Below are positions 1 through 64,000 of a DNA stretch of 64,000 nucleotides, piece after piece. The notes beneath the pieces were generated by a model, which was not told the origin of the DNA, did no database searches, and worked only from the letters and a program-made list of their open reading frames with translations. How positions within the stretch are numbered: position 1 is the stretch's first letter; every line of letters starts with the position of its first letter. Made by a program: the position numbers and the translations under genes. Origin of the DNA: Patescibacteria group bacterium (lineage in GTDB: Bacteria > Patescibacteriota > Minisyncoccia > Minisyncoccales > UBA5738); NCBI GenBank assembly GCA_022710775.1, contig JAKLGH010000001.1, positions 201,746-265,745 on the forward strand, written 5' to 3'.

Positions 1-1342
1 TGATGCCGCGGATGGTCCGCAGGTCTTCGGCAATAAGAGCCTCGTCGGCGGGTTCGTCGGCGGCGTTTTGCCACGGCTTAACCGACAGATCGAAGGCCGG
101 TTTTTTAGTTAGCCTGGATTCAATGGTTCGCGCCGCGCGATGGCCGAATACCAATCCCTCCAGCAAAGATGTGCTGGCCAGCCGGTTGGCACCGTGCAAG
201 CCGTTGCAGGCAACTTCGCCAATCGCGTAAAGGTTCTTAAGGCTTGTTTCCGCGGTTTCGGGTTTGGCCAGCACGCCGCCGCACGAATAATGGGCGGCCG
301 GCACCACCGGCACCAAATCGGTTAAAATATCGACGCCGTAATCCAGCAGCATTTCCCGGATCGTGGGAAAATAGTCCAAAATTTTCTCGCGCGGAATATA
401 GTCCCGGAAATTCAAATACAGGCTTGGTACCCGGGTGGAAATCATTTCCCGCCACATCGCGCGAGCCACAATGTCGCGCGTAGCCAGATCGGCCCGCTCG
501 TCATATTTCTTTAAGACCGGATTCCCGCTCGCGTCAACAACCTTGGCTCCGGCACCCCGGCAGGCCTCGCTGATCAGTTTCCGCGGCGCGCCGATGCGGT
601 AAAATGCCGTCGGATGGAACTGCACGAATTGCAAGTTCGCGACCCGCGCTTCGGCGCGGTGAGCCATGGCTATGCCGTCGCCGCGCGCGCCCTCGGGATT
701 GGTGGTATGCTCGTATATCTGCCCCAAACCGCCCGTGGCCAAAACCGTCTGCTTGGCCAGGCACCGGACAATGTCTCCGGTTTGCCGGTTTAAAAGATAC
801 GCGCCAACCACCGTTAACGGGCGGTAAACTGCCAGCCGGTCGGCGGAATGGTGCGACGGCGTCAAAAGGTCAACCGCGGTCGCGTTAAGCAAAACCCGGA
901 TGTTTGGGTGCTCCAGCATGGCTTTCGCGAACTTTGACTGGATGGCTTGGCCGGTAGCGTCGGCGCGATGCACGATCCGCGCCACGCTGTGGCCTCCTTC
1001 CTTGACCCGTTCCAAAACGCCGCTCTTTAAGTCGAACTCAACGTCCAGCCGGTGGATCAATGTGTGGTTTACCCGATCCGGGCCTTCTTTGGCCAAGATC
1101 CTGACCGCGGCCGGATTGTTCAAATAACAGCCCGCGGCCATGATCTCTTTGGCCAGGCCGCGAGAATCGTAAACAATGCCGCCTTGGGCCAGCTGGGTGT
1201 TTGATTCCATCAAATCGTCCGCCCTGGTCGCGACCAGCACTTCGAATCCCGCGTCAGCCAGATCCAGGGCCGCGGTTCCGCCGGCGATGCCGCCGCCGAT
1301 CACCAAAACCTCGGTTCTGATCGGTTCTTCAAAATCTCCCAT
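1..1342 (-). CDS. nadB: L-aspartate oxidase, C-terminal end cut by window edge
   Basis: Not in ORF track because it runs off the left edge. Minus-strand translation from ATG 1342 (GGAGG 4 nt upstream) is open to position 2. Motifs: MGDFEEPIRTEVLVIGGGIAGGTAAL (FAD fold), ATGGLGQIYEHTTNPEGARGDGIAMAHRA, HYSCGGV, GLHGANRLASTSLLEGLVFG. Confidence 0.85.
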   Translation of the reverse strand, partial: MGDFEEPIRTEVLVIGGGIAGGTAALDLADAGFEVLVATRADDLMESNTQLAQGGIVYDSRGLAKEIMAAGCYLNNPAAVRILAKEGPDRVNHTLIHRLDVEFDLKSGVLERVKEGGHSVARIVHRADATGQAIQSKFAKAMLEHPNIRVLLNATAVDLLTPSHHSADRLAVYRPLTVVGAYLLNRQTGDIVRCLAKQTVLATGGLGQIYEHTTNPEGARGDGIAMAHRAEARVANLQFVQFHPTAFYRIGAPRKLISEACRGAGAKVVDASGNPVLKKYDERADLATRDIVARAMWREMISTRVPSLYLNFRDYIPREKILDYFPTIREMLLDYGVDILTDLVPVVPAAHYSCGGVLAKPETAETSLKNLYAIGEVACNGLHGANRLASTSLLEGLVFGHRAARTIESRLTKKPAFDLSVKPWQNAADEPADEALIAEDLRTIRGI

Positions 1343-1477
1343 AGTTCCTCCCGTCGTTCTTTGATTGCCGTTATAAATGAGCTGGCAAACTTTCTAAATT
1401 ATAAATAAAATAACTAAAAAGTCAAGATTTGTAACCAAAAAGGAGGGTTGCGTTTCCCTCCTTGCCGCGGTCTTGAG

Positions 1478-2032
1478 CTATGGCTCAAAGACCTCGACCT
1501 TGCTCATATTCAGACTGAAATCCAGCCCGTCTTCGATATCTACGAGGCAATGAGTGAAGTTGATTGCATCGAAGGTCAAGACAAAGGTTTCCTCTTCGCC
1601 TTCATTGGATATGTAATATCCAATTGCTTTGTTCTTATATACCGGATCCCGGTACATCTCAAACAAGGTCTTTTTTGGCGCGCCATACCAGGTCAGGTTA
1701 AACATCCCGTCCGGACCTGGATGAAGGATCACTTGGGCTGCCGGATACCTTTTCAAGAATACCTGCTCGACCTGCGTCTCGTTCAGAGACAGAACAGGTG
1801 TGCAGTTACATTCCTGCTTGTCTGGTGTCAAAAACCACACCAAACTGCCATTCAACCACTCGAAGGTTGGATCATTTTCATCGGGCATATAGCCCGGCAC
1901 TGTGCAGTTCCACTGCGTAGTAACAACCGTGAGGTTGTACTTCGTAAACTGCTCTTCTTCCTGCGCCGCCGCAAAGCAGGCGCAAAACAATACAATGGCC
2001 AAGCTCAGCCAAACTAATTTTTTTATTTGCAC
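1478..2032 (-). CDS. secreted hypothetical protein
   Basis: GTG start with AGAGGGAG RBS. Signal-like N-terminus MQIKKLVWLSLAIVLFCACFAAAQ. Driven by promoter 2149-2177 via a ~110-nt leader. Weak similarity to 42540..43121. Confidence 0.6.
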   Translation of the reverse strand: MQIKKLVWLSLAIVLFCACFAAAQEEEQFTKYNLTVVTTQWNCTVPGYMPDENDPTFEWLNGSLVWFLTPDKQECNCTPVLSLNETQVEQVFLKRYPAAQVILHPGPDGMFNLTWYGAPKKTLFEMYRDPVYKNKAIGYYISNEGEEETFVLTFDAINFTHCLVDIEDGLDFSLNMSKVEVFEP

Positions 2033-2148
2033 GTGGCTCCCTCTTTACTTTTTAAGGATCAGATAAACGATCCCGGCTTTATGCGCCATCAACGCACAAA
2101 GCCGGAGCCGTTTTAAAACAAAACTCAACATACCTTTCTTTTTTTATT

Positions 2149-2177
2149 ATTATAGCATAAAATACTAATTATGTCAA
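2149..2177 (-). promoter_or_regulatory. sigma70-type promoter (TTGACA-17-TGcTATAAT)
   Basis: Reverse complement reads TTGACA (2177-2172), 17-nt spacer, TGC then TATAAT (2154-2149). Confidence 0.6.
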
Positions 2178-2266
2178 TGTATAAAAAGCGCGTGGCTCCA
2201 TAAAAAAGAGTAGTGGGCGTTCAATGTTGAACGCCCCTTTATTTGGAGAAGATTCGAGACCTTCTC

Positions 2267-2368
2267 CTAGATAGCCCCGATTCCGGAGCTAAGATACATG
2301 GTCATCACTGCCAGCATGGCTATGATGCCCATTACTATCTGGCCGTGGCCACTACTTTTTCCACTCAT
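2267..2368 (-). CDS. 33-aa small hydrophobic peptide
   Basis: Below track cutoff. AAGGAGGTGA RBS 9 nt before ATG 2368. Translation MSGKSSGHGQIVMGIIAMLAVMTMYLSSGIGAI with one TM-like stretch. Own promoter (2418-2446) and downstream hairpin GGGCGTTCAACATTGAACGCCC plus T-run. Confidence 0.45.
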   Translation of the reverse strand: MSGKSSGHGQIVMGIIAMLAVMTMYLSSGIGAI

Positions 2369-2417
2369 TCTCATTCACCTCCTTATATTAATCTAATGAG
2401 CTTGTTTCTATACTTTA

Positions 2418-2446
2418 ATTATAGCATAAAATTCAAATTTAGTCAA
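2418..2446 (-). promoter_or_regulatory. sigma70-type promoter (TTGACT-17-TGcTATAAT)
   Basis: Reverse complement: TTGACT 2446-2441, 17-nt spacer, TGC, TATAAT 2423-2418. Confidence 0.6.
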
Positions 2447-2475
2447 GAAAAAACCGGGGTAATTTTCCCGGTCAA

Positions 2476-2919
2476 TTAACTGGTTTTTGCGGAGCTTTTC
2501 TCCCCTCCTCTTTTGGCGTCAAGCTTCTTCTTAATCAAGGCCGCGATGCGGTCGGCCTCTTCGAGGCGCGAGAATGGGTCCTTTTTCTTATCCAGAACCG
2601 CCAAACCAAACCGGCCGAAAGCCGAAGCCAATTCCAATAATTCATACCTCATGCATTCTTCTTCGTTATCGTCTATGGTTATGCCCGCTTGCGACAACCA
2701 AGCGTCAACACAAGTGGCGATGAAGAAAATCCGGTCGCCCCGCTCTTCATATGTCTCCTTGGTTATGATCCTACCGAAACTGTCATCTTCGATCAGGCCC
2801 GGATCTTTGGCCGCCATTTTCTTCATCAGCGCCCTTAATTCGATTTCCCTTGGCTCTGGTTTGCTCTTCAAGTCCAATCCTCCGCGTTGCATAATAAACA
2901 AAAAGTTTATTTGTGTCAA
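2476..2919 (-). CDS. hypothetical protein
   Basis: ORF in track. A TTGACA-17-TATTAT promoter overlaps codons 1-10, so the true start is probably internal (M32 at 2826). No recognisable motif. Confidence 0.5.
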   Translation of the reverse strand: MTQINFLFIMQRGGLDLKSKPEPREIELRALMKKMAAKDPGLIEDDSFGRIITKETYEERGDRIFFIATCVDAWLSQAGITIDDNEEECMRYELLELASAFGRFGLAVLDKKKDPFSRLEEADRIAALIKKKLDAKRGGEKSSAKTS

Positions 2920-2951
2920 ATCAAGCCTTCGTCTACAACGTCTTTTTTGGC

Positions 2952-2979
2952 TTGCTTAAATATTCTTTTATGTTATAAT
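2952..2979 (+). promoter_or_regulatory. sigma70-type promoter of the helicase gene
   Basis: TTGCTT 2952-2957, 16-nt spacer ending TGT, TATAAT 2974-2979. Leaves a ~180-nt leader. Confidence 0.55.
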
Positions 2980-3168
2980 GAATGTAGCGAAAAAATTGTT
3001 CTATAGATTTCCGAATGCGGAGCAGCATCATGTTCCGGCGATCAATTATTCGATGTTCTATAGAAAGCCGCAAACCGTATTTCTGCGGCGACAATACTAA
3101 GAATATCAATCATTAATCGCGCTGGCCATTCTATCCATTCTTGCTATTTCGCGGCAGCCAAAATATCT

Positions 3169-4410
3169 ATGAACAGTTACCCTCGTTTTGCGCGCGGCGC
3201 AAAACAAAGACCATCGGGCGCTCGAAGCGCCAGAAGCGGAGGTTTTTTCAATCCCCGCAATTCATACAACAACCGGAACCGGCGGGCTGGAAGCGGCGGA
3301 GGATACCGCGAACACATCGACATCTCAAGGTTTGTGAAACAAGCGGCGGGCGAGATCCAATCAACACCGGTTTCGATCACCAACCGTTTTGAGGATTTCG
3401 ACCTTTCCCCGATCCTGAAAAGTAATATCAAAAAACTCGGGTTTTCAATACCGACTCCGATCCAGGATCAGGCTATGCCGCTGGTCCTTAAAGGCTCAGA
3501 CGTTATCGGCCTGGCCAACACCGGAACCGGCAAAACGGCCGCCTATCTTCTGCCGATTATCGAAAAAATTTTAAAAGACAACCGCAGCGAAGCGGTCATT
3601 ATCGCGCCGACGCGCGAACTGGCCTTGCAAATCGATAACGATTTTAAAAATTTGTCCCGCCTAACAGGAATCAGTTCCGCCGTCCTGGTGGGAGGAATGC
3701 CTTCACGTCCGCAAATGCAGCAGCTAAGATACCGGCCCAACGTTGTTATCGGAACACCCGGCAGGCTCAAGGATTTCCAACAGCGACGCCTGGTTAATTT
3801 TTCCCATTTTGCCACGGTTGTCCTTGACGAAGTCGACCGCATGCTGGATATGGGCTTCATCAACGATATTAAAGAAATAATCGGCCAGCTTCCAAAAAAC
3901 CGGCAATCGCTGTTTTTTTCGGCAACCATGCCCGATCGCATCCGGACTTTATCCGAACAGTTCCTCAAAGAACCGGTGATCGTTTCGATAGGATCCAACC
4001 AAACCGCGGATCACGTTGAACAAAACGTCATTAAAACCAGCAGCGCCTACGAAAAAATCGACGAACTGAAAAAATTACTGTCCCAGCCCGGAGCCGATAA
4101 AGTTCTTATCTTTTCCGATACCAAGCGGAGCGTTGAAAAGCTTAGCGAGGAATTGAAACGGGAAGGTTTTAAAACCGAATCGATCCACGGGAACAAACGG
4201 CAGAGCCAGCGGCAAAAAGCGCTGGATGAATTCCGCCAAAACAAGATCAACGTCCTGGTTGCTACCGATGTCGCCGCGCGGGGCCTGGATATTAAAAACG
4301 TTACTCACGTTATCAACTTTACTGTCCCGCATACCTATGATGATTATATCCACCGCATAGGAAGAACCGGCCGGGCAAATTGCAAAGGAATCGCTTATAC
4401 TTTTGCTTAA
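3169..4410 (+). CDS. DEAD-box ATP-dependent RNA helicase with RG-rich N-terminus
   Basis: Q-motif region PTPIQ, motif I ANTGTGKTAAYLLP, PTRELA, motif II DEVD, SAT, HRIGRTGRA. Confidence 0.9.
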   Translation: MNSYPRFARGAKQRPSGARSARSGGFFNPRNSYNNRNRRAGSGGGYREHIDISRFVKQAAGEIQSTPVSITNRFEDFDLSPILKSNIKKLGFSIPTPIQDQAMPLVLKGSDVIGLANTGTGKTAAYLLPIIEKILKDNRSEAVIIAPTRELALQIDNDFKNLSRLTGISSAVLVGGMPSRPQMQQLRYRPNVVIGTPGRLKDFQQRRLVNFSHFATVVLDEVDRMLDMGFINDIKEIIGQLPKNRQSLFFSATMPDRIRTLSEQFLKEPVIVSIGSNQTADHVEQNVIKTSSAYEKIDELKKLLSQPGADKVLIFSDTKRSVEKLSEELKREGFKTESIHGNKRQSQRQKALDEFRQNKINVLVATDVAARGLDIKNVTHVINFTVPHTYDDYIHRIGRTGRANCKGIAYTFA

Positions 4411-4548
4411 AAAAACTGCCAAACAAAACACAGCCCTTAAGGCTGTTTTTTGTTTGGTTCCGGTATTTGCTATTTTAAAAATTAAACGCGCCAAAACAAA
4501 GCCTCGATATATTCCGCCGGATCAATAAAAAAAGGAAGCTGCCTTCCT

Positions 4549-4908
4549 TTACACGGGTACGATATCGTCGGGCAGCCACGGCGCCTTGATAATTAAGGCC
4601 TGCGCGTCATCGCTCGCCCAGACGATTTGCGATACCGAACCCGGCTTCTTAAATAAAAATTCGCCGGGCGCAAGATAAATCTCCTCGCCTTCTATTTCGA
4701 TCTTTAAAACTCCTTTGAGTCCCAGTATCACTTCATCGGTATCCTGGTGGAAATGCCTTTTGGATGGTAAGTCATCCACTCCGGATTTCCACACCCCGAG
4801 GAACAATTCATTCGAATCAAACAGCCGATCAAAACCCGGTTGGCCCGGTAGACTCCCTATCAGGCGTCCACCCGGACCGGGTTTGTCTATATCGCCTACG
4901 GCAAACAT
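4549..4908 (-). CDS. cupin-domain protein
   Basis: HFHQDTDEVILGLKGVLKIEIEGEEIYLAPGEF resembles the cupin two-motif core. Start moved to ATG 4908 (GGAGGGG 8 nt upstream). Confidence 0.55.
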   Translation of the reverse strand: MFAVGDIDKPGPGGRLIGSLPGQPGFDRLFDSNELFLGVWKSGVDDLPSKRHFHQDTDEVILGLKGVLKIEIEGEEIYLAPGEFLFKKPGSVSQIVWASDDAQALIIKAPWLPDDIVPV

Positions 4909-4909
4909 T

Positions 4910-5389
4910 TTATTCCCCTCCGGCTTGCGCCCCAAAGATCATCGGGCGGCCGTCTTTCCAATCAATCCAAGGTTTTTGAATCAAGGATTGGATGTGGTCC
5001 ATGATAGCGATCAATAAAAGGCCTTTATAATTCTTTCCTCTGGGGTCAGGCCAGTACGTTGAACTTTCTTCCCATAGTGTTCGGCGATAAAACCAATGCT
5101 TTTCTGTTCCTTCTTTATACGATCCCTTGCGGAAAATCACGGTATTGTAGCCAGCTTCCTTGGGAAAATCCTGAGCCATGATCTCTTCGGCATAATGCCG
5201 TTTGTAAAGGTTCTGCACGGAAAACGCGCAATAGCTCGCGATCATTCCAAGCTCCTCGTCCGTCGGCATCGTCGAATCCCAGTCTAATGATACGATCCAA
5301 TAAGTCCCCGGCCAGGCCGATTCAACGGGTATCCGGAACACTTCCTGGATACGCTCTATTTCCTCCTTGCTTAACGCGTGTTCAGCCAT
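4910..5389 (-). CDS. hypothetical protein
   Basis: ORF in track. Start moved to ATG 5389 (CAGGAGGTCAAA upstream) instead of TTG 5461. Confidence 0.55.
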   Translation of the reverse strand: MAEHALSKEEIERIQEVFRIPVESAWPGTYWIVSLDWDSTMPTDEELGMIASYCAFSVQNLYKRHYAEEIMAQDFPKEAGYNTVIFRKGSYKEGTEKHWFYRRTLWEESSTYWPDPRGKNYKGLLLIAIMDHIQSLIQKPWIDWKDGRPMIFGAQAGGE

Positions 5390-5457
5390 TTTGACCTCCT
5401 GTCTAAATTTGGCTGGAAGCATTTTTACATTGAGAAATGCTTTTGTCAACCTAAACT

Positions 5458-7116
5458 TCAATTTTTATCCTGCTGATCAAAAAAAAGGCGGACAACGCGC
5501 AACTCTTCATAAGTCGCTTTTTCCTTCAATAGTTCTTTGGCGCGCGCGAGCGGATAATCTCCGGCGCCGGTTTTAAAGCGCGAAATCGCCTTTTTCATCA
5601 TTCCGACTCTCTTGATACCGATCTTGTCTTGCAAATAACCGATATCGGGCAGCCGCCCCTGTTTTTTCATTTTTTCCAGATGCGATATTATTGTATCCGT
5701 CTTTAATTTTCTAATTGACGCGATATCGTTAAGCGGAATTTTTTGTTCGATCATCAGCCGCGTTTGTTCAATCGTCGGAACATCGTATTTTTTATGCGAG
5801 CGGCGAAGATCCGGCGTTTTATCCGCTCCGCCGCCGTATAAAAACGCTTTTTCCCGCGCTTCGCGAAGCTCTTTAGCGTGCTTTTCGGAATCTTTTCTTA
5901 ATTCCGCGTCGAATTCCAAAACCTCCTCGTCAACCCGCAAAGCGTTCTCATTGAAGCCTACCAGAGTCAAGCCGTCCAAGGTTCGAACGCGCGACAATGC
6001 CACATAGCCCATTCCGCGCTCAAACGACCGGGTCAGATCGATCTTGGCCGCGTCCAGACTCATTCCTTGGCTCTTATGAACCGTGATCGCCCAGGCCAAG
6101 CGCAACGGATACTGCATTATCTCGGCCTTGACCTTTCCGTTTTCCTCGATGATCCAGCTGGCCATCCCAACGTAAAACCGCCGGCCGTTATCCGCCATAA
6201 CAGTGATCCGATTATCGTCCAGATCTTCCACTACGCCCATTGTCCCGTTCACATAGCCTTCCTCGAAATTGTTTTTTACAAACATCACCCGCGCCCCAAC
6301 CTTCAGCTTTAACACGTCGGGGGCAAGACAGCCCCGCTTGATCATTTCAATCAGGTTATTCCCGCCCCGCGCTTCCATTTTATATTCGCAAGGCTTGCCG
6401 GCAATCTTCATCAGCTCCAGCGAATTCTCCAGATCGACATCGCAATTCAGGCAATAAAGCTTGGTTGGTTTTAGTTCTTTTTTTATGCCGCTGCCGATGC
6501 GGCTTTCCAAATGCTTCCGTTCGCGGCTTGTCACAGCGTTGCCCCTGATCGCGTTCAAAACGTCGATGAAATCGCTGTCGTTCTGCCGGTGTTGTTCGTC
6601 TAAATAGCAGATCTTCAGATCGAGCAGCTGCCAGGCCAGTGAATGGTAAACGAACCGCGCCGGCGGCTCGTCTTGCCTGGCTACCGGCGGAAGCTGGAAA
6701 AAATCTCCACACAGCACCACTTGCACGCCGCCAAACGGCAGATTGTTGCCTTTGAACTCCTTAAAGATCCGGTCAAGCAGATCCAGCCGGTAATGGTGAA
6801 GCATCGATATCTCGTCGATCACCAAGACCTCGGTTTTTTTATACCGGCTCTTCAGATAATATCTTTCCTTGAGATCCTTTACGGTTTTTCCGTCCAGGCT
6901 ATCCCGGACGCCCAGCCCGGACCAGGAATGGATCGTCATCCCATTAATGTGGGTGGCTGCGATTCCGGTCGAAGCGGTTATCGCTATGCCAATATTGCGT
7001 TGCTTGAGATATTCAATATAACGGTTTAACAAAAAGGTTTTGCCGCTTCCCGCGGCTCCCGTAATGAAAACATTATTGCCCCTTTTGAGGATTTCGAGCG
7101 CTTCATTCTGTTTCAT
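5458..7116 (-). CDS. PIF1/RecD-family ATP-dependent DNA helicase
   Basis: Walker A GAAGSGKTF, DEISML, the Pif1-type stretch FGGVQVVLCGDFFQLPPV, and C-terminal HKSQG. Confidence 0.85.
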   Translation of the reverse strand: MKQNEALEILKRGNNVFITGAAGSGKTFLLNRYIEYLKQRNIGIAITASTGIAATHINGMTIHSWSGLGVRDSLDGKTVKDLKERYYLKSRYKKTEVLVIDEISMLHHYRLDLLDRIFKEFKGNNLPFGGVQVVLCGDFFQLPPVARQDEPPARFVYHSLAWQLLDLKICYLDEQHRQNDSDFIDVLNAIRGNAVTSRERKHLESRIGSGIKKELKPTKLYCLNCDVDLENSLELMKIAGKPCEYKMEARGGNNLIEMIKRGCLAPDVLKLKVGARVMFVKNNFEEGYVNGTMGVVEDLDDNRITVMADNGRRFYVGMASWIIEENGKVKAEIMQYPLRLAWAITVHKSQGMSLDAAKIDLTRSFERGMGYVALSRVRTLDGLTLVGFNENALRVDEEVLEFDAELRKDSEKHAKELREAREKAFLYGGGADKTPDLRRSHKKYDVPTIEQTRLMIEQKIPLNDIASIRKLKTDTIISHLEKMKKQGRLPDIGYLQDKIGIKRVGMMKKAISRFKTGAGDYPLARAKELLKEKATYEELRVVRLFFDQQDKN

Positions 7117-7225
7117 TTTTCGACTTAAAGTAATAGCTTTATTCTATCCCTTGGAATAATAAGCCGCAAGTAAAAAAAGCTGCTGGGTTGGAGCAGCTGT
7201 TTTCCGCCGTTAAGGTTATTTTTTG

Positions 7226-7765
7226 CTAATCCGGCACTTCGGCAGCGCCGGTGTTTTTGCAGGGGCAATCCGGATCCCCGAATCCTTTCATTCCGGGGCC
7301 GGGACGCCCGCCCATGCCGCGTCCGCCGATCATCATATATCCTTTTGGAATATTGTTGTCTTCTGCCCATTGCTTCAAATCAGCCATTTGAGCTTTAACC
7401 GCAGTGCGGATTTCTTCTTTTGTCTTTCCCCGCATTTCTGTCCTTAACTTTTCCATATCTGACTGCTTGGCCCTGATTCCGTCCGCTTGCGCCTGGGTAA
7501 GTTTTCCGGCGGCAACCGCGTTGTTCAGGCGGTCCTCGAAATTTTTCACCCTCTGGGCCGCCATTCTGGTTTTTTGCTCGTCAAAAACTGATTGCACCTC
7601 TTGTGCGTCAAGATTGAATTTTGAAGCAATTGCCGTTGCTAGCCGGTTGATCGGATTTGTTTTTTCCGCTGTTTCCGTTGCGGCATAAGCCGAACCGATT
7701 CCTGCGGCTGACAGCGCCAATACGGCTGACAGCGCCATAATTGTCTGTTTTTTGGTAATTGTCAT
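7226..7765 (-). CDS. secreted coiled-coil protein
   Basis: Signal-like MTITKKQTIMALSAVLALSAAGIGSAYA from ATG 7765. Gly-rich C-terminus. Terminator hairpin at 7178-7205. Confidence 0.55.
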   Translation of the reverse strand: MTITKKQTIMALSAVLALSAAGIGSAYAATETAEKTNPINRLATAIASKFNLDAQEVQSVFDEQKTRMAAQRVKNFEDRLNNAVAAGKLTQAQADGIRAKQSDMEKLRTEMRGKTKEEIRTAVKAQMADLKQWAEDNNIPKGYMMIGGRGMGGRPGPGMKGFGDPDCPCKNTGAAEVPD

Positions 7766-7967
7766 ATATTTTACTGCTATTATCGCCATCGGGCCTGCGC
7801 CGCCTGATGGCTTTTGGAAAAACCCGGGTATCCATAACATTACTACAAGCCGGAAACTATATTATTTCATCAAGCATCCGCCTGAAATCAGCCAACAAAA
7901 AAATTCTCGCTAAGAACCAAAAAGGGCGCGGTTTTTCGATCGCGCCCTTGCTTTACTTAAAAACCGG

Positions 7968-8678
7968 TTAGTTGCCCGCCGGACAGTTTTGTTTTTTACA
8001 CATTTCCCTCGTTTCCGCCGAAGGGAACATTTCGCAGGCTTCGCACGCGTTTGCCGGAGCGTTTTTCAGCATATTATTGGTCTGGTTCGTAAAATCATCA
8101 AACTCGATACCGGCGGGAAGATCGAATAGCGAAGCGTTAACCGTCCAAGGCAAACAGGAGAATTTCATTGATCTTTCCATATTAATGCCCCCGTTTTCTT
8201 TAAATGCCGGCTGGTCAGACTGTTTGGGCTTATCCAATTCCGTAAATTTTATCTTCATTCCGGTTACCGGAACCGACATTCCCGGCACATTGCTTTCGTT
8301 CCAAATATATTCCCAATCGTCTTTTACGATCACAAAAACCTTATTCTCGTTTCCGGCGATCTTCGCGTTTACTTCCATTCTCATGTTTTTACCGTCCGAA
8401 TATATCGTTTGGCTTTGCTTTTCCCCCTCTAAATCATATTCGGCCGTGCATTTCATCGCCGTTTTTTTGGTTAACAGGTCTTTAATGGTTCCGCTAAACG
8501 AATTTTCCCCGTTTTTCTCATTTTTACCGCCTCCGTTCTCATTTTCGCCTTTAACGTTCAAATCGCCCTTGAGATTGGCAGAATCGTTTTCCCGGTCATC
8601 GTTATTACTCATGAACACCAGCCAAATACCAGCGATCACGACTATACCGGCGATTGTTGCGATTAATACTTTTTTCAT
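7968..8678 (-). CDS. membrane-anchored exported protein (family with 14678..15259)
   Basis: N-terminal TM KKVLIATIAGIVVIAGIWLVF. Shares blocks with 14678..15259: IKDLL..KC.AEY and VFVIVKDDWEYIWNE versus VHVIIDNGIEYVWPE. Confidence 0.65.
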   Translation of the reverse strand: MKKVLIATIAGIVVIAGIWLVFMSNNDDRENDSANLKGDLNVKGENENGGGKNEKNGENSFSGTIKDLLTKKTAMKCTAEYDLEGEKQSQTIYSDGKNMRMEVNAKIAGNENKVFVIVKDDWEYIWNESNVPGMSVPVTGMKIKFTELDKPKQSDQPAFKENGGINMERSMKFSCLPWTVNASLFDLPAGIEFDDFTNQTNNMLKNAPANACEACEMFPSAETREMCKKQNCPAGN

Positions 8679-8919
8679 TTTTTTATTTATTTTTAAACTT
8701 AATTTATTTTATCATTTCCTGCCTTAACCGCAAACTTTCTAAAATTTTTTAATGATTAAGTTTAAAGGTCAAAATATTTTTTTCCATTTAAAACGCCTAA
8801 TTCCCCTTTCTTTCCATTCCTATGAAAACGGGAACCAAACCATAGTCTTTCTTCTTAGCCTTGCCTCTATTAAAAAAAATAAAACCCCTATTTGGGGTTT
8901 GTTTTTTCTCAACTGGCGT

Positions 8920-9474
8920 CTATTGCATTGTTTCCTTAACCATATCTTGCCAGGCCTTTTCATCGTTAATATTCCATTTAAGGCGGTTAATGATCAGCGA
9001 TTCATTGACGATAAAATGAATATTTTGCCCTTGATTTAAGCCTAAGTCTTTGAATCTTGCCCTCAATTCACCGTTATAAGGGCTGGGAACTTCACTATCG
9101 CCGATGATATGGCATATTGCTTCGAAAGCCGGATCCGGCAAGGTTTCGTGTTCGCGTGCCCGGCAACCCAAAGCATCGTCAACCATAAGAACAAGCTCTG
9201 AAAGCGTCATACCTTTTTCGCCCGGCAGCGTTTCTTTCGTTGTCGATGAGACGATGAAATTATGCTTTGCCCACAATCCGGTTCCCAAGCCGCCGCTGGC
9301 CTTTAAAATGTTTTCTTCGCTGGCGATAAGATTTGTTTGCTGTTCCTTGGTTAATTTTAAAAGATTTAAACGCCGGAATAGTTCTTTTTTGTTCGCGGTT
9401 CCGCCCAAAAAGATCAGTTCCGAAGTCAAGCGATCGTCGGGATCGTTTTCCTTTACAATCAAAGATTGCATCAT
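8920..9474 (-). CDS. hypothetical protein
   Basis: ORF in track; no recognisable motif. Confidence 0.5.
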   Translation of the reverse strand: MMQSLIVKENDPDDRLTSELIFLGGTANKKELFRRLNLLKLTKEQQTNLIASEENILKASGGLGTGLWAKHNFIVSSTTKETLPGEKGMTLSELVLMVDDALGCRAREHETLPDPAFEAICHIIGDSEVPSPYNGELRARFKDLGLNQGQNIHFIVNESLIINRLKWNINDEKAWQDMVKETMQ

Positions 9475-9597
9475 TTAACCTCCGAAAACGATGCTAGCAT
9501 GTCAAAAGCGATCTTTCAAGCTCTTTTGGCAAAAAATTAATTAAACGGCTTGGCCGGCGTGGTAAAAAAAATGAGACTGGTAATTTTATCTCATTTC

Positions 9598-9807
9598 TCA
9601 TTGGTAGCCGTCGATAACTTCATTTATGATGTGAAATTTCACGGCGGCTTCCTGAAGCATTGCTATCATCTGGAACGCGGCCTGCGCCGCGTCCTCGGGC
9701 TTCAGGACGATTTTAGTTTGCTCGCTTCCTCTTTCCGCCAAAATTACCATATTGGGCCCTTCCATTGCGAACCCAATCCGGTCGGCCGTATCTTGCATTT
9801 TCTTCAC
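9598..9807 (-). CDS. hypothetical small protein
   Basis: AGGGAGGTGAAGAAA RBS before ATG 9807. Consensus promoter TTGACA 9851-9846, 17 nt, TGT-TATAAT 9828-9823. Confidence 0.55.
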   Translation of the reverse strand: MKKMQDTADRIGFAMEGPNMVILAERGSEQTKIVLKPEDAAQAAFQMIAMLQEAAVKFHIINEVIDGYQ

Positions 9808-9917
9808 CTCCCTTATTTTTTTATTATAACATCTTTGTTTTTATTTGTCAAAAAAAAATGGGTAATGCGCAAGAACATAGGCCGCGTAACAAAAAAACGC
9901 CTTAGGCGGAAAAGCTG

Positions 9918-10458
9918 AAAGATAATACCCTGGATCGCGCTGGATACCAGGGTCTGTTTGTTTAAGCGGCCAAACTTTGGCATCGCGGAGCAGTCAATTC
10001 ATCGCCAGTAGGGCTTTTTGTTCCCTCACTCAAAGAAATCACAAGCGAATCGAATGTCCATGTTTCGGGGCTTCATTCGCCGCATACCATATCGTTGCGC
10101 CACATCGTTTGGTGTACTCAATGGCATCTCAGCCCCATCCTTGTCGCTTCTCGCAAAGCACATCGTTTTGGCGTTATCCGCAACTTTCAAAGACTTTCCC
10201 GCAGGCCAGAAATGCCGCCCGGCCTATCTGGTGTGTTTCGTGTCCGGAGTATCCCTTTGGGGGACTTCTATCGTCCAATACCGGCAGGTTTTAAAAGCTG
10301 CCAAACCGGGATTGCGACATCTTCTTCCCTTGTTATCAATGACACCAGCGATTATCGGTTGCTAGGATTAAATCATCCCAACCTACGGTTCCGTTTTTGC
10401 CGCTTTTTCCTTTTTAACGGGCTAGGAAAAGAGTTTACGTTCCCACTCCCTCTCTTCC
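9918..10458 (-). ncRNA. unclassified ~540-nt non-coding RNA (candidate)
   Basis: Bounded by a perfect promoter (10465-10493) and a hairpin/U-tract terminator (9927-9953). Stops in all minus frames. Three overlapping open frames on the plus strand with no RBS. Predicted 5' stem GGAAGAGAG/CUCUUUUCC. Confidence 0.5.
9927..9953 (-). terminator. intrinsic terminator of the candidate ncRNA
   Basis: Minus strand ACCCUGG-UAUCCAGCGCGAU-CCAGGGU followed by AUUAUCUUUCAGCUUUU. Confidence 0.5.
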
Positions 10459-10464
10459 ATTATT

Positions 10465-10493
10465 ATTATAACATAAAATAAGCAAAATGTCAA
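10465..10493 (-). promoter_or_regulatory. consensus extended -10 promoter
   Basis: Reverse complement: TTGACA 10493-10488, 17-nt spacer, TGT, TATAAT 10470-10465. Confidence 0.65.
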
Positions 10494-10576
10494 TCAAAAG
10501 CGGCGCATAAAAACGGACGTTTTACCGTCCGTCGTTCTTCTAAATTTTGCTTTTAACCGGCCAGCCGCCTTTTGGT

Positions 10577-10861
10577 TTAAATATCGCAGCAAGGCGCTTC
10601 CAGCCTGTCGTCTACCAGCTTTAGATTATCGCCCCAAAATGCGGGACGATGATTCGGACAGCCTTCGTTTGGACATTCCGGCAAGGGGAATTCTTTTACT
10701 TCGCCATTCCCAACATGCTTTCCGCCGAATGCCGTAAAACCGTCGTGGACGGAAAAAAACGTTTTTCTGGCCATGATGGTTTGGCCGCAACGTTTGCACC
10801 GGTATTCGTCCCTGCCGCGGGCCGCTTCCTGCTTTAACCAATGCTGAACAAGATCTTGCAT
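10577..10861 (-). CDS. zinc-ribbon-like small protein
   Basis: CKRCGQ ... ECPNEGCPNH cysteine pairs. Terminator hairpin at 10511-10535. Confidence 0.5.
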   Translation of the reverse strand: MQDLVQHWLKQEAARGRDEYRCKRCGQTIMARKTFFSVHDGFTAFGGKHVGNGEVKEFPLPECPNEGCPNHRPAFWGDNLKLVDDRLEAPCCDI

Positions 10862-11005
10862 CTCGGCATACCATTTTTCCCAGTCTTTTTTAAGCCTTTA
10901 CTTCCTCCGCTTGTGCCGGGAAAAATATAACTTTAAAATTGCCTTAAATCAAGGTTATTGAAAAACAAAGCCTTTGGTTTCCCAAAGGCGTTCAATAATA
11001 CGGCG

Positions 11006-11323
11006 TTAATCAAGGTAGGCAAATCTTTTCTTTTGCCAATTTCCGGTTTTCAGATCGGCAAGGACGGCCCGCAAAAATCCGGCAAAATCAGTCCCTTTGT
11101 AAGAAGCGGTCCATACGCTGCCGCCGTGGGCAGTAATTTCAAAAAACCAAAATACCGGGCCGCCGGCATAACCAATTCTCCATTTCAGATCTTTGCATGA
11201 AGCTGGTTGGCCAACAGGCTGGAAACATTGATGGCAATCACGTTTTCTCACGTTTTGACCAATATATGCGGCAATCTGTTCCATTATTAGCATTATCTCG
11301 TTCGGTTCTTTCGCAATTTCCAT
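11006..11323 (-). CDS. hypothetical protein
   Basis: ORF in track; GGTGGAG RBS-like sequence before the ATG. Confidence 0.5.
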   Translation of the reverse strand: MEIAKEPNEIMLIMEQIAAYIGQNVRKRDCHQCFQPVGQPASCKDLKWRIGYAGGPVFWFFEITAHGGSVWTASYKGTDFAGFLRAVLADLKTGNWQKKRFAYLD

Positions 11324-11427
11324 CTACTCCACCTCTTAAGAACTTTTTTTCTAATATCATAAAAAAACTATAATATCAATTAAGAAATCGCGGGAAAACT
11401 CCATAAAAAACTTTTTGGCCAACTGCG

Positions 11428-11793
11428 TCAAGCTATCTTAGCCCAAGCTATGACTTCATAAAGATCGTCTGGTGATTTTGGGAAAAAAACCGGCAAACCT
11501 ATGCTTTTGGCGTATTCTATTTCCGCGCGCGCACCGCTTGAGATTTCCCAGCCGGGTATCGCTAAAACCGCGTCGGCGGTCTTTCGCAAAAAAACCATAT
11601 CCAGCTCGCGATAGAAATTTTCGTCCGCGCTGGCTTTTGCCTCAAAATGCTCCGTGTGGTTGTGGGGACAGAAAAAGCCCATTCCCGCGTTCGCCAGAGC
11701 GATCTGGTATTTTTCGGCATGACGGATATTGTCGTAGATCATCGACCTGTCTCCATTGCCAAAATAGGGCCCCGCGATAAATATGATTTTCAT
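11428..11793 (-). CDS. DUF4406 / nucleoside 2-deoxyribosyltransferase-like protein
   Basis: MKIIFIAGPYFG ... LAIPGWEISSGARAEIEYAKSIGLPVFF matches the NDT-like pattern (IAGP, GW..S.G...E). Confidence 0.55.
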   Translation of the reverse strand: MKIIFIAGPYFGNGDRSMIYDNIRHAEKYQIALANAGMGFFCPHNHTEHFEAKASADENFYRELDMVFLRKTADAVLAIPGWEISSGARAEIEYAKSIGLPVFFPKSPDDLYEVIAWAKIA

Positions 11794-11964
11794 ATTGCCA
11801 TAATTAGCTTTTCTGGCTTAAGCGTTGATAGAATTTTATGCTTTCTTTTTAAACTTATTATGTTCCGGCCAAAATTACAATATCGCCGCTTTATCAATCG
11901 CAAAAAACGATTTTAAACAAAAAACTGGCCGTTTTCGGCCAGCTATAATGACGCCTTTTTTCAG

Positions 11965-12324
11965 CTATTTTCCCCGGTATTGGATCCGGTCGCCGCTCCT
12001 ATTGGCGGCAACCATCAAGGTTTCCAGCTTTTCAAGAAATCCAGCCGGAATTTCTCCCTCGACGTAGCCGCCGGACAAATATCCCACCTTTCTGGGCAGG
12101 CCTTTTGTCTGCGCGCGTTCTGATCCGATCACCGTTTGGTTCATCACGTCTTCAATGAACTCAAGCGGCGGCCTGAATCCGTGATCCGCGATATAATGCA
12201 GGATCATATCCGGCATTTCCCACGTGTTTCCCGAATCAAACCGCAAGGTCACGTCGCCACTGCTCAAATTACTGTACTGCCCAGTATCTCCGGGTTTACA
12301 ATACTCGCATACATGAAATCCCAT
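11965..12324 (-). CDS. hypothetical protein
   Basis: CAGGAGGCGCAACG RBS before ATG 12324. Promoter TTGACA-17-TATATA at 12345-12378. Confidence 0.55.
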   Translation of the reverse strand: MGFHVCEYCKPGDTGQYSNLSSGDVTLRFDSGNTWEMPDMILHYIADHGFRPPLEFIEDVMNQTVIGSERAQTKGLPRKVGYLSGGYVEGEIPAGFLEKLETLMVAANRSGDRIQYRGK

Positions 12325-12406
12325 CGTTGCGCCTCCTGATTTTTACTTTTATATATATGATATTATTCTTATTTTGTCAAAAAAAGCGGCCGGTTTGCTT
12401 CTTTCC

Positions 12407-12508
12407 GCTGTCTTCGCTTTTCTAGCTTTTCTCGCTGTTTTAGCTGTTTTAGCTTTTTTCGCTGTTCTTGCTGTTTTAGTTTTTCTCGCTGTTTTAGCTT
12501 GCCTGCTG
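12407..12508. repeat. 11 tandem copies of a degenerate 9-bp unit GCTKTTYTM
   Basis: Read directly: gctgtcttc gcttttcta gcttttctc gctgtttta gctgtttta gcttttttc gctgttctt gctgtttta gtttttctc gctgtttta gcttgcctg. Spans the stop codon of 12494..13948. Confidence 0.8.
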
Positions 12509-13948
12509 GCTTATCCTCACGCGCGGACGGAACCCGGCGTTTTGCACGGCTCGCTTCCAATCGGCGATCTTCATTAAGAAATTAAGCGAATTCACCTCCG
12601 ACAAGCGGCCAATCGTTTTTGATTTTTCCGAGGCCAGCCATAAACCGATCTTCTGCACGTCAAGCGTCTGGTTGGCCAGCTCGATCTGGCCGCGCCCGGC
12701 CTGTAAATATTTTGTCACGCCGATTGCCTGGTCCAAGGCATAGTTAACCGATTCGGGAGAACCGGTTTTTACAAAATAAAGCGTACCGTCTTTGAAAAGG
12801 TCGAGTTTGTTAACCCGGAACTTCTCGTTTATGGACGCAATACCCAGGCGGCAATCGGTGAAACCCGCTTTCACCTGGTTTTCGATAAATTCATCCTGGT
12901 CGCCTTTGAATTCCCCGTTGTCTTTTTCAATTGCCACCGTATCGGCTTCGCGGCGCAAAAAATTCAAAAACGATTGGTTGTAGCGGTACCATTTTCCATC
13001 GATCAGGCAAATCCGGTTTTCTTCATCCAAATAATCTATCATCGCTTTGAAATTCCTGGACCGTTCCCGCCCTTCCGGATCGTAAACCCTCACCTTTATA
13101 TCGTTTATCTGTTCAACCAGATTGACGCTTTGAGAATCTAAAAAATTCCGGAACGCGAATTTGTCCAGCATGCCTTTCTCCGACTGGCTGCCATATCCTC
13201 CCTGCATGTATATCCCGTACTGGCAATTATCGTTAACGATCAGCGATGCCTTATCCGATCCGGCCGTCAGAGCCTGCGCCAGCGCTCCGTCCAAATCTTT
13301 CAATTTGGCTGCGTCGCGGATTAAAACAACTTTAGGCAAACCCATTCGCGCCGGCTGATTTAATACTTCTTCCACTCTTTTAATGAACGGCGGAAGCTGA
13401 TCCGGAGCGATATCCAGGGAAAATTGAACGGCCGTGCCAAAATTAGCTTCCGCTCCCCATAAAGCCGGATCGATAGTCGCGGCCCGGATCATGTCCAGCG
13501 ATTCTCCGCTGTCAAATTCGATCCGGTTCCCCGCCTGGTAGGTAGAAGCTACCCGGTTGCGGCGCGACTTATAAAATTTGGAATTCTTGATTTTCACGTG
13601 ATCGCTGGCAATACGCTCGGCCATATTGATACCGAAATCCGGGTCGCAATAGTTCTTGATCTGGATGAAAGTCTTGCCCAAAGCCGCCGCGTAGCAAAAG
13701 GTATCGCTGTAAATGAAGAACGCCGCGCAGTGAACCACGTTCTTGGGCGGTTCCACGCCCTCAAAAAAATCTTTATAGGTTTTCGTCCACCATATATCAC
13801 TGCCTTCCGGTTCCCGCGAATACATGAATTCCAGCACGCAATCTCCCGCTTCAACCTTCTTGGCCGATTCCAGCCCGGCAGCCCGTAATTTACCGACTAA
13901 TTCAAACCTTCGTTCCGGCATCAGCCGGTATAGATTATACTTTGCCAT
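12494..13948 (-). CDS. DUF6119 / TIGR04141-like sporadically distributed protein (tentative)
   Basis: About 485 aa from ATG 13948 (MAKYNLYRLMPE...). Length and N-terminal pattern recalled from the family; not verifiable here. Confidence 0.45.
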   Translation of the reverse strand: MAKYNLYRLMPERRFELVGKLRAAGLESAKKVEAGDCVLEFMYSREPEGSDIWWTKTYKDFFEGVEPPKNVVHCAAFFIYSDTFCYAAALGKTFIQIKNYCDPDFGINMAERIASDHVKIKNSKFYKSRRNRVASTYQAGNRIEFDSGESLDMIRAATIDPALWGAEANFGTAVQFSLDIAPDQLPPFIKRVEEVLNQPARMGLPKVVLIRDAAKLKDLDGALAQALTAGSDKASLIVNDNCQYGIYMQGGYGSQSEKGMLDKFAFRNFLDSQSVNLVEQINDIKVRVYDPEGRERSRNFKAMIDYLDEENRICLIDGKWYRYNQSFLNFLRREADTVAIEKDNGEFKGDQDEFIENQVKAGFTDCRLGIASINEKFRVNKLDLFKDGTLYFVKTGSPESVNYALDQAIGVTKYLQAGRGQIELANQTLDVQKIGLWLASEKSKTIGRLSEVNSLNFLMKIADWKRAVQNAGFRPRVRISQQAS

Positions 13949-14153
13949 ATAATATATTAATTGCCCTATAAAATCCCTTTTTAAGCGATATTTCCGCTTC
14001 AAAAAAAAGAAAAACGGGTTTACAACCCGTTTTCATTTTAAACTATTTCCTAAATCCAATCAAAACCGCCGGCAATCATTTGCTCAAAGGTTGCTGGCAG
14101 ACATAATCATAGTCTTATAACAAACAGCATAACACCTATCAATGATTTGTCTT

Positions 14154-14570
14154 TCAGCTTTTACGTTCCTTGCCTTTAATAACATAAGACGCGAATTTTA
14201 TCGGTGCCTGGCTGCCCCATTCCCAATAAGAGGCAACGGACCGGCCGACATACTTTTCCCGCAATTCAAGCGGCGCTGGCTCCCCATCAAAACTATAGCT
14301 GCTCCAAAAATGAGGTTTCGACCACCCGGAAACAATATAAACTTCTTTGATGAATCCGTGATATGCGGCGCAAACAAGCCGGATTTTCTTCGCGCGCTTG
14401 CCGTTTACTTTTAAAAGCGATTTCGTTATTTCGTACATAGACCGCGGATCAATGTTTGGCTGGTAAAGCGAACCGAGATTGACCAGTATTGCCGGCTCAT
14501 TGAAAACTGCCATTTTCAGATGGCTTTTTTCTACTTCTTTGTTGCGTTTTTCGCTGAATTGATGGTTCAT
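14154..14570 (-). CDS. hypothetical protein
   Basis: ORF in track; terminator hairpin at 14012-14035 downstream. Confidence 0.5.
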   Translation of the reverse strand: MNHQFSEKRNKEVEKSHLKMAVFNEPAILVNLGSLYQPNIDPRSMYEITKSLLKVNGKRAKKIRLVCAAYHGFIKEVYIVSGWSKPHFWSSYSFDGEPAPLELREKYVGRSVASYWEWGSQAPIKFASYVIKGKERKS

Positions 14571-14677
14571 TTTGCCGGCAGATCGGTAAAACCGCTTTTA
14601 TTTATTTGTATTCTACCGCGACAGGAATTTGTTCTCGGCGGATCCATACGCTCGAGGCTGCCTTGATAGTCCATAAA

Positions 14678-15259
14678 CTAAAGCTCCGCTTCTCCGATCG
14701 CTGGATATTCGATAAATAAAACCTCCGAAGGAACCGTTAAAACCGATTCATCGGCTGTCCAAAAAACACATTCCAAATCCCGCTCCTGTTCAACAATAAC
14801 TATTTTTCCGGGTTCCGGAGCGGCAAGATCTCCGTTGCTTATTCTAACCAGATCATACATCATGCCGGATTCCTTGTTTCCGTCAGTTTCCGGCCAAACA
14901 TATTCAATTCCGTTATCGATGATCACATGAACCGACGAACCGCTTGCGGCCGCGCCGGAAGCTTCGTTCAAATCCATATCAAGGCGGACTTTCCCGCCGG
15001 CCGCGTAAAATGATACGTCGCCGTTATCCAGCATCCCTCTTGGGCCGCTTCCCCTTAAATACTCGCACTTGAGCGGCGAATCACTTTCAATTAATTCCTT
15101 TATCGAGTGAATACTGATTTTTAACTCGCTTTTTGTTTCCTCTTTAACCGGACCGGCTACGCCGCTTTTGTTTAAGAACAATCCGGCATAAGCAACCGCC
15201 GCCATAACCGCAATGGCCAGCGCCGCAAAAATTAATTTCTTATTCATTTTTTTTAACAC
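14678..15259 (-). CDS. membrane-anchored exported protein (family with 7968..8678)
   Basis: N-terminal TM KKLIFAALAIAVMAAVAYAGLF. Shared blocks with 7968..8678. Confidence 0.65.
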   Translation of the reverse strand: MLKKMNKKLIFAALAIAVMAAVAYAGLFLNKSGVAGPVKEETKSELKISIHSIKELIESDSPLKCEYLRGSGPRGMLDNGDVSFYAAGGKVRLDMDLNEASGAAASGSSVHVIIDNGIEYVWPETDGNKESGMMYDLVRISNGDLAAPEPGKIVIVEQERDLECVFWTADESVLTVPSEVLFIEYPAIGEAEL

Positions 15260-15320
15260 TTAAAACGAAACCCCGTTTTAATTATATCTATTAGAAAAAA
15301 ACCGGCAAATCGGCTTATCG

Positions 15321-16789
15321 TCAAATTTTCTTCAGAAATTCCAGAATCTCAACCATAGCCAGGGTATCCAGACGGCAATAGTCATACATATCTTTGGCTA
15401 GTTTCTCTTTTTCTTTTAGATCGAGCTTCGGATCAATTACTTTCAGCCAGCTGGCCGAAGCGGCGCCGCCTTCATGGATGTTCAAATCCCGGTAAGACAG
15501 CTTTGGCACGAGAACCGGCAGGATTTTTTTAATGGAAGCGCTGTTTTTGAAGCCTTTATGAACGTAATAACCTTTCTTAAAACATTGCATCAGGTCGTAC
15601 ATCCGGTCATTCAGGGATTTAAAAAACAGAGCGTATTGCTTTTTCTTTCCCTCATTTCACGGTTGCAACCCATCTCAAAACTTTTGTTCCAGGCGATAAC
15701 GCTCCCCTTATCGCCGATTATTCCAGACAATGATCCCGCTAATTCGGCGGTCGGATCCGAAATCTTAGTGCTCAAATATTGATAATGTTCCAATGGCGAG
15801 TTCGGCGACTTCTTAACGTGCAGCGAATACTGGAAAATGATGCGCTGATAGGGTTTATACCCGTCAAAAAGCGGAACGGCCGGTCCATAGGTTTCGTAAT
15901 CCAAAAAGTATAAAGGGTATTCCAGTTGCGCCAGCTCTTCCTTTATCGCTTTGGCATCGATAAATACTTGGCCGGTTTTAACCGCTTTAATGTGGTTTAT
16001 ACTGTTTTTATGGGTAATTATTCCGTCGGGAACATCTTTTAAGTCGATAATTCCCCGGTCAAGCAGCGCCTCTAATTTTTCCCCGCTCAATGATCCGGCT
16101 ATATCATAAATTGAATCTTCCGGTAAGCTTTTCCGGCAATGATCCGCGAACTCGCAACCGTAAGGGGAATGGCACTGCTTCAGCATTTTAACCTTCGGCT
16201 CCGCTTTGTTACCCAGGATCTTATGGGCCGTTTCTATATTCAAACCGACGTTTTTGATCAAAACATCCACTGCGCGAGTAACATCTTCAATCTTTAAAAA
16301 TTTTTTATGGTCTATCGCTCCCTGGCGTATATAGTCTTTGTTAACGTAAACCACGAAAAGCTTCCCGATTTTAAACCAGTTATCCTCGAAACAGATCTTC
16401 TGGAAAGCCAGGTCGATTAAATGGATATCTTTGACCTCGGTCGAGCTTTTCACCTCATAAATATCCCAATTCCCGTATTTCGAATATAGCTTAATGATAT
16501 CCGCCCGGCAGAATACCTTCCAATTGGAAATAGTCGGCTGGAAAATCGTTTTTTGACGCGTTTTGACAAGTTTTTTAGTATTGGCAACAGCCGTAGGAAT
16601 ATCTGCATCGTACGCGCTCTTGCCGTCCTGAAAAATTTTATACGCGATATTCTCTACCTCATAACCCTCGTCAAAAATCCGCTTCATCGCGGCTAACGCG
16701 TCCGGCTCTGCCAGATCCTGCCGGTATTTATGCAGCCATAGGTATTTGCAACACTGCGTATATTTAAGAAAATCCGATTTTGTAAGCAT
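15321..16789 (-). pseudogene. DUF2779-family (PD-(D/E)XK/Cas4-like) gene split by a frameshift
   Basis: ORFs 15611..16789 and 15321..15602 are colinear halves. Shifting to the -1 frame within GAAAGAAAAAG (about 15640-15650) gives ...FEMGCNREMRE-KKQYALFFKSLNDRMYDL...GFKNSASIKKILP. Confidence 0.6.
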
Positions 16790-16964
16790 ATTGTTTCATT
16801 TTTCATGCCATTGGCCGTTCCCAATCTTATCACTTTGATGTAATTCCGTAAATCGGCAAGCTTTCGATCTAACAAAAACGGGCTCCAGCCCGTAACATCC
16901 ATCTTCCGATCTTTACGCATTAATGAAATTAGCCACACAATAAAATCAATAGGATTAGCCCTCC

Positions 16965-17504
16965 TTAATTCATCATCCAGATCGCGTAGTTTAAATAACC
17001 GGCAAATGTCACCCAGAGGATATAAGGTATCAGCAGATAACCAGCGAGTTTGGATACCCGGTAGAAATTGACGATCGTATACAGTATCGCGAACCAAAGC
17101 ATTATAAGTTCAAAAAACGCCAAACCCGGCAATTGAAAATAGAAAAAACATACCGACCAAAATATATTTAATCCCAGCTGGATGCCAAAGATAAGAACAA
17201 TATTCTCTTCACGCCAGGTTCCCGTCAAAAGCTTCTGGGAAAAACGGTTCCAGGCTTTTGAAGCCCGCCCATGCAAGGGGAGTTCTGGCTGCCATCTTTT
17301 CAACCAAACAAGATATAACGCAACACCCATTAAAAGAAACAAAATCGTCCAAACCGGAGCAAATACGGAACTGGGCGGATTAAACGAGGGTTTATTCAAC
17401 GTTGGATACCATTCGCTTAACCCCGGCATCGTAAAAAAAGCGCCGACAATGCCGGCAAACTGGCAAATGGCGATTGAGATTATGAGCTTTGATACTTTTT
17501 TCAT
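16965..17504 (-). CDS. tspO: TspO/MBR tryptophan-rich sensory protein
   Basis: Five TM segments. WY..L.KP.F.PP..VFAPVWTILFLLMG and the C-terminal W-rich pattern. Start at ATG 17504. Confidence 0.75.
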   Translation of the reverse strand: MKKVSKLIISIAICQFAGIVGAFFTMPGLSEWYPTLNKPSFNPPSSVFAPVWTILFLLMGVALYLVWLKRWQPELPLHGRASKAWNRFSQKLLTGTWREENIVLIFGIQLGLNIFWSVCFFYFQLPGLAFFELIMLWFAILYTIVNFYRVSKLAGYLLIPYILWVTFAGYLNYAIWMMN

Positions 17505-17634
17505 TTTATTGCCCGCCCGGCTTGGCAAAAAGACCGCGTGGATGTATTTATTTTATCCCAATCGCCAACCCAATGCCAGGATTTTTTTAAAAACAAGCCA
17601 GCTAATAAAAAATAACCGGTTCACGGTTATTGAA

Positions 17635-18078
17635 TTATAATCGAGGTTTTAGCTCCGCACTTGCTATCCTTTCTTCGATTGAGGCAATGATATGCTCGAC
17701 AATTCCGATTCGGCTATAAAGCATTGCAACCTGAAGGCGCACCTCGTGCAACTCGCCAAGCAAGGCATCGGGATCGTCTCTCGGATATTTCCGCTCCGCG
17801 AGCGAACAGCTCAACCGCGTTATCCGTCTCTCGACGCCAAACGCGATCAATTCGCGCGCCAGCTGGCAGCTATCTAGCGAAAAACTATCTTTGACAATGA
17901 ATTTGAGGTAATCGGCGGTCTCGCCCGAAAAAGGATAGATTAAAAATCCTTGCTTCGACCTGGCCTGACTTTCAAAACCGGCAACCAAGCTTTGCGCCGC
18001 GCCCAACTTGATTTTGATCTCGTTTAATTCAATAAAGGGAAAATCTATTCGAGGATTCAACTCTCGATTCGAATTCAT
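17635..18078 (-). CDS. hypothetical protein
   Basis: ORF in track; GGAGG RBS before ATG 18078. Confidence 0.55.
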   Translation of the reverse strand: MNSNRELNPRIDFPFIELNEIKIKLGAAQSLVAGFESQARSKQGFLIYPFSGETADYLKFIVKDSFSLDSCQLARELIAFGVERRITRLSCSLAERKYPRDDPDALLGELHEVRLQVAMLYSRIGIVEHIIASIEERIASAELKPRL

Positions 18079-18216
18079 TTACCAAGCCTCCTTGATTTTA
18101 TGAACTGGATGGATGATAAAATATCCGAATCTTTAAGTCAAACCCGATAACAAAGCAGCCAAACAGCAAAAAACCGCCGTCCGGCGGTTTTTTTGATCTG
18201 TATTATTTTATTATAG

Positions 18217-18921
18217 TTATTCGCATTCCCCCTCCGTATAGTTTTTTGTTTCCTGATTCATGCACGCTTGGCAAGCGTTGGAAAAAGTCTGCTTGATCGG
18301 AGGACAAGGCGCCTTCACGCATTTAACTTCGACGGTCGCGCAAACCGGGGCGAGAATTTCGGCGCAAACATCAATTTTCCGCGACTCTTCGGAACAAGTC
18401 ATAACTTTTTTGATTTGTTCAACAAAATTTTTACCATCGGCGCTGCATTGCCTGGGATAAGTTTCCATAACCGCATTTCCCGCCGCGACGCATTCATCAA
18501 AATCAGTGATTTCGCCCTTTGAATCCGGAGGGATAGCGCCGGTGCAACGCCAGTTTATTTCCACCGTCTTTGTTTTCTCGTCAACCACGCAAGCGGGATT
18601 ACATCCTTCCTTAACCGTATTCAGATTGGCATCGAACCACCAAGTATGAGTATTTTCATTATAAGTTCCAGGACCTAAAGCCTCGCCGCCTTTAATGCAT
18701 TCCGACTCGGCAATATTTTTAGCCTCTTCCTCGCTTAAACGCGCCGGCACCAAATCGATTGGCTGGTTCGAATCAACCGGTATTTCCGGCTTTGACGCCT
18801 TATATGGATCATACAATTCTCTACCTTTTTTTTGGTGCGCTTCATCAACATACCAAGCAGCAGCAACAGCCGTTATCGCAAAAACGATTATCAGCGAAAA
18901 AAACGTTATTTTTTTTGACAT
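18217..18921 (-). CDS. secreted Cys-rich protein with Kazal-like C-terminal domain
   Basis: TM/signal MSKKITFFSLIIVFAITAVAAAWY. C-terminus CAEILAPVCATVEVKCVKAPCPPIKQTFSNACQAC resembles Kazal spacing (C..PVC...N.C.AC). Confidence 0.5.
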   Translation of the reverse strand: MSKKITFFSLIIVFAITAVAAAWYVDEAHQKKGRELYDPYKASKPEIPVDSNQPIDLVPARLSEEEAKNIAESECIKGGEALGPGTYNENTHTWWFDANLNTVKEGCNPACVVDEKTKTVEINWRCTGAIPPDSKGEITDFDECVAAGNAVMETYPRQCSADGKNFVEQIKKVMTCSEESRKIDVCAEILAPVCATVEVKCVKAPCPPIKQTFSNACQACMNQETKNYTEGECE

Positions 18922-19038
18922 ATATAATGGTTTTACTAATAGTAATTTATCATTATTCAATTATCCAAACAATGTCTTCCGGACAGACCATTCCAAGATT
19001 CCGTTTAGGCAAAATAAAACCGCTACTGAATTAGCGGT

Positions 19039-19764
19039 CTATAACAGCGCGATCCGTCCAACCATTTCGGTTATTTGGGCAAAAGAACTTCCGGCATCAA
19101 GCAAGCAGCTGTAGCCGGCTCGTTCAAACAAGGCTCTTTCTTCAAAACGACAAAAGCCAAACGACGCGGCGACAGGATTTATTTTCGGATCAAGTAGCGA
19201 TGCCATTTCAATGTCTCCTGGAGCGTCTCCGGCCAAGATTACGTTTGCGCCACAAAGAATTATTCCGAGGGGGATTTTCTTTTTCTCCGGCGTAATCAGT
19301 CGCTTAAAATCCGACAATATTCCGTTTTTCCAAACCGGAACCGTGGCGATAATCCGGTGGTTCGGCATTCTTTTCGGCAAAAATAAGTTGATCCAATCCG
19401 CGCCAAATGGATTCAGGGTAAGAATGATTAACGTTCCGCCGACCTTCCTGATCTGTGAAAAAAGTTGATTAGCTCCCGGTCTAAGACCGAAGCCCCCGGC
19501 GATTTCCTTTAGCGCGTCCCGCCGGATCTTACTGTTTTTCAAAATACCGATCAAGTCGTCAAACGTCATCGCGTCCATCCGCTCCGGCATAGCTGGCACT
19601 GATAAATCGATGTGTTGCGAAAATTCCGCCCACAATCGTTTAAAGGGCGGACCGCCCGGCACTAAAAGGGCTGTTCCGTCAAAATCAAGGGCAACCGCGA
19701 CATCCAATTTAAACCACCTTTCGGGTTTTAAAATATTCCAACAAAAGCTAAATGTCAAATACAA
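19039..19764 (-). CDS. HAD-superfamily hydrolase-like protein
   Basis: Motif I VALDFDGTAL (DxDxT). Late GDAPGD resembles HAD motif IV. Start uncertain. Confidence 0.5.
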   Translation of the reverse strand: MYLTFSFCWNILKPERWFKLDVAVALDFDGTALLVPGGPPFKRLWAEFSQHIDLSVPAMPERMDAMTFDDLIGILKNSKIRRDALKEIAGGFGLRPGANQLFSQIRKVGGTLIILTLNPFGADWINLFLPKRMPNHRIIATVPVWKNGILSDFKRLITPEKKKIPLGIILCGANVILAGDAPGDIEMASLLDPKINPVAASFGFCRFEERALFERAGYSCLLDAGSSFAQITEMVGRIALL

Positions 19765-19781
19765 GCCAAAGCACCGATCGA

Positions 19782-21224
19782 TTATTTGATAACGCGGTTG
19801 ATAATTTTTACAATGCCCGTAAAGCTGTCTATTTCAACCATATCGCCGTCTTTCAACATTTTTGTCGCGATCTTTGTGCCCGCGACGCAGGGGATTTTCA
19901 TTTCCCGCGCTACTATTGCCGCATGGGACATAACCCCGCCCTCATTGGCGACAATGGCGGAAATTTTGTCCGCCAAAACGGCAAAATCCGGAGAAAAATC
20001 TCCGCAAACAACAATATCTCCCGATTCAACTTTGAAAAAATCCCTCGGAGACCTCACAACCTTAACCCGGCCGCAAACCCTCCCTTGGAAAATCGGCGTG
20101 CCGGAAATAATGTTTCCCGCTTCATTGTTAATTTTTACTTTTTTTTGCTCAAAACTCTCGGCCGCGGCGCCAAAAAAGATTTTTACGCGGCTGTTTTTAA
20201 CCCATATGGCGGCTTTTTCTCTTTTTTTCAAGGATTCCGATAAATTATCGGGAATTGCTTTTAAGCGGCTATAAGAAATTATCTCTTCGGGTCGCAAACG
20301 ATAAAGATAATTTTTATCGATACCCCATTTTTTCGATAATATTTCAATCGCATCCGCGATCGCGGCAACAATAAACACTGAATCAGTGATTCGAGCCTTT
20401 ATTTTTGAAGCCAATTCCAAAGTTTTTATCAATTCCCGCTCTTGGTTTGAGAAACGATGCTTACCGCGTATTTTTTTCTTTTCTGTTTTGGTTTTGATCG
20501 GAGCGTTTATCAGCGTTTGAAGCTCTTTTTTGATCTCACATTTCGGTTTTGAAGATACCTCGTCAAGCCGTTTTTTAAAGTGATCATAAGGCTGCCGGCC
20601 GTCTGTTGTTCCGTGCATGATGTAGGCGGAATATTTTTTAGCATGCCTCTCCATCGATTCTACGAAAGCAGCGCTGACAGTTTTTCCGTAATATTTTAAA
20701 GCTATTCCCAATAGGCCGATTCTCTCCCTGTAAAGCAGGCTAATATAGCTATCAGCGGAAACAACCGATGCCAATTCTTTTTTTGATATGGGCTCGCCCC
20801 GGCCGATAAGCGATCTTTCAAGGTTAGGGACGGCGGCCGCCTCGTAATAACGTAAAGCCGCAATATAAGGCAAAACCAATGATAGCGCGCTAACCGCGCC
20901 TTCGGCCCTTTTCGCGGCGCTCTTGCCGGATGCCGACGATTTTTTAGCTTTGGCAAAATCTTTGGTAAATTGTTTTTTTAATCTTTTCCGGTAAGCCTCC
21001 GGGACAGCAAGAGTTCCGCGCTCAATGCAATTGGAAAGTTTTTTTAATCCGGATACGGAAAAATAAGAAGCGTATTGTCCGCCGGCAAGGACCAAAACCA
21101 CTTCAGGATGTTCGCAACCCAAAATCTCGCTAAACCTTTCATACCCTTTAGCGATCGCGTACGCGGTCAAAAAATTTACCTGCGCCCTTTCTTGGCCAAT
21201 TTCGAAGTTGCATTTGTCTGCCAT
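19782..21224 (-). CDS. PEP-utilising enzyme mobile-domain protein
   Basis: C-terminus GDIVVCGDFSPDF...IVANEGGVMSHAAIVAREMKIPCVAG is the swivelling phospho-His domain signature. Confidence 0.75.
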   Translation of the reverse strand: MADKCNFEIGQERAQVNFLTAYAIAKGYERFSEILGCEHPEVVLVLAGGQYASYFSVSGLKKLSNCIERGTLAVPEAYRKRLKKQFTKDFAKAKKSSASGKSAAKRAEGAVSALSLVLPYIAALRYYEAAAVPNLERSLIGRGEPISKKELASVVSADSYISLLYRERIGLLGIALKYYGKTVSAAFVESMERHAKKYSAYIMHGTTDGRQPYDHFKKRLDEVSSKPKCEIKKELQTLINAPIKTKTEKKKIRGKHRFSNQERELIKTLELASKIKARITDSVFIVAAIADAIEILSKKWGIDKNYLYRLRPEEIISYSRLKAIPDNLSESLKKREKAAIWVKNSRVKIFFGAAAESFEQKKVKINNEAGNIISGTPIFQGRVCGRVKVVRSPRDFFKVESGDIVVCGDFSPDFAVLADKISAIVANEGGVMSHAAIVAREMKIPCVAGTKIATKMLKDGDMVEIDSFTGIVKIINRVIK

Positions 21225-21334
21225 TTAAGCGTGATATTTCATCAGTTAATTTATAGATCTATTAAAATAAGCCAACATTTTCATAAAAAACCGGCCAAAC
21301 GCGGCCGGCTGGTAAAAAAGAAAAATAAAGCCGG

Positions 21335-21868
21335 TCAGGAATAAGATTCCCGAAGTTCATGTATCAGGTTATGCAGCTTGTCGTGCAATTCCTTGCCGAT
21401 AACTTCCCTTTCTATTTGTAAAAAACCTTCTTCCAGTTCTTTTTGTTCTTCGTTATTTAACGCCCTCTCCGCCATGGGAAATAGGACGGTATTCTCTTTG
21501 AAGATGTGCTGGTCAAGAAGTTTAACGTAATCCAAGGAATTTCTTTTGAATTTCTCCATATCACCGGCCTTAAGCGCGTCGGCCATATTTTTGACGAACC
21601 CTCTGCCACTTTCATGCTCTTTGATCAAATCGTCCACTAATCCGTTATCTCTGATATTGCTGTTCCTTTTTATAACGGCGAAAAGCTGGCCTTCTTCCTT
21701 TCCGTGATGGCATTTGTCGACAAACTCGCGGATGAAATAAACCACTTGATCCGCTTCTTCTTTATTGACCTCCTCGCCATTGTCAATTTTCTCGCAAATT
21801 TTTTCCAGAACGCGAAGAGCCATTTTAGCGGGACCGTGATCCTGGATTAATTCGGCTATTGGTCTCAT
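21335..21868 (-). CDS. hemerythrin-like (HHE) domain protein
   Basis: DHGPA...FVDKCHHGKEEGQLF...HESGR...ENTVLFP His/Glu pattern. Confidence 0.6.
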   Translation of the reverse strand: MRPIAELIQDHGPAKMALRVLEKICEKIDNGEEVNKEEADQVVYFIREFVDKCHHGKEEGQLFAVIKRNSNIRDNGLVDDLIKEHESGRGFVKNMADALKAGDMEKFKRNSLDYVKLLDQHIFKENTVLFPMAERALNNEEQKELEEGFLQIEREVIGKELHDKLHNLIHELRESYS

Positions 21869-22089
21869 ATTTTTTGTTATCGAATAATATTTTTATCGGA
21901 TTAATCCATTTTAACATAACCTCTGCCATCCGCTAAGTTTTTTTCCGGATCGCGGCGTTGATCCGAAAAATTTTAAATATATTCTTAAACCAACCCCGTC
22001 TTGATTCCGGCTTTGCCGGCAATAAGCAATCCTTGATAAAAAAGCCCGGTTAAAACCAAGCTTTTTTACGCCGATTTGCGCCTGCTTCC

Positions 22090-22710
22090 TTACTTAACGA
22101 ACAGATTGCAGAGGCAATGTCCGTCTTTCTCGATCTCTTCTTTATGGTATGCGCAAGGGCAGATATTTTTTACGTCTTCTTCGGTTTTTCCGCTCACGCG
22201 GCGGCACGGGCAATATTTTTTCCCGTATTTCTTTTCGTTCGCAAAAAGCCCGCTGACGATTCTTTTCACGGATTCCGGGTTCGGGTTTAGCTTAAATCCG
22301 TTCTTTTCGGCATATTCGGCATACTCCTTGATAAGCCGGTCCTCATTATCCGGGAAACCGTCGCACATCGCCGTAACTTTTTTCTCGGCTTCTTTTAAGA
22401 ATTGATCCAGCCATTCCCTGATTATTCCCTCGGGCCGTAAACCGACAAACCCGCTTATGGGCGACCCGCCGCCGAACAAAACGACTGTCGGAATCTGGTT
22501 AATACCCAGCGTCTGGGCCGTTAAAGGGATATCGTCAAGATTTGCCTTGGCAAAAACCAGCTTTTCTGCGTAATCATTGGCAACCTTTTCCAGTATAGGG
22601 GCTAATTCGGAACACGGCTCGCACCAGGAAGCGAAAAAATCCACTAAAACCGGCTTGTCTTTATGTTTGATCTCTGTTTCGAAATTAGCGTCAGTGATTA
22701 TAATTGCCAT
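22090..22710 (-). CDS. thioredoxin fused to ferredoxin-thioredoxin-reductase catalytic-subunit-like domain
   Basis: N-terminal half VLVDFFASWCEPCSELAP (Trx fold, WCEPC). C-terminal half KKYCPCRRV...NICPCAYH...GHCLCNLF (FTR-beta-like CPC..CPC..C.C). Start at ATG 22710. Confidence 0.7.
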   Translation of the reverse strand: MAIIITDANFETEIKHKDKPVLVDFFASWCEPCSELAPILEKVANDYAEKLVFAKANLDDIPLTAQTLGINQIPTVVLFGGGSPISGFVGLRPEGIIREWLDQFLKEAEKKVTAMCDGFPDNEDRLIKEYAEYAEKNGFKLNPNPESVKRIVSGLFANEKKYGKKYCPCRRVSGKTEEDVKNICPCAYHKEEIEKDGHCLCNLFVK

Positions 22711-22893
22711 TTTTTTGTTAAATTTATCATCCAATAGAACTATTCTGGCTTTTTTGGATAAATTTTGCAAACTTGGCCCGATAACGTTGCTTTTATTGTT
22801 TATGTTGTTTGTGCTGTTTGCGCGGGTTTCTAATATTCAGCAATATTGATACAATATTAACGTCGGATAAATGACCGGCTAACGCCCAAATAT

Positions 22894-23445
22894 ATGATCA
22901 AATTTTCACGGTTTTCTTTAATTTTGTTTGCCTGCTCCTGCTTTTTTATCCCATCCCTGGCGCTCGCGCAAGAAGACATTCAAACGATCCTTGATAAAAT
23001 AGAAAGCTTAAAATCCTCCATCAGCCTTTTGCAGCAACAGCTTGATAGCTCAGAAATCTATCCCATTGAAGCGAGGAATTATACCGACGAAGCTATTGCT
23101 TCATGCACTAATTATGCCGGAAAAAAATACCCGACAACCGGCCGGTCAGGCGGATATTTCGCCAATTGGTTTGCCTGGGGCGGCTGCGCTGAAAATAAAA
23201 TATATGACGTTCCCGCCGGTAAGAGGATTTTGCTGAAAGTCTATACCGATTCTTGCGAAAGCTGCGTTTGCGACAATCCGAATTTCTGCATCCACGAATA
23301 TCTTAACGGACAATGGAAAGAATACGGCTGTATCGCTTTTCCCGAACAAAAAGGCATAAGCCGCGAATTTTATTTTGTTCCAAATTCCCAAAGGATAAAG
23401 ATATCCGCAACCAGCTGTTTTTATTTGAACATTTATTCTCTATAA
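22894..23445 (+). CDS. secreted Cys-rich hypothetical protein
   Basis: Signal peptide MIKFSRFSLILFACSCFFIPSLALAQ. Confidence 0.6.
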   Translation: MIKFSRFSLILFACSCFFIPSLALAQEDIQTILDKIESLKSSISLLQQQLDSSEIYPIEARNYTDEAIASCTNYAGKKYPTTGRSGGYFANWFAWGGCAENKIYDVPAGKRILLKVYTDSCESCVCDNPNFCIHEYLNGQWKEYGCIAFPEQKGISREFYFVPNSQRIKISATSCFYLNIYSL

Positions 23446-23513
23446 GTCGCCCTGGAGCATTCTCTTTGGGATTAAAAAGCCCGGGCTCATGAAATTTAAA
23501 AGAAAATAAACAG

Positions 23514-24230
23514 CTATAAAACCCGGTGTTTAGCGCACAAATTAACGGTTGGCGAATCAATTCGTTTATCGGATAATATTTTGCCATCCTTCATTTCTAC
23601 TATCCGATGAGTCATATTGGCCAAATCAGCCTCGTGGGTAACCAATACTATTGTTTGCCCGTTTCGGTTTAAACGTAAAAAGATTTCCATTATCTCGCAA
23701 GCCCGCAAAGAATCAAGGTTCGCGGTCGGCTCATCGGCGAAAAGAATCTTCGGGTTGCCGGCAATCGCCCGGGCTATGGCGACGCGCTGCTGTTCTCCGC
23801 CCGAAAGCGTTGACGGGAGATTTTTAATTTTTTTCTCCAAGCCGACTTGCGATAAGGCTTCTTCCGCTTTAAGATAAGCATTTTTGCTTGCCACGCCTCT
23901 CATTAAAAAAGGTAAAACGACATTTTCAACGGCTGTAAGTTCGGGCAAAAGGGCATATTCCTGAAAGATGAATCCCAAATTATTTAACCGGTATTCCACG
24001 CGTTTTCGGTCAGCAAGCCCCGAAACTTTGACACCGTCAATATATACATCGCCTTGAAAATCCGGATCCAGAAGGCTGGCGGCATAAAGCAAGGTGCTTT
24101 TTCCGGCACCCGATCTGCCGATTATCGATAAGAATTCCCCGCTTTCAACAGTCAAAGTTACGCTGTCCAATATTGCCAGTTTTGATGCTCCGGATCGCAC
24201 TATTTTTGTTAAATTTTTAATATCAATCAT
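23514..24230 (-). CDS. ABC transporter ATP-binding protein (MacB/LolD/FtsE type)
   Basis: Walker [10 protein letters not shown], signature LSGGEQQR, Walker [10 protein letters not shown]-loop VTHE. Confidence 0.9.
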
Positions 24231-24234
24231 AAAT

Positions 24235-25482
24235 TTATTCCCGCCCTAAGATCAAATTCAGCGTATTTTTTCGGACAATCAGCAGCGTCGGCAAGATCCC
24301 TGCCGCCAAGGTTGCCATAATCAAGATGGCCGCTCTTAAAAGCGTACCCGAAACGGTGACCGCGAGAATGCCGTCACTAAAAGGAAAGTTGATCGGATTA
24401 GCGTCAAAATACGGCTTGATCAAGCCGTAAAGAACGGTCAAACCGGCCATAATGCCGACTGCCGAATAAAACAGGGCTTGAACCAAATAGGAAATTATGA
24501 TTACCGAATCCTGGATGCCGATAGCTTTAAGTATTCCGATATATTTTTTCCGCGTAAGGGCATTGATGAATATCACAATAAAGATCGTAATTGATGAAAC
24601 CAAAAGCGCGATGCCGCCGATAACTCCGCCAAGCAATGAAAACGTCATCATGATGTCTTTTAAAAAACTTCCCTGGGATTCTTCTCCGGTCTGGACCAAA
24701 GCGCCGCTCCCGGCAGACGATTCAAGCGATTTTTTAATCGGTCCGACAGCGGCTTCCGGATTGATCCTTATCGCTATTTCATTGGGGTTATTGAAAGAAC
24801 GTTCGTAAAGTTGGAGAAAAAAATCGCGGTCTATGTAAATTCTGCGGTTTACCTCGCCAACCTTGCTTTTTACGACACCTTTGATCTTTAAATCGATAAA
24901 TCCTTCATTTAATAAAAGCCTTATTTTGGAACCGGCTCTTACGTTTTCCAGCGTTTCGCCTAAAATAGCGTTTGGATTATATTGAGACAAAATACCGCTT
25001 CCGATCACGGCGGAATTATACTGGCTATTTGCGAAATATTGTCCGTCTACGATAAGTTTTGACAATTCCGTAACATTATCCTCCCTGACAGGATCGATCC
25101 CGACGATCGAAGCCGCGGCTTGGGGAATTTTCTCGTTAGGCTTGACGTTCTTGGAAATATCGGACTGGACAACTCCGCCCTCAATGTATCGAACGCTTAC
25201 CGCCTCAACTCCGGGGATAACGCGAGCCATCGCCGAAATGCTGTTACCATCGGAAATATACCTGGTAAAAGGCGGTTCTTTGATAAGAATATCGCTGGAA
25301 TATTGCCGCTGGTAGGAATCACTGGATCCCTGGACCAAACCGATTAAAATTCCGCTCACAACCACCAGATTTAAAAAGGTGAGCGTCATTACAAAAATTA
25401 TCAAAAGGGTCGTCCAGATATTCGTCCTTTTAAGTTGCCATAACCCAAGCAGGAATCCGATTTTTATTGTGTTAAAAACCAT
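24235..25482 (-). CDS. ABC transporter permease, FtsX/MacB family
   Basis: One N-terminal TM, a large periplasmic loop and three C-terminal TMs. Adjacent to its ATPase (4-nt gap). Confidence 0.8.
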   Translation of the reverse strand: MVFNTIKIGFLLGLWQLKRTNIWTTLLIIFVMTLTFLNLVVVSGILIGLVQGSSDSYQRQYSSDILIKEPPFTRYISDGNSISAMARVIPGVEAVSVRYIEGGVVQSDISKNVKPNEKIPQAAASIVGIDPVREDNVTELSKLIVDGQYFANSQYNSAVIGSGILSQYNPNAILGETLENVRAGSKIRLLLNEGFIDLKIKGVVKSKVGEVNRRIYIDRDFFLQLYERSFNNPNEIAIRINPEAAVGPIKKSLESSAGSGALVQTGEESQGSFLKDIMMTFSLLGGVIGGIALLVSSITIFIVIFINALTRKKYIGILKAIGIQDSVIIISYLVQALFYSAVGIMAGLTVLYGLIKPYFDANPINFPFSDGILAVTVSGTLLRAAILIMATLAAGILPTLLIVRKNTLNLILGRE

Positions 25483-25645
25483 TGGTCATAATTATAATTG
25501 TTGAATCAACCGAACTATGGTTTGCAATTTTTCCTTAACAGGACATAACCGGTTGCACATACGTAAAATATAGCCAATATAGCATTTTTTATGTTATAAT
25601 CAATATACGACAAAAGGTCGAAGAAAATATGAAATTATCATCTTT

Positions 25646-25852
25646 ATGAATAAATTAAATATTTACGACTGGATCGCTTTGATCTTGGTAATTGTCGGAG
25701 GTTTAAACTGGGGATTGGTGGGAATTTTTAATTTTGACCTGGTCGGCGCTATTTTTGGAGACATGACCGACATCTCAAGGGTAGTTTACGCGCTAGTCGG
25801 CCTTGGAGCGGTATATATTGCCGCCATATGCAAGAAGCTTGCCAAGGAGTAA
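25646..25852 (+). CDS. DUF378 small membrane protein
   Basis: IALILVIVGGLNWGLVGIFNFDLV hallmark. Terminator hairpin GCGGTCCGGAAGGACCGC plus T-run at about 25884-25915. Confidence 0.75.
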   Translation: MNKLNIYDWIALILVIVGGLNWGLVGIFNFDLVGAIFGDMTDISRVVYALVGLGAVYIAAICKKLAKE

Positions 25853-26011
25853 GCTTTTATATCCCGCAAGAATCTGCTTTCGCCAGCGGTCCGGAAGGAC
25901 CGCGTTGGTTTTTTTGGTAAAAAAAATAACAGCGGACATTAATGGCTTAGAGAATTTTGCGCAAAGGCGGGACCAAGTCCCGCCTTTATTGCCAATAACG
26001 GTTATTAAAAT

Positions 26012-26188
26012 TCAAAACGGCCTCTTTTGGACCAAAACTATGGCTGCCAGGTTCGCCAGCGGAACAACGCCAAGTATTATGAAAAGCGGCGCGTTGTCAG
26101 TCGAATATTCCGTTAAAAAATAGATGACAAAAATTATTTGGACTATATTCAAAATTACCGTGAGCAGCATGAATGGTTTTTTTATCAT
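26012..26188 (-). CDS. 58-aa small membrane protein (candidate)
   Basis: Below track cutoff. MIKKPFMLLTVILNIVQIIFVIYFL...PLFIILGVVPLANLAAIVLV gives two TM-like segments. TGTTATAAT -10 upstream. No clear RBS. Confidence 0.35.
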   Translation of the reverse strand: MIKKPFMLLTVILNIVQIIFVIYFLTEYSTDNAPLFIILGVVPLANLAAIVLVQKRPF

Positions 26189-26400
26189 AATTTTCGGCTA
26201 GATTCTTATTCAATTTTATTATAACAAATCAATTTCTTATTTTAAAATTCTTTTTTTTCAAATTTTTATTTTTGAAATTTTTTTGAAATTTTTTTAAATT
26301 CTTTTTTTCAAATATTATTATCCTTTGGCCCGAAAAACCGCCCGGCGCGGACCCGAATACAAAAACGCCCCCGCAAAACGGGGGCGTTTCCTGTTCCCGG

Positions 26401-26598
26401 CTAGACGCGCGAAACGTTGACTGCCGAAAGACCTTTTTCACCGCTAACGATCTCAAAGGAGACGGTGTCGCCAACCTTCAATTCGTCATAGGTAACGCCC
26501 TTCAGCTCTTTTGAGTGGAAAAACAAGTCTTTGGCTTCCCCCTCGCGGGAAATGAATCCAAAGCCCCTGTCCGTAAGTGTTTTGATAGTACCTTCCAT
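26401..26598 (-). CDS. cold-shock protein (CspA family)
   Basis: RNP motifs GFGFI and DLFFH. Promoter TTGCAA-16-TATAAT at 26663-26690. Terminator AAACGCCCCCGTTTTGCGGGGGCGTTTTT at about 26366-26392. Confidence 0.9.
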   Translation of the reverse strand: MEGTIKTLTDRGFGFISREGEAKDLFFHSKELKGVTYDELKVGDTVSFEIVSGEKGLSAVNVSRV

Positions 26599-26762
26599 TT
26601 TTTTGTTTTGATTATTTGCTGCGATAAACGACTCTTTTAAACGCTTTTATCCTTGTAAAATGATTATATACGATAAATGGCATTTTGCAAGCCCCTCTTT
26701 CAAAAAACCATTAAAAAAACACCGCTTGCGCGATGCTTTTTTTGCAAGTAGTTTTATAAAAA

Positions 26763-27401
26763 TTATTTTTTTAATTTCTTGACCGCCTTTTTCGCCGCTT
26801 TTTTGGCCGCCTTTTTGGCCGCCTTTTTGGCCGCCTTTTCAGCTTCCTTGGCCGATTTTTTGGCCGCTTTTTCAGCTTCCTTGGCCGATTTTTTTCTCTC
26901 CCGGATATCTTTTTCGCCCGGAATAGCGTTAGCGGCAACCGCCTCAACGTCTTTAACGGTCTTAACTTCCGCTCCAACCGGCTTGTGGCTTCTCATGGCC
27001 TCCATCGCGTTTATGAGCCGGTCCATCTTCGAGTTTAATATTTCAAGCTGCCTTTTTATATCGCCGTCGTTTCTTTGCCCGCTTGGCGAAAACTCCGGTT
27101 TAAAAAATTGACTGTTGCCGCCAAAATCGCTTTTTTGAAACCGTTCCGGCCGCCCGAAATTTCCGCCTTCTCTCTTGTTTTGGAAACAATCGTTACAATA
27201 AACCGGCCGGCCCTCGATCGGCCGGAAAGGAACTTCACAGGACTTTCCGCATTGGGCGCAAATGGTCCTATGCATGCCGCGATTCCTATCGCCGCTTCCC
27301 CAGCTTGGTCTTTCAAAATTCCGCCCGCCGCCGTCGCGCCTGTCAAAACCTCCCCCATGGCTTCCTCCGAAACCTTTGTGCTTTTTTTTAAAATCTCCCA
27401 T
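26763..27401 (-). CDS. CxxC-x17-CxxC zinc-ribbon protein with RGG-rich N-terminus and Lys/Ala-rich tail
   Basis: CAQCGKSCEVPFRPIEGRPVYCNDC. The tail AKKSAKEAEKAAKK x2 then AAKK repeats is encoded by 12-bp and 33-bp DNA repeats at 26779-26900. Confidence 0.7.
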   Translation of the reverse strand: MGDFKKKHKGFGGSHGGGFDRRDGGGRNFERPSWGSGDRNRGMHRTICAQCGKSCEVPFRPIEGRPVYCNDCFQNKREGGNFGRPERFQKSDFGGNSQFFKPEFSPSGQRNDGDIKRQLEILNSKMDRLINAMEAMRSHKPVGAEVKTVKDVEAVAANAIPGEKDIRERKKSAKEAEKAAKKSAKEAEKAAKKAAKKAAKKAAKKAVKKLKK

Positions 27402-27517
27402 ATTTTTTACTGCTTGTTAGTTATCGTGCAAGTAATTAAGTATGCACTATTTTGTTTTGAAAAGCAAAAAAAATGCTTTAAAAGCATTTTTCATTTTTGT
27501 TCCTCCGCCGGTACCGG

Positions 27518-27946
27518 CTATTCTTCCTCCACGATATTATAATAGCGGAGCTTGTACTTCTCGTATTCCAAATCGGCCTCAAAATCAATCTCGTTGGTTA
27601 GCTTGTCTCTGAAGCTGATCAGCTTATCGTCATCCGACGCGTCCAGATAGAACCTAATCGTTTCGCATTGGCCGAATTGATGACAAAGCATGCCGTTGAT
27701 CCAGATCGTAAAATTCCAGTTATCGTTAACGATCTGGAGGCTCGTTATCGTTCCCGGGCTGTCAACTTTCTCTATGCTGTATTTTAAACCGATCGTATCG
27801 TAAGCATAAAGCGAAAATTCCATCTCTTCGCCCGAAAAGTTAAAATTAAAACTTTCCACGGGACCGGTCAGATCCCGGTATTCGGAGCCGGCGGCGCATG
27901 CTGGCAGCAAAGCCAAAAGAACTAAGGGCAGCAAACAATTATCCAT
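27518..27946 (-). CDS. lipoprotein
   Basis: From ATG 27946: MDNCLLPLVLLALLPACAAG with lipobox LPAC. Confidence 0.6.
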   Translation of the reverse strand: MDNCLLPLVLLALLPACAAGSEYRDLTGPVESFNFNFSGEEMEFSLYAYDTIGLKYSIEKVDSPGTITSLQIVNDNWNFTIWINGMLCHQFGQCETIRFYLDASDDDKLISFRDKLTNEIDFEADLEYEKYKLRYYNIVEEE

Positions 27947-28219
27947 TTTTTTCACCCGCCAAAAATCTATCATAAATTCCTATCATGTCAACAGTTACGC
28001 CCCAAAAGGCAGTAAAAACACTTTGTATAATAATAAGCGAAGCGTTTTAAAGCCGCTTTGGACTTTTAGCCGGTTAAGCTTGTCTAATCCGATCATTTTC
28101 ACCCCGCATCTGCTTCTTTTAAATATTTCACAAAAAACACAACTGGAGATTACTGCTTTCTTGTTCTGTTCGACCACTCAAATGAGCTTTTTTCCCTTGA
28201 AAATGAGCTTTTTTTATCC

Positions 28220-28248
28220 TTGACAAATTTTATAAATTATGATAATAA
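28220..28248 (+). promoter_or_regulatory. promoter of the 28.3-32.9 kb operon
   Basis: TTGACA 28220-28225, 17-nt spacer ending TGa, TAATAA 28243-28248. Confidence 0.5.
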
Positions 28249-28327
28249 CTGAACACCTGTCCTTTAACAATTTACAGCTGATTAGGATAACTCGGACAGA
28301 AACCAAACAAAACCGAATGGAGGCAGT

Positions 28328-29152
28328 ATGGAAATAATTTCGGGACCGAATATTTATGAGGTTAAGGAGCTAGTGGCCAAATCAGACCGTTTCCGCCTTT
28401 ACGCGTGTACGCAAAAAGGCGTTGCCGGCCGGCGCTTGCTGCAGATCGCGGCAACGGTTGAAGACAATCCGTTACTCCAACGATCGGCCCTCCATTTAAA
28501 AGAACTGGAGGGAAAAGCTTACGAGATCGAAGAAGAGTTCGCGCTCGTCAAAGAAAAACCTGACGACCGCCTGGACTACCAGCTTGGCATCCCAGAACTG
28601 ATCGACAGCTTTGAATGCCTTGAGCAAGGGAGGCGCGTCATCAATATTTTGGGCTTCCGCAACGTGGAAGACATCAGCCAGGTGATTCCCCTCGCCAATA
28701 TCGCTCAAAAGGACAAAAGGCGGATCGATGCCAAAACCAGCGCGTGGATCATGGGCAAACTGCTTAAATTGCTCGTGTTCGCCCACGGCGAAGGGTTTAC
28801 GCCCGAAACACTGGATGCCGGCAATATTTTGATCGAACCGGTCCAGCATTACGTGATGATTTTTAACTGGGCGCGAAGCGATATTACTCCGGCTAAACGC
28901 CGCGAGGATATTTCGAACGCAGCCAAAACCGTCATCACAGCCATGGGAGGAAACCCGCGAACCGGATACTTGCCCGACGACGGCGTTGAGAATTTCGCGC
29001 AGTACCGCGAAATCCTGTTTCGCCTTGCCAGCCAGGAATTTACGAGCGCCAAAAATGCCCACGAGGCATTTTACGGCGTGGTCTATGTTATCTGGCCCCG
29101 CAAATACCATGATTTTGGCGTAAGACCGATCAACCAAAGGGAGGAAGAATAA
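28328..29152 (+). CDS. protein-kinase-like fold protein, probably catalytically inactive
   Basis: GGAGG RBS. AWIMGKLLKLLVFAHGEGFTPETLDAGNILIEP...MIFNWARS mirrors the kinase catalytic-loop/DFG region (HRDLKPxNILI...DFGxA), but the HRD Asp, DFG Asp and VAIK Lys are not evident. Confidence 0.5.
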   Translation: MEIISGPNIYEVKELVAKSDRFRLYACTQKGVAGRRLLQIAATVEDNPLLQRSALHLKELEGKAYEIEEEFALVKEKPDDRLDYQLGIPELIDSFECLEQGRRVINILGFRNVEDISQVIPLANIAQKDKRRIDAKTSAWIMGKLLKLLVFAHGEGFTPETLDAGNILIEPVQHYVMIFNWARSDITPAKRREDISNAAKTVITAMGGNPRTGYLPDDGVENFAQYREILFRLASQEFTSAKNAHEAFYGVVYVIWPRKYHDFGVRPINQREEE

Positions 29153-30315
29153 TGACTAAAGGAAGAAAGTTCTCAACAACCACCTACGAAAGTACGAAAG
29201 AAAAGGCCACTGACGGTGGCAAACAAACCTTGACCCAAAAAGCCGAAGAACGGTACCAGCAGGATGGAACGCTTGATCCGCTGATCGACCCCAAAGGCCC
29301 TCCCCACTTGGGACCGGTGCGATATGCCTGGTCCCGGTTTGAACAAAAGAAAAATCTGTGGCACCTGCCTTGCGGCATCGCCATGGCAGTGGAGCGGCTA
29401 ATCGATACAACCGGCTCGATGCAAAACAACATTGCTCTGGCCTTTGAAAGCGCTCCCATTTTATACCAAATGCTGGGTGGCGGAAAAACGCCGGTTTTGG
29501 GCCGGTACGATCCGCAATTGGCCACGGCGATCTTTGGCGACGTGTATGACTGGATAAGAGAAAGAAAGCCGCCTTTATGCCGAACCCAATTCGAGTTCGA
29601 CGAACGAATGGCCACTCAAATGGCCAACATGATTCCCAGCCGGCTTGGCTGGGGCAACGGCAAGGAAGACCCGCAATACGGCCTGTTTGCCGCCCAGTTT
29701 TTAACCAACTGCTCGGCGGAACGGTACGGTTTAAAAACCTACCATTTCACCGCGTCTGACGAGCCAACGGCAATGGATCTGAACATGCGGTGCCTTAACC
29801 TTATTTTCGGAAACGACGTTGTGGCGCGCGTCCAGGAAAATGGATATAACATTGATCCGCGCCGCCTGCCCGATACCGCCGAGATCGTAGCCGCTCTTCA
29901 AAAGAAAAGGCACGCGTTCTTCTTGCAGGTGCCGGGCGGCGAGGATTCAAGGGTCAGAAACCAGTGGACCGAACTTTATGGAAAAGATCACGTTGTCTTC
30001 CTGACCGAAGGCACGCGTTACCTTTCCCAGGTCCAAGCGCTGATCATCGGCCTCACCGAGGGCACCCTTAGCCTGCTGACCGCCAAGGAATTCCTGAAAG
30101 AATGGAAAGTGCCAAAACAGGACGCAACGGAGATCATCGCGTCCGTCGAACACATTCCGATCGGGGCGCAAAGATTATGCCCCAACTTCAACAGAATTCC
30201 CTTGGCTGGAGCGATGTTTGAGAATAAGGGCGACTTGTGGCCGATAGATCCCGCGTTAGCGGCCGGCAAAGACCCGGCCGCGGATAGCCGCGAAAAAGCG
30301 ACCGAATGGCTTTAG
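29152..30315 (+). CDS. von Willebrand factor A (vWA) domain protein
   Basis: ATG overlaps the upstream TAA (TAATG). MIDAS-like LIDTTGSM (DxTxS), later FTASDEPT. About 150-aa C-terminal extension. Confidence 0.65.
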   Translation: MTKGRKFSTTTYESTKEKATDGGKQTLTQKAEERYQQDGTLDPLIDPKGPPHLGPVRYAWSRFEQKKNLWHLPCGIAMAVERLIDTTGSMQNNIALAFESAPILYQMLGGGKTPVLGRYDPQLATAIFGDVYDWIRERKPPLCRTQFEFDERMATQMANMIPSRLGWGNGKEDPQYGLFAAQFLTNCSAERYGLKTYHFTASDEPTAMDLNMRCLNLIFGNDVVARVQENGYNIDPRRLPDTAEIVAALQKKRHAFFLQVPGGEDSRVRNQWTELYGKDHVVFLTEGTRYLSQVQALIIGLTEGTLSLLTAKEFLKEWKVPKQDATEIIASVEHIPIGAQRLCPNFNRIPLAGAMFENKGDLWPIDPALAAGKDPAADSREKATEWL

Positions 30316-30323
30316 GAGGCACC

Positions 30324-31715
30324 ATGCCTCCAAAGGTTTATCTGATCACCGACCTTGGCATCGGCGACGGCGGAAAAGGAACCGTTGTCCATAAAGTGGC
30401 AACCATGACAGAAGCCTCTTGGGTCTTCAAGGCCGGAGGTTTCCAGGGAAGCCACGGCATGCAAACGGTCATAAACGGCCGAAAGATCGGTTTCGCGTTC
30501 AGCCAATTCGGCTGCGCCACTTTGGAGGGCATAAGGACTTTCATCACTCCCCTCATGGTGGCCTCGCCCGAAGGCTGGCTTAACGAAGCCGCGGCGCTGG
30601 CCAATTTCGGCATATACCGACCGTTGGATCTGCTGTGGGTGGACGCTGGCGCGATCTGCGGCACGCCATACCATGGAATATCCTCGCGCCTTAAGGAACT
30701 GGCGCGGGGCAACAATCCACGAGGAACCATCGGCACGGGAGCCGGCGAAACGTACCGCTACAGCCTAAGCCATCCGGATCTTGTGATCCGGGCCGGCGAT
30801 CTGATATCGAAGGGTTTGGCGCAAAAGCTGAAAGCCGTTCGCGACCAGATCCGCCAGGATCTGGAACCGGTCATGGCCAAAGATTTTTTAGCCGCCGACG
30901 ACAAGAGAGTAAAAACAGAGATCTCCCTGCTCAATGATGACGGTTTTCTGGAACACATCGCTAGCCGGTTTTTGGAAGCCGGAAGAAAAACCAACATCGT
31001 TGACGGCCAATACCTTGAGGAGATCATGGGCAATCTGGAAAGCGCAATCGTCTTTGAATGTTCGCACGGGGTGTTAGGGGATCCGTTCATCGGGTTCCAC
31101 CCCCACACGAACGCCGCCCCGACCCTGCCAAGTCATAAGCACGCCTTGTTAAGGAAAGCGGGTTATGCTGGGCCGATAATTGATATCGGAGTCACCCGGG
31201 CTTACGCGATCCGGCATGGCGCCGGACCGCTGCCAACCGCCGATCCGAATCTGGCCAAGGTTTTATTGCCCGGGAGCCACAAACCCGCTGACCGCTACCA
31301 AGGCGAAGTACGGGTGGGACCGCTTGATATGGTCTTGCTCCGCTACGCCATCGCGGCCTGCGGCGGACCAGAGGCTTTTAACGGCCTGGCCGTTACCTGG
31401 TTCGACCAGATCCAGGCCAACGGCCAATGGCAGATCTGCCGCGGCTACGATAACGCCGATGATGGCACATATTTTCTTCCCGGAGGCGAAATCATAGTTA
31501 GCGGAAAAACCGGAAATGAAAAGTTGCAGCACCAGGAGGAACTGGGAAAAAAGCTGATGAAGGTTAAACCGGTGATCGAAACCCTTAACCTGCCGGCCAA
31601 CGCCAACCGCGACGAACTGTTCGCGTTTTGCGCCCGGGGGTTTGAAAGGGAAATGAACGTGCCGGTCCGCATGGTGTCATTCGGACCGTCGGAACAAGAC
31701 AAGATCTGCAAATAA
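30324..31715 (+). CDS. highly divergent adenylosuccinate-synthetase (PurA) family protein
   Basis: Colinear with PurA. GIGDGGKGTVV matches GDEGKGK. GGFQGSHG matches QGGHNAGH. GTIGTGAGETY matches GTTGRGIGPAY. FECSHGVLGD matches FEGAQGTLLD. RAYAIRHGAGPLPT matches KAYSTRVGAGPFPT. GGAGG 4 nt before ATG 30324; the track start 30306 has no RBS. Confidence 0.75.
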   Translation: MPPKVYLITDLGIGDGGKGTVVHKVATMTEASWVFKAGGFQGSHGMQTVINGRKIGFAFSQFGCATLEGIRTFITPLMVASPEGWLNEAAALANFGIYRPLDLLWVDAGAICGTPYHGISSRLKELARGNNPRGTIGTGAGETYRYSLSHPDLVIRAGDLISKGLAQKLKAVRDQIRQDLEPVMAKDFLAADDKRVKTEISLLNDDGFLEHIASRFLEAGRKTNIVDGQYLEEIMGNLESAIVFECSHGVLGDPFIGFHPHTNAAPTLPSHKHALLRKAGYAGPIIDIGVTRAYAIRHGAGPLPTADPNLAKVLLPGSHKPADRYQGEVRVGPLDMVLLRYAIAACGGPEAFNGLAVTWFDQIQANGQWQICRGYDNADDGTYFLPGGEIIVSGKTGNEKLQHQEELGKKLMKVKPVIETLNLPANANRDELFAFCARGFEREMNVPVRMVSFGPSEQDKICK

Positions 31716-31737
31716 AAAGAATTGGAGGATGAAGTTT

Positions 31738-32931
31738 ATGGAAGGAGATGGAACAACTGAGATGAAGAGCGAACAGACAGCAAACGTTGAGCCAGAATTG
31801 CCTGCCGAGGTCGTATCCGAACTTCAAAACGCAGGAATCACAAATCCTGAGATAATTCGGAAGCTTATCATTGACCAGGAATTGAAAGAGAAAGGAGATA
31901 TCGCCTATCTTTCCCAGGAAGCTCTAGCCGCAGCCGGCATGAAAGGCGTACCCCTGCAAAGAGTGTTGGAAAAATTAGGCTTAAGAACTCCCGTAGGCGT
32001 TCTAGCTTCAACAGCACCACCAGGAGTAAATCCGCTAGACATTCTTCCGCTAGTTCCCCCCGATGAATCAATCACTGAAGCATTAAAGGCAGGCGGAGTT
32101 CTCAAATTTGAAATAGCTACAGTAATCTCCGGCATTAGGGTTGCCTTGGCCTATAGGGCGGGACTATTCAATATTCCAAGCCGCCTGGTAACGTTGATGG
32201 AGGCTTTTGCTGACAGCAACGATGATCCAGTCGGACCAGAATTCTTTAGGCTGCGCAAACAAGTCACTAAACATGAATATGGTGATCTTTTCTCCGCCAT
32301 CGAAGGACTAGACACTGCTTATGTCACCGAAACCAGAAAAAAACAGCTTTTAGAACGGATTGAAACATTCCTTTGGCCAGCAATCAGGGAATTCAATCTT
32401 CAGCTGATAAACTGGACCGATGAATATTCGAAACAACTGCAAAACCCTACTTTATTTATGGCGCAGTTGTTCGGGGGAAGGGCAGGAGTAGTGCCACCTA
32501 ACGTATTCAACACGCCTTCTACGGCCACCCTGCGCGATAGCGCAAAAGCAGTCAATGACGCAATCAACAGGGTGTTTAGAGGATCGGTTGCTCCAATCGC
32601 AGCCGCCATGGCCTCAGATGCTAAAAACATCAAAAGCACTTTAAACGATCCCAGAATTCCTTCTATGATCGGAGCGGCTAACCGGGACCAAATGCTTAAA
32701 ATGCTTGAAGCTGCTGTATCCCCCAATTACCCAAGGCTCGAGCAAAATCTTGTTGCTTATGTTTTGGCGGTAATGCAAATCGAGCAACAACCAAGCGGAG
32801 ACGCAGAAATAAGGTATTTCTTCGCGCTCCAAAGCGTAGGCTCCCAAATACCATTCGATCATTTGACCAGCACTACACCCGATATTGCAGGAATTGGATC
32901 AGAAAAACGTCAAAAAAACCGAACTCTTTAA
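31738..32931 (+). CDS. hypothetical protein, last gene of operon
   Basis: GGAGG 9 nt before ATG 31738. No recognisable catalytic motif. The N-terminus has two helix-hairpin-like segments (ELQNAGITNPEIIRKL, AAAGMKGVPLQRVLEKLGL). Confidence 0.6.
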   Translation: MEGDGTTEMKSEQTANVEPELPAEVVSELQNAGITNPEIIRKLIIDQELKEKGDIAYLSQEALAAAGMKGVPLQRVLEKLGLRTPVGVLASTAPPGVNPLDILPLVPPDESITEALKAGGVLKFEIATVISGIRVALAYRAGLFNIPSRLVTLMEAFADSNDDPVGPEFFRLRKQVTKHEYGDLFSAIEGLDTAYVTETRKKQLLERIETFLWPAIREFNLQLINWTDEYSKQLQNPTLFMAQLFGGRAGVVPPNVFNTPSTATLRDSAKAVNDAINRVFRGSVAPIAAAMASDAKNIKSTLNDPRIPSMIGAANRDQMLKMLEAAVSPNYPRLEQNLVAYVLAVMQIEQQPSGDAEIRYFFALQSVGSQIPFDHLTSTTPDIAGIGSEKRQKNRTL

Positions 32932-32951
32932 GCTCTTTGTAAGCACAGTAT

Positions 32952-32978
32952 AACCAAGCGAAAACGCTTGGTTTTTTC
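32952..32978 (+). terminator. intrinsic terminator of the operon
   Basis: AACCAAGCG-AAAA-CGCTTGGTT followed by TTTTT. Confidence 0.7.
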
Positions 32979-32982
32979 TTGC

Positions 32983-33008
32983 AAAAAAACCGCAAGTTTT
33001 GCTTGCGG
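32983..33008 (-). terminator. intrinsic terminator of 33015..34901
   Basis: Minus strand CCGCAAG-CAAAA-CTTGCGG followed by TTTTTTT. Confidence 0.65.
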
Positions 33009-33014
33009 CTCATA

Positions 33015-34901
33015 TTACGCGTCCAATTCCGGCAAAAACACATTGGCAAGGTAAAGCCGGGTTGCCAGGCGGCGGTAACCGGCGTCCCAAAAGGCGCTGT
33101 CGCCATCGAGTTCCCGAAAAAATTCACTGTCTTGGCCGGCCGGCGGATAAAATTCGTAATATCCCCGGTGCGCCAAACGGTATAGCAAGCAATCGCGCTC
33201 CAGCTCTTCCAAATATATTCGCCGAACGTAGCAACCGTCTATCCGAACATCGGTTGGCCAAAGATACGGAATTAAAAGCCTTTGCCTAAGTTCTCCCACG
33301 GCTTCCTCTTGCCCCAACCAGGCGGCGCCAAACAGGATGTGGACCCACCAGCTTTCGCCCAAATACGCATCGGACTCTTGGAAATCAATGACCTCCAGCT
33401 TCCTTTTACCGGCCTTCAGCCAAAACTCCACGGGCCGGCTGTTGATGCCGTTATCCTTGAGCTTTCTTTCCAGAAGCTCTTGTATCAGCGGACGCAGGGT
33501 ATAATCGGCCTCCGGTTTCACAAATATTGCCAAGTCAATATCGGCATTCTGCGCTCCATAGCGTTTTAGGCGCGATCCGTAAGCCATGATCACCGGATAA
33601 ACCGATTTGAAAAGCGTTTCGTCGGCGGCAATTGACGCCAGCGCGGCTTCCAATTTGGCAACTTCTTCGGCTATCTGGCTCAAATTCTTTGAAAACGGAC
33701 CGCCAAGGTCGGCGTAAGGTATGCCGAATTTTTTAAGCGCCTCTCCATCGACAACTCCCAAATTAGCGAGCCGCCGCAAAGCTTTGAATATTGCCTTGGC
33801 TTCTTCCGGATTATTCTTATCCCAGAGGGATTCAAGCACAGGCTCCAAGCAGGCGAATATCTGCCGTGCCCGGTCAGTGTCGGTTCGGGCTTGAAATTCG
33901 ATCGCTTCCCGGATGCCCTCGATCAAAACCACTCTAACCACCCCTGAAGCATAAGCCCGCAACACGCCCAATTCTAAGTGTTCGCTAAGAAGAGCCTCTT
34001 TTACCTGAAGCGCCGCTTTTTTATTACACTCCTGCTTTTTTTGGCCGATCAGCCAAGCCTTGCGCTTTGCCGTTACGTTGCCAAAATCTTCCTGCTCGAT
34101 CAAGCGATATTCCCGCTCCAAATCTGGACCCAAATTTTTCAGATCAAAGCAAGGAACTTTCCGTTTTGCTTTTTGGATGTGGCGGCTTTGCTTAAGCTGA
34201 AGAGCAAAAGCAACGCTTTGCGTAAACCGATCGCCGGACTTTTCCATGGCCTTAATTTCTTCAGCAAAAATCAATCCCATAGTGTTTGCGATCATCAATG
34301 CCTCAACCAGGCTGTTTTTCAAAACCGTGTCTTGGCTTTGTTCTAGGATCGAAACCAAATCCTTGGTTGAAATCATTCCGGCTTTAATGAGCATTGGCGC
34401 CAGATGGGCGGCTTTGACCACGCGCTCCGGCTCGCTCGTCCTTGTTGAAACCTCGACAATATCTCCGTCGCGAAAATTGGCCGCAACATCATGCAGTGAA
34501 AGCAGGTAGCTCCAAGCTTCAAGATAAGCCTGCCGGAATTCTTTGCAAGCGCGCCCCAATCCGTTACCCGGCCGCCAGCTGTTAGCCGGCAGCAGCTCAA
34601 ATGGCAGATAAAGCACCAACCTTTGGTAATCATTATCCGCGAGCAATTCGGCGAAAAGCAAATAGATCTTTTCGGCGTCTTTTGCGCCTAGCATTCCTTT
34701 TTGGACCGATTCCTCGACAGACATGCCGCAAGGAACCGATTGCAAAAACCTTTCAAAACGTTCGCGCAATTCCTGGCGAGATTTGATCTTTGCCAAGAAC
34801 GCGTCGCTGGCGGCAATATCCTTTGGCCAAGCCTCGGCGAGATTCGCCGGACTCAAAAACCATTCGGCAGCCGGAACATACAGGTTTATTTTCCCGATCA
34901 T
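33015..34901 (-). CDS. large helical protein with C-terminal pol-beta-type nucleotidyltransferase domain
   Basis: AYGSRLKRYGAQNADIDLAIFV fits the GS-x9-12-DxD NTase motif. The ~430 aa upstream are helical-repeat-like. Confidence 0.6.
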   Translation of the reverse strand: MIGKINLYVPAAEWFLSPANLAEAWPKDIAASDAFLAKIKSRQELRERFERFLQSVPCGMSVEESVQKGMLGAKDAEKIYLLFAELLADNDYQRLVLYLPFELLPANSWRPGNGLGRACKEFRQAYLEAWSYLLSLHDVAANFRDGDIVEVSTRTSEPERVVKAAHLAPMLIKAGMISTKDLVSILEQSQDTVLKNSLVEALMIANTMGLIFAEEIKAMEKSGDRFTQSVAFALQLKQSRHIQKAKRKVPCFDLKNLGPDLEREYRLIEQEDFGNVTAKRKAWLIGQKKQECNKKAALQVKEALLSEHLELGVLRAYASGVVRVVLIEGIREAIEFQARTDTDRARQIFACLEPVLESLWDKNNPEEAKAIFKALRRLANLGVVDGEALKKFGIPYADLGGPFSKNLSQIAEEVAKLEAALASIAADETLFKSVYPVIMAYGSRLKRYGAQNADIDLAIFVKPEADYTLRPLIQELLERKLKDNGINSRPVEFWLKAGKRKLEVIDFQESDAYLGESWWVHILFGAAWLGQEEAVGELRQRLLIPYLWPTDVRIDGCYVRRIYLEELERDCLLYRLAHRGYYEFYPPAGQDSEFFRELDGDSAFWDAGYRRLATRLYLANVFLPELDA

Positions 34902-35107
34902 CGATAGACCTCCTTAATATGTATTCTTGTTGCCAGCTATCTTTATGAATTATAAAAGAACCTTGATACTTTCCGTTTTCCCCAATTCGGGAAAACATTC
35001 TTATCATAAAACAAATCAAAAAAAAGTCAATGTTTGGCACTCTTTTTGGCTTAAACAAAAAGGGGGCCTGGCTATCCCCTTTTTTCCAACGCTAATTTTT
35101 TAAAGCA

Positions 35108-36076
35108 TTAGTCAAAAAAGGATATGAGGTACTTGTCGATCTCCCACTGGTCGAGATCGTAAAAATTCCGGCCATCCTCGTGCAGTTTGGCGGCCAAATT
35201 CCGGCCCACGAACCGCCAGTGCCAAGGTTCGAACTGATAGTATTGGTTATTTGCCGGATAAGATTGGATAAAGCCGTATTCGTAAGCGTTATCCAGCAGC
35301 CATTGGTAAGCCGGCGTTTTGTCGAAGCCGAAAAAACCGAACCCGTTTTCGGAAACGGCAAAGTCTACGGTAGTTCCCAGCTGGTGTTCCGAATAGCCCT
35401 GGTCGGCCGAGAACCGGTTGGCTCCCGAGCCATACATCATTTTGTAGTTTGATTTCAGATCGTTTTGGGCGTTAAACGACCGGTAAGCCGACGCTATTTT
35501 CAGCTCAATCTTATCGTCCGCGGCTTGCGCCAGCATATCTTCCAAAAAAGGCCAGACCTCGGAGTTGATCAAATAATCGTTCTTCGGATTGACGGTATAG
35601 CGGGAGTCGATTTTTGAAAACGAAGCGGGAAAGTAATTTTCGTTTAAAAAATAAACTTTTGAGTATTTTTTAAGGAGCTCCGGATCGGTTTCGCTTAATT
35701 TCTTCAAGGTGCCTACCGTGCCCTGGATATCTCCTATCTGTTCGCTAAAATCATCCATCCGTCTCTTTTCGTGCCGGTATTTTTCCCGGTATGCGTCCCT
35801 TTCGGCCGTGGTTGTGGCAAGGTCATCCTTAGCGGAATCAAGCAGGTAACTCAAGTCTTTGATCTCGCCGTTCAAACCGCTGATCTCGCTGTTTAATTTT
35901 TTTATGTCTTCGCCCAGCTTTTCCGACGTGGCGGAAAGATCGCTTTCCGTTTGCGCAACCTCGTTTTCAAGCGCCAGCTTGTTTTCTTTCAACAAAGTAT
36001 TTTCGTAACCCAAATAAGCAATAACGCCTCCGCCCGCCGCTAAAAGCAGTGCAAAAGATAAAAGGGATTTATTCAT
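35108..36076 (-). CDS. M15B (VanY-type) D-alanyl-D-alanine carboxypeptidase with coiled-coil N-terminus
   Basis: SAYRSFNAQ, SEHQLGTTVDF, EPWHWRFVG zinc-peptidase motifs. N-terminal TM. Confidence 0.8.
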   Translation of the reverse strand: MNKSLLSFALLLAAGGGVIAYLGYENTLLKENKLALENEVAQTESDLSATSEKLGEDIKKLNSEISGLNGEIKDLSYLLDSAKDDLATTTAERDAYREKYRHEKRRMDDFSEQIGDIQGTVGTLKKLSETDPELLKKYSKVYFLNENYFPASFSKIDSRYTVNPKNDYLINSEVWPFLEDMLAQAADDKIELKIASAYRSFNAQNDLKSNYKMMYGSGANRFSADQGYSEHQLGTTVDFAVSENGFGFFGFDKTPAYQWLLDNAYEYGFIQSYPANNQYYQFEPWHWRFVGRNLAAKLHEDGRNFYDLDQWEIDKYLISFFD

Positions 36077-36629
36077 CGTTTGCCGGCAATTTTTTATTTA
36101 ACTTGGCAAAACCAACGTCCCCTTCGCGAGGTTCAGAAGAACCATTGTGCAACCTTTCGATCGCTTTAGAAGCGACTGGCTGGTTAACCAGCCTATTTAA
36201 TTTTTCCCGGTCGTTGTTTTTGGCGGCCGCGCGCGCTGCCGTCGAAGACATCTTTTCGAATTCTTTTGAAGCGATCATGTAATGGTAATGGGTGATGCCG
36301 AAATTGTCGCGGTTATAGATCATCACGTTATTTTCGTAAACAATGTCGTTGTTATCGCGAATACCCCTGATCATGATAACCAGGTCTTTTTGGCCGCGGA
36401 CTTTTAAAAATTCTTCGAGCGTAGTTACTTTGATCTTTTCGCCAAGATTGTAAGTTCGCCACATGGCTTCGCACTCTTTGGGAGTAAAAACGGCTTTTTC
36501 GTTTTTGACCGGATTAACCGAGCACACCACGGTGATCTCGCCAAAGACCTTGGCAGCCTCTTTGGCGAGGGCGACGTGGCCGTAATGAGGCGGGCAAAAC
36601 GTCCCCGGATAGATATATGTTTTTTTCAT
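36069..36629 (-). CDS. coaD: phosphopantetheine adenylyltransferase-like cytidylyltransferase
   Basis: From ATG 36629: YPGTFCPPHYGH (T/HxGH), IRGIRDNNDIVYE, MSSTAAR. 8-nt overlap with the downstream gene. About 25-aa C-terminal extension. Confidence 0.7.
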   Translation of the reverse strand: MKKTYIYPGTFCPPHYGHVALAKEAAKVFGEITVVCSVNPVKNEKAVFTPKECEAMWRTYNLGEKIKVTTLEEFLKVRGQKDLVIMIRGIRDNNDIVYENNVMIYNRDNFGITHYHYMIASKEFEKMSSTAARAAAKNNDREKLNRLVNQPVASKAIERLHNGSSEPREGDVGFAKLNKKLPANDE

Positions 36630-36833
36630 ATGGCCGGTTTCAAGCGATACAAACAGCTTAGCACATAGCCGCCTTGCCAAGAAAGCGCGCAATGGCGTTC
36701 GCAAAAAACCGCTTCATTTACGGTTTTTTTGATTCAGATATGCATCCGTTGGTCAGATTGCTACCCGTTTTCCAACATCTTGATTATCGCAATTTTGATA
36801 AAGGAAAAAGTAATGAATTAAAGGATTTTATTT

Positions 36834-37268
36834 CTATTGTTTGCTTGGCACAACGCAGCCGGTGTAATCCTTTTCCACGCCGTTTTCCAAAACGATCGCG
36901 GCATCCCCCTTGCTCCAGAAAACAAACGACTCGTCGGCGTTAGCGTACCTGCCTCCGTTGGCGGAAATAGTTTGGGGCAAATCATAATTCCGCCCGTCGC
37001 TTAAAACGATCTTCACGCTTCCGGTCGGAACAGGCGGTTCGCCCGGCTTGACCTCTATGGTTTCCCCCTTGTAAAAAGAAGCTTTAATGGTTTTATCTCC
37101 GTCGCACGAATAAGAAGCTTCCGCGATCAAAGACACTGTTTGGACAGGCTCCGCGTCCGGCGAAAACGCCTTGTTTTCATAAACATCCCCGCCGGGTCGC
37201 CGCAAGCCTGCCGCGTAAACAACCGCCGCCAATATAAAAATCAAAGCCAGGTAAATTTTTTTATTCAT
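36834..37268 (-). CDS. MliC-like lysozyme-inhibitor family lipoprotein/secreted protein
   Basis: Signal/TM N-terminus. YSCDGDKTIKASFY ... ISANGGRYANADESFVFWSKGDAAIV ... C matches the MliC pattern. Confidence 0.5.
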   Translation of the reverse strand: MNKKIYLALIFILAAVVYAAGLRRPGGDVYENKAFSPDAEPVQTVSLIAEASYSCDGDKTIKASFYKGETIEVKPGEPPVPTGSVKIVLSDGRNYDLPQTISANGGRYANADESFVFWSKGDAAIVLENGVEKDYTGCVVPSKQ

Positions 37269-37439
37269 TTTTTATTTGTATTTAAGTTTATTAAAATGTA
37301 CCATTTCTTAGCATAATTATGCAAAAAATCTTATCGCATCCGTTAATCTTTATTTAATTCGCGGCCGGCAGTAAAATACACTGTTTGCGTAAAAAAAACC
37401 GCTTGCTGAAGCATTTGCTTGTTCGCAAGCGGTATCTCG

Positions 37440-37760
37440 CTAATATCTGCGCCTTTTGGCGGTGAAAGTGAAGGTTGCAGGATAAGATTCGTTATAACCC
37501 GGAGAGTCGTAATCAACCTCCCAGCCGGCTTTCTCGTAAACATCCTCTATGTCCATCCAGCCCTTCTTGTATATGTCGGTCCGGCCAAGGCCTTTAGCAA
37601 CCATCAGCTTTTCGGCTTCCGCCTGCGTAAAACGAGCGCTGCTGCCTCCGAAATTCTCCGCGATGAGCTCGTTGAAAGCTTCAAACACCGCGTCGGGAAA
37701 ATCATTGATCTTCTTTTTCGCGACCTCGCCCGGTTTTATCGGCTTCACTTTATTCGCCAT
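37440..37760 (-). CDS. hypothetical protein (106 aa)
   Basis: AAAAGGAGGTAAGCAAA RBS before ATG 37760. The longer track ORF is unlikely. T8 terminator at 37388-37430. Confidence 0.6.
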   Translation of the reverse strand: MANKVKPIKPGEVAKKKINDFPDAVFEAFNELIAENFGGSSARFTQAEAEKLMVAKGLGRTDIYKKGWMDIEDVYEKAGWEVDYDSPGYNESYPATFTFTAKRRRY

Positions 37761-37911
37761 TTTGCTTACCTCCTTTTTGCTATTGATTTTGCTGTTAATG
37801 TGCTGACGGCCAAAGCATAACCCCCTTTTAAAAAACCCGCCGAAACTCTTGACAAAATGTATCAAAAAAAGTACACTTATCGCAAAGCGCGAACTGCTTA
37901 ATTGACGCATT

Positions 37912-38664
37912 ATGGACACAAAAGAAATTTTTGAACGCCTTGGACTGCCAAAACATTCCGGCACGGTTTATGAAACGCTGCGGCGTATTGGACCAATGAC
38001 CGCCACGGATATTTGCCGTGAGGCCCGCCTTCACCGGCCGGCGGTTTACCGCGTTCTCTCCCCCCTTGGCGTGCGGGGCTTTGTTTTTTTTACCAGCAAA
38101 AAACGGCGCAAGCTTTACCACGCGTCCAATCCCCGCCTCATCGCGGCCGCTTTTGCCAAGACTAGCGCGGCCGTGGAATCCGCGATGGCCAAAAAAATTG
38201 TGGCCGACAGCCTTTACCGGCAAAAAGAAATCCGCTTTTTAAGCGGATTTAAAGGCATCCAAGCCGCCTTTGACGACGTGATCAGCCACATGGAACGCGG
38301 CGGCACGTTTTACCGCTACACTTCCGAAAAAGACCTGGACGCCGTGAACGAATACCTGGCAAAAGACTATCGGGCGCGCCGCGATAAAAAAAAGCTGGAA
38401 CGCATGGTAATCAGCAACCCGGTTTCAGGCAAACGAAAAAAACCGCGCTTGGAACGGTTCGTGAAATATATACCGCCGGAAGCCGATTTGTTTGACCAAA
38501 ACATCATCCAGCTGGTCTACGGCAACCGCCTGTCGTTCATCGATCTTAACACCGAGCGGGTTTTGATCATCGAAAACAAAGCAATGGCTGATTTTCAAAA
38601 AGTGATCTTTAAACAGCTTTATAACAAACTGCCTCTGCCTTTTTCCCCGGCCTCAAACCGGTAG
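37912..38664 (+). CDS. TrmB-family transcriptional regulator
   Basis: N-terminal wHTH LGLPKHSGTVYETLRRIGPMTATDICREARLHRPAVYRVLSPL. Promoter TTGACA at 37849-37854. Confidence 0.6.
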   Translation: MDTKEIFERLGLPKHSGTVYETLRRIGPMTATDICREARLHRPAVYRVLSPLGVRGFVFFTSKKRRKLYHASNPRLIAAAFAKTSAAVESAMAKKIVADSLYRQKEIRFLSGFKGIQAAFDDVISHMERGGTFYRYTSEKDLDAVNEYLAKDYRARRDKKKLERMVISNPVSGKRKKPRLERFVKYIPPEADLFDQNIIQLVYGNRLSFIDLNTERVLIIENKAMADFQKVIFKQLYNKLPLPFSPASNR

Positions 38665-38712
38665 CTTCTTTTTTTTGGCGTTCGTTTAAAACAAAAGGTT
38701 AAGCGGTTCCAC

Positions 38713-39948
38713 TTAACCCATTTCCACATATGCTTCTTGTATGCCGTTGGCCGGATCAAGCCCCAGCCTTGCCAGTACCTCCGCGATCTGCGGCTCAACC
38801 GTCCCTTTCTTCATCGCTCTTATTTCGACAAACGTTCCAAGGTTGGTCCTGGCCCCGTTTTTAATGCTGATAACCTTGTCCACCGAAAAGATCAACCCGT
38901 CCAAATGATACAATACCCTTAGCTTCTCGATAACCTTTACCTGCTTGCCGTATATGGCTATGAAGTTCCGCATGGTTTTGGCGTTGATCTCAAATTCGAT
39001 CTTCTGACGCTCGCGGTAATCCGATCCCAGTTTCCTCGGTCCTTTATAGGTGATACTGCGGGAACCAAGCTCTTCCCTGATCCTTAGGGATTCACCCGTC
39101 CTGCTCAAATCTCGGTCAAACGGATTGAAATAAGTGTCCCTTTGCCTTATCGCTCCAAGCCGTTCGCCGCCGATCCGGCGCAAGGTTTCGGGATCGAATT
39201 TTACCCGGAATTTCAACTGAACCTCGCTTAGCCCGGCGCGTTCAGCTTCGATGTCGGGTTGGTATTCGTTTTGGATGATGATATGGGCGTTTTTGGTTTG
39301 TTTTTCGACCCACTTTTCGTGCATCGGCTGGACCACGGAAGCGAAATAATCTAAGATCTGCGCGGGAGTCATATCGGTGCGGTCAACATCGCGCACAATC
39401 CGTCTGATCAGCCGTCCATGGGTGCCGATTTGAACAAACACCCTAACCCTGGTAAATTCCATCAGGTCGTCATGGATCGCAAACAACCCTTCAGGAATGA
39501 TCAATTTACAGGGTAAAAACTGCTCCTGGCCAACTCGTTCTCCGGTTTTAAAACTGTAAATGGGTTTCATTACCGGCTGACCTTGCGTTAAATTAGCCAG
39601 ATGTTGGGCGATCAGTTTCATATCATAGGCCTTTGGGTGATCAAAGTTTGGAACGCTATTTAAGGCCATCAGTCTTTTCCCGATTAGGTAGTCATCTATC
39701 GACAAAATTGCCGACGATGGCGCGAATTCATCGCGCAATTTTTTGGACACTCCGGTTGTCTTGCCCGAAGCCGAGCCGCCGGCAATTGCCGCGATACCCA
39801 CTTCTTCGTCGCCAACAAGCAGGGTAGCCATTTCAAACAGGATTTCCAGTCCGGGCTCCAAACCGTAATCCATTACTTTCCATTCGGCCCTATCCCAGGG
39901 ATATAAGCACTTCACGATCCTCACCTCAAAATTTTCTTTGGTAAACAA
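38713..39948 (-). CDS. uridine-kinase/PRK-family P-loop kinase fused to CYTH domain
   Basis: P-loop GGSASGKTT in the N-terminal half. The C-terminal half has EVQLKFRV ... RIREE ... YKG ... FVEIR, a CYTH-like beta-barrel pattern. Confidence 0.65.
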   Translation of the reverse strand: MFTKENFEVRIVKCLYPWDRAEWKVMDYGLEPGLEILFEMATLLVGDEEVGIAAIAGGSASGKTTGVSKKLRDEFAPSSAILSIDDYLIGKRLMALNSVPNFDHPKAYDMKLIAQHLANLTQGQPVMKPIYSFKTGERVGQEQFLPCKLIIPEGLFAIHDDLMEFTRVRVFVQIGTHGRLIRRIVRDVDRTDMTPAQILDYFASVVQPMHEKWVEKQTKNAHIIIQNEYQPDIEAERAGLSEVQLKFRVKFDPETLRRIGGERLGAIRQRDTYFNPFDRDLSRTGESLRIREELGSRSITYKGPRKLGSDYRERQKIEFEINAKTMRNFIAIYGKQVKVIEKLRVLYHLDGLIFSVDKVISIKNGARTNLGTFVEIRAMKKGTVEPQIAEVLARLGLDPANGIQEAYVEMG

Positions 39949-40129
39949 CTTCCATGATTAAGCCATAAAATAAAAATTTTGTAAAGATTTAGCGGCAAAA
40001 AAATATTTAAATAAGGGTGCTTTCCGCCAGCAAGCTCGACGGCAAAAACAATTGCTTAAATTATCTGCCAGCTGTATAAAAAAACATGGAGATCGGTCCA
40101 TGACACGTCTCCATTTGCTGGTTCCGCTT

Positions 40130-40459
40130 TTACTCTTCTGCCAGCGGAATGCGTTCCGGCACTTCCGTGAGCATTTCCGACAGCATCCATCCCGCCACCG
40201 ACTTCTTATCCTGATGCTTGATATCCATTGAGCCGATCAATCCGTAAAAACAATTTAGCTGGTGTTTGCGTATCGCCAGATCCGGCGATTTCCATTTCCA
40301 ATTACTGATTCTCGCGCCCTGATAAAAAATTCCCATTGCCAGGCTTGACCACGGATTGCCGTTCTTAAATTCGGCCGGGCACTCTTTAACCAGCTCTTCT
40401 TCGTTTGAAAGACCGCCCAAGGGCAAAGGCTTGCCCGCGAATAACTTACTTTCCGCCAT
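40130..40459 (-). CDS. hypothetical protein
   Basis: GGAGGGTAAGA RBS. Terminator ATGGAGA..TCTCCAT plus T7 at 40083-40115. Confidence 0.55.
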   Translation of the reverse strand: MAESKLFAGKPLPLGGLSNEEELVKECPAEFKNGNPWSSLAMGIFYQGARISNWKWKSPDLAIRKHQLNCFYGLIGSMDIKHQDKKSVAGWMLSEMLTEVPERIPLAEE

Positions 40460-40555
40460 TCTTACCCTCCGTATTTATTTTTTTATTACGCTCAAAAGTT
40501 CCCATATTTGAGAAAATTAGTCAAGAATAAAAAGGCGGGACAATCATTCCCGGCC

Positions 40556-40858
40556 CTATAGATCGAAAATTTCGGCAATGATCCGCCAGGTTTTCAGCAC
40601 CTCGGCGCGGTCACTGTCTTTTTCCCCTTCCGTAAGTCCGCTGTAATCCGTTTTTATCTGGCGTTCCAAATGCTCTACGTAATTCGCGGGTATGACCAGA
40701 TTCCCTTTGCCATCTTGCATGCACTTGCCGTGCAGATGCCTTTGCCAGCCTGCCCATCTTGCGTGTTCAAGCGCCGCCAATCGCTCAAAAATTTCCCTTT
40801 CCCGCGGCGTCAGTTTTTCCAGCTCGTCCAATGACTCAATCCCGGTCAATTTGTCCAT
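40556..40858 (-). CDS. hypothetical protein
   Basis: ORF in track. LAALEHARWAGW segment. No firm family call. Confidence 0.5.
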   Translation of the reverse strand: MDKLTGIESLDELEKLTPREREIFERLAALEHARWAGWQRHLHGKCMQDGKGNLVIPANYVEHLERQIKTDYSGLTEGEKDSDRAEVLKTWRIIAEIFDL

Positions 40859-40965
40859 ATCTTCACCTTTTTAGCGCGTAAGCCGTCGGCAAAAATGTCC
40901 AACAGCTACAACAATAATACATTTCAATATTATTATCAACTTGCGAAGGAAGGAATTTTACCTGC

Positions 40966-41370
40966 CTATTTTTTCAGTTCCCACAGGCCGTGAACGTTGC
41001 AATAAGCCCGAACGCTCGCGATATCCATCCGGGTATAAAAATCGGATTCCGGCTTTTCTCCGGGCTTCAAAAACTTTTTCCCGGACTTGCCGTCAACGGT
41101 ATTGATCTCGATCCATTCAATAAAGTGTTCGGCAACCATGGGGTGCTCCGCTTCTCCAACCTTTATTTTGATGCCGTCCTTCACCTGGCAGGCGCTAGGC
41201 GGAAGATCCACCGCAACCGGCACGTGTTTTTCCGCACCCTGGTCTTGGGTTTTAGCCGCCATTGAATCCATAGGCTGGCCGCAACATACCAGCGTCCCGC
41301 CGCCGGCATGCAAAACTTCAACGATGTTGCCGCAAATCGAACACTTATAAACCTCTTTGAATTGAGCCAT
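40966..41370 (-). CDS. dfx: desulfoferrodoxin (class I superoxide reductase)
   Basis: Desulforedoxin N-terminus YKCSICGNIVEVLHAGGGTLVCCGQPM. KHVPV, HPM, and C-terminal YCNVHGLW. Confidence 0.85.
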   Translation of the reverse strand: MAQFKEVYKCSICGNIVEVLHAGGGTLVCCGQPMDSMAAKTQDQGAEKHVPVAVDLPPSACQVKDGIKIKVGEAEHPMVAEHFIEWIEINTVDGKSGKKFLKPGEKPESDFYTRMDIASVRAYCNVHGLWELKK

Positions 41371-41467
41371 ATTTTTTCTTTGTTTTATTTGTTTTAGCTT
41401 AGCATAAAAACGGGAATTTAGAACTGACCGAGAAATAAATATAAAGGCCGCTTTAAGGCGGCCTTGG

Positions 41468-41788
41468 CTAAAACCGGGGCTTTACGACTTTCCTTTCTTC
41501 CGTTTTATCCGTTATCTGGACCAAATCGCAAATCTCGCATTGGCGGGTCCAGCGGGGGGTTTCTTTTCGGGAAACATAAACCGGCCCCTGCCAATCGACA
41601 CCATGGGTACCGGGTTTATCCCCCGGTAATGTGTGGGCTTCAACAACGATCGGATCATAACGAATCGGGCCCCATTTATGAAAGCAGCTTCTTTGAATCA
41701 CATTGAGCCGCTCTTTGGCTGATTCCAGGTTGCGGCTCAACTCTTCGATCTCTCGATTTAATTTTTGGACTTCTGTGCTCGCCATCAT
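41468..41788 (-). CDS. hypothetical protein
   Basis: AGGAGGTGG RBS before ATGATG at 41788/41785. Lies immediately downstream of the IS end. Confidence 0.55.
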   Translation of the reverse strand: MMASTEVQKLNREIEELSRNLESAKERLNVIQRSCFHKWGPIRYDPIVVEAHTLPGDKPGTHGVDWQGPVYVSRKETPRWTRQCEICDLVQITDKTEERKVVKPRF

Positions 41789-41831
41789 CCACCTCCTGAT
41801 TCTACTATTTATAAATAACATATTTTCTTAA

Positions 41832-42420
41832 TTTGTCAACAACCCCGGCCTGAAGGCCGGGGCTTGTTAGAGGTTCTCTTGGTTCCTTTGATTTTTGAGG
41901 TACTCTCGCATGGCTTTCTCATTGAGGCGCCCCACAGATTCAACAAAATAGCCATCCTGCCAGAAACTGTCGCCCCACAAAAATTCCTGCAATTCGGGAA
42001 ACTCCTTGCGCAGCACCTTCGAAGAGCCGCCCTTGAAAAAATTCACTGCTTTCGCTGGAGTTACGTTAGCCGGAAGTTTGATCAGCATGTGCAAGTGGTC
42101 AGGCATAGCTTCAACATCATGGACAAACCAACGATTCGTTTCCGCACACTGGAATAAGAGCTCCCGGATGCGCAACGCAAGCTTCCCCTGCAATACCCGG
42201 TTCCGATACTTTGGCGCGCAAACAATGTGATACGTAAGCCGATGGAAGGAGTGGGCGCCTTTCCAAAAAAATATCTTTTCGATTTTCATTCACTCATTTT
42301 ACCCTCAAAAATCAAAGGAACCAAGATAAAGGCACCCTCCATCCCGCTCTGTTCGGCGGGATTCCGGGGCGGGCCTTTTCCCCGGCCTGAAGGCCGGGGC
42401 TTGCGGCCCGGTTAAGTCAA
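41832..42420 (-). mobile_element. IS200/IS605-family element (tnpA only), 589 bp
   Basis: Limits come from identity with the 44917..45078 copy. Identical subterminal hairpins CCCCGGCCTGAAGGCCGGGG at 41843-41862 and 42381-42400. No terminal inverted repeats, as expected for this family. Confidence 0.75.
41867..42289 (-). CDS. tnpA: IS200/IS605 Y1 (HUH) transposase TnpA / RAYT-like
   Basis: 140 aa. HUH motif DHLHMLIK. C-terminal catalytic Tyr context REYLKNQ (YxxxQ). LTYHIVCAPKYR N-terminus typical of the family. Confidence 0.85.
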   Translation of the reverse strand: MKIEKIFFWKGAHSFHRLTYHIVCAPKYRNRVLQGKLALRIRELLFQCAETNRWFVHDVEAMPDHLHMLIKLPANVTPAKAVNFFKGGSSKVLRKEFPELQEFLWGDSFWQDGYFVESVGRLNEKAMREYLKNQRNQENL

Positions 42421-42539
42421 ATAAACGCCGAGGCAATGCCTTGGCTTTCATATGTTTTTTGTTTATCTGTCTATCATACCTTGTCAGCCTAGCAAAGATC
42501 CATTAAGGGATAAAGAAAAAAGGAAGGTTTTACCTTCCC

Positions 42540-43121
42540 TTAAGCCTCGTATACAACCACGGTCTCTGTGGCGTTAAATTGTTCTCTGCCGTTCAGATCC
42601 AGAATGTCAATATCAATGGTTTCCGGACCCAAAACCCTATACCATAACGTGAAATCGTGGCGCTTTTCTCCTTCCATTATATAACCAACCGCCTTGTCCG
42701 GAATCCCATCAAAATCGCTGGCTATCATAAGCGCCTCATCGCTTCCGTCGCTGAGCTCCTCCTTTCTGAAGGTAAAAGCTTCTCCATGGGAAGCAATTTC
42801 AATCATACCGTCTTTGCCCGGGACAATTCTTATGCACGTTGCTCCTTCGAATTGCGACCTCAAATATTCTGATAGATCGTCAATTCTTATCTTAACGCTA
42901 TCGGGTTCGCACCAACAATTCTCGATTGCGCCGGTGCTGGCGTTCTGCGTGGCCGCCCAAACCATGTTGTCCGGAGCCGGCGTGAAGGTTTCTCTTTCCA
43001 GAGAATTATTAAAGTCACAATCTTCCGTACATCCGAATGCTATAACGGCTTTAACTTCCATGCCTGTGCCGATTCCAAACAGGCAGGCCAGGAGCAGTAA
43101 GCTCCACAATAATTTGCTCAT
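42540..43121 (-). CDS. secreted hypothetical protein
   Basis: Signal MSKLLWSLLLLACLFGIGTG. Weak similarity to 1478..2032 (PGKDGMIEI/PGPDGMFNL, AVGYIMEGE/AIGYYISNEGE). Confidence 0.6.
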   Translation of the reverse strand: MSKLLWSLLLLACLFGIGTGMEVKAVIAFGCTEDCDFNNSLERETFTPAPDNMVWAATQNASTGAIENCWCEPDSVKIRIDDLSEYLRSQFEGATCIRIVPGKDGMIEIASHGEAFTFRKEELSDGSDEALMIASDFDGIPDKAVGYIMEGEKRHDFTLWYRVLGPETIDIDILDLNGREQFNATETVVVYEA

Positions 43122-43309
43122 CTCGTTTCACTCCTTTTTGGCTAATAGTTTGTTATATATTTAATTAATTATTTGTCAAGTATATTGAAGTACGTTATTT
43201 CAAAAAAGTTTAAAAAAGCAACCAGAGCCTTGGTTTGTAATTAAAAACGGCAAATTTATTGCCGCCTATTGTATAAAAAAACACTATCCGGTTTTTGATC
43301 CGCTAAATT

Positions 43310-43585
43310 TCAAAATACGCGCGGTTGGATAATGACATGCCAGCTGCCCAGATCGAACGGTTCGGTTGGTCTTTCTTTTACCCAATTCCTGTCAGGACCG
43401 ACCCACCGGGTTTTTTTGGTTTTTTCGCCGTTTCCGTCATACCCGAAGGATTCGCCGTTTAGGATTCCCTCGCATTTTGGACAGCGCAATTCCGCATTCA
43501 TCGCGTCGGCCGGAAGATCCTCTATCGACAATAACAATCCGCAATGTTCGCACAAGCCCAAGCAATCCAGCAAATATGTTCTCAA
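43310..43585 (-). CDS. zinc-ribbon small protein
   Basis: CEHCG ... CPKCEG cysteine pairs. Confidence 0.5.
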   Translation of the reverse strand: MRTYLLDCLGLCEHCGLLLSIEDLPADAMNAELRCPKCEGILNGESFGYDGNGEKTKKTRWVGPDRNWVKERPTEPFDLGSWHVIIQPRVF

Positions 43586-43679
43586 AACATCACCTCGATT
43601 TTCTTGACACCCAAAATTTATCGCCCTTTAACCAAAACAATACCGGCTAAATTCAACTACTTTGGCAAAAATGAAGTGT

Positions 43680-44153
43680 TTAGCCCACTATATAGCCGCA
43701 CCGCTTCCTGGCCAGGGTCCTTGTTATTTTTCGCCAGGCTTCGATTGCGCAAAACGGGTCCAGCGCGCCTTTCCATAAATTACTAACCGTGAGTTCTGTC
43801 CACTGATTTGCACCGCACATTTTCTCCGGCGGGTTCCCCGAACGCCGTGCTTTTAAAACCAAACAGCATTCTTTGGCGCCGTTAGCGGCTACATACGCGC
43901 CTACTTTCACCCTTGAACGGGCGGTAGCTTTCTTGGCGGTTTTAACCTCAAGGTTTTCGGGTTCGGGCGGAAATCCCAACGGTATCACATGGATCGCCCG
44001 CTGTTCAGTAAAATGGCCAAAATGTCCGGGCTGGCCAATTTCTTCTACCGTGAAAAGCGTAAAATACCGGGGATTTTTTGCCGTTGCTTTAGTCTCGCGC
44101 GCTTCAGACATTTCAATCACTTCAGCGCCAAGTTCCACATAAGCTCCTTTCAT
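43680..44153 (-). CDS. hypothetical protein
   Basis: ORF in track; RBS-like GGAGATGAGACGCA upstream. Confidence 0.5.
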   Translation of the reverse strand: MKGAYVELGAEVIEMSEARETKATAKNPRYFTLFTVEEIGQPGHFGHFTEQRAIHVIPLGFPPEPENLEVKTAKKATARSRVKVGAYVAANGAKECCLVLKARRSGNPPEKMCGANQWTELTVSNLWKGALDPFCAIEAWRKITRTLARKRCGYIVG

Positions 44154-44174
44154 TGCGTCTCATCTCCTGAATTA

Positions 44175-44855
44175 TTACGGTTGGGGGCTGGGCAGCGGCT
44201 TGTACGCCGAAGCAATACCGTCATCCACGTCCGCACCGGGGTGGACAAAACGAATGTTTATGACATCCATTTCATATTCTTCACCATGGCAGTTGATTCT
44301 GGTTTCGGGCGCGGTGTGAATGCCAATAGTATGGCTGTTGCTGGCCGTCCTGATAGACCGGTAGCCGAAATTTTCCCAATGTTCGCTGTACCGCCCAGCC
44401 ACAAACAGCAAGTTCACTATCTCCCGCGCGGCCGGCACATACCGGTATTGGGAAAACAGCTTCAGCTGGCTTTGTAAATCATGCCGCCAGTTGATCTTTT
44501 TTGAAGTAAATAGCGGTTTGGCGCGAATCAGGCGCCACGCCGGTATTGCCGTTTCGTGCAAATACGGCTCATCGCAGCTCCACGTAAAATTCCCATATTG
44601 GTTTGGCTGGAACAAATCAGGTTTCAATCCACGCATCATAATGATCGACAGCCCGAAATCCGGCACCAATATGTAGGTATTTCTGGTTCTTCTAAGCAGT
44701 TCCTCCGAAAAAGGTATGAATTCAAACCAACCCTTCTTTCTTTGGTCGGCAAATACTTGGCCGAGTTCCCGTTCGGCATGGTAGATATTGACGATATTAT
44801 CGTCCATTATCTGGTGCGCTTCGCTACGCGTTACCCAAAATTTTTTAGCTAACAT
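44175..44855 (-). CDS. hypothetical protein
   Basis: TTAGGAGGCAATAGA RBS before ATG 44855. Confidence 0.6.
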   Translation of the reverse strand: MLAKKFWVTRSEAHQIMDDNIVNIYHAERELGQVFADQRKKGWFEFIPFSEELLRRTRNTYILVPDFGLSIIMMRGLKPDLFQPNQYGNFTWSCDEPYLHETAIPAWRLIRAKPLFTSKKINWRHDLQSQLKLFSQYRYVPAAREIVNLLFVAGRYSEHWENFGYRSIRTASNSHTIGIHTAPETRINCHGEEYEMDVINIRFVHPGADVDDGIASAYKPLPSPQP

Positions 44856-44916
44856 TCTATTGCCTCCTAAGGCCGATTTTTAAACGTTCTGCGATGATAT
44901 TAAAACAACGGCAGAT

Positions 44917-45078
44917 TTTGTCAACAACCCCGGCCTGAAGGCCGGGGCTTGTTAGAGGTTCTCTTGGTTCCTTCGAAACCAAGCTAAAGGCGCCCTCCAT
45001 CCCGCTCTGTTCGGCGGGATTCCGGGGCGGGCCTTTTCCCCGGCCTGAAGGCCGGGGCTTGCGGCCCGGTTAAGTCAA
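44917..45078 (-). mobile_element. 162-bp non-autonomous derivative (MITE/PATE-like) of the IS200-type element
   Basis: Both ends match 41832..42420 nearly base for base, including both CCCCGGCCTGAAGGCCGGGG hairpins and the ATCCCGC..GCGGGAT hairpin. tnpA is replaced by the short hairpin CTTGGTTCCTTCGAAACCAAG. Confidence 0.8.
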
Positions 45079-45125
45079 TAAAACAAAAGCCTATCTCATA
45101 ATAGGCTTCATTAGATTTAACCGTT

Positions 45126-45467
45126 TCACATTAAATCTGTGACGGTTCCGTCTTTTGCTATAACTCCCTGCGTGGTCACCTTCAAAAGGTATGTTCCCAC
45201 CTTGATGATGCTGCCTTGAGGAGACCGCGACCAAAGATCCACGGCCGCGTAATGCAGCGAAACCGGCACGGGCGACAAATAAGTATAGGGGTTTGCCATC
45301 GTGCCATCCCCCTGCATTAAAATGCCATCGGCGTAATGTGGTCCATTGATATATTCCCAATCTTTCTTATTTGGTTCCAGCATCGCTTGTCCGATTTGCT
45401 CGCCAAAATCTCCGCCAACGGAGACATATATCGGCCCCGCCTTTCTTAATATATCTTTAAAAGACAT
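45126..45467 (-). CDS. hypothetical protein
   Basis: GGAGGATCAGG RBS. Promoter TTGACA-17-TATAAG at about 45490-45520. Confidence 0.55.
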   Translation of the reverse strand: MSFKDILRKAGPIYVSVGGDFGEQIGQAMLEPNKKDWEYINGPHYADGILMQGDGTMANPYTYLSPVPVSLHYAAVDLWSRSPQGSIIKVGTYLLKVTTQGVIAKDGTVTDLM

Positions 45468-45720
45468 CCTGATCCTCCATAGATAATAACCATCTTATAA
45501 TATATATTTATTATTTTGTCAATCATTGATCGGAATAATCGCAGTCGGTAGATAACCGCGCCGCAAGAAACCCGGCAAGGGCTTCTTTTTTGTTTTGAAA
45601 CCAAAAAACCAGCTTCCCAGAGTCCCGGTCTCTGTGGAATGGGGGGTCTTTGATACACGCGCGCAAAAAAACTCCATCAATATAGATGGAGAATAAATTA
45701 CGCCTTTCATTTGGCCTGCG

Positions 45721-46209
45721 TCAGCTTGTGTTATTAACTATGGCCATTGGCTGCATCACAAGCAATTTTCCAATGGTCATGCGGCCCTTTAGGTATTTCG
45801 CTTTCACCTCTTCATTTAGACCAAATTCTGGACTGAACAGGAAATCTTTTTCCGTTAAGCCGGTCCTTGCCAAAAACTGAAATGAATCTTTCGCGATGTC
45901 CTTTAATGTTGGTAGCAGTATATCTTTCAGTTTTGCCGTCATCATGCCTAGCAACGACCCAAGCTCCTTGTTGGGCATCGACTTTACAAGAGCCTCGATA
46001 ACTCCGTTGTCAAGAGTGTATTCGATAACTCTTACCTTGGCATCCGTAAAGCTGGATACGGTGAGAGGCTTATCGACCAAGTCCGATAAAATTTCCGGCA
46101 GTTTCTCCACTGTTGGCCTGATCACCTCAAGCATTGATCCGGGAAACTCATCCGCCCTTGGATCTTTCTCAAAGGCGCTCCATACAGCTTCTCTTGATAT
46201 TTCCGCCAT
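45721..46209 (-). CDS. hypothetical protein
   Basis: AAGGAGGCAGTGATAA RBS. Promoter TTGACA-16-TATCAT at about 46240-46270. Terminator CTCCATC..GATGGAG plus T7. Confidence 0.6.
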   Translation of the reverse strand: MAEISREAVWSAFEKDPRADEFPGSMLEVIRPTVEKLPEILSDLVDKPLTVSSFTDAKVRVIEYTLDNGVIEALVKSMPNKELGSLLGMMTAKLKDILLPTLKDIAKDSFQFLARTGLTEKDFLFSPEFGLNEEVKAKYLKGRMTIGKLLVMQPMAIVNNTS

Positions 46210-46267
46210 TTATCACTGCCTCCTTTTTTTGTTAACAAAAAAAATGATATCACATTACTCTATATTG

Positions 46268-46591
46268 TCAAATTAGAAAGCGGTCCGCTTTAAACCGCAA
46301 ATAGCGCGAAAAGACCCAGCCGGCAACATGGCAGAAATTTGTAGATCGCACCATAGAATTACAGAGTCCCGGTCTCTGGAACGCCGTTAATTTGGTTGTA
46401 GTCAGTTTATCTAATTTAGTATGTAAAACCCAATTACAATAAAATCTTAATGTTTTGTATCGATTAGATCCGTCTAAATCCAATATTTTTCGAATTCGAA
46501 CTAATAAATAAACCACTTCATTCCTTTGAGTAAGTTTCGATTTATTTTCTAAAAAAACTTTCAGATCGTTTATGAAATTGTTTTTATTCAT
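46268..46591 (-). pseudogene. 5' fragment of an AT-rich island gene fused to unrelated sequence
   Basis: The first ~70 codons are AT-rich and protein-like (MNKNNFINDLKVFLENKSKL...). The last ~35 codons lie in GC-richer DNA left of about 46380 and read as an arbitrary extension. Confidence 0.4.
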
Positions 46592-46599
46592 AAAGAAAT

Positions 46600-47706
46600 T
46601 TATTTCCCAGATTTAGTACGGTTATCTTGCCTGCATAACATTTGGCAATTCTCTGCGATTGTTTTTCCGCCTTCATGCCAAGGCGTTATGTGATCAGCTT
46701 CCATTTCTTCAATTTCCCATTTCTTTTTCTTATTTTCACCTTTGCAATGCGGACAAATTCCTTTTTGCCTCTCATACGCTTCCCGCTTCATCTTGTCGGT
46801 AAAAGCGCGGATATTCAAAAACTTTTCATTTCTAGTCAAGACATACTCATAAATGCCGGATTTTTTGGAAACATCTTCATCCTGCATCAATTCGGTTATT
46901 TCCTTTTCCAGTTTTTTTGAATCAAACTTTTTGTTTTTGAATTGGTTATACAATACGCCCCACGGTACATTACACATTTCCCTGCGATAATTTGGAAAAA
47001 CCTCTCGCACCCAAGAAATTACATCTTGAAAATAATCCCATAATTCATTAGCGTTTTTATTATGTTGGTGTTTAGCCATATAATCTTCAATTCTGCCATC
47101 ATTGATCCACGAAAGCGCAGTTTCTAAGTATTCTTGACGAACTGTATCCCCGCTAACTAATTGACCTCCGTCATTTGCAAGCAAATAAGCAACACAGTTT
47201 CTTTTACTAAATTTTAACTTGGCATCAGAAAGCCACTGACCAGTGTAAACAGCGTTGCGAATTTCTTGCGCATTTACTTTTTCCCCGTAAGTATTTATAA
47301 CCGTAAACCATTCAATTCGTTCCTTATCAGTTCCTTCGCAAAGATAAATCATCAGTTCGTAATCCAAAATTTTATCCTGTTCCTCTTTGGTCAAATTATG
47401 GAAAAAGCGGTTATTTAGAGAAAAATCGCCATTCACATATTGCCCAATGCTGATGGTGCGCTGTTGTCCGTCCAAAACTTCATAGCCACCATCTTCTCTA
47501 ATCATCCAATACATCACATTCAACGGAAAACCTTTTTTAACGGTTTCTATAACAGCATCACGTTGTTTTTCTTTGTACACAAATTCACGCTGATATTTTG
47601 GGCGAATATCAAGTTTTCCGCCATAAGCTACAACACCTTCTTCCGCGCTATCTTTGTAGCCATCAATAACTTTTCGGATTTTAATTTTTTGTAAATCTAT
47701 TTTCAT
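46600..47706 (-). CDS. DUF262 (ParB-like NTPase/nuclease) protein with C-terminal HNH endonuclease domain
   Basis: IRPKYQREFVY ... VLDGQQRTISI (DUF262 DGQQR motif). C-terminus CPHC...ADHITPWHEGGKT..NCQMLCRQDNRTK (HNH). Confidence 0.8.
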   Translation of the reverse strand: MKIDLQKIKIRKVIDGYKDSAEEGVVAYGGKLDIRPKYQREFVYKEKQRDAVIETVKKGFPLNVMYWMIREDGGYEVLDGQQRTISIGQYVNGDFSLNNRFFHNLTKEEQDKILDYELMIYLCEGTDKERIEWFTVINTYGEKVNAQEIRNAVYTGQWLSDAKLKFSKRNCVAYLLANDGGQLVSGDTVRQEYLETALSWINDGRIEDYMAKHQHNKNANELWDYFQDVISWVREVFPNYRREMCNVPWGVLYNQFKNKKFDSKKLEKEITELMQDEDVSKKSGIYEYVLTRNEKFLNIRAFTDKMKREAYERQKGICPHCKGENKKKKWEIEEMEADHITPWHEGGKTIAENCQMLCRQDNRTKSGK

Positions 47707-47707
47707 A

Positions 47708-48742
47708 TTATTTTTTCTTTCTTATTAATAAACGCCGAAACAATAATTTTCCATTAATAGTGAAGTCTTTGTCACCATTTTTACCTGTATATCTATCTAA
47801 CCCAATAATTTCAAACTGATCGGGGTTGTGTTTATCCAGAAAAGTTATTGGCACTCCCATCACCCCGTTGTAATCCCTCGGAATATCAATAAATCTGTTT
47901 ACATTGATGGCATTATAGTTATCATATTTTGAATATTCTTTTGTAGAGTACTTTTTATACAAAGTAAATTCAGTATGACGCTTGGAAACATAAAGATTTG
48001 TATACCAATTAACACTACCCATACTAAAATATTTCACACCATTTACAATTTTTTTTCTTGACTCTGTTGGAATGTCATAATCCATTGGGACTTGAAACCA
48101 TTTTGTGCCACCGTTATCGTACCCAAGCCAAACTTCATTGTCTTTTATTAAAGGAAAAAATTCTTTATAAATAATTGCTCCCTGTTGTCCCAAAATTAAA
48201 AATTTCTTTTTATACTCAATTAGCTGAGCTACATATTCTCGAAACAGAGAAAAGGGAGGGTTGGTTACGACGATGTCAGCTTGTTTAAGTAATTCTATAC
48301 ATTCATCACTTCTAAAATCACCATTACCTTTTAAAGGTGTGGCTGTGTTTTTATTATGTTTTAATAAATGCTCCACGTCATCAAGATTTATAGCGCCATC
48401 TTTGTCTGCATCCGGTACTTCTGTTATTTCTATTTTAAACGGCTCTTTTCCTGATGGCTTCAGCCCTTCTACTTCAAACAATGGCAACTGTCCGCCGACA
48501 ATCGGTGATTTTACATAACTTGTTGTGATGAGCCTTTTTAATTTAAGCGCATTAAAATTAGAAGCGAAGTATTTAAAAAAATTGCTCTCAAATGGATCGT
48601 CGCAATTACAATAAACCACCTTGTCCCGAAACTGTTCCTTATAATGTTTTAGTTCTTTTTCAATATCAACAAGCTGAGTATAAAACTCATCTTTTCCGGC
48701 ACCCTTCGCTCTGTGTAAATTTCTATTTAAAGATTTAGCCAT
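47708..48742 (-). CDS. EcoRI-family N6-adenine DNA methyltransferase
   Basis: KDEFYTQLVDIEKELKHYKEQFRDKVVYCNCDDP N-terminus typical of the family. Catalytic NPPF in IVVTNPPFSLF. Confidence 0.7.
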   Translation of the reverse strand: MAKSLNRNLHRAKGAGKDEFYTQLVDIEKELKHYKEQFRDKVVYCNCDDPFESNFFKYFASNFNALKLKRLITTSYVKSPIVGGQLPLFEVEGLKPSGKEPFKIEITEVPDADKDGAINLDDVEHLLKHNKNTATPLKGNGDFRSDECIELLKQADIVVTNPPFSLFREYVAQLIEYKKKFLILGQQGAIIYKEFFPLIKDNEVWLGYDNGGTKWFQVPMDYDIPTESRKKIVNGVKYFSMGSVNWYTNLYVSKRHTEFTLYKKYSTKEYSKYDNYNAINVNRFIDIPRDYNGVMGVPITFLDKHNPDQFEIIGLDRYTGKNGDKDFTINGKLLFRRLLIRKKK

Positions 48743-48746
48743 AAAA

Positions 48747-49079
48747 TTATCTTCCCTTTAAAATTTTATCTAAAATTGCTTGTATTCCATCGGCTAAATT
48801 TTTTGATATAACACAAAGATGGCCGAATATTCCTAATATAAAAATGAAAAATAAGACAATATCAATAGCATTCATACTATCACCATTTAGAAATGGCAAT
48901 CTGATAAATATAAAATAGTAACCAATCAATCCGGAAATAAAATAATTAAAAAAATCATTCCACATTTCAGAAAATTTTGATTGCCACTTTTTTCCAACAT
49001 ATTGATCGGAAATTGATTTATATTTTATTAAGCCAAGAATTAAGCTCGCTACGATTATAGTAATTAAAAAAATTGCCAT
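48747..49079 (-). CDS. small multi-pass membrane protein
   Basis: Three hydrophobic segments; 4-nt gap to the methylase gene. Confidence 0.55.
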   Translation of the reverse strand: MAIFLITIIVASLILGLIKYKSISDQYVGKKWQSKFSEMWNDFFNYFISGLIGYYFIFIRLPFLNGDSMNAIDIVLFFIFILGIFGHLCVISKNLADGIQAILDKILKGR

Positions 49080-49083
49080 ATTT

Positions 49084-49285
49084 TTATTTAAACAATTCCG
49101 CCACCGGCACGCCGAGGGCTTTAGCTATTTTTTCTAATGTATCCACAGTAGGATTCGGACTTTCTCCAGCTTCTATCTTTACAACGGTATTTAACGCCAA
49201 ATCAGCGTCTTTTGAGAGGCAATCTTGTGAAATTCCTTTTTTTGATTCGTAATTTGCTTATTTTTCGCCAACGAAATTTTTTCAC
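49084..49285 (-). pseudogene. XRE-family HTH regulator interrupted by a +1 A in an A7 run
   Basis: Frame 1 reads (GTG)KKFRWRKISKLRIKK. After the A7 tract (plus T7 at 49237-49243) the next frame reads GISQDCLSKDADLALNTVVKIEAGESPNPTVDTLEKIAKALGVPVAELFK. Together they form a canonical Cro/C1 HTH. Confidence 0.5.
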
Positions 49286-49340
49286 GTGGATGTTAATTTA
49301 CTTAATACAATGGTATCAAAAACAAATGAATTTTCCCAGC

Positions 49341-49363
49341 AAAAAAGCGGGTTTTACCCCGCT
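49341..49363 (-). terminator. orphaned terminator of the original tRNA-Asn locus
   Basis: Minus strand AGCGGG-GTAAAA-CCCGCT followed by TTTTTT, about 35 nt downstream of the displaced tRNA 3' fragment. Confidence 0.6.
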
Positions 49364-49395
49364 TCCTGCTGAAACTGGTTTGTATTCAACTTCTG

Positions 49396-49413
49396 GGCTC
49401 CGGTGGTAGGATT
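49396..49413. repeat. att-type direct repeat (copy of tRNA-Asn 3' end), distal junction
   Basis: GGCTCCGGTGGTAGGATT is identical to 63902-63919. Confidence 0.8.
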
Positions 49414-49457
49414 TGCTTCGGCTTCGCTCAGCATAAATGCTTCGGCTTCGCTCAGCA
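49414..49457. repeat. two 20-bp direct repeats TGCTTCGGCTTCGCTCAGCA (24-bp period)
   Basis: Copies at 49414-49433 and 49438-49457, starting immediately inside the att repeat. Confidence 0.8.
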
Positions 49458-49480
49458 CTAGCTCAATTCTTGCATTCTAC

Positions 49481-49762
49481 TCAACGAAGCGATTCGACAA
49501 TCTCGGGACAGGCGTTTATTCCAATGTTTCCATCGACCAGCATTTGCTTCTTTGCGTGATTCCAGCCTTTTATTTGTTTTTCCCTTTTCGCCGCCTCACT
49601 AACTGTTGAATATTTCTCACAATAAACGATCTCAACACAAAAGAACTTTCTTGTATAGAATGATTCTTTATTACGGTGTTCGTTTAATCTTTTTGCAAGG
49701 TCATTTGAAATCCCTACGTAAAAAGTTTTCTTGTCGCAAAGAAGTAAATATAAGTACCACAT
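49481..49762 (-). CDS. GIY-YIG nuclease family protein
   Basis: WYLYLLLCDKKTFYVGISNDLAKRLNEH ... REKQIKGW matches the GIY-(x10)-YVG, R and E pattern. Confidence 0.8.
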   Translation of the reverse strand: MWYLYLLLCDKKTFYVGISNDLAKRLNEHRNKESFYTRKFFCVEIVYCEKYSTVSEAAKREKQIKGWNHAKKQMLVDGNIGINACPEIVESLR

Positions 49763-49946
49763 ATTTCTAGGCTGCTCATGGAAGGGCTTGCCCTGAGCTT
49801 GCCGAAGGGCTCAGAGCCGTGCGTGAACTTAGAACCGTAATTATGAACGGCTGGCACTCCTACGAAATGGACGCGGCCGTCAAAATGCTCCGCCGGGAGT
49901 CGCCGTTCGATTGGATTGAATGATTCAGCAACACTGCAAAAGTGTC

Positions 49947-50459
49947 TTATTTCTGAAACAAATGTTTATTCTTAAAAATCAAATAGATCATACTTAATAT
50001 TAGAGCAATGCCAACCGGCGGAATGGCGTATAAAACCAAATTGGCAATGTTAAACAAAACAGAGATGCTAGTATTAAGAACTTTGAAAAGCCAGGGAACG
50101 AGAAAGGCATACGAAATCCACATTAAAAATATCCAGAGTATCGCCTTTATCGCATTATAGAGCTCCCACATGCCAAATGCCTTAACAACGATATCATGAA
50201 GCACTTTATAAAATTTGATCAGGTACAGAAAAAAACCAAGCGTGCAAAAAGTAAAAGCACTATAAAACACCCTGACGAAAATACTTGGCGCGGATAATGG
50301 GCTGATATTTTGCCATTGAAATTTAATACCAAAAGCAAAATGCCAGAGCAGAAGTACAAGAACTAAAATAATATAAGTTATTCCAGAACTTACTATCTCT
50401 TTTGTGTTTTTTATTATTACTTTTTTATACCAATCACTACTTTTCATTTTATTATTCAA
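49947..50459 (-). CDS. four-TM membrane protein, gene 4 of the unknown operon
   Basis: Four long hydrophobic segments; 4-nt overlap with the upstream gene. Confidence 0.6.
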   Translation of the reverse strand: MNNKMKSSDWYKKVIIKNTKEIVSSGITYIILVLVLLLWHFAFGIKFQWQNISPLSAPSIFVRVFYSAFTFCTLGFFLYLIKFYKVLHDIVVKAFGMWELYNAIKAILWIFLMWISYAFLVPWLFKVLNTSISVLFNIANLVLYAIPPVGIALILSMIYLIFKNKHLFQK

Positions 50460-51811
50460 TAACCCAGTTTAAATTTATCAAAAATTTCTAATTGTTTTAA
50501 AAAATCCTTATGCGAATCAGAACTATTACCCTCCTTAAGTTTTTTGCTTAGCACTGGCATTGTTTTAAGGTATCCGTCAAAACCTAACAAATTAAGGTAT
50601 TCATCCACAAAAATAATAAGTTTTTCAGCTGCCATCTTAACAAACCTATACGGCTCCAGAAAATACTCGTTATCTAATTTGTAATGCCCCCATTCGCCTA
50701 ATTTACTTCCGTTTTCTTTAGATAAGGCCACGATATGGTTAAAAAAATCTTGCGGAACTCTAATCATATTAAAATAGAAATTATCGTTTCTATTATCAAA
50801 ACGCAGCGCCTTAAGTCTTGCCCTGTGAATAATAAGGTCTCTAGGACTATACGTTAAATTGATCAAAGAGGAATTTTGGGAAAGGAAATCTTTAATTTTA
50901 CCGTTCTCTTGGTACAAGAGCTTCATGAAATCTTTTTGTCTATCCTTTCTTAATCCGATTCTTTCAAATTGATCAAATTTAATTTGATAGCGGTATTTGG
51001 ATATCCAAGCAAGTGAATCAAAAACCCCAGTGAATAGGGTGATTAGGTAATTAAAGTGGTAGATAGTAGCGTCCTGGGTATCATTATTAACACCGGAATA
51101 GTAATTTATACCTATCTCATCTATTGCTGTAAGCAGATCAATAATTCTGTCTCCAAGCGAAGCTGTAATATCCATTAAATCATCTCCCCGAGGAATATGC
51201 TTTTGCCCATAGACAATGATTGACCAAACTTTTTGGTAATTTTTAACTTTTGTCTTCAAAGAATAAAGATACCAAAGACCTCTATTAACGTAATAATTGG
51301 GAGCAATTAAAAATTTATTTTTATTTTTACAATATAAATCAATAAAAATTATCGCCTCTTCTGGGCTCAAGATACTTTGCGCTGGCAACTCCGGGAAGCC
51401 ATTCCTTGCCCAGTTTAGCCGGCTTAACAACTTTTTTCTCTCTGTAACTAAGATAACTTTTTTATCCTCTGACACCCCTAACAATGTCTTAAGAATAAAA
51501 GTTAAAATAAAGTCGTCATACTTGATATCAAGAGACTCGGCAATTATTTTTATGTCGGATATTTTATATCCGAACATGGTGCTTTCTTTGTAGCCATGTA
51601 ATTTGTCGCCTAATTTATCAATGACAATCCCGCTAATATCATTTTTGTCACTGAGAGACAATTGAACTACTGTATGCGTCTTTGAGCTGCCCAAAGAAAC
51701 AAACTCAAAAAGTTCATTATCAAAATAATTAAGCAGCCTCTTAGCGACATCAGATTTTAAAGAGTCTGAATCTAGTAAAATTCTTAGTGGCTTTTTGTAT
51801 TTATTATCCAT
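50456..51811 (-). CDS. hypothetical protein with HEPN-like Rx4H motif, gene 3 of the unknown operon
   Basis: 451 aa. C-terminal half has YSPRDLIIHRARL (R-x4-H). The N-terminus RILLDSDSL ... VILVTERKKL is faintly PIN-like. Both calls are tentative. Confidence 0.55.
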   Translation of the reverse strand: MDNKYKKPLRILLDSDSLKSDVAKRLLNYFDNELFEFVSLGSSKTHTVVQLSLSDKNDISGIVIDKLGDKLHGYKESTMFGYKISDIKIIAESLDIKYDDFILTFILKTLLGVSEDKKVILVTERKKLLSRLNWARNGFPELPAQSILSPEEAIIFIDLYCKNKNKFLIAPNYYVNRGLWYLYSLKTKVKNYQKVWSIIVYGQKHIPRGDDLMDITASLGDRIIDLLTAIDEIGINYYSGVNNDTQDATIYHFNYLITLFTGVFDSLAWISKYRYQIKFDQFERIGLRKDRQKDFMKLLYQENGKIKDFLSQNSSLINLTYSPRDLIIHRARLKALRFDNRNDNFYFNMIRVPQDFFNHIVALSKENGSKLGEWGHYKLDNEYFLEPYRFVKMAAEKLIIFVDEYLNLLGFDGYLKTMPVLSKKLKEGNSSDSHKDFLKQLEIFDKFKLGY

Positions 51812-51814
51812 ACC

Positions 51815-52918
51815 TTATGATTTTTTAATTATCTGCTCAACTATCTGGTCAAACGTCATAGTCCCATCACTGTAGTTCTTTAACGCTTCGTCTAACTCCG
51901 CATTGGAGAGGAAGCCATTGTAGACAAGCTTAGGAGCTAAAGCAAAACTGTTCTTTTTTGCGACTACAGCCAGCACCTGCTCATTAAATTCATGTACTAA
52001 ATAATCCCTAAAATCATTCAGATATTTTTTATAACGAATCACTGTATAAATATCATAATACTGAGTCATCTGGGGACCGTTCGTATCCATTAAATAATTA
52101 AAAATAGTTCTGACTTTTGCGCGCGCAATGTCATACTTACGCTTTTCACTTGCGTAAGTTGTATACCGCGCTCGTTCTAAGGGCAAATAATGACTCTCAA
52201 CCTCAACACCGCTTCGAGACTGATCAATACCAAACTGCCAAAACTTTTTAATAGGTCTTAAATATTTAAAACTCTGCGCGGTTGGTGATTTTTTGGCGAA
52301 AGGATATTGGCAATATATAACCTCGTCTTTTTCAAATTCAAACGAACGAGGCTTTTCTTTTTCTTCCCAATTTTTAAATCGTTTTTCTTTAAGATAAGTA
52401 AAAAGACTATATTTTTGGCTATAACCAATAATCTCACCTCGCTTACGTCTAACTTTCATCGTTTCATTTCGAAGATACTCAAAATCAACAGGAAAATGGT
52501 ACTTCTTATTTTTAATATCTATTTCGTCCCACTCAATCATGTAAAACTCGTCTCCCGTAATCAATAACTGCCAAGCAATATCCTCTAAGAAACCGCCCAC
52601 TGAATCCCCCTGGCCATATAAGTCATCCCTATAGAACGAATGCTCGTCAGTAAAATACCTCTCAAGGTCTTGCTTAAGGGCTGGGTCATCGCATTCAATA
52701 CCGAAATAATTTCTCTCATGCGTAACATAGCCAGGCCTATCAGGGACTGGCACATCCCTAAGTGGAAAAAGTGCATATCGAATTGCGTCAACTTCTATGC
52801 TTAACTCCATTCCATTTCTTGATGCCATTTCCAGTTGATCATATCCCTTAATGTACCCGAGTAATGGATCATCAAAAACATATCCTTTTTCTCTTTGTTT
52901 GTAAGGTCGTCGTCTCAT
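51815..52918 (-). CDS. hypothetical protein, gene 2 of the unknown operon
   Basis: 367 aa, soluble, no motif recognised; 3-nt gap to gene 3. Confidence 0.55.
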   Translation of the reverse strand: MRRRPYKQREKGYVFDDPLLGYIKGYDQLEMASRNGMELSIEVDAIRYALFPLRDVPVPDRPGYVTHERNYFGIECDDPALKQDLERYFTDEHSFYRDDLYGQGDSVGGFLEDIAWQLLITGDEFYMIEWDEIDIKNKKYHFPVDFEYLRNETMKVRRKRGEIIGYSQKYSLFTYLKEKRFKNWEEKEKPRSFEFEKDEVIYCQYPFAKKSPTAQSFKYLRPIKKFWQFGIDQSRSGVEVESHYLPLERARYTTYASEKRKYDIARAKVRTIFNYLMDTNGPQMTQYYDIYTVIRYKKYLNDFRDYLVHEFNEQVLAVVAKKNSFALAPKLVYNGFLSNAELDEALKNYSDGTMTFDQIVEQIIKKS

Positions 52919-55395
52919 ATTTTTTTACCTTGAATTTTTTTAAGGGTTTCGACAAACTGCCGGACGGCTTCTCTCTTCTTTGCCCACTCAACAAATGCTT
53001 CGGCACACTCCTCCTCTGGCTGATATGCTCGATAACTTAATTCGCGTATGAATCTGCTTGGATGATTAGCTACTTCTTGTAACCCCGAATAAAACCGAAC
53101 ATCGTCATAAGTCTTTGGCAATTGATCTATTTTCCACAAAATTTGGCCGAACCAATGATGGTAGCGAGTTGTCTCCCAATTTATAAGTTTGAGTGTAAGG
53201 TCAAGACCGCCGACGTCCTTCGGTTTTGACAGAACCTCCATGGCCTTAATGAATTGACCTGGCTGATATGCCGCCCCGATCGTCTGCACGTACTCAATAA
53301 GCAAATGGTAATTTTGCCGGAATTCGCACACCAGAAACACGAAACCCCCGAGAATAAGGCTGAGACGGTTGCGGTACATGATATTGTCGACATTCTTCTC
53401 ATCAGCATTGATGACCGGTAACATTAGCGTGAGTAGGCCAGCCAAAACCTTAAACAGTTTCTCACAATTCTCAATGACTGATGGGAAAAGCATCTTTTCT
53501 AGTTCTTCCCAAAATTCCGAATCGACCAGGATTTGCTTTGGAAGAAATGGCAGATATACTCCAGCTCCAGCGATCTTTGCACCATATTCGTCAGCCAATG
53601 CAACCTTGTCGATATAGAGCAACCGACTGATCCATTCGAAGCGAGCCTTAATAAATATCGCAAGTTCTTTGTGTTTTCCTTTCTGATAGAGGTCTTTGAG
53701 GATTATATTATGATGTGTAATCAACTTTTCTAAAAATTTATCGAGGTATTGCTTCTCCTTTGCCCGTGCATCGTCAAGCGTTTCTTTTTCAAGACGAATT
53801 TGCGGCGTTATGACGCGACCCTCACACTGAACTTCAAGATAGAGGCGATCCCAATAGTCAAGAACCTGGTTATAGAAAACTCCGGGTAGATCGAGCCTCG
53901 CCAACTCTTCGCGTGTGTGCGCAAGCTGTCCGTTTGCATCTACTAGTGATTTTATAATCTCCTGATACTTGGTATAGTCAAAACCATCGACGAGGGTTAG
54001 CCCAATCGCAAAATAAGCATTGAGATATGCGCCAAGCTCGTCTTCGGTCTGGACTTTCGCATAGAGCGCGAAAAAACCATCGAGATACTTTTCGAACGCA
54101 TCAGTCTCCTGATTTTCGTAAAGACCGGCAACTGTTTTTTGATAACGACCGTGCCCGTCCTTTTCGTAATCACCGGCGAGTGCGGTCTGGTAAAAATCAA
54201 TAACGTACTTGAGCAAATGAGTATCCTGCGGCGCTGTTCCAACGCGAGACTCCACAGCTTTAACAATATCAAAAACCCTGTCCTCAAACCAAAGATAATC
54301 CGGGCTACCGATGCGCAGAGGTCCTTTTCCCTGAAGTTCAAAATTGAGCTTCAGAGTTAGCGTCGACATACTATTCGCTTTAACCTCCACCTGCGTTTGT
54401 GGAAACCACCAACCGCGTTCTCTGTCGATATGTTTTTTTCGCTTGGCATACTCAGTGATCAAATTTGCAAGTACCATCGGCGTATAAATCACATCGTTCC
54501 AATTCTCCGCATGCCAGAGGTCTTCGAAAAGAGTCTTGAGTAGAGAAAGATGGTTCTGCGTTCTCATGCGTGAAGTTTGTATGATACTCCAACTCTTATA
54601 TGAATACCGGCTTCGGTCAGAGGCAAGTCGCATGCCTTCCTTCATGTCCGACTGTAACCTCTCAAAGAGATTCTTTGGCTTTATAGTGAAAATATAATGG
54701 TTCTTAAAAACGATAATCCCGAGTAAACAGATAGCTACCAAAATAACGACGGCAATAAAGCTAACCGACGACGGAAGTGTTAGAAGTTGAATACGTAGCA
54801 AGACTGCAATCGCAAAGATATCAGTGAATACAAGAAGTTTGAAAAAGAAATTACCGACGGTTTCCTGGTTAACGTAATCAGATACGGCAGATGAGTACTT
54901 ATCAGTAGTGAGCTGGAGGCCGACTGCATATAGAGCAAATAAAAGTCCCAGAATAGCGGAGATTGCGCCGATAGAAATCTCGAGCACAAGCTTTAAAAAC
55001 TCACTGTCCGGGAGAGTAAAAAAATCAAAGTGAGCTATAAATGCTTGGAACCAGCCAGTTTGAATGTGAGATAGTGACGTTGCGAGACCTTCAACACCCC
55101 AATCGGCAGAGATTACTACTACGAGTGATATTATTAGTACTACTATCGTACCCATAGAATTCCGGATAATTTGCATTGGTATCGTATATTCCGTTTTCCT
55201 ACGTTCCTGATTTCTGTACAGAATCCTTAATGATTCCCTTCGTCTCTGAAAAATGCTGTAAAAGAAACCGGTAAATGTGCCCAAGACGAGAATAAGCTTA
55301 TTTGGTTTTTTGTCTGCATCATAAGAAAAAGAAGAAACCTTTGGTTTCCATAAGATTCGTCGAAGAAAAAATTGTACTGCTCTTAAAAATTTCAT
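52915..55395 (-). CDS. large membrane protein (5 TM N-terminus plus ~590-aa helical domain), gene 1 of the unknown operon
   Basis: 826 aa. TM segments within residues 33-232. LQLTTDKYSSAVSDYV after TM3 is reminiscent of DUF2254-type proteins (weak). 4-nt overlap with gene 2. Confidence 0.6.
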   Translation of the reverse strand: MKFLRAVQFFLRRILWKPKVSSFSYDADKKPNKLILVLGTFTGFFYSIFQRRRESLRILYRNQERRKTEYTIPMQIIRNSMGTIVVLIISLVVVISADWGVEGLATSLSHIQTGWFQAFIAHFDFFTLPDSEFLKLVLEISIGAISAILGLLFALYAVGLQLTTDKYSSAVSDYVNQETVGNFFFKLLVFTDIFAIAVLLRIQLLTLPSSVSFIAVVILVAICLLGIIVFKNHYIFTIKPKNLFERLQSDMKEGMRLASDRSRYSYKSWSIIQTSRMRTQNHLSLLKTLFEDLWHAENWNDVIYTPMVLANLITEYAKRKKHIDRERGWWFPQTQVEVKANSMSTLTLKLNFELQGKGPLRIGSPDYLWFEDRVFDIVKAVESRVGTAPQDTHLLKYVIDFYQTALAGDYEKDGHGRYQKTVAGLYENQETDAFEKYLDGFFALYAKVQTEDELGAYLNAYFAIGLTLVDGFDYTKYQEIIKSLVDANGQLAHTREELARLDLPGVFYNQVLDYWDRLYLEVQCEGRVITPQIRLEKETLDDARAKEKQYLDKFLEKLITHHNIILKDLYQKGKHKELAIFIKARFEWISRLLYIDKVALADEYGAKIAGAGVYLPFLPKQILVDSEFWEELEKMLFPSVIENCEKLFKVLAGLLTLMLPVINADEKNVDNIMYRNRLSLILGGFVFLVCEFRQNYHLLIEYVQTIGAAYQPGQFIKAMEVLSKPKDVGGLDLTLKLINWETTRYHHWFGQILWKIDQLPKTYDDVRFYSGLQEVANHPSRFIRELSYRAYQPEEECAEAFVEWAKKREAVRQFVETLKKIQGKKI

Positions 55396-55503
55396 ATCCC
55401 TTCTTGCTTATTAAGTAATCCACAATCTACCTACTTCCATTTTCGTAAGATTTTCGGTATACTATAAATATATCACTTTGAGTTAAAAACATCAATCACG
55501 CTT

Positions 55504-56967
55504 ATGGCCATTCCGATAACAAAAAGACAAAAAGAAGTCCTAGATTTCATAAAGAAGTTTATAAAGAAGAAAAAATACCCTCCAACACTGGAGGAAATAT
55601 GTGTCGGGCTTAAACTCTCGGCCGTTTCCACTGTTCACCAGCATATAGAAGCGCTGGCCGAAAAAGGCTATTTAAAAAAAGTTGGAAATAACGCCAGAGC
55701 GATTGATATTAATGAACCAGAGGCAATGGTTAGGGTCCCACTCCTCGGAACAATCGCGGCCGGAGAACCTATAGAAGCGGTCCAACAAAAAGAATTTATT
55801 GCTGTGCCTAAAACAAAATTACCTGTAAACGGTGAAATTTATGCTCTTCGTGTTATTGGAAACAGCATGATAGACGAAAATATTAATGAGGGAGATGTCG
55901 TTCTGATAAAACATCAAAGCACTGCTGATAACGGCCAAAAGATTGTGGCTTTAATTGATAATCACGAAGCGACTTTAAAGAAATTCTATAAGAGCCGTGG
56001 ACTTGTTCGACTTGAGCCGGCAAATAAAAACTACAAACCAATTATCATCCAAAAAGATCAGGAGCTCTCAATACAGGGTATTGTTTTGGATGTTATAAAA
56101 AGCGGTGGGGAGATAAAAGAAAATCCAACACTATTTAATGACGAAATAGAAAAGGACGATAATTTACCAATAAACAAAATTATTTGCGGCGACGCATTGC
56201 ACCACTTGCAAAAACTGCCAGATCAATCAATCGACTTGATAATAGCTGACCCTCCCTACAACCTATCAAAAGGAAATCATATCCATTTTAATAACAACGG
56301 CTTAAAAGGCTTCGGCGGTGAGTGGAATAAGGTGATGGAAAATTGGGACAATCTTCCCTTGGTTGATTATTTCAAATTTACTGCTAAGTGGCTAAAAGAA
56401 GTTAAAAGAATCTTAAAACCTACAGGTTCAATATGGGTTTTTGGAACTTATCACAATACTGGAATTATTAATTTGATATTCCAGACGCTTGGGATTGAAA
56501 TAATTAACGAAGTGGTTTGGTACAAGCGCAATGCCTTCCCAAATCTTGCCGGCCGGCGTTTTACTGCGAGCCATGAAACCCTGCTATGGGGACACGCCGG
56601 GGAGAAAAGAAAATATTATTTCGACTATAAGCAATCGAAAGAATTCCATGATCCGTCCGACCTATTAAAATCTCAGGGCAAGCAGATGAGAACGGTTTGG
56701 GATATCCCGAACAATAAAGAATCGAGGGAGATAGAATTCGGCAAACATCCAACCCAAAAACCTCTGAGCGTTTGTAAAAGAATTATTTCCTTATGTTCAA
56801 AGCCAGATGATATTGTCTTGTCTCCTTTTGCTGGAGCTGGGAGCGAATGTTTAGCCGCAAAAGAATTGGGGAGAAAATATATTGGCATAGAGCTCGATGA
56901 AAAATACGTGGATATTGCAAACAAAAGACTGAAATACTCCAAAAATCAACAACCTTTATTTAACTAG
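55504..56967 (+). CDS. LexA-like repressor (wHTH + S24 peptidase) fused to a beta-class N4/N6 DNA methyltransferase
   Basis: Residues 1-205 form a complete LexA: PPTLEEI...STVHQHIEAL, cleavage site IAAGEPI, Ser in GNSM, Lys in ATLKKF. Residues 215-487 carry IIADPPYN (motif IV), then SPFAGAGSE (motif I). Confidence 0.8.
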   Translation: MAIPITKRQKEVLDFIKKFIKKKKYPPTLEEICVGLKLSAVSTVHQHIEALAEKGYLKKVGNNARAIDINEPEAMVRVPLLGTIAAGEPIEAVQQKEFIAVPKTKLPVNGEIYALRVIGNSMIDENINEGDVVLIKHQSTADNGQKIVALIDNHEATLKKFYKSRGLVRLEPANKNYKPIIIQKDQELSIQGIVLDVIKSGGEIKENPTLFNDEIEKDDNLPINKIICGDALHHLQKLPDQSIDLIIADPPYNLSKGNHIHFNNNGLKGFGGEWNKVMENWDNLPLVDYFKFTAKWLKEVKRILKPTGSIWVFGTYHNTGIINLIFQTLGIEIINEVVWYKRNAFPNLAGRRFTASHETLLWGHAGEKRKYYFDYKQSKEFHDPSDLLKSQGKQMRTVWDIPNNKESREIEFGKHPTQKPLSVCKRIISLCSKPDDIVLSPFAGAGSECLAAKELGRKYIGIELDEKYVDIANKRLKYSKNQQPLFN

Positions 56968-56969
56968 AT

Positions 56970-57776
56970 ATGAATCGTTTATTACCTTTTATAAAATGGA
57001 GTGGCAGTAAAGGATCGCAAGCAAAAGCGATATCCGCTTATTTGCCCGACAACTTTAATACGTACTATGAGCCGTTCTTGGGAAGCGGTGCAGTTTTAGG
57101 GTGGCTAAGACCTGAGAATGCAGTATGCGCTGATATAAATAAGGCATTGATCGATCTTTGGCGGCTTATCCAAAAAGACCCGAATAAAGTTATAAACGAA
57201 TATAAAAATAACTGGGAGAAGCTTCAAAAAAGCTACAAATTTTTTTACAAAATCCGCGACAAATTTAATAAAGAAAAATCTCCTCATCACTTATTATTTT
57301 TATCTAGAACCTGCGTTAATGGATTGATAAGATACAACAAACAGGGTGAGTTTAATAATTCGTTACACTATACCAGAAAAGGAATTCACCCGGATCGTTT
57401 GAAAAAAATTATATTCGATTGGTCCGATAGGATACAAAATTGTAATTTTATGGCTCAAGACTATAGGCGGGCGACAAAAAAAGCACGAAAGGGAGATTTC
57501 GTGTATCTGGACCCGCCCTATTTCAATACAAAAGGACGCTATTTTGGTACGATTAATTTTGCCGAGTTCGTGGAATATTTAAGTGATCTCAATAAACGCG
57601 GTATAAAATACGCGCTTTCTTACGACGGACTACGCGCAGAGAATAGCTACATCGTAGAAATTCCAAAAGAATTATACAAAAGACATCTGCTTCTACCTTC
57701 CGGAAACTCAACATTTAAAAAAGTTCAAGATAAAAAGGTAGAAAAAGTCTTCGAATCTTTATATTTAAATTACTAG
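56970..57776 (+). CDS. Dam-family (alpha-class) N6-adenine DNA methyltransferase
   Basis: FIKWSGSK, YYEPFLGSGAV (motif I), VYLDPPY (motif IV); 2-nt gap after the fusion gene. Confidence 0.85.
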   Translation: MNRLLPFIKWSGSKGSQAKAISAYLPDNFNTYYEPFLGSGAVLGWLRPENAVCADINKALIDLWRLIQKDPNKVINEYKNNWEKLQKSYKFFYKIRDKFNKEKSPHHLLFLSRTCVNGLIRYNKQGEFNNSLHYTRKGIHPDRLKKIIFDWSDRIQNCNFMAQDYRRATKKARKGDFVYLDPPYFNTKGRYFGTINFAEFVEYLSDLNKRGIKYALSYDGLRAENSYIVEIPKELYKRHLLLPSGNSTFKKVQDKKVEKVFESLYLNY

Positions 57777-59773
57777 GATTCAATTTTTACCTCTAATATT
57801 TTGGGGTATTTTGTAGCTAACTTTTTGATAACTTGTCCGAAGTGTTTTGCTTGCTCCGTATGCATTACATGGATAATGGTTTTATAGCTGCCGCTTACAA
57901 ATTCAACGCCAATCGCAACATCAGCTTTACATTTTTTTAAAGCCAGTTTTAGCTCTTCTACTTTTTGGAATCGAAACGCAACCGCTGACAAAATCTTCAG
58001 GTCTCTATCGCGGTTTTCGTTTTTATAAGACTGCCATTGCTGGCCATTACTTCTTATCGATATTGGATTACTTGATAAGAGCTGATGAACATACTTAACC
58101 AATCTAATGCCCACCTTATCTTCTAACCGCGCCTGAACGTCTTTTGACTCGATTGGGACTAAATATGCTCCGGAGCTAATCTGTACGAGATGATCTGGTC
58201 TTTTTGAATCAGCTCCAGAAACTCTCGGCAATGAGGTCCAGCGAAATTCAATCTTGTTTTGAAAATCAATTATATTTATTCCGCTCCAATCGCCGCCAGG
58301 AGGATTACAAAGCGATTCGTAAATCCCTTCTGAAATCGCGTTGGAAAACAGCAGGTGCAAAACTGAATCAACATCGTGCTCACCAAAGGTAGGACTAACC
58401 GCAGCGGCCGCTAATGGAATCTTTTTAATTTTCTCCTCCGGTTTATTTGTAACAAATCCAACGTTTTTTATCTTTTTCGAGGTAATACTATCAATGATAA
58501 TTCCATCGCTTAAATTAACAATTGCCTCCCATAAACCATTTATTGAAGCTAGTCTGTGCATGTCTTTAGCTAATTGAGCCCAAACGGTAGGATGGGCCGG
58601 ACCATAAACCACTGAGAGTAGATCGGCGTGATCCATTCCAAAAATCATGCGCGCTAAAGGAACTAAACCTCTATCGGGCCGAGAGTCATCGCCCCTAGGC
58701 TTGAAGCCGGCAATCCAGACACATAATAAATGCTTGTCTGATTTTGACAGCCATTCTAAAAACTCTTCACTGACTCTATTCTTGTATAACTTTTTAATGT
58801 CGGCGGCTAAAGCGACCCGTTTATTTTTGGGAATAAGACAAATAGGAATCTCCTTTGATCCGATAGCTACCGCTTTATTTTTATTAGCTAATTTTAATAA
58901 TCCTAAAAATGTTCTCGTGAGAGATTTAATTCCCAACTTTTTATTCCACGGAAATTTACGTTCTACGAGCCAATCGGCTTTTTGCGTACCAGTATTTTTT
59001 GAATAAAGTTCTTTCCACTCTGCGGCACTTAATGTGTCTTTTTTCTTCCTGTTGTCTGACAAAGTGCCAATTAAATTTAAAAGTTTTGCTTCAAGTGCTT
59101 TCTGTGAATTACTGGTACTGCTTTCTAAAATTATCGACTTAACCAGTTCGGATGCCTCTTTAAATCCAAAACTCTTAATAAATTCGGCTGGGATGCTTCC
59201 GCTTAACGAGGGACTCGGAATATAGACCGGCATCGAGATGGTGCCGCTTTCGGGGCCGAGCGTTGAATAAGCAAATGGTACTAAGGGATTTGGAAACCTG
59301 GCCGCTTTTAATGATCTATCTGATCCAAGTTCATATCCTCCCAATTCTGTAAAATACAGATAAGGAATTCCCGCGTAAGCCAATGCCAGAGCCCGGCCTG
59401 TTCTTTGCCAGGCATTATTACCAGCCGGCAAAGCTCCGCTGAATTCTAATGACAGGATCGGTATCTCTATATTTTTATCTTCTTCAAATTTCGTGATAAT
59501 CGCATCGGTGGCCTCTCTTACTGGTGCGCCACGAGCTGCCAAATAATCGGTAATCGAAAAACTCCACCTGCCATAACCGGGAAATAACTGTATTAAAAAA
59601 TCTCTTGAGCTGGACTCAAGTTTGTAAATAGGAGCGTAAGCAGGGCCATCTTCAACTATTTTGCAATCTTTGTATTCTCCGTTAAGAGATACTGCTAAAA
59701 GCTTAAGCGCATTTTCACACTCCAAAATATTGTCTCCATGTATTCGGAGTTTAAATACAGGCTTGTTTGCCAT
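57773..59773 (-). CDS. putative restriction endonuclease (C-terminal PD-ExK)
   Basis: 666 aa, convergent, overlaps the Dam gene stop by 4 nt. KRPDHLVQISSGAYLVPIESKD fits PD-x14-ExK. Confidence 0.6.
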   Translation of the reverse strand: MANKPVFKLRIHGDNILECENALKLLAVSLNGEYKDCKIVEDGPAYAPIYKLESSSRDFLIQLFPGYGRWSFSITDYLAARGAPVREATDAIITKFEEDKNIEIPILSLEFSGALPAGNNAWQRTGRALALAYAGIPYLYFTELGGYELGSDRSLKAARFPNPLVPFAYSTLGPESGTISMPVYIPSPSLSGSIPAEFIKSFGFKEASELVKSIILESSTSNSQKALEAKLLNLIGTLSDNRKKKDTLSAAEWKELYSKNTGTQKADWLVERKFPWNKKLGIKSLTRTFLGLLKLANKNKAVAIGSKEIPICLIPKNKRVALAADIKKLYKNRVSEEFLEWLSKSDKHLLCVWIAGFKPRGDDSRPDRGLVPLARMIFGMDHADLLSVVYGPAHPTVWAQLAKDMHRLASINGLWEAIVNLSDGIIIDSITSKKIKNVGFVTNKPEEKIKKIPLAAAAVSPTFGEHDVDSVLHLLFSNAISEGIYESLCNPPGGDWSGINIIDFQNKIEFRWTSLPRVSGADSKRPDHLVQISSGAYLVPIESKDVQARLEDKVGIRLVKYVHQLLSSNPISIRSNGQQWQSYKNENRDRDLKILSAVAFRFQKVEELKLALKKCKADVAIGVEFVSGSYKTIIHVMHTEQAKHFGQVIKKLATKYPKILEVKIES

Positions 59774-59890
59774 AAAAATAAAGTAGCTTTTCTACTTAAA
59801 GGGTATCACGAAATAAGATTTTTTTCTACCGCTGATTTCCGTCAACTTCTTGTCAGCTTTTGTCAGAAAAGTTTTCCACAGACGGACCTG

Positions 59891-59920
59891 TTGACGGTCC
59901 GTGTTCCGGCCCGCTATTAT
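59891..59920 (+). promoter_or_regulatory. promoter of the small RNA/leader
   Basis: TTGACG 59891-59896, 18-nt spacer, TATTAT 59915-59920. Confidence 0.45.
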
Positions 59921-59926
59921 AAAAGC

Positions 59927-60058
59927 ATAAGAGATATGAGTTTGCCTGACGGCGTTCCGATTAATCGGAACTAAGCGAGACGGGGCTACGACTTCTGTTA
60001 TCAAGCAGCGATTGCTATTTTTGCTTGATGACTGGAAGTGGTAGCCCTTTTTGTTTTT
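59927..60058 (+). ncRNA. ~130-nt small RNA or terminator-type leader (candidate)
   Basis: Hairpin GUUCCGAUUAAUCGGAAC, then a long stem GGGCUAC(59983-59989)...AUCAAGCA/UGCUUGAU...GUAGCCC(60041-60047) followed by UUUUUGUUUUU. Confidence 0.4.
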
Positions 60059-60162
60059 AAGTCAAAAGTAATTTTCCCTCTGAGGCTAAGGTGCCTCGAT
60101 GTGATCCGAAAAAGTATTTGAATTGATAGATAAAGGCTAGTCCCCGGTGGGGCCAGCCTTTT

Positions 60163-60363
60163 ATGTTGCCCCCAGAAGCTACACAAGAATTCAAAGAATT
60201 ATATGAAAAACGCTACGGCGTAAAACTCTCCGACGAGGAGGCGTCTTTGCGCGCCAACAATCTTTTTAAACTCTACAAAATCACCTACATGGGTGAGCCG
60301 TCAATAGACGACTTCAAAGATAAAGTAGTGAAAAGTCATGACTTACAACCAAACCACAATTAG
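60163..60363 (+). CDS. hypothetical small protein
   Basis: ORF in track, preceded by hairpin GGCTAGTCCCCGGTGGGGCCAGCC. Confidence 0.4.
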   Translation: MLPPEATQEFKELYEKRYGVKLSDEEASLRANNLFKLYKITYMGEPSIDDFKDKVVKSHDLQPNHN

Positions 60364-60649
60364 CGAAATCCAATTTTATCCGGTCAAACCCAAGGACGGC
60401 CTCCTCGGGTTCGTTTCGTTTGTCCTGGACAATAAGTTTTGGATGGGATCGGTAGCCGTGTTCAGCCGGCCGGACGGCCGATACCGCCTGGTTTATCCTA
60501 CGCGCAAAGTGGGAGGCCAGAACATCAATATTTTTCATCCCATAACTCAAAAAGCTGGCCAGGAGGTCGAAACAGCCGTCAGTGAAAAAGTAGCTGAATT
60601 ACTTAGTGAAAATTATGAACCAGACGAATCAACCCAAACCACGTGGTAA
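60338..60649 (+). CDS. spoVG: SpoVG-family protein
   Basis: ISEIQFYPVKPKDGLLGFVSFVLDNKFWMGSVAVFSRPDG..RLVYPTRKVGGQNINIFHPIT aligns with SpoVG (VTDVRL..DGRMRAIASITLD..F.V.DIRVI...G.FVAMPS.....F.DIAHPI). Confidence 0.7.
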   Translation: MTYNQTTISEIQFYPVKPKDGLLGFVSFVLDNKFWMGSVAVFSRPDGRYRLVYPTRKVGGQNINIFHPITQKAGQEVETAVSEKVAELLSENYEPDESTQTTW

Positions 60650-61049
60650 AAGCTTAAATTTCTTTCCTGCACCACACATCATCTACGACGATGAAAAAAT
60701 ACGTCGCGCTTTGACTCATGCCGAACGCGATTTTTTAATGGCCTTAAGCCATCTCACTAATCGCTATGGCGATGCCGACGGCTGGTTCTGGCATATCGAT
60801 AATATCTTCATCGGTCGCGATGACAAAGAGAAAGGGTTTGCTTCTCTGGGCTTCGGCCGGTCAACCTGCCGGCGCGTCAGGAAAAAACTACTCGATCTCG
60901 GGCTGATAGAAATGAAGCCGGGAACATTAGAACGCGGCCGCTGGGCCGGCACGATGTATCGCCTTAATCCGCGATTGCTAAAAACGACGGGGGTTCAAAA
61001 TGGAGCACGGTCAGGCACCATAGAGAACCCCGGCCCGGGTCCACCATGA
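60606..61049 (+). CDS. winged-helix DNA-binding protein, replication-initiator-like (tentative)
   Basis: LTHAERDFLMALSHL ... RSTCRRVRKKLLDLGLIEMKPG wHTH-like. Sits next to the iteron-like repeats. Confidence 0.4.
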   Translation: MKIMNQTNQPKPRGKSLNFFPAPHIIYDDEKIRRALTHAERDFLMALSHLTNRYGDADGWFWHIDNIFIGRDDKEKGFASLGFGRSTCRRVRKKLLDLGLIEMKPGTLERGRWAGTMYRLNPRLLKTTGVQNGARSGTIENPGPGPP

Positions 61050-61136
61050 AGCACTTAGTAATAAAGATTGAGTAAGAAATAATAATTAATAAAAAAGCTT
61101 AAATAAAGCAAGCAAGCTTGCTGAAAATTAAAAAAT

Positions 61137-61332
61137 AGGGGTTGGGCAAAGCTTGGGTGAAACTGGGGCAGATTTCAGGGACTAAAGGCGACTGAAAGGC
61201 GACCAAAATTCAGTAGTTAGGGGTTGGATAAAACTTGGACAAAACTTGGATGGATTTTGCCGAAAATCTGTTTAAACCAGAGAAAAATAGACAAAAACAG
61301 ATTGGGGCAAAACTGGGGTGAAACTGGGGCAG
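61137..61332. repeat. iteron-like direct repeats (AAACTGGGG / AAACTTGG units in three clusters)
   Basis: Clusters at 61137-61171, 61220-61253 and 61303-61332. The identical 17-mer GGGTGAAACTGGGGCAG occurs at 61155-61171 and 61316-61332. AAGGCGAC x2 at about 61185-61203. Confidence 0.7.
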
Positions 61333-61457
61333 CTTTTGACCCCTCCCATCTCCCTAAAAAACCGAAAAAACGGTAAAATAGAAATATACGTTTGACTTCC
61401 TTCGGCCTTAGGACCATGTTGTGTGTAGAAAGGCCGAAAACAAAATTAAAATAATTA

Positions 61458-62330
61458 ATGAACAAAACTATGACTAAAAACGCCAAAATTTACGCCGTAA
61501 TCGCCGTTGTAGCGGTTCTTGGGGCCGGTTACGGAGTTTATCACCTCTTAAGCAGCAATGCACCGCGTGGGGCCGAAACAACAGATCTGGCCTCCATTAC
61601 GAACTTCGACCAGTGCGTCGAAGCGGGATTCGCAATTATGAAATCCAATCCCGAACAATGCATGACTTCCGACGGCCGGATTTTCGTCAACGAAAAACCG
61701 CCGGCTCAAAGCGAACTGGATAAAGCCGAGCAAGCCATCAGAACGTTCATGGGGGAACCGAACTTGGAATTGAAATATACCGGCCAGAATAATCATCCCT
61801 CTAACTTCGCGATCCTAAGCAACGTCAAACAAAACGACGGTGGGTTTACGGCCGACAATCCTAAAGAATGGGATCGGCCGGTTTACATCTTCCAGCAGAC
61901 GGATTATATCAACGACCGCTGCGAAGTTTATCAATACCAGGTAACGCAAAAAACGAATCAGGTCGTGGAAATCGGAATCGTCTACCCGATCGAACGCAGC
62001 GCCACCGTACCGGGAAATTGTCCTGGCAACGGCTCGCTGGACTGGCCTTTAATGAGCAAAGACGAAATCGAACAGGCCGCGTTCGCGTATCTCGGCCATG
62101 ATCCAGAACATACCAAATTCATGATAAGGTCGGACATTCAGCTACAATATATCCCAAGTAAACCTGGAGCAGAAAATCCGGCGGCCAACGAATGGCGCTG
62201 GGAGGATAAAAGCTACAAACTTCCGGAGGGGCTCATGGGCGATCCCTGGCCTTATCCGACCATGAGAATAATAATGTCGGCCGGTGGCAAACTGGTTTAC
62301 TACCTAAACACCACCGAACTCTTTGACTAA
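61458..62330 (+). CDS. membrane-anchored/secreted hypothetical protein
   Basis: N-terminal TM AKIYAVIAVVAVLGAGYGVYHLL. Confidence 0.6.
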   Translation: MNKTMTKNAKIYAVIAVVAVLGAGYGVYHLLSSNAPRGAETTDLASITNFDQCVEAGFAIMKSNPEQCMTSDGRIFVNEKPPAQSELDKAEQAIRTFMGEPNLELKYTGQNNHPSNFAILSNVKQNDGGFTADNPKEWDRPVYIFQQTDYINDRCEVYQYQVTQKTNQVVEIGIVYPIERSATVPGNCPGNGSLDWPLMSKDEIEQAAFAYLGHDPEHTKFMIRSDIQLQYIPSKPGAENPAANEWRWEDKSYKLPEGLMGDPWPYPTMRIIMSAGGKLVYYLNTTELFD

Positions 62331-63915
62331 TATGAACCAGGAAGTACAACCCAGACTCAAGTACTTCCTCTACGCTCGAAAATCTTCGGAACAGGAAGAC
62401 AGACAGGTCCTTTCAATCGATTCGCAAAAGAGCGAGCTGGAAGCGCTTGCAAAAAGAGAAAAGCTCCTCATCGTGGAGCGCCTGGAAGAATCATATTCGG
62501 CCAAAGCGCCGGGACGCGAAATTTTCAACGCGATGATCAAACGGATAGAGAAAGGCGAAGCCGAGGGCATCATCGCCTGGCACCCAAACCGCCTTTCCCG
62601 AAATTCCGTGGACACCGGCTACCTGGTTTATCTCATGGACCAGAACCGGCTTTTGGAAATCCACACGCCCGGCCAGACATTCAAAAGCACTCCCAATGAT
62701 AAATTTTTACTTAACCTACTTTGCAGTCAGGCCAAGCTGGAAAACGACAACAAAGGCATAGACGTTAAACGCGGACTAAGGCGTAAGGTAGAAATGGGAT
62801 GGCATCCCGGACCGGCGCCCGTAGGCTACAAAAATACGCCGGACAAAGAAAAAGGATTCCGCACCATTCGCAAAGACCCGCGCATGTTTCCGATTATCCG
62901 GAAAATGTTCGACATGCTTTTAAGCGGCGACTTTACCGCTCCGCGGGTGCATGAAATCGCGGTGCAAAAATGGGGACTGAAAAATTTGGCGCGTAGCGGC
63001 TACTACCGCCTGCTTTATAATCCCTTTTATTACGGCTGGTTCGAATGGCCCAGAGGCTCGGGCAACTGGCATAAAGGCAAGCACGAACCGATGATCACGC
63101 GCGACGAATACGACAGGGTTCAAAAAATGCTTGGCCACGGCAGTAAACCCAAACCGGAAACGCACACCTTCGCTTATACCGGCATGATCCGCTGTGGCGA
63201 GTGCGGCTGTATGGTAACGGCCGAAAACAAGATCAAGAAAAACAAAAACGGCAACGTCCATCACTACACGTATTATCACTGCACCAAACGCAAAGGCCCG
63301 TGCAGCCAGAAGTGCATCGAAGTTAACGAACTGGAAAAGCAAATCAAAAAGACGCTGGCCAGAGTCAGACCGCCGGAAGAATTCCACGGCTGGGCCATGA
63401 AGTGGCTGAGAAACGAAAACGAACGCGAGGCCGGCGACAGAAACGCCATACTTTCCAATCAACAGAAAAATTACGAGGCCTGCGTGAGAAAACTGGACGC
63501 TTTGATCGACATGAGAGCGTCGGGAGAAATCAGCGAAGAAGAATTCAAGAAAAAGAAATCGGAAATCGGCCAGGAAAAAATCAGACTGCACGAATTATTG
63601 AACGACACGGACAACCGCGTGGACAGCTGGCTGCAGACGGCCGACAACGTCTTGACCTTCGCCGGCGACGCCAATGAAGCGTTCACCGAAAGGGGTCAAC
63701 ACGCCCGAAAAGTGATTCTCTCCGCCTTAGGTTCGAACCTCATCTTAAAAGACAAAAACATAAGAATTGACACGGATTCCGCGCTTCTACCGATGATTCT
63801 TGTCTCATCCGGGTCAAATCGAAAAAACGGACGGTTAGAACCCGCCGAAACAGGCTCTAATAAAGAGAAAAGCCGAGCTTTTAACTCGGCAAATCCCATG
63901 TGGCTCCGGTGGTAG
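62323..63915 (+). CDS. large serine recombinase (integrase)
   Basis: Resolvase catalytic domain YARKSSEQEDRQVLSIDSQ ... GIIAWHPNRLSRN, recombinase domain, zinc ribbon CGECGC...YYHCTKRKGPC, coiled-coil tail. The last 14 nt lie inside the att repeat/tRNA. Confidence 0.9.
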   Translation: MTNMNQEVQPRLKYFLYARKSSEQEDRQVLSIDSQKSELEALAKREKLLIVERLEESYSAKAPGREIFNAMIKRIEKGEAEGIIAWHPNRLSRNSVDTGYLVYLMDQNRLLEIHTPGQTFKSTPNDKFLLNLLCSQAKLENDNKGIDVKRGLRRKVEMGWHPGPAPVGYKNTPDKEKGFRTIRKDPRMFPIIRKMFDMLLSGDFTAPRVHEIAVQKWGLKNLARSGYYRLLYNPFYYGWFEWPRGSGNWHKGKHEPMITRDEYDRVQKMLGHGSKPKPETHTFAYTGMIRCGECGCMVTAENKIKKNKNGNVHHYTYYHCTKRKGPCSQKCIEVNELEKQIKKTLARVRPPEEFHGWAMKWLRNENEREAGDRNAILSNQQKNYEACVRKLDALIDMRASGEISEEEFKKKKSEIGQEKIRLHELLNDTDNRVDSWLQTADNVLTFAGDANEAFTERGQHARKVILSALGSNLILKDKNIRIDTDSALLPMILVSSGSNRKNGRLEPAETGSNKEKSRAFNSANPMWLRW

Positions 63916-63975
63916 GATTCGAACCTACAACCTTCTCGTTAACAGCGAGCCGCGCTACCGTTGCGCCACACCGGA
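63901..63975 (-). tRNA. tRNA-Asn (anticodon GTT), CCA encoded
   Basis: Folded by hand. Acceptor TCCGGTG/CACCGGA, D stem GCGC/GCGC, anticodon stem CTCG/CGAG with loop CTGTTAA, T arm GTAGG-TTCGAAT-CCTAC, discriminator G, CCA. Confidence 0.9.
63902..63919. repeat. att-type direct repeat, tRNA-proximal junction
   Basis: GGCTCCGGTGGTAGGATT is identical to 49396-49413. Confidence 0.8.
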
Positions 63976-64000
63976 ATATAACGCTGACTTAAACATAATA

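Follow-up and report, generated by a model that had tools for sequence, protein, structure and literature searches.

A candidate gene for a long non-coding RNA, with a promoter and terminator of its own, in a Candidatus Paceibacterota genome

What does a very small bacterial genome keep in several hundred nucleotides that encode no credible protein? The genomes of CPR bacteria, or Patescibacteria, are typically very small and gene-dense, and the question is raised here by a stretch of 64,000 nucleotides (hereafter, the window) from a Candidatus Paceibacterota (CPR) MAG, in which positions 9808-10576 carry no coding sequence between a 94-aa gene (10577-10861, minus strand) and a 69-aa gene (9598-9807, minus strand). 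A preliminary description of this DNA had proposed that the gap holds an orphan non-coding RNA of about 540 nt. What we find is a self-contained unit on the minus strand, at 9891-10493, made up of a promoter, approximately 565 nt in which stops interrupt each of the frames, and hairpins at the end followed by a run of seven U. In our judgement, the best explanation of the locus as a whole, to which we give a probability of roughly 55%, is an independent ncRNA gene of about 565 nt in a CPR bacterium, acting as a folded RNA. That the unit is a functional ncRNA gene, however it may act, is likely; that it acts as a folded scaffold is, at best, an even bet.

Much of the argument depends on comparison with a second copy of the unit. 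Namely, although the element had been taken for an orphan, one diverged homologue exists on the Logan contigs L131 and L132 (nhmmer E=2e-99), and its homology covers window positions 10501 to 9882, that is, promoter to terminator and nothing more. Over 570 ungapped columns, the window and L131 copies are 77.2% identical. On the 5' side, the unit is bounded by the terminator of the upstream 94-aa gene, a hairpin with a T-run at 10513-10532 on the minus strand (a terminator-like palindrome ACGGACG...CGTCCGT, then TTTTTAT on that strand). There follows, at 10465-10493 on the minus strand, a sigma-70-type promoter with 12 of 12 consensus positions and a TG: it consists of the -35 hexamer TTGACA (10493-10488), a 17-nt spacer, TG (10473-10472) and TATAAT (10470-10465), so that the extended -10 element reads TGTTATAAT (10473-10465). 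The promoter lies exactly where the preliminary description had placed it, and such sites are rare, with three perfect TTGACA-N16-18-TATAAT matches in 64 kb against 0.02 expected, two of which flank the ncRNA unit. In L131, the promoter (8037-8065) has the same hexamers and the same spacing around a diverged spacer sequence. The predicted transcript of about 565 nt (9891-10458, minus strand) is drawn from the L131 homology and the non-coding character of both copies, its start at approximately 10458-10461 being estimated from the position of the -10 element and its end being set at the U7 run.

This 3' end differs from the one previously suggested. A hairpin, T1, is indeed present at 9927-9953 on the minus strand (ACCCUGG...CCAGGGU), with stems that are identical in L131, but the U-rich tract said to follow it turns out to be only moderately U-rich in the window copy and not U-rich in L131; since T1 lacks a following U-tract there, it may be a structural element rather than the terminator itself. 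The intrinsic terminator and 3' end of the unit is, judging from the sequence, likely to be a small hairpin, CGCC-UAA-GGCG (9908-9898), with the U7 run at 9897-9891 (together 9891-9908, minus strand). Homology between the window and L131 ends just past this element, for which GGCGCCAAAAGCGTT+TTTT was flagged as the L131 counterpart. The terminator is a weak one, with a stem of 4-5 bp, and it is the position of its U7 run that makes the unit approximately 565 rather than 540 nt long. Beyond it, at 9823-9851 on the minus strand, lies the perfect-consensus promoter of the downstream 67/69-aa gene, which is outside the RNA, forms the 3' boundary of the unit and is kept in L131, in the related L127 lineage and in L135.

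The earlier view that the gap has no credible coding sequence is borne out by several lines of evidence. Its three minus frames contain 16, 13 and 9 stops, gene callers left it empty in four independent assemblies, and in GenBank the unit is unannotated, the flanking genes carrying the consecutive locus tags P5080_00195 and P5080_00200. Scored with a periodic Markov model for coding potential, every minus frame of the unit comes out negative, with a best value of -3.4 compared to +5.7 +/- 2.9 for the true genes of the window. The L131 copy, like that of the window, has stops in all sense frames, and this only reachable homologue (L131/L132), to which one would look for an intact gene, has neither an intact conserved ORF nor codon periodicity. 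An alternative genetic code was considered and rejected, as the sense-frame stops mix TAA, TAG and TGA, and frames with UGA or UAG read through score strongly negative. Pfam gave no match to any of the six ORFs of the unit, and fifteen concatenated six-frame segments had no match at E<=10 among 5.8 billion protein clusters. A phmmer search with a 65-aa sense ORF against 1.8 billion representatives returned two weak matches of 24-27 bits, which we dismissed since their bits are summed over internal repeats of repetitive proteins. The open frames previously reported on the plus strand are real, the stretch 10010-10294 being the longest run free of stop triplets on either strand of the window (284 nt), but they do not carry the meaning given to them: the homologue has six stop triplets in the counterpart of 10010-10294, which makes this antisense open run a product of chance.

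The pattern of change between the two copies is equally unlike that of a gene for a protein. The 10 indels all have lengths that are not multiples of three, mismatches are equally frequent across the three phases without any 3-nt periodicity, and the ratio of synonymous to non-synonymous changes is approximately 1:4 whichever of the six frames is taken; in the flanking genes, identity is 56% at third codon positions and averages well above 80% at first and second positions (0.62-0.96, ten genes). In other words, none of the marks of a protein-coding gene or a recent pseudogene (an ORF, codon bias, indels by three, protein homologues) was found. Instead, the sequence is under purifying selection: its 77.2% identity compares with 55.8% at 624 four-fold degenerate sites in ten flanking orthologues of the same two lineages. 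Of the other spacers compared between window and L131, five of six are not alignable, while that between the 105-aa and 94-aa genes is conserved. Taken together, the 77% identity, the non-coding pattern of change and the identical promoter argue for a selected non-coding element and not a decayed gene. What is more, the unit thereby combines features expected of a stand-alone bacterial ncRNA gene, namely a promoter and terminator of its own, conservation above the neutral level and non-coding substitutions.

Conservation is organized in modules. Differences between the two copies are over-dispersed (P=0.004), with blocks of 91-92% identity alternating with blocks of 56-58%. In the alignment with L131, block 1 (10339-10403, minus strand; 91%) contains the longest identical run of all, 31 nucleotides (P=0.014 when mismatches are permuted), as well as a conserved segment, AGCAACCGAUAAU, predicted to be unpaired in the RNAalifold consensus. 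Block 4 (10207-10265, minus strand; 92%) has the sequence GGAUACUCCGRACACGAAACACRCCAGAUAGGCCGGGCRGCAUUUCUG. In contrast, the segment at 10137-10206 on the minus strand is only 56% identical, which is about the neutral level, four-fold sites also being at 56%. It includes GGGAAAGUCU and one copy of a repeat, CAAACGAUGUG, which had been described as 11 nt long and is in fact an exact repeat of 10 nt (10101-10110 and 10159-10168); with one copy in this fast-evolving segment and no conservation in L131, the repeat is attributable to chance.

Does the RNA fold, and is the fold conserved? The 5'-terminal hairpin H1 (10425-10458, minus strand), whose 9-bp stem GGAAGAGAG/CUCUUUUCC (arms 10458-10450 and 10433-10425) had already been found by hand, is kept in L131 with one G.U to A-U change in the stem and a variable loop that has a 4-nt insertion; the 150-column window containing it has a consensus-fold z of -3.95. 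Hairpin H2 (10362-10381, minus strand; UUGGGAU/AUCCUAG, loop GAUUUA) is predicted inside block 1. The RNAalifold consensus then proposes a core junction domain at 10228-10348 on the minus strand, in which helix H3 (10342-10348 with 10228-10234) would enclose H4 (10269-10319), H5 (10251-10265) and a 2-bp hairpin. Between the window and L131, H3 shows a U-A to C-G double change and H5 a C-G to U-A double change, and in H4 pairing is kept through G.U in spite of three one-sided changes; taken alone, this domain has a consensus-fold z of -2.74 in the sense and -2.09 in the antisense direction. Closer to the 3' end, hairpin H13 (10008-10029, minus strand) combines a GUGAGGG/CCCUAC stem, with one U-A to C-G double change in L131, and a conserved 9-nt loop, AACAAAAAG, and includes an 18-nt identical run.

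For the whole unit, RNAalifold gives -124.1 kcal/mol and a structure conservation index (SCI) of 0.70, against 0.53 +/- 0.04 in the null. The consensus-fold z is -5.1 sense and -3.2 antisense under a null that preserves dinucleotides and the conservation pattern, and -4.1 sense compared to -2.3 antisense under a class-preserving column shuffle; for the body without terminal hairpins, it is -3.2 sense compared to -1.2 antisense. In the consensus helices, all changes, 8 double and 16 one-sided, preserve pairing. That said, with only two lineages the covariation lacks statistical power: under RNAalifold, 8 compensatory pairs are observed against 7.1 +/- 2.3 in shuffled alignments of the two sequences, and where 0.96 isolated compensatory pairs would be expected, 3 are found (P ~0.09, again with two sequences). 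Single-sequence folding is unremarkable (z = -1.46 overall and approximately 0 in 120-nt windows of the body), and structures predicted from one sequence are preserved in the other copy no better than chance. The models are suggestive, and only suggestive, of a conserved fold.

The known distribution of the unit is narrow. The related L127 lineage lacks it at the syntenic site, so that the unit is dispensable. No further homologue came out of exact-seed scans through GTDB species genomes, JGI metagenome contigs, IMG/VR, phages and plasmids, any matches being random ones, which is a weak negative as these scans are insensitive and the GTDB and JGI collections failed to return even the window's own sequence; blastn found no match in phages and plasmids, and there is no paralogue within the 64-kb window. 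A route through synteny also led elsewhere: the only relative of the 94-aa gene is found on the short contigs L005/L006 (77%), where an HTH/IS-like gene, and not the RNA unit, comes next. Among ten neighbouring genes, PADLOC pointed to a Pif1/RecD-like helicase approximately 2.8 kb away and, weakly, to a SIR2-like match on a 204-aa protein (E=0.004), PADLOC and PHROGs otherwise yielding only a nucleoside 2-deoxyribosyltransferase-like protein. The AF2 model of the 67-aa protein is a beta3-alpha fold (pLDDT 82.5); we considered this protein as an RNA binder and set the idea aside, its best PDB fold match having E=0.37 and its PUR-repeat-like matches not being significant.

Is the unit a member of a known RNA family? 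In agreement with the earlier failure to recognize one, Rfam 15, whose models include those of HEARO and raiA, yielded at gathering thresholds a single tRNA for the whole 64-kb window and no match for L131, L127 or L001, permissive filters (E<=10) over 1 kb around each copy gave only chance-level matches to unrelated families, and ARAGORN found only a tRNA-Asn in the window, 53 kb from the unit. Like the housekeeping RNAs, the unit would be a stable, non-coding product of a sigma-70 promoter, and RNase P RNA and tmRNA are of similar length; unlike RNase P RNA, tmRNA, SRP RNA and 6S RNA, the unit has no match in Rfam or ARAGORN. We examined GGGAAAGUCU as a hallmark of RNase P and rejected it, as it sits in the fastest-evolving segment and is altered in L131, and an essential housekeeping RNA is likewise rejected, the unit being located in a mosaic accessory region and missing from the sister lineage. 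With omega-RNA/HEARO, retron msr-msd, DRT ncRNA and ToxI, it shares a non-coding nature, a length of hundreds of nucleotides and a variable island with poorly characterized genes. However, the genes within +/-10 kb, in the window species as in L131, include no IscB/IsrB/TnpB, no endoribonuclease toxin and no reverse transcriptase to judge from their Pfam labels, which removes the first three for want of a partner gene; a ToxI-like type III antitoxin is rejected since tandem repeats are missing and neither a family nor a significant fold match came up for the 67-aa protein encoded downstream.

A closer comparison is with OLE, ROOL and GOLLD, large bacterial ncRNAs whose size and biology are described in the literature (e.g. 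PMC12286853). The unit resembles them in its size class (~550-800 nt), in being untranslated, in forming what is predicted to be its own transcription unit in an accessory genome region, in having conserved modules split by variable segments and in that its function is not deducible from the sequence. It differs in that neither copy has a covariance-model match even at E<=10, that those RNAs occur in hundreds of genomes while the unit is known from two closely related Paceibacterota lineages, that their ornate structures are supported by covariation and its fold by energy only, and that there are no tRNA genes nearby, few neighbours having been scanned against PHROGs for phage context. Of the preliminary comparison with this class, then, the similar length stands, and nothing shows an ornate or oligomeric RNA. 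That the unit represents the first member of a new class of large structured RNAs specific to Patescibacteria/CPR and comparable to OLE, ROOL and GOLLD, with the ~200-nt junction core as its catalytic or ligand/protein-binding centre, is a possibility that we regard as doubtful; most likely, it is a new, lineage-restricted long ncRNA candidate.

Could the RNA act chiefly by pairing with mRNAs instead? RNAIII of S. aureus is a 514-nt long regulatory RNA with its own promoter, and, like it, the unit would be an independent transcript of some 500 nt with many hairpins, the first at the 5' end, a possible tiny ORF and an accessory rather than housekeeping role. The two have no sequence kinship, no quorum-sensing or other regulatory locus lies beside the unit, the unit has no identified targets, and its mini-ORF has 9 codons and is probably incidental. 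Were the RNA to act in the RNAIII manner, with conserved unpaired segments as seeds and no scaffold, AGCAACCGAUAAU, the loop AACAAAAAG and the loop GAUUUA, all predicted unpaired by RNAalifold, would be candidate seeds, and the modest folding energy of the body and the weak covariation would be expected. However, the rest of the 64-kb window offers no extended complementarity beyond chance, pairing with the translation start regions of ten neighbouring genes yields no duplex that is strong in the two lineages alike, and seeds are typically far shorter than the conserved blocks, which measure approximately 60 nt each, so we consider this mode of action unlikely. Another reading would make the transcript a messenger RNA that encodes one tiny peptide or several, the remainder being untranslated. 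At 10291-10320, the two lineages share a 9-codon ORF of unchanged length, from AUG to stop, which encodes MSQSRFGSF in the window and MSQCRLGSY in L131 and has purine-rich GGGAAGAAG / GAGAAGAAG ahead of it, and a leaderless ORF of 12-16 codons starts at the predicted TSS with AUG in the window and UUG in L131. Still, the mini-ORF lies within a block that is conserved at the nucleotide level anyway, three of its nine residues differ with only one of four changed codons synonymous, the leaderless frames differ over conserved stem nucleotides after a 4-nt indel, nine amino acids cannot account for approximately 350 nt of other conserved sequence, and codon periodicity is found nowhere in the unit; we hold such a peptide to be very improbable.

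The idea of a decaying orphan protein-gene cassette, i.e. a pseudogene whose promoter and terminator survive, draws on the surroundings: the neighbours are without exception small orphan genes that each have a promoter and a terminator to themselves, an SD-like purine run comes after the promoter of the unit just as it does in the next gene (repeat D1), purines are enriched on the RNA strand as on nearby coding strands, and the L131 sense strand has one stop-free stretch of 112 codons. Yet that stretch is broken in the window by a 2-nt indel and several stops, with substitutions that are not codon-like, and residual coding signal and protein homologues are lacking. A pseudogene would be expected to diverge no more slowly than synonymous sites, whereas the unit is at 77% against 56% for four-fold sites, with blocks at 91-92%. 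As every frame is broken in both lineages, inactivation would predate their split, and the sequence has nonetheless been conserved. This explanation is close to refuted. It is also conceivable that the DNA itself is what matters, be it as a long leader or read-through regulator of the 67/69-aa gene or as protein-binding DNA. Indeed, in both lineages the unit and the 67-aa gene share a strand, with the unit upstream, read-through is plausible because the terminator is weak, and the 105aa-94aa spacer illustrates that some regulatory spacers here are also conserved. Against this, the 67-aa gene has its own conserved promoter, lies approximately 390 nt further from the unit in L131 and occurs without it in L127 and L135; moreover, the consensus-fold signal is asymmetric, favouring the transcribed strand, and 565 nt far exceeds any ordinary operator region. 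A role in cis is, in our opinion, highly unlikely.

Returning to an independent ncRNA gene that acts as a folded RNA, its workings may be pictured as follows. A consensus sigma-70-type promoter, probably constitutive and strong, would start the RNA at approximately 10458; the transcript would open with a protective 5' hairpin, stop at the small hairpin and U7 at approximately 9891, and act as RNA rather than via translation. Selection would then bear on discrete modules, namely a 5' core of approximately 200 nt (10207-10403), the H13 hairpin and the 3' hairpin, with the segments between them presumably drifting at the neutral rate, and with helix H3 probably closing the junction into which the core would fold. 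The RNA would most likely act in trans, as a stable, folded molecule that offers a protein or another ligand a platform or scaffold for binding. As the sister lineage lacks the gene, its function would be an accessory one.

Few bacterial ncRNAs exceed 500 nt, and the known classes number roughly a dozen. To our knowledge, none has been described for this phylum, and a search of the literature on the phylum found none. The significance of the present unit is limited by its narrow known distribution. However, approximately 565 nt of non-coding DNA kept under purifying selection in a tiny genome, behind a consensus promoter, imply a real function. Were the unit indeed the founding member of a new class, it would be the first such RNA from ultra-small episymbiotic bacteria. 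Finally, if its fold is confirmed, it would provide a new RNA architecture to study and, possibly, a handle on the accessory functions of uncultivated episymbionts.

The gap without a coding sequence extends over 769 nt (9808-10576) and is bounded by two minus-strand genes, namely those for a 94-aa (10577-10861) and a 69-aa protein (9598-9807). Past the hairpin and T-run that end the 94-aa gene (10532-10513, minus strand), a perfect extended -10 promoter is found on the same strand, with TTGACA at 10493-10488, a 17-nt spacer and TGTTATAAT at 10473-10465. It is followed by a body of approximately 565 nt with stop codons in all three minus-strand frames (16, 13 and 9 per frame, counted over the full 769-nt gap), near whose 3' end one finds a conserved hairpin (9953-9927, minus strand) and then a small CGCC/GGCG hairpin leading into a U7 run at 9897-9891. 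Some 40 nt past this run lies a second perfect promoter (9851-9823, minus strand), that of the 69-aa gene. Since only 0.02 perfect TTGACA-N16-18-TATAAT sites would be expected in 64 kb, as opposed to the 3 observed, the promoter and terminator signals were correctly described in the preliminary description. As for the extent of the unit, the hairpin at 9953-9927 is indeed where it had been placed, but the genuine U-tract is reached only some 30 nt farther on, making the unit approximately 565 nt long and not 540. The remaining perfect TTGACA-17-TATAAT promoter of the window (2149-2177, minus strand) is located upstream of a 184-aa ORF (1478-2032). The locus is 100% identical across four independent assemblies, including NCBI MAG GCA_035452865.1, labelled Candidatus Paceibacterota (CPR), and in none of them does any gene caller place a gene in the gap. 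What is more, the GenBank locus tags of the genes on either side are consecutive, so presumably no annotated feature lies between them.

Synteny via the upstream 94-aa gene reached no homologue of the unit: the sole relative of this gene, 77% identical, sits on 1-kb contigs (L005/L006) and is followed there by an HTH/IS-like gene. The 69-aa gene, on the other side, has three diverged relatives at 73-81% identity, whose contigs were fetched for the search, and its protein is conserved at 73-82% across four lineages (homologues P0005-P0008). In two of these Logan contigs, L131 (16 kb) and L132, the unit has a clear counterpart (nhmmer E=2.2e-99), aligned over window positions 10501 to 9882, i.e. 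exactly from promoter to terminator. The pairwise alignment with L131 comprises 440 matches, 130 mismatches and 17 gap columns (77.2% identity), as compared to 55.8% at the four-fold degenerate sites of ten flanking orthologous genes (n=624), while 5 out of 6 other spacers of the same two lineages are wholly unalignable. For these reasons, the unit evolves at a far lower rate than neutral DNA. The sole alignable spacer, between the 105-aa and 94-aa genes (window 10862-11005, minus strand; L131:6213-6322), shows 77% identity over 106 nt, suggesting a conserved regulatory region or co-transcription of both genes. Within the unit, the differences are not spread evenly but come in clusters (index of dispersion 1.35 vs 0.72 for the null, P=0.004), with blocks of 91-92% identity (10339-10403 and 10207-10265) interspersed with blocks at the neutral level of 56-58%, which argues against a recent transfer of the whole unit as the cause of the similarity.

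Could the region nevertheless be a pseudogene, or code for a protein in some unusual way? Not one of the 10 indels (4, 2, 1, 2, 1, 2, 1, 1, 2 and 1 nt) has a length divisible by three, mismatches are spread evenly across the three phases in each indel-free block, and synonymous and non-synonymous codon changes stand at about 1:4 in all six frames. All sense frames are interrupted by stops in both copies. The L131 copy does hold a single sense stretch of 112 stop-free codons, but it is not called by gene callers and is broken in the window copy by a 2-nt indel and several stops, with substitutions that are not codon-like. Using a periodic Markov model trained on the long ORFs of the window, the best sense-frame coding score inside the unit is -3.4, against +5.7 +/- 2.9 for true frames. 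A recoded genetic code can be dismissed, since stops of all three types are mixed and no frame is rescued. No ORF of the region matches Pfam, and 15 six-frame segments, searched jointly, found no match at E<=10 among 5.8 billion protein clusters. A phmmer scan with the longest ORF in a sense frame, of 65 aa, returned two borderline matches, each weak (24-27 bits) and each a sum across internal repeats in repetitive proteins. At the same time, both lineages share the -35 hexamer, the 17-nt spacing and TGTTATAAT without any change, whereas the spacer itself has drifted apart in sequence, a pattern that is expected of a working promoter, and the stem of the 5' hairpin is kept in L131, one G.U having become A-U, with a loop altered in both sequence and length. 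Taken together, the selection, the non-coding pattern and the conserved signals lead us to reject a decayed gene and support a functional, transcribed, non-coding element. Judging from the two copies, the comparison shows a selected, non-coding unit running from promoter to terminator, with modular conservation, and the core interpretation proposed earlier, a non-coding RNA gene with its own signals, thereby holds.

This RNA lies outside every known family. Namely, Rfam 15 at gathering thresholds yielded only tRNA in the whole window and, at E<=10, only chance matches in the 1 kb around the unit, while ARAGORN found only tRNA-Asn (63901-63975), the sole tRNA of the window, 53 kb away. Nothing similar to the unit was found in phage and plasmid DNA collections. 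The preliminary description had also drawn attention to open plus-strand frames, and the stretch 10010-10294 (plus strand) is indeed the longest run free of TAA, TAG and TGA on either strand (284 nt; the next are 215 and 202 nt). Having six stop triplets in L131, it is a chance extreme, aided by the purine-rich RNA strand. Likewise, the reported 11-nt repeat is present, but only 10 nt are exact and one copy falls, unconserved, in the fastest-evolving segment. This variable segment also holds an RNase-P-like GGGAAAGUCU. All three features are due to chance.

Does the RNA fold? Single-sequence folding is unremarkable (z of -1.46 sense and -1.53 antisense, and about 0 for 120-nt windows of the body). 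The RNAalifold consensus of the two sequences, in contrast, is far stabler than expected, with an energy of -124.1 kcal/mol and a structure conservation index of 0.70 vs 0.53 +/- 0.04 for the null. Its z is -5.1 sense and -3.2 antisense against a null keeping dinucleotide content and conservation pattern, -4.1 vs -2.3 under a class-preserving column shuffle, and -3.2 vs -1.2 for the body without terminal hairpins. This predicted strand asymmetry fits the direction of the promoter. On the minus strand, the architecture suggested by the consensus starts with the 5' hairpin and the fully conserved hairpin H2, continues with a junction domain in which H4 and H5 lie inside closing helix H3 (10342-10348 with 10228-10234), long-range helices (10212-10224 with 9968-9983) and hairpin H13 with its conserved 9-nt loop, and ends with the 3' hairpins. 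Eight consensus pairs have changed on both sides yet remain paired, not significantly more than the 7.1 +/- 2.3 in shuffled alignments, and 16 have changed on one side via G.U. Compensatory pairs isolated in conserved sequence number 3 vs 0.96 expected (P about 0.09), and structures predicted from a single copy are preserved in the other no better than chance. It should be noted that the favourable controls for paired changes are circular, the structure being derived from the same two sequences. A conserved fold is thus likely for part of the unit, but not demonstrated.

The neighbourhood is a series of small, largely orphan genes, each with its promoter and terminator. The closest recognisable ones encode a DUF6119 protein, DUF7919, a DUF4406/nucleoside-deoxyribosyltransferase-like protein and a Pif1-type helicase, and genes for a reverse transcriptase, TnpB/IscB or an integrase are absent from the vicinity of the unit. 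Across the related lineages (window ~7200-14000; L131, L127, L005/L006), gene order is mosaic by single promoter-gene-terminator cassettes. Farther away, at ~46000-53000, G+C drops to 32-39%, vs about 42-50% across most other parts, in a tract with several minus-strand genes that may be horizontally acquired. In L131, two added paralogous genes (203 and 206 aa) separate the 94-aa homologue from the unit, which is again upstream of a 67-aa homologue of the 69-aa gene, with about 390 nt extra between them. This extra stretch lies between the RNA terminator and the 67-aa gene promoter (L131:8649-9038), is non-coding, holds a CUCCGGCUUUAGCCGGG hairpin, and has a conserved counterpart of 67.5% identity in L127 (1560-1950), which the 67-aa gene follows immediately. 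It has been deleted from the window's lineage, leaving a remnant at 9852-9890, and may represent a further ncRNA or a regulatory leader. In the L127-L130 lineage, DUF6119 is followed directly by the 67-aa gene and the unit is absent, L127 lacking the entire DUF7919-to-RNA block. Because this sister lineage does without it, the function of the unit is accessory. Scans of GTDB genomes, JGI metagenome contigs and IMG/VR with exact motifs or back-translated conserved-block seeds gave no further lineages, a weak negative, as they required exact seeds and did not return even the window's own sequence from the genome and metagenome collections.

We favour a stable RNA as the product, which would act in trans, its conserved 5' core perhaps serving as a folded binding platform. 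A long regulator acting by base pairing is another option, and no targets consistent across both lineages were found in the window or among the neighbouring genes. One can also think of an mRNA for a micro-peptide: a nine-codon ORF (10291-10320, minus strand), coming after a purine-rich GGGAAGAAG, is conserved in its AUG, length and stop (MSQSRFGSF* in the window, MSQCRLGSY* in L131). That said, it falls within what is proposed to be helix H4 and is likely to be incidental. A cis-acting leader or DNA element is a further reading. The adjacent 67-aa protein is found also where the RNA is absent. The AlphaFold model of this 66/69-aa protein has three beta-strands and a long helix (beta3-alpha, pLDDT 82.5), with no significant fold match in the PDB, PUR-repeat-like matches at E about 1 not being significant. 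The product may be an elaborately structured RNA in the manner of OLE, ROOL or GOLLD. The unit is a candidate for a long ncRNA gene of a CPR bacterium, restricted to its lineage and not annotated before.

Follow-up and report, generated by a model that had tools for sequence, protein, structure and literature searches.

Layout of the locus

The analysed window (a stretch of 64,000 nucleotides) belongs to a metagenome-assembled genome (MAG) that carries the NCBI label Candidatus Paceibacterota (an uncultured candidate-phyla-radiation bacterium, CPR). It holds a 581-bp IS200-family element and, at a spacing of 2.5 kb, a 154-bp gene-less copy of both its ends. The functional 'top' (tnpA-sense) strand is the minus strand for both copies, which share the same orientation and are separated by unique sequence. 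Element boundaries (41835-42415 for the full copy, 581 bp; 44920-45073 for the short one, 154 bp) were fixed from five independent insertions that share the arrangement ...TTGAC/TTAACCGGGCC...GGGGTTGTTGAC/... (slashes mark the boundaries); the ranges first drawn from the sequence-only reading do contain both elements, but had also taken in shared flank bases. The features of the full copy are:

42416-42420, minus strand: TTGAC directly 5' of the left end (LE), outside the element; presumed target and left cleavage site (C_L), the same at five loci and in related families
41835-42415, minus strand: full IS200-group element, 581 bp, LE at 42415 and right end (RE) at 41835; defined by five insertions, with copies ~99% identical at two other loci
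42380-42399, minus strand: left subterminal hairpin IP_L, CCCCGGCC-TTCA-GGCCGGGG, with CAAG 5' of its foot at 42400-42403
42341-42362, minus strand: second LE hairpin ATCCCGC/GCGGGAT, between conserved CCCGGA and GGAGG motifs; from the consensus fold of eight related left ends
42303-42329, minus strand: 5' arm of a long-range inverted repeat, just upstream of tnpA; 27 nt, 96% complementary
42296-42301, minus strand: -10-like hexamer TAAAAT, 6 nt 5' of the tnpA ATG; (T/C)AnnnT pattern in relatives
41867-42289, minus strand: tnpA, 140-aa Y1/HUH transposase; from Pfam Y1_Tnp, NCBIfam transpos_IS200 and PDB relatives
41874-41900, minus strand: 3' arm of the long-range inverted repeat, overlapping the last tnpA codons (...LKNQRNQEN); 27 nt, 96% complementary
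41835-41866, minus strand: right end, with CAAG (41863-41866), hairpin IP_R (41843-41862), TTG and terminal TTGAC (41835-41839); from folds and five insertions

The short segment reproduces both ends of the full copy, as had been claimed from the letters: 98% over 60 nt for one end (41832-41891 against 44917-44976) and 96% over 108 nt for the other (42319-42426 against 44977-45084). The identical hairpins described as flanking the transposase and recurring in the short copy are also there, since CCCCGGCCTGAAGGCCGGGG has exactly four plus-strand occurrences (41843, 42380, 44928 and 45038), for a chance expectation of ~0.02. By sequence, each window copy appears to adjoin the -35 box of a neighbouring gene's promoter-like region.

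The transposase

The sole ORF of the 581-bp element is tnpA, and tnpB is absent. Its 140-aa product matches Pfam Y1_Tnp (E = 8.7e-36; 123 bits, cutoff 23) and the NCBIfam equivalog model transpos_IS200 (121.7 bits, cutoff 55), which bears out the HUH/Y1 transposase proposed earlier and assigns it to the IS200 type. The HUH motif (H-L-H) lies within PDHLHML and the catalytic tyrosine within WQDGYF, where PDB alignments place it opposite the tyrosine of the ISDra2 and S. tokodaii TnpA. Among solved structures its best relatives are 2EC2 (S. tokodaii IS200 transposase, 2.7e-22), 2XM3 (ISDra2) and 2VJU (IS608).

A small Y1 protein set between GC-rich palindromes, accompanied by short palindrome-bearing repeats, could also be a domesticated RAYT with its REP/REPIN repeats, and not a selfish insertion sequence with a MITE; RAYTs have the same Y1 transposase fold, and a weak match to the NCBIfam model REP_Tyr_transpos (34.1 bits) was in fact recorded. 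This score, however, is far under the model's cutoff of 80, whereas the IS200 model is exceeded by a wide distance, and zero RAYT structures were found among the PDB matches. RAYTs are typically single-copy, whereas at least three nearly identical copies of this gene exist; the flanking hairpins are direct, not inverted, and have the asymmetric spacing typical of IS608; and the known short copies number two, not tens or hundreds. We therefore consider a RAYT origin highly improbable, and of the earlier label 'PATE/REPIN-like' the first half stands while REPIN-like is wrong.

In 10/10 families a (T/C)AnnnT hexamer precedes the tnpA ATG by 6-8 nt, with TGn in front of it in seven of them. A consensus promoter scan did not call the window's TAAAAT; judged from the sequence pattern it may be the putative tnpA promoter, in which case the mRNA would be leaderless.

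Element ends and proposed transposition

Both hairpins lie in direct orientation on the same strand, and terminal inverted repeats are absent. TTGAC precedes LE at 5/5 loci, and RE also ends in TTGAC except in one copy (copy C, L060). On the left TTGAC stands 16 nt 5' of the IP_L foot; on the right the terminal TTGAC (right cleavage site C_R) lies inside the element and ends 8 nt 3' of the IP_R foot, where the ssDNA fold pairs AACAA with TTGTT. CAAG occurs 5' of both hairpin feet, and its first three bases (CAA) are the complement of the TTG in TTGAC. With TTGAC at both ends, a 5-bp target duplication and a target plus an identical right cleavage site give the same sequence.

These traits extend to relatives. 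TTGAC precedes LE also in the related families L061, L065, L069, L071, L072, L082 and L095 (for L061 and L071 one copy each was available, with boundaries read by analogy). These seven families (53-72% TnpA identity) keep TTGAC and CAAG at their ends, whereas L088, a family whose ends are unlike these, shows other tetranucleotides 5' of its hairpins. The ATCCCGC/GCGGGAT hairpin reported earlier is present in the sequence, and among the eight related left ends its stem is kept while the sequence varies, with compensatory changes in most pairs.

In IS608 of Helicobacter pylori, C_L lies 19 nt 5' of IP_L and C_R 10 nt 3' of IP_R (PMC3201880), and 4-nt guides are found 5' of each hairpin foot (PMC3201880, PMC5934647). 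The window element likewise has subterminal hairpins on one strand, a left site outside (16 vs 19 nt), a right site inside (8 vs 10 nt) and a tetranucleotide, here a putative guide, 5' of each hairpin foot. It differs in that IS608 has tnpB and is ~1.8 kb long, and in that the IS608 sites (TTAC/TCAA) and guides (AAAG/GAAT) are unequal, whereas here TTGAC and the putative guide CAAG each occur twice. ISDra2 (Deinococcus radiodurans) inserts 3' of the pentanucleotide TTGAT (PMC2806898), one base off TTGAC, and its TnpA (2XM3) is among the best structural relatives; it differs in having tnpB.

By analogy with IS608 and ISDra2, we reason that a TnpA dimer would bind both hairpins on single-stranded lagging-strand template DNA, that the CAA of the putative CAAG guide would pair with the TTG of TTGAC and position cleavage, and that the element would exit as a single-stranded circle that re-inserts 3' of a further TTGAC, the route called peel and paste. 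The GC skew of the plus strand is negative (-0.04 to -0.14 up to ~56 kb, -0.02 in the last bin), and by this measure the G-rich top strand of the element would lie on the lagging-strand template.

The inverted repeat bracketing tnpA

The inverted repeat around tnpA, described earlier as 23 bp, exists and measures 27 nt at 96% complementarity. Elements whose TnpA is as little as 53% identical conserve it, along with the second LE hairpin and CAAG, and both structures carry many compensatory changes. Stems of 13-26 pairs were recovered in 8/10 families, against a maximum of 10-12 pairs in shuffled controls. In the covariation alignment 93.8% of cells are paired (vs 35-52% in slid controls), with compensatory double changes in 15 of the 16 stem pairs; the register of this alignment was hand-set from the stem base, which favours structure, and the per-family stem test is independent of that choice. 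Folding the full element as ssDNA also gives this stem in the minimum-energy structure.

We reason that, in the single-stranded DNA that is transposed, the repeat most likely pairs into a stem that would bring LE and RE together. A role in RNA has to be weighed against this: the 5' region of read-through transcripts could pair with the 3' end of the ORF and limit TnpA synthesis or alter mRNA stability. IS200 controls tnpA through RNA stem-loops, the 5' arm of the window copy includes GAGG, and sense-strand G:T mismatches are slightly more frequent than A:C (5 vs 2), all of which would suit an RNA. In most families, however, the -10-like hexamer comes after the 5' arm and before the ATG, so that the element's own mRNA would be without the 5' arm. 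Moreover, the stem pairs are almost all Watson-Crick (130/144), the spacing of the repeat arms from the LE and RE hairpins is conserved, and the mobile tnpA-less copy keeps the base of the stem. On balance we regard the RNA role as unlikely, while granting it an appreciable chance, and favour the stem as a putative scaffold in ssDNA.

The short copy and its origin

The short copy keeps the hairpin, CAAG and TTGAC of each end and contains no ORF:

45086-45109, minus strand: terminator-like hairpin and T-run that belong to the upstream gene and reach almost to the target TTGAC; from the consensus scan
45074-45078, minus strand: TTGAC 5' of the LE, target site; from the five-insertion boundaries
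44920-45073, minus strand: short derivative (MITE/PATE), 154 bp, made up of LE nt 1-97, a residual stem and RE; a copy at another locus (L056) is identical at 154/154 positions
45038-45061, minus strand: IP_L hairpin and CAAG, from sequence
44963-44983, minus strand: residual hairpin CTTGGTT-TCGAAGG-AACCAAG, left after deletion between the repeat arms
44928-44951, minus strand: IP_R hairpin and CAAG, from sequence

Its ssDNA fold reaches -45.9 kcal/mol (z = -4.9). Relative to the full copy ~427 bp are absent, and both breakpoints fall within the arms of the inverted repeat, in keeping with the earlier suggestion that a deletion between the repeats produced the short form and collapsed them to a hairpin (CTTGGTT..AACCAAG). 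The short form would have had a single origin, by a ~427-bp deletion with endpoints in the two arms bracketing tnpA, followed by at least one transposition, and can be pictured as the folded skeleton of the element minus its tnpA loop.

Copies at other loci and mobility

The full form was found at at least three loci with ~99% identity (copy A in the window and L057; copy B in L058/L059/L054; copy C in L060), and one MAG carries three identical TnpA accessions. Copy C, which adjoins a contig end, is without the terminal TTGAC and has its LE loop flipped. The short form occupies two loci (copy D in the window and copy E, L056), identical at all 154 positions and with the same internal junction in unrelated contexts; this count is to be read as at least two, as the metagenome scan missed contigs known to carry the element. 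Copy E lies on another contig between unrelated genes, again with TTGAC outside LE and TTGAC at the RE terminus, and aligns with the window locus nowhere beyond the element. A cognate transposase is encoded in the same genome as the window's short copy, by the full copy on the same contig.

The proximity of the two window copies and their shared orientation could also indicate that the short one is a local segmental duplication or gene-conversion remnant of its neighbour, and not mobile. Consistent with such immobility, an empty site sought in 16 contigs with the neighbouring gene was not found (16/16 hold both insertions). Against it stand copy E, with its identical sequence and junction, TTGAC borders and foreign surroundings, and the unique sequence between the window copies. 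A purely local duplication, the outcome that the sequence-only reading had named as its own refutation, was accordingly not what we found, and we judge it very unlikely. The 'dispersed family' of short copies nevertheless amounts so far to two known loci, not many, and the claim of recent transposition is favoured, indirectly, by identical and near-identical copies, but the search for empty sites adds nothing to it. We infer that the element undergoes excision and insertion.

By definition, a PATE is a short element that has been reduced to its palindromic ends and moves by mobilisation in trans (PMC7290912). The short copy resembles the PATEs and MITEs of IS200/IS605 in keeping only the ends and, in the proposed reading, in being trans-mobilised; it differs in its low copy number so far (two loci) and in retaining a residual stem from the repeat. 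With the IS200 of Salmonella and its group, the full element shares a single small Y1/HUH tnpA, the absence of tnpB and of terminal inverted repeats, structured ends and very small size (IS200 is ~700 bp long, the window element 581 bp). It differs in its long-range stem, which joins the region upstream of tnpA with the last codons, and in having TTGAC at both cleavage sites. We know of no long-range stem of this kind in IS200 and, to our knowledge, neither an association with -35 boxes nor a tnpA-bracketing repeat has been reported for ISDra2. The region very probably comprises an IS200-group element (tnpA only, 581 bp) and a 154-bp non-autonomous MITE/PATE that can be mobilised in trans by the same TnpA, which agrees in the main with the earlier reading. 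Mobile elements of this kind are known already; the pair stands out in some unusual details of its design.

Promoter context of the insertions

TTGAC, shared by C_L and C_R, is also the core of the sigma-70 -35 hexamer. At 4/5 loci (those with a readable downstream flank) the terminal TTGAC re-forms TTGACA before the next gene, and in three of these four a canonical -10 follows at 16-17 nt. The window junctions are:

41787-41839, minus strand: junction of the full copy with the downstream gene, with TTGACA, a weak -10 (TGTTATTTA), GGAGG and ATGATG; from sequence
44897-44924, minus strand: promoter-like TTGACA-16-TAATAT, its TTGAC supplied by the RE terminus of the short copy; from an independent scan, 10/12 matches

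At the full copy TTGACA consists of the RE-terminal TTGAC and a flanking A, and the promoter scan did not call this downstream junction (its -10 is poor). The promoter-like site of the short copy precedes a 226-aa gene (44175-44855).

The pattern TAnnnT 16-18 nt after TTGACn was present in 9/13 unique RE flanks, as compared with 16 of the 148 TTGAC sites of the window (Fisher p = 6e-6). Measured against intergenic TTGAC sites alone, the excess is marginal (9/13 or 12/19 vs 9/27 promoter-like; p = 0.05-0.07). A MITE family of Aminicenantes follows the same trend (6/21 vs 26/360, p = 0.005).

An insertion into a -35 box would swap in the element's own terminal TTGAC, and the downstream gene would retain TTGACA-16/17-TAnnnT. 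As the terminal TTGAC replaces the old -35 core, such insertions would be nearly harmless and would therefore survive. The promoter association may largely reflect selection against genic insertions. In its fullest form this amounts to a passive by-product, without adaptation or targeting: TnpA needs TTGAC, genic insertions are purged, and most intergenic TTGACs are -35 boxes. The marginal enrichment over intergenic sites and the one third or so of flanks that are not promoter-like speak for it. On the other side, seven element families, and the MITEs of Aminicenantes as well, keep TTGAC as both C_L and C_R, whereas the two sites of IS608 differ (TTAC and TCAA; PMC3201880). Identical sites are what makes -35 insertions neutral, which is suggestive of selection on the element, not proof of it. 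We give the by-product explanation slightly less than an even chance.

Wider distribution

The idea of an element adapted to promoters leads to a broader and decidedly tentative proposal, which we consider possible but rather doubtful: the pair might represent a widespread clade (CPR bacteria, Aminicenantes) of IS200-type elements and miniatures adapted to promoter -35 hexamers. Their cleavage sites would have converged on TTGAC, so that insertion rebuilds the -35 box and is transcriptionally neutral, and a covarying stem would join the ends in cis on ssDNA and serve as a natural breakpoint from which MITEs are spawned.

The two left ends matched the HgcC RNA (Rfam RF00062) at 29.7 and 22 bits, under the gathering score of 50, and this identity was rejected. 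Miniature elements with matching hairpins occur in other phyla, and the same hairpin motif, without defined element boundaries, was seen in Planctomycetota, a Methanofollis MAG and others. Another CPR genome (L011) carries a 44-nt form with one hairpin.

Identity of the transposase and of the element pair

The + strand of the window carries exactly four copies of the 20-nt palindrome CCCCGGCCTGAAGGCCGGGG (at 41843, 42380, 44928 and 45038; ~0.02 occurrences expected by chance), and the first two of them enclose a 140-aa ORF (41867-42289, - strand) that matches Pfam Y1_Tnp at 8.7e-36. The encoded protein (TnpA) passes the NCBIfam IS200 equivalog model (121.7 bits, cutoff 55) and has as its closest solved relatives the IS200 transposase of S. 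tokodaii, ISDra2 TnpA and IS608 TnpA, with which its HUH motif and catalytic tyrosine were aligned. Judged from its sequence, the protein is an IS200-type transposase. While IS200 itself is about 700 bp in length, the element described here (581 bp) is shorter. The features discussed below are:

41835-42415 (-): full copy A, a 581-bp IS200-type element carrying tnpA only
41867-42289 (-): tnpA, 140-aa ORF
41874-41900 and 42303-42329: arms of the inverted repeat bracketing tnpA (27 nt, 96% complementary)
44920-45073 (-): short copy D, a 154-bp derivative lacking tnpA
44175-44855 (-): gene for a 226-aa neighbour protein, downstream of short copy D

The pair is composed of an IS200-group member of the IS200/IS605 family and a PATE-type MITE (family definitions as in PMC7290912). 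The sequence-only reading had called it PATE/REPIN-like, of which the PATE part holds and the REPIN part does not, as the protein scores 34.1 bits against a cutoff of 80 with the NCBIfam model for REP-associated transposases; this identity was rejected, and the pair is not a RAYT/REPIN system. An exact look-up returned no identical record for the window TnpA, and a 98% identical cluster representative (P0001) was used in its stead, which NCBI annotates in Candidatus Paceibacterota MAGs (three identical accessions in one assembly). The host is an uncultured bacterium, and a search for TnpA relatives in viral contigs recovered none.

Copies, boundaries and origin of the short form

The segment near 45 kb duplicates 60 nt of one element end (98%) and 108 nt of the other (96%), and five distinct insertion loci (three full, two short) were recognized among public contigs (L-numbers denote contigs and loci fetched for comparison).

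Table. Distinct insertion loci
Full copy A: window and L057
Full copy B: L058, L059 and L054
Full copy C: L060
Short copy D: window
Short copy E: L056

On the tnpA-sense strand the left end reads TTGAC|TTAACCGGGCC... at 5/5 loci, and the right end, where intact (A, B, D and E; not C), reads ...GGGGTTGTTGAC|. From these junctions, common to the loci, the full element spans 41835-42415 (581 bp) and the short one 44920-45073 (154 bp). Copies A and B are alike except at 5 of 581 positions. The short form is not a unique local duplication, since copies D and E are identical (154/154 positions) and lie in unrelated flanks.

Table. Composition of the short copy relative to the full copy
Part 1: left-end (LE) nt 1-97, two substitutions
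Part 2: last 14 nt of the 3' repeat arm, one substitution
Part 3: right end (RE), last 50 nt identical

The short copy lacks about 427 bp and retains a remnant hairpin, in which 7 Watson-Crick pairs are joined by one or two further pairs on the inner side. Both breakpoints fall inside the repeat arms, which bears out the proposal of the sequence-only reading that a deletion between the inverted repeats gave rise to the short copy; slippage across the base of the long hairpin would be a plausible route. As the junction is exactly common to D and E, a single deletion was followed by at least one transposition. The hairpins, the Y1 transposase ORF, the duplicated ends and the repeat bracketing tnpA that this reading had described were all recovered (by counts, Pfam and alignments), so its observation is confirmed and its interpretation supported. 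An IS-plus-MITE pair alone is routine, and we regard this one as ordinary in kind and moderately interesting in its details: it documents an apparently active single-strand transposon, together with a miniature derivative, in a bacterium of the candidate phyla radiation, a group with small, streamlined genomes.

A search by way of the 226-aa neighbour protein recovered no empty site, both insertions being present in all 16 contigs carrying its gene. The site of insertion A is occupied by a diverged IS in a divergent strain (L100), which indicates that this insertion is not very recent.

Full copy C (L060 9875-10455; ENA ERZ795054 NODE_563) has an inverted left hairpin loop (TGAA vs TTCA, tnpA-sense strand), and its right end halts at GGGGTTG|CGTTTTC, lacking the terminal TTGAC, 47 nt from the contig end; an inversion of the loop or a truncation could account for these oddities, as could an artefact of assembly. 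Several metagenome contigs (L072-L081, L095-L098) pair one left flank with differing right flanks (and the reverse), and many terminate inside the element. Multi-copy repeats typically give such patterns through breaks or chimeras in assembly, and single contig joins across these elements are therefore untrustworthy.

Presumed cleavage sites and inferred mechanism

Read on the minus strand, with tnpA oriented from LE to RE, the presumed left cleavage site (C_L), TTGAC, lies outside the element, 16 nt 5' of the left hairpin, while the presumed right site (C_R), also TTGAC, forms the final five bases of the element and ends 8 nt 3' of the right hairpin. The tetranucleotide CAAG sits 5' of both hairpin feet, in the guide position, and its CAA is the complement of TTG in TTGAC; when the right end is folded as single-stranded DNA, TTGTT pairs with AACAA. 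This layout agrees with the experimentally defined one of IS608 (TTAC 19 nt 5' of the left hairpin, TCAA 10 nt 3' of the right one, and 4-nt guides 5' of each foot; PMC3201880, PMC5934647), an element under engineering as a DNA-guided integration tool (PMC5934647), and the target is near-identical to the TTGAT pentanucleotide of ISDra2 (PMC2806898). By homology, the element would move by peel-and-paste transposition. The GC skew of the + strand is negative throughout the window (although confounded by gene-orientation bias), which would place the top strand of the element on the presumed lagging-strand template, as the family would predict.

Conservation in relatives

Among elements encoding TnpA relatives at 53-72% identity, seven families (L061, L065, L069, L071, L072, L082, L095) follow the same plan, the ends of the single-copy L061 and L071 being read by analogy with the others. 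The left end runs TTGAC, 12-14 nt, CAAG, an 8-bp GC hairpin, ATAC or AAAA, a lower helix, CCCGGA, a second hairpin and GGAGG; it is followed by the 5' repeat arm, a -10-like hexamer 6-8 nt before the ATG, tnpA and the 3' repeat arm (in the last codons), and the right end consists of CAAG, hairpin, 3 nt and TTGAC. In the L088 family both the termini and the guide-position tetranucleotides differ, which fits the guide logic; pairing rules beyond CAA:TTG were sought for the L062 and L088 families, and none was derivable. When eight left ends are folded to a consensus, the second left-end hairpin persists, most of its pairs showing compensatory changes. At L083/L085 and L073 an RE-like hairpin plus TTGAC of one element is followed directly by the left end of a second one. 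Since the right end closes with the target sequence itself, tandem insertion of one element behind another is possible.

Rfam searches of 41-46 kb returned only sub-threshold matches (HgcC, isrK, anti-hemB), and an independent known RNA was rejected on this ground. The archaeal HgcC matches fall at both left ends (42358-42429 and 45016-45109, - strand; 22 and 29.7 bits, gathering score 50), a resemblance that probably reflects common GC-rich hairpin content only.

The repeat bracketing tnpA

The repeat is conserved as structure and not as sequence. The best stem comprises 13-26 pairs in 8/10 families (maximum of 10-12 in shuffled controls), and in a hand-registered alignment 93.8% of cells are paired and 15/16 pairs show double compensatory changes, pairing falling to 35-52% when the partner is slid by 1-3 columns. 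The register was picked from the stem base, which favours structure; the per-family stem-versus-shuffle test is independent of it. The pairs are almost all Watson-Crick, and a strand test by mismatches (G:T vs A:C = 5 vs 2) was uninformative. We tentatively favour, over a role in RNA, a stem that might act in the single-stranded DNA substrate by drawing LE and RE close to each other, because the -10-like hexamer separates the 5' arm from the ATG, the stem base is retained in the tnpA-less mobile copy, and the arm-to-hairpin distances are conserved. This covarying stem and the conserved multi-hairpin left end constitute testable candidate cis-acting DNA structures in peel-and-paste transposition.

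A three-codon upstream ORF preceded by GAGGG (window 42287-42306, - strand; L061 113-132) has a stop that overlaps the tnpA start codon (ATGAGTGAATGA; L061 ATGACAGAATGA). Translational coupling could result; alternatively, a leaderless mRNA could issue from the TAAAAT/TACAAT hexamer.

Other hairpin-bearing loci

Hairpin loci were counted as the same family only if their ends matched. A tblastn search of TnpA against 53 hairpin-bearing genome loci (L001-L053) gave only one weak match (L035); most of these loci are either repeats lacking tnpA or hairpins arisen by chance in genomes of high GC content. Candidatus Aminicenantes (OY969696.1, JALHUR01) harbours a ~110-nt MITE family at no fewer than 21 loci. 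Its copies have two hairpins (three in some), the right one identical to that of the elements here; both guide positions are CAAG, and either end is TTGAC. A 44-nt one-hairpin mini-element, TTGAC|TTCCCTTGGCCG-CAAG-hairpin-ATG-TTGAC|, was found in Ca. Staskawiczbacteria (L011 7556-7614; JAHFKU010000002.1), flanked by a terminator and a perfect TTGACA-16-TATAAT; its 5' side is of LE type and its 3' side of RE type, and it looks as if recombination between the paired, identical 24-nt hairpin repeats of a full or a short element had produced it. In an uncultured Planctomycetota (L044 5466-6095) the same 24-nt hairpin with CTTG occurs twice, in direct orientation, around a very divergent 163-aa Y1-like ORF (HUH-like THVHV; NCBIfam transpos_IS200 29.8 bits, under the cutoff of 55). 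No TTGAC termini were evident at this locus, where the same hairpin appears to serve a distant transposase.

Promoter context of the insertions

TTGAC makes up the core of the sigma-70 -35 hexamer, and upstream of window genes canonical TTGACA-17-TATAAT motifs are found repeatedly. On the LE side, the upstream gene has a terminator hairpin and a T-run at sites A, D and E, and the target TTGAC stands behind them. An A follows the RE-terminal TTGAC at 4/4 loci with a readable right flank, the next gene starting 40-70 nt downstream in the same orientation, and TAnnnT occurs at 16-17 nt in three of these four flanks; the full copy in the window has a weak -10 only, its junction fails a strict promoter rule, and we claim no canonical promoter there. 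Across families, 9/13 unique right flanks (12/19 with manual additions) are promoter-like, against 16/148 for all TTGAC sites of the window (p = 6e-6), an enrichment that is marginal when only intergenic TTGAC sites are considered (9/27; p = 0.05-0.07). The right flanks of the Aminicenantes MITEs show the same trend (-10-like hexamers at 16-18 nt in 6/21 vs 26/360, p = 0.005).

We read the insertion specificity as being for TTGAC. Because C_L and C_R are both TTGAC, insertion into a -35 box would rebuild the box, and such insertions would be tolerated and persist. Cleavage sites that are identical and equal to the -35 core would allow residence in promoters without their destruction, which could explain persistence in gene-dense genomes; annotated '-35 boxes' adjoining these hairpins would be part of the element. 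The identity of the two sites is a possible adaptation.

Among the papers covered by the literature search, none relevant described an IS200/IS605 element with a TTGAC target, nor did any report identical TTGAC cleavage sites equal to the -35 core, a covarying tnpA-bracketing stem or an elaborate conserved left-end fold; possibly, the clade-level features are the more novel ones.

Surroundings

Tandem repeats with units of 12 and 9 nt (GCCGCCTTTTTG-like and GCTGTTTTA-like) occupy 26754-26894 and 12389-12496 of the window; translated from the minus strand, they would give Lys/Ala-rich stretches of low complexity. GC content falls to 0.38 at ~44000-56000 of the window and at 2500-5700 of L057, where an EcoRI-like methylase, a GmrSD/HNH protein and GIY-YIG proteins are among the products of the neighbouring genes; this low-GC region adjoining the short copy may be a defence or mobile island.

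Follow-up and report, generated by a model that had tools for sequence, protein, structure and literature searches.

Which of the repeats beside a tRNA gene marks the insertion of a mobile island, and hence where that island ends, is the question raised by the window, a 64,000-nucleotide stretch of a genome that was sampled in anaerobic digesters and belongs to the Patescibacteria (candidate phyla radiation). A preliminary description of this DNA had proposed that a 14.5-kb element inserted itself at the tRNA-Asn 3' end through a large serine recombinase (LSR) that it encodes, with an 18-bp direct repeat as the attachment (att) core. The first part of this proposal stands, with strong family-wide evidence: an island of ~14 kb carrying defence genes was almost certainly placed at the tRNA 3' end by the LSR. 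The other two parts were not supported as proposed: the 18-bp block is probably not the crossover site of the LSR, and the element is most likely shorter than 14.5 kb.

The recombinase gene and its target tRNA

The tRNA-Asn(GTT) gene (63901–63975, minus strand) is intact, as had been described and as is now supported by ARAGORN and Rfam (RF00005, 68.6 bits), and it encodes its CCA. The repeat GGCTCCGGTGGTAGGATT is found exactly twice in the window, at 49396–49413 and 63902–63919, both on the plus strand, in agreement with the preliminary description; a third copy is absent from the window with up to two mismatches allowed, with 0 expected in shuffles. The right-hand copy corresponds to nucleotides 58–75 of tRNA-Asn, whilst the left-hand copy, 18 nt of tRNA-Asn 3' end that have been displaced, reads ...GAGCC-C and reaches 19 nt if position 49395 is included in a comparison with the reconstructed pre-LSR tRNA end. 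An assembly artefact, which had been named as one finding that would undo the proposal, is excluded for the left copy, as five independent assemblies (JGI, NCBI, ENA, Logan; 99.98–100% identity) carry it. The hairpin with a U-run previously noted beside this copy (49341–49366, minus strand) was missed by a simple pattern scan for terminators and is nevertheless a strong fold (76 nt, −27.2 kcal/mol, z = −3.9); similar hairpin/T-run flanks are present at unoccupied tRNA-Asn loci, and the hairpin is probably the original terminator of the tRNA.

The LSR gene (62332–63915, plus strand) encodes 527 residues when read from the ATG at 62332, where other assemblies place its start, or 530 residues from the TTG at 62323. 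Its stop codon TAG (63913–63915) does lie within the right-hand repeat, and its last five codons overlap the 3' end of the tRNA in antisense orientation. Pfam assigns the Resolvase, Recombinase and Zn_ribbon_recom domains (PF00239, PF07508, PF13408), with the resolvase catalytic domain at residues 15–159 (PF00239, E = 8e-20), and the YxRxSS motif (R16, S18, S19) is invariant across 20 homologues. PDB matches extend over residues 11–435 (SPbeta integrase) and 211–323 (A118 C-terminal domain), and helical matches (SHOCT, DUF4164) fall at residues 376–443, where a coiled coil is expected; the protein hence displays the resolvase domain with catalytic serine, the recombinase domain and the zinc ribbon with coiled-coil insert that define serine integrases.

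A further feature of the LSR gene lies on its opposite strand: a predicted intrinsic terminator for the tRNA (63860–63890, minus strand; terminator scan and fold), whose hairpin GCCGAGTTAAAAGCTCGGC occupies 63872–63890, so placed that hairpin and T-run are antisense within LSR codons ~510–520. In relatives, the P arm likewise holds a covarying hairpin, with compensatory stem variants, and a T-run, and it folds more stably than controls (−10.8 versus −7.6 kcal/mol, p = 2e-6). That the final codons of the LSR carry, antisense, a terminator for the target tRNA would be a new feature at the level of the family.

Attachment sites in the recombinase family and in the window

More than 7,900 homologues of the LSR were recovered, the few with a source name being labelled as Patescibacteria-type, and a relative is found in 510 GTDB species genomes; the LSR belongs to a large, apparently undescribed clade that targets tRNA ends. 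In 60 of the 74 evaluable copies, Patescibacteria being the source of nearly all, the distance from the conserved Asn codon at the LSR C-terminus to a T-loop heptamer is exactly 26 nt, which means that these genes end antisense in a tRNA: tRNA-Asn for close relatives and tRNA-Gln, Glu, Trp, Arg, His or Ser for distant ones. Several apparent exceptions proved to be tRNA-Asn genes with a group I intron. Eight copies without a tRNA instead run in frame into a tail with TT[ACG]GAAC at +31 to +37, exactly 5 bp beyond the T-loop position (+26 to +32 in the 60 copies beside tRNAs). Six of these eight attP-type copies occupy the distal position in tandem arrays terminating at a tRNA (loci L011, L013, L033, L035, L049 and L051), such arrays being common in the family, and the attP-type copy L072 has a P arm 98% identical to that of L077, which lies at a tRNA, with divergence after GCTG. 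The same shifted spacing is present in L192, in the joined ends of the window and at attL sites. In the published model of serine integrases, the motif bound by the zinc-ribbon domain (ZD) occupies half-site positions 16–24 in attP and 11–19 in attB (PMC3783163), and the 5-bp offset of the heptamer between attP and attB in the LSR family matches this model.

The attL signature of the family, GCTS-N16-TTNGAAC, matches 41 times in 1.96 Mb of loci, with a chance expectation of ~7 as scaled from window shuffles; 38 of the matches are in LSR orientation, and these are found either at tandem junctions or at a distance of 5.8–11.3 kb, upstream, from the tRNA. Within the window there is a single match (49809–49835), in LSR orientation and 412 bp inside the left repeat, and L011, L016 and L022 have left ends homologous to this site. 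The segment 49808–49835 (plus strand), made up of GGCTC (49808–49812) and a P' arm with the T-loop-like TTAGAAC (49829–49835), is most likely the attL of the LSR element. GGCTC recurs at 63902–63906 (tRNA nucleotides 75–71), where comparison with relatives places the attR core, so that the P arm is found on the right and the P' arm on the left. Relatives without an adjoining tRNA diverge from the window directly after ...TGGCTC, and the cores common to attL and attR always include GCT(C/G), with a length of 3–8 bp save for a single core of 15 bp; attL and attR of L038 are unequal at the discriminator position. The predicted crossover dinucleotide, derived from comparisons and not from junctions, is TC at 63905–63906 (approximately tRNA nucleotides 72–71), a placement that agrees with the ZD-motif spacing. 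With the 5-bp core GGCTC, the element probably measures 14,094 bp, between 49808/49812 and 63902/63906.

Directly at attL we found the detached coding sequence of an LSR C-terminal tail (LRAVRELRTVIMNGWHSYEMDAAVKMLRRESPFDWIE, then stop; 49810–49923, plus strand), which continues the LSR reading frame once the two are joined at the CTC codon. Beyond the att part, a pN/pS of 0.25–0.53 indicates that the tail is under purifying selection; any role for it is one that we infer.

The mechanism suggested by these sites is recombination by the LSR between an attP that is part of its own coding sequence, at the 3' end, and an attB at the outermost 3' end of tRNA-Asn; the acceptor 3' strand and the T-arm would form B', the half of attB on the tRNA side. 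The P' arm (consensus GCTCcg.....TGgAcga.gTTaGAACC) would mimic B' (consensus GCTCCGGtGGTAGGATTCGAACC), with GGA at equal distance and TT(A/C)GAAC lying exactly 5 bp further out, as is expected of the motif for the zinc-ribbon domain in serine integrases; the P' arm of the window has GCG where the consensus has GGA. Integration would replace only the last few tRNA nucleotides and the trailer, with the element resupplying G73-CCA and the terminator hairpin, both antisense in the last LSR codons. Since attP lies inside the LSR 3' end, the enzyme would at the same time be truncated, exchanging its 34-residue tail, left at the far end of the element, for two antisense-tRNA codons. Both the attP inside the LSR gene and the copying of the tRNA T-arm by the element-side arm, with its heptamer shifted by +5 bp, appear to be new features of the family. 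The heptamer has no obvious mirrored counterpart in the P arm, and the tRNA trailer, which forms the B arm, shows no conservation; recognition of attB would therefore need strong asymmetry.

The proposed search for an empty site or a circular junction returned neither for the strain or species in exact-match scans for both attP forms and attB in viral and metagenome collections, and the element is present in every assembly covering the site; a search of its genes identified no directionality factor for recombination. The lack of excision product and empty site for the strain would suit an LSR that is a resident or domesticated bystander, with the island having arrived otherwise, e.g. through a tyrosine integrase since lost, as would L009 (LSR 98% identical to that of the window) and L192, which hold attP-type LSRs away from tRNAs, with at least 10 kb downstream free of any tRNA, and which are not obviously explained by tandem arrays. 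We consider this highly improbable. A tyrosine recombinase (Phage_integrase) domain gave no match among the ORFs scanned between 49.4 and 63.9 kb, namely those of at least 89 residues that do not lie antisense inside a larger gene and several shorter ones. Moreover, the LSR module spreads horizontally, being far more similar between genomes than the rpoD gene that flanks the tRNA (backbone and LSR 90–91% identical among the window, L008 and L022; rpoD only ~68%), and the geometry of the att sites stays constant over seven tRNA species, with attL at element-sized distances and with tandem arrays.

Origin of the 18-bp repeat

Between the two candidate left ends of the element lies a cassette of 393 bp (49414–49806, minus strand), which contains a GIY-YIG gene (49481–49762, minus strand, 93 residues; Pfam GIY-YIG, E = 9e-16) and a 20-nt repeat present twice at 49414–49457 (repeat D14). 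The 18-bp repeat thus flanks the element together with this cassette. GIY-YIG homologues adjoin tRNA genes in eight loci, and such genes occur at tRNAs without any LSR. Duplication of a short tRNA-Asn 3' fragment near the tRNA is seen at two further loci: in L104 with zero LSR homology, and in L154 beside both a GIY-YIG gene and a decayed LSR, of which the last 22 codons persist. Because the attL signature lies 412 bp further in, family cores are short, and GIY-YIG genes and tRNA fragments occur at loci without an LSR, the long identity block is most likely to be assigned to a different and older event than LSR integration. The cassette was most likely an earlier, separate insertion downstream of the tRNA that duplicated the tRNA 3' end; this origin of the 18-bp copy is a reconstruction, and the order of events, in which the cassette would have arrived before the LSR element, is one that we infer. 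Taken together, the likely history is that of a 14,094-bp element, integrated by recombination of the in-gene attP with the tRNA-Asn attB, beside a repeat owed to an earlier GIY-YIG cassette.

Two other readings of the left end were weighed. If the whole of 49414–63901 were one 14.5-kb element, the 18-bp block would serve the LSR as att core, and the GIY-YIG gene would count as cargo. This would account for the exact direct repeat with a native-looking terminator just outside it, and it is consistent with tRNA-like extensions near the left ends of L016 (14 bp), L154 (16 bp) and L057 (15 bp) and with a partial heptamer, TTCGGCT, at P' distance from the left copy. We nonetheless hold it to be unlikely: the P' signature and in-frame tail lie 412 bp further in, L022, L011 and L016 carry core and tail directly at their left ends, the usual common core is 3–8 bp, and the sequence past the left copy tracks the tRNA with the spacing of attB and has no heptamer thereafter, with GIY-YIG genes and tRNA 3' fragments at LSR-less tRNAs being a further point against it. 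Slightly less probable still is that the 412 bp are the decayed remnant of an earlier tandem LSR element, as tandem arrays and stacked attL remnants are common (L013, L035, L049, L050, L051, L055, L016, L192) and GGCTC bounds the segment on both sides. Here the right end of the segment lacks an LSR 3' end and a P-arm hairpin, the left end follows the tRNA at attB spacing with no P' arm, and GIY-YIG genes adjoin tRNAs independently of LSRs. We therefore retain the separate, earlier cassette as the source of the repeat.

Relation to known integrative elements and content of the island

The LSR resembles the large serine integrases of A118/LI, SPbeta (SprA), Bxb1 and phiC31 in its resolvase, recombinase and zinc-ribbon domains and in its short core. 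It differs from them in targeting the 3' end of a tRNA gene and not a protein-coding gene, in an attP inside the integrase gene, so that integration changes the LSR C-terminus, in a P arm that also encodes the target-gene terminator, and in a chromosome-side outer arm that is seemingly unconserved. Integrases of the SSV1 type, from archaeal fuselloviruses, are tyrosine recombinases with attP within the integrase gene and a tRNA target, such that integration disrupts the integrase ORF; the position of attP and the targeting of a tRNA gene are shared, but the SSV1 gene is split mid-way, whereas the LSR exchanges only ~34 C-terminal residues. In classical tRNA-integrating islands, tyrosine integrases adjoin a tRNA that is kept intact, tandem islands accumulate and defence genes are carried, all of which is seen here with a different enzyme family and mechanism; the element of the window needs to resupply only ~4–5 nt of the tRNA as compared with 15–45 nt. 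Tyrosine-integrase islands have a direct repeat of 15–45 nt of the tRNA 3' part at their distal end; the 18-bp repeat of the window most likely belongs to the GIY-YIG cassette and not to the LSR element. Sublocation classes of such islands were reportedly set out by Williams in 2002.

Amongst serine recombinases, that of the Ralstonia filamentous phage phiRSM also integrates at a tRNA 3' end (tRNA-Ser, 13-bp core; PMC4471427), but is of the small resolvase/invertase type without recombinase and zinc-ribbon domains, and its attP is intergenic, with a core of 13 bp against ~5 bp here. Serine-recombinase elements in tRNA genes are likewise described for Mycobacterium AICEs, in tRNA-Leu (PMC3218068), and for Prochlorococcus tycheposons and related cryptic elements, 27 of 937 of which carry an LSR (bioRxiv 10.1101/2020.12.28.424599). 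The former report calls the phenomenon rare, in line with the earlier remark that tRNA genes are a less usual target for serine recombinases. By their descriptions, these elements belong to other phyla and recombinase lineages, and the available portions of both descriptions make no mention of an in-gene attP, T-arm mimicry or an antisense terminator.

The cargo had been listed correctly in the preliminary description (restriction-modification genes, a GIY-YIG nuclease, SpoVG, a wHTH protein with iterons and a four-gene operon), and it varies between relatives. The operon (49947–55395, minus strand) encodes proteins of 826 (DUF2254), 367, 451 and 170 residues without confident function assignment: DUF2254 is the only Pfam match, the only PHROG match is to a family of unknown function, and PADLOC gave zero matches for the four genes. 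It is followed by a type II restriction-modification system (55504–59773, both strands; PADLOC REase_II, E = 1.6e-126, and MTase_II; Pfam) with a LexA/S24-N6_N4 methyltransferase fusion (55504–56967, plus strand), a D12 methyltransferase (56970–57776, plus strand) and the restriction endonuclease (57773–59773, minus strand). Between this system and the LSR lies a conserved backbone (59835–62331, plus strand; 70–91% nucleotide identity to L008, L009, L022 and L011–L028), comprising a 66-residue ORF, a SpoVG-like protein (60338–60649, plus strand; Pfam SpoVG), a 147-residue Rep-like protein (60606–61049, plus strand) with weak likeness to replication initiators (phrog_270, E = 9e-4), iterons (61136–61336, repeat family D1) and a 290-residue protein (61458–62330, plus strand).

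tRNA ends as targets of the recombinase family

The gene of the window's large serine recombinase (LSR; open reading frame 62323/62332-63915, plus strand) encodes a canonical enzyme of this type, in which Resolvase, Recombinase and Zn_ribbon_recom domains were recognised, with matches to the integrases of SPbeta and A118; as all sequence-level features that could be tested are present, we class the enzyme on this basis as a large serine recombinase. The exact 530-aa protein has no database record, with other assemblies using an ATG start that gives 527 aa. More than 7,900 homologues were found (E <= 1e-10), and a scan of one genome per species placed relatives in 510 genomes; only few homologues carry a source name, and those are labelled Patescibacteria-type. 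Many of 20 aligned homologues end in ...GWDSNPRP or ...DSNQ, the peptide that a tRNA T-arm encodes on its antisense strand, and in most of 80 fetched loci (L-numbers, each with its own coordinates) the LSR gene overlaps at its 3' end with a tRNA that ARAGORN called on the minus strand. Relatives with at least 75% identity have tRNA-Asn as target, and those at 45-55% identity a Gln, Asn, Glu, Trp, Arg, His or Ser tRNA. When all copies (74 evaluable) are lined up on the Asn-Pro motif conserved at the C-terminus and positions are counted from its Asn codon, the tRNA 3' end falls at +8 to +12, and at +9 to +12 in all loci but one; the T-loop heptamer TTCGAAC lies at +26..+32 in 60 of the 74. Several apparent exceptions adjoin tRNA-Asn genes whose anticodon loop is split by a group I intron, and for these ARAGORN makes no call.

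Such an intron, apparently between U35 and U36, is carried by many Patescibacteria tRNA-Asn genes (L057 11604-11885, L061 6757-7020, L101 527-841, L125 8026-8273, L166 7856-8048, L099 7855-8047), and LSR elements also sit at the 3' ends of these. Two candidates were rejected on this account: '42-nt tRNA-Asn 3' halves', taken as att remnants of another element class, are 3' exons of intron-containing genes, and the relative P0004 (564 aa), which resembled an LSR without a tRNA, on a 12.6-kb contig that may be circular, continues through a tRNA gene with an intron. Two or more further families of coding sequences stop at the identical tRNA-Asn position (.../GGCTCC), one ending ...PFDTILE... (L088, L091, L102, L124, L137, L182, L189 and L011 1-875, of which the L011 copy gives LSR homology and the rest were grouped by eye) and the other ...SVRA(R/H)WL (L089, L096, L103, L134, L138, L169, L178, L185): tRNA-Asn is a hotspot common to several coding-sequence families. 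Matches to the Rfam LOOT RNA (70-72 bits) also occur near tRNA-Asn in two Patescibacteria loci (L055 7589-7703, L101 235-358).

Integration into tRNA genes by serine recombinases has been called rare, with a Mycobacterium AICE group in tRNA-Leu as a published case (PMC3218068); phiRSM uses a small serine recombinase at tRNA-Ser with a 13-bp core (PMC4471427), and an LSR is also described for a minority of tycheposons and the cryptic elements related to them (bioRxiv 10.1101/2020.12.28.424599). A full-text search of a literature collection for this LSR clade or for Patescibacteria serine recombinases at tRNAs returned nothing relevant. Whereas the natural targets of serine integrases are usually idiosyncratic sites in protein-coding genes, the present clade uses tRNA ends.

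Attachment sites and the end of the recombinase gene

The signature of the left element end (attL), GCTS-N16-TTNGAAC, was scanned over 1.96 Mb of fetched loci and gave 41 matches, with ~7 estimated by chance (scaled from window shuffles). LSR orientation was found for 38 of the 41, each of which lies either at the junction of a tandem array or upstream of the tRNA by 5.8-11.3 kb, and signature sites often directly follow a hairpin/T-run resembling the flanks of unoccupied tRNA-Asn genes. The attL and right end (attR) of the same element have 3-8 bp in common, always with GCT(C/G), with one 15-bp exception. Since attL and attR of L038 have different bases at the discriminator position, exchange would take place to the right of it; comparison of the cores together with motif spacing points to T13-C/G14 as the probable crossover dinucleotide (tRNA nt 72-71; window 63905-63906). 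A direct tRNA repeat within 10 kb upstream of the LSR is mostly absent in relatives because the att cores are short, and this absence was thus set aside as evidence against integration. In L048 (910-1040) a tRNA-Arg(TCT), ~30 nt inside the element (P') arm of attL, is apparently cargo at the left end.

The only other integrases that we know to have attP within their own gene are the SSV-type tyrosine integrases of archaea. Eight LSR copies without a following tRNA (attP-type copies) match tRNA-adjacent copies up to and including ...GCT(C/G) and then continue into an in-frame tail, the DNA of which contains TT[ACG]GAAC at +31..+37; relative to the T-loop this is an outward shift of exactly 5 bp. 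Six of these (L011, L013, L033, L035, L049, L051) each form the distal unit of a tandem array, which terminates at an LSR and tRNA 6-10 kb further on; these junctions are therefore joints of P arm, core and P' arm between two elements. Comparison of the attP-type copy L072 with L077, which lies beside tRNA-Gln, reveals P arms 98% identical and divergence directly after GCTG. The P' consensus (39 arms) is GCTCcg.....TGgAcga.gTTaGAACC and the tRNA-side consensus GCTCCGGtGGTAGGATTCGAACC: the GGA position is equal in both, while the heptamer is displaced by 5 bp. The structure-based model of LI integrase places the zinc-ribbon motif at half-site positions 16-24 in attP vs 11-19 in attB (PMC3783163), and the relation between P' and tRNA side matches, at the level of sequence, this predicted relation of attP to attB half-sites. 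The offset recurs at dozens of independent natural sites and so backs the structural model of directionality with comparative evidence. The P arm was found to have no mirror heptamer.

Two loci deserve separate mention. The closest genome relative of the LSR (L009 2601-4385, 98% amino acid identity) has no adjacent tRNA; its reading frame crosses a degenerate heptamer that is shifted by 1 nt and reaches 594 aa, with a GreA-like gene ~2 kb downstream, and it may represent integration at a secondary site or a rearrangement. L192 carries an attP-type LSR with the same tail-heptamer spacing as the eight copies, plus two further P'-type remnants (3567, 5386, 10308), together with the core genes def, fmt and priA; no tRNA lies within 10 kb on this contig, and the tandem-array model does not account for it.

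Within the 64-kb window the attL signature occurs once, at 49809-49835 and on the correct strand (GGCTC-AGAGCCGTGCGTGAACTTAGAACC...), and runs on as an open frame of 38 codons, GLRAVRELRTVIMNGWHSYEMDAAVKMLRRESPFDWIE, which is the LSR frame once the CTC codon connects the two ends. L011, L016 and L022 have this tail at their left ends as well, its part beyond the att sequence shows pN/pS of about 0.25-0.53, and the frame in the window has no start codon of its own. Because it is in frame, shared by relatives, constrained and without its own start, the simplest explanation of the tail is that it forms the LSR C-terminus when the element is excised; integration would then convert an enzyme of 559 aa into one of 527 aa. 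The element bounded by this attL measures 14,094 bp. A second match to the tRNA-side (B') pattern, at 15480-15501, lies inside coding sequence without an RNA family match and was rejected.

The gene end also appears to serve the tRNA. The ~20 LSR codons that precede Asn-Pro encode, on the tRNA strand, a hairpin and then a T-run (GCCGAGTTAAAAGCTCGGC TTTTCTCTTT, 63890-63860). Close relatives show compensatory stem pairs (GCCGAG/CTCGGC, GCCACG/CGTGGC, GCGTCGC/GCGACGC, GCGGAGC/GCTCCGC) and the LSR protein sequence drifts there while stem pairing stays; family-wide, P-arm folding is -10.8 vs -7.6 kcal/mol in control segments of the same genes (p = 2e-6). On account of the hairpin with T-run, the compensatory stems and the better-than-control folding, we conclude that the element supplies a new predicted terminator for a tRNA whose trailer it displaced. 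The target tRNA would thus be kept functional, with the element restoring only G73-CCA and a terminator.

The layout with attP in the gene gives rise to the testable idea that the integration state could feed back on the enzyme. In a speculative joint reading, which we consider rather improbable, the tail swap would act as a directionality or expression switch and the clade would read the T-arm and acceptor end, making its target predictable: only the episomal form would yield the full-length, integration-competent enzyme with the 34-aa tail, the integrated form would yield a truncated enzyme with altered activity, and the near-universal T-arm plus acceptor end would be recognised with the outer arm little constrained. 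If this were true, a natural integrase family would exist with a target predictable, and perhaps changeable, from the tRNA sequence alone, serine integrases being the main tools for putting large DNA into genomes. Independently of this reading, the clade has members in at least 510 species genomes and uses as half-site the most conserved short sequence of any genome, and the finding is of more interest for the LSR family than for the single island.

The 18-bp repeat and the history of the locus

The preliminary description had taken an 18-bp repeat, GGCTCCGGTGGTAGGATT, as the core of a 14.5-kb element. The 18-mer occurs in exactly two copies in the window (49396-49413 and 63902-63919), with none further at up to 2 mismatches and none expected by chance. 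An intact tRNA-Asn(GTT) (63901-63975, minus strand, CCA encoded) has the right copy as its 3' end, and this copy contains the TAG stop of the LSR, as described; after the left copy, read in tRNA direction, come a C and a strong hairpin plus U-run. As five independent assemblies carry the same arrangement (99.98-100% identity), the left copy is not an assembly artefact. It lies, however, 412 bp outside the attL at 49809-49835: the family signature and the in-frame tail argue against the repeat as boundary, while LSR-driven integration at the tRNA-Asn end gains from the tRNA-overlapping family and from sequence comparison. Backbone and LSR (59835-63979) are 90-91% identical in L008 and L022, whose tRNA-Asn is unlike that of the window in the anticodon stem and whose adjacent rpoD is only ~68% identical; cargo to the left of the backbone varies among relatives. 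These comparisons and the frequent tandem arrays are good, if indirect, evidence of mobility. A half-site motif in the B arm (GGTTTGTA left of 49396) was taken as chance, as it was not reproduced at L022 or other attL sites.

Between the repeat and attL lie a 20-nt repeat in two copies and a GIY-YIG gene on the strand of the tRNA. Homologues occur in eight other loci (L154, L156, L128, L038, L069, L114, L035, L112), within about 130 nt of the tRNA and on the same strand in 7 ARAGORN-called loci, save L154 (~1 kb downstream); the L112 gene adjoins the 3' exon of an intron-containing tRNA-Asn. In L156 the gene directly follows tRNA-Asn without an LSR, L154 combines a 16-nt tRNA-Asn 3' fragment with a GIY-YIG gene and an LSR remnant, and L104 has a 22-nt tRNA fragment at a distance of 131 nt from the tRNA and neither an LSR nor a detected GIY-YIG gene. 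Small GIY-YIG genes are repeatedly the direct neighbours of tRNA genes, on either side and on their strand, and may be a small tRNA-associated selfish cassette. At both candidate left junctions G precedes GGCTC (tRNA strand ...GAGCC-C), and the element-supplied end is a full CCA. The most economical history of the locus would have three steps: a tRNA-Asn with its own terminator, insertion of a GIY-YIG cassette duplicating 19 bp of the tRNA 3' end, and integration of the LSR element at tRNA nt 72-71. The 412 bp could conceivably be the remnant of an older tandem element instead, and tandem arrays and stacked attL remnants are frequent among the loci; the LSR might also be able to use the outer, 18-bp site.

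The empty site and the circular junction, proposed earlier as a check, were found for this strain neither in the assemblies, nor in scans of viral and metagenome contigs, nor in a flank search of the loci. Look-ups of flanking proteins led only to contigs of the same strain, all with the element. A degenerate attP pattern for both candidate junctions had 0 matches in viral_contigs and metagenome_contigs; the attB pattern had 103, none with the species' tRNA body or either candidate left flank, and comparison of attL outer flanks with all loci revealed no unoccupied counterpart. Overall, we consider the model of an LSR element integrated at the tRNA-Asn end, with attP in the LSR gene and attL at 49809-49835, to be probable, and are less confident of where exactly the crossover falls and of how the 18-bp copy arose.

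Cargo and neighbouring modules

The cargo listed in the preliminary description is borne out by domain and profile matches: a type II restriction enzyme (666 aa) with two methyltransferases, a GIY-YIG protein (93 aa), a SpoVG-like protein, a small protein with weak likeness to a replication initiator beside iterons, and four genes without confident function assignment. To the right of tRNA-Asn follow the core genes greA, rpoD and dnaG. Patescibacteria mobile elements are poorly known, and the clade is a main vehicle of defence genes (restriction-modification) in these small genomes. One cargo methyltransferase (55504-56967, plus strand) is fused to a complete LexA-like N-terminus with LexA DNA-binding domain and self-cleaving S24 peptidase, which suggests a putative damage-responsive control of the restriction-modification system; segments related to the fusion are found in L014, L024, L025, L028 and L032. 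Contigs with these proteins all come from anaerobic-digester metagenomes or a MAG, and in view of the Patescibacteria-type labels of the named LSR homologues the host is taken to belong to Patescibacteria.

Just outside the element lies a second, low-GC restriction-modification module (46600-49233, minus strand) with a short HTH_3 controller-like ORF, a 110-aa protein, an EcoRI-like methyltransferase and a GmrSD_N/HNH enzyme scored by PADLOC as REase_II; homologues of the module occur 5-9 kb upstream of LSR genes in L094 (87% amino acid identity), L069, L043, L027 and L012. Further left, a Y1_Tnp transposase gene of the IS200/REP-associated type lies between a 107-nt repeat pair (42319-42425 / 44977-45082, 97% identical) and is also flanked by perfect 57-nt repeats (41867-42289), and a perfect 24-nt repeat, CCCCGGCCTGAAGGCCGGGGCTTG, is found at 44928 and 45038.
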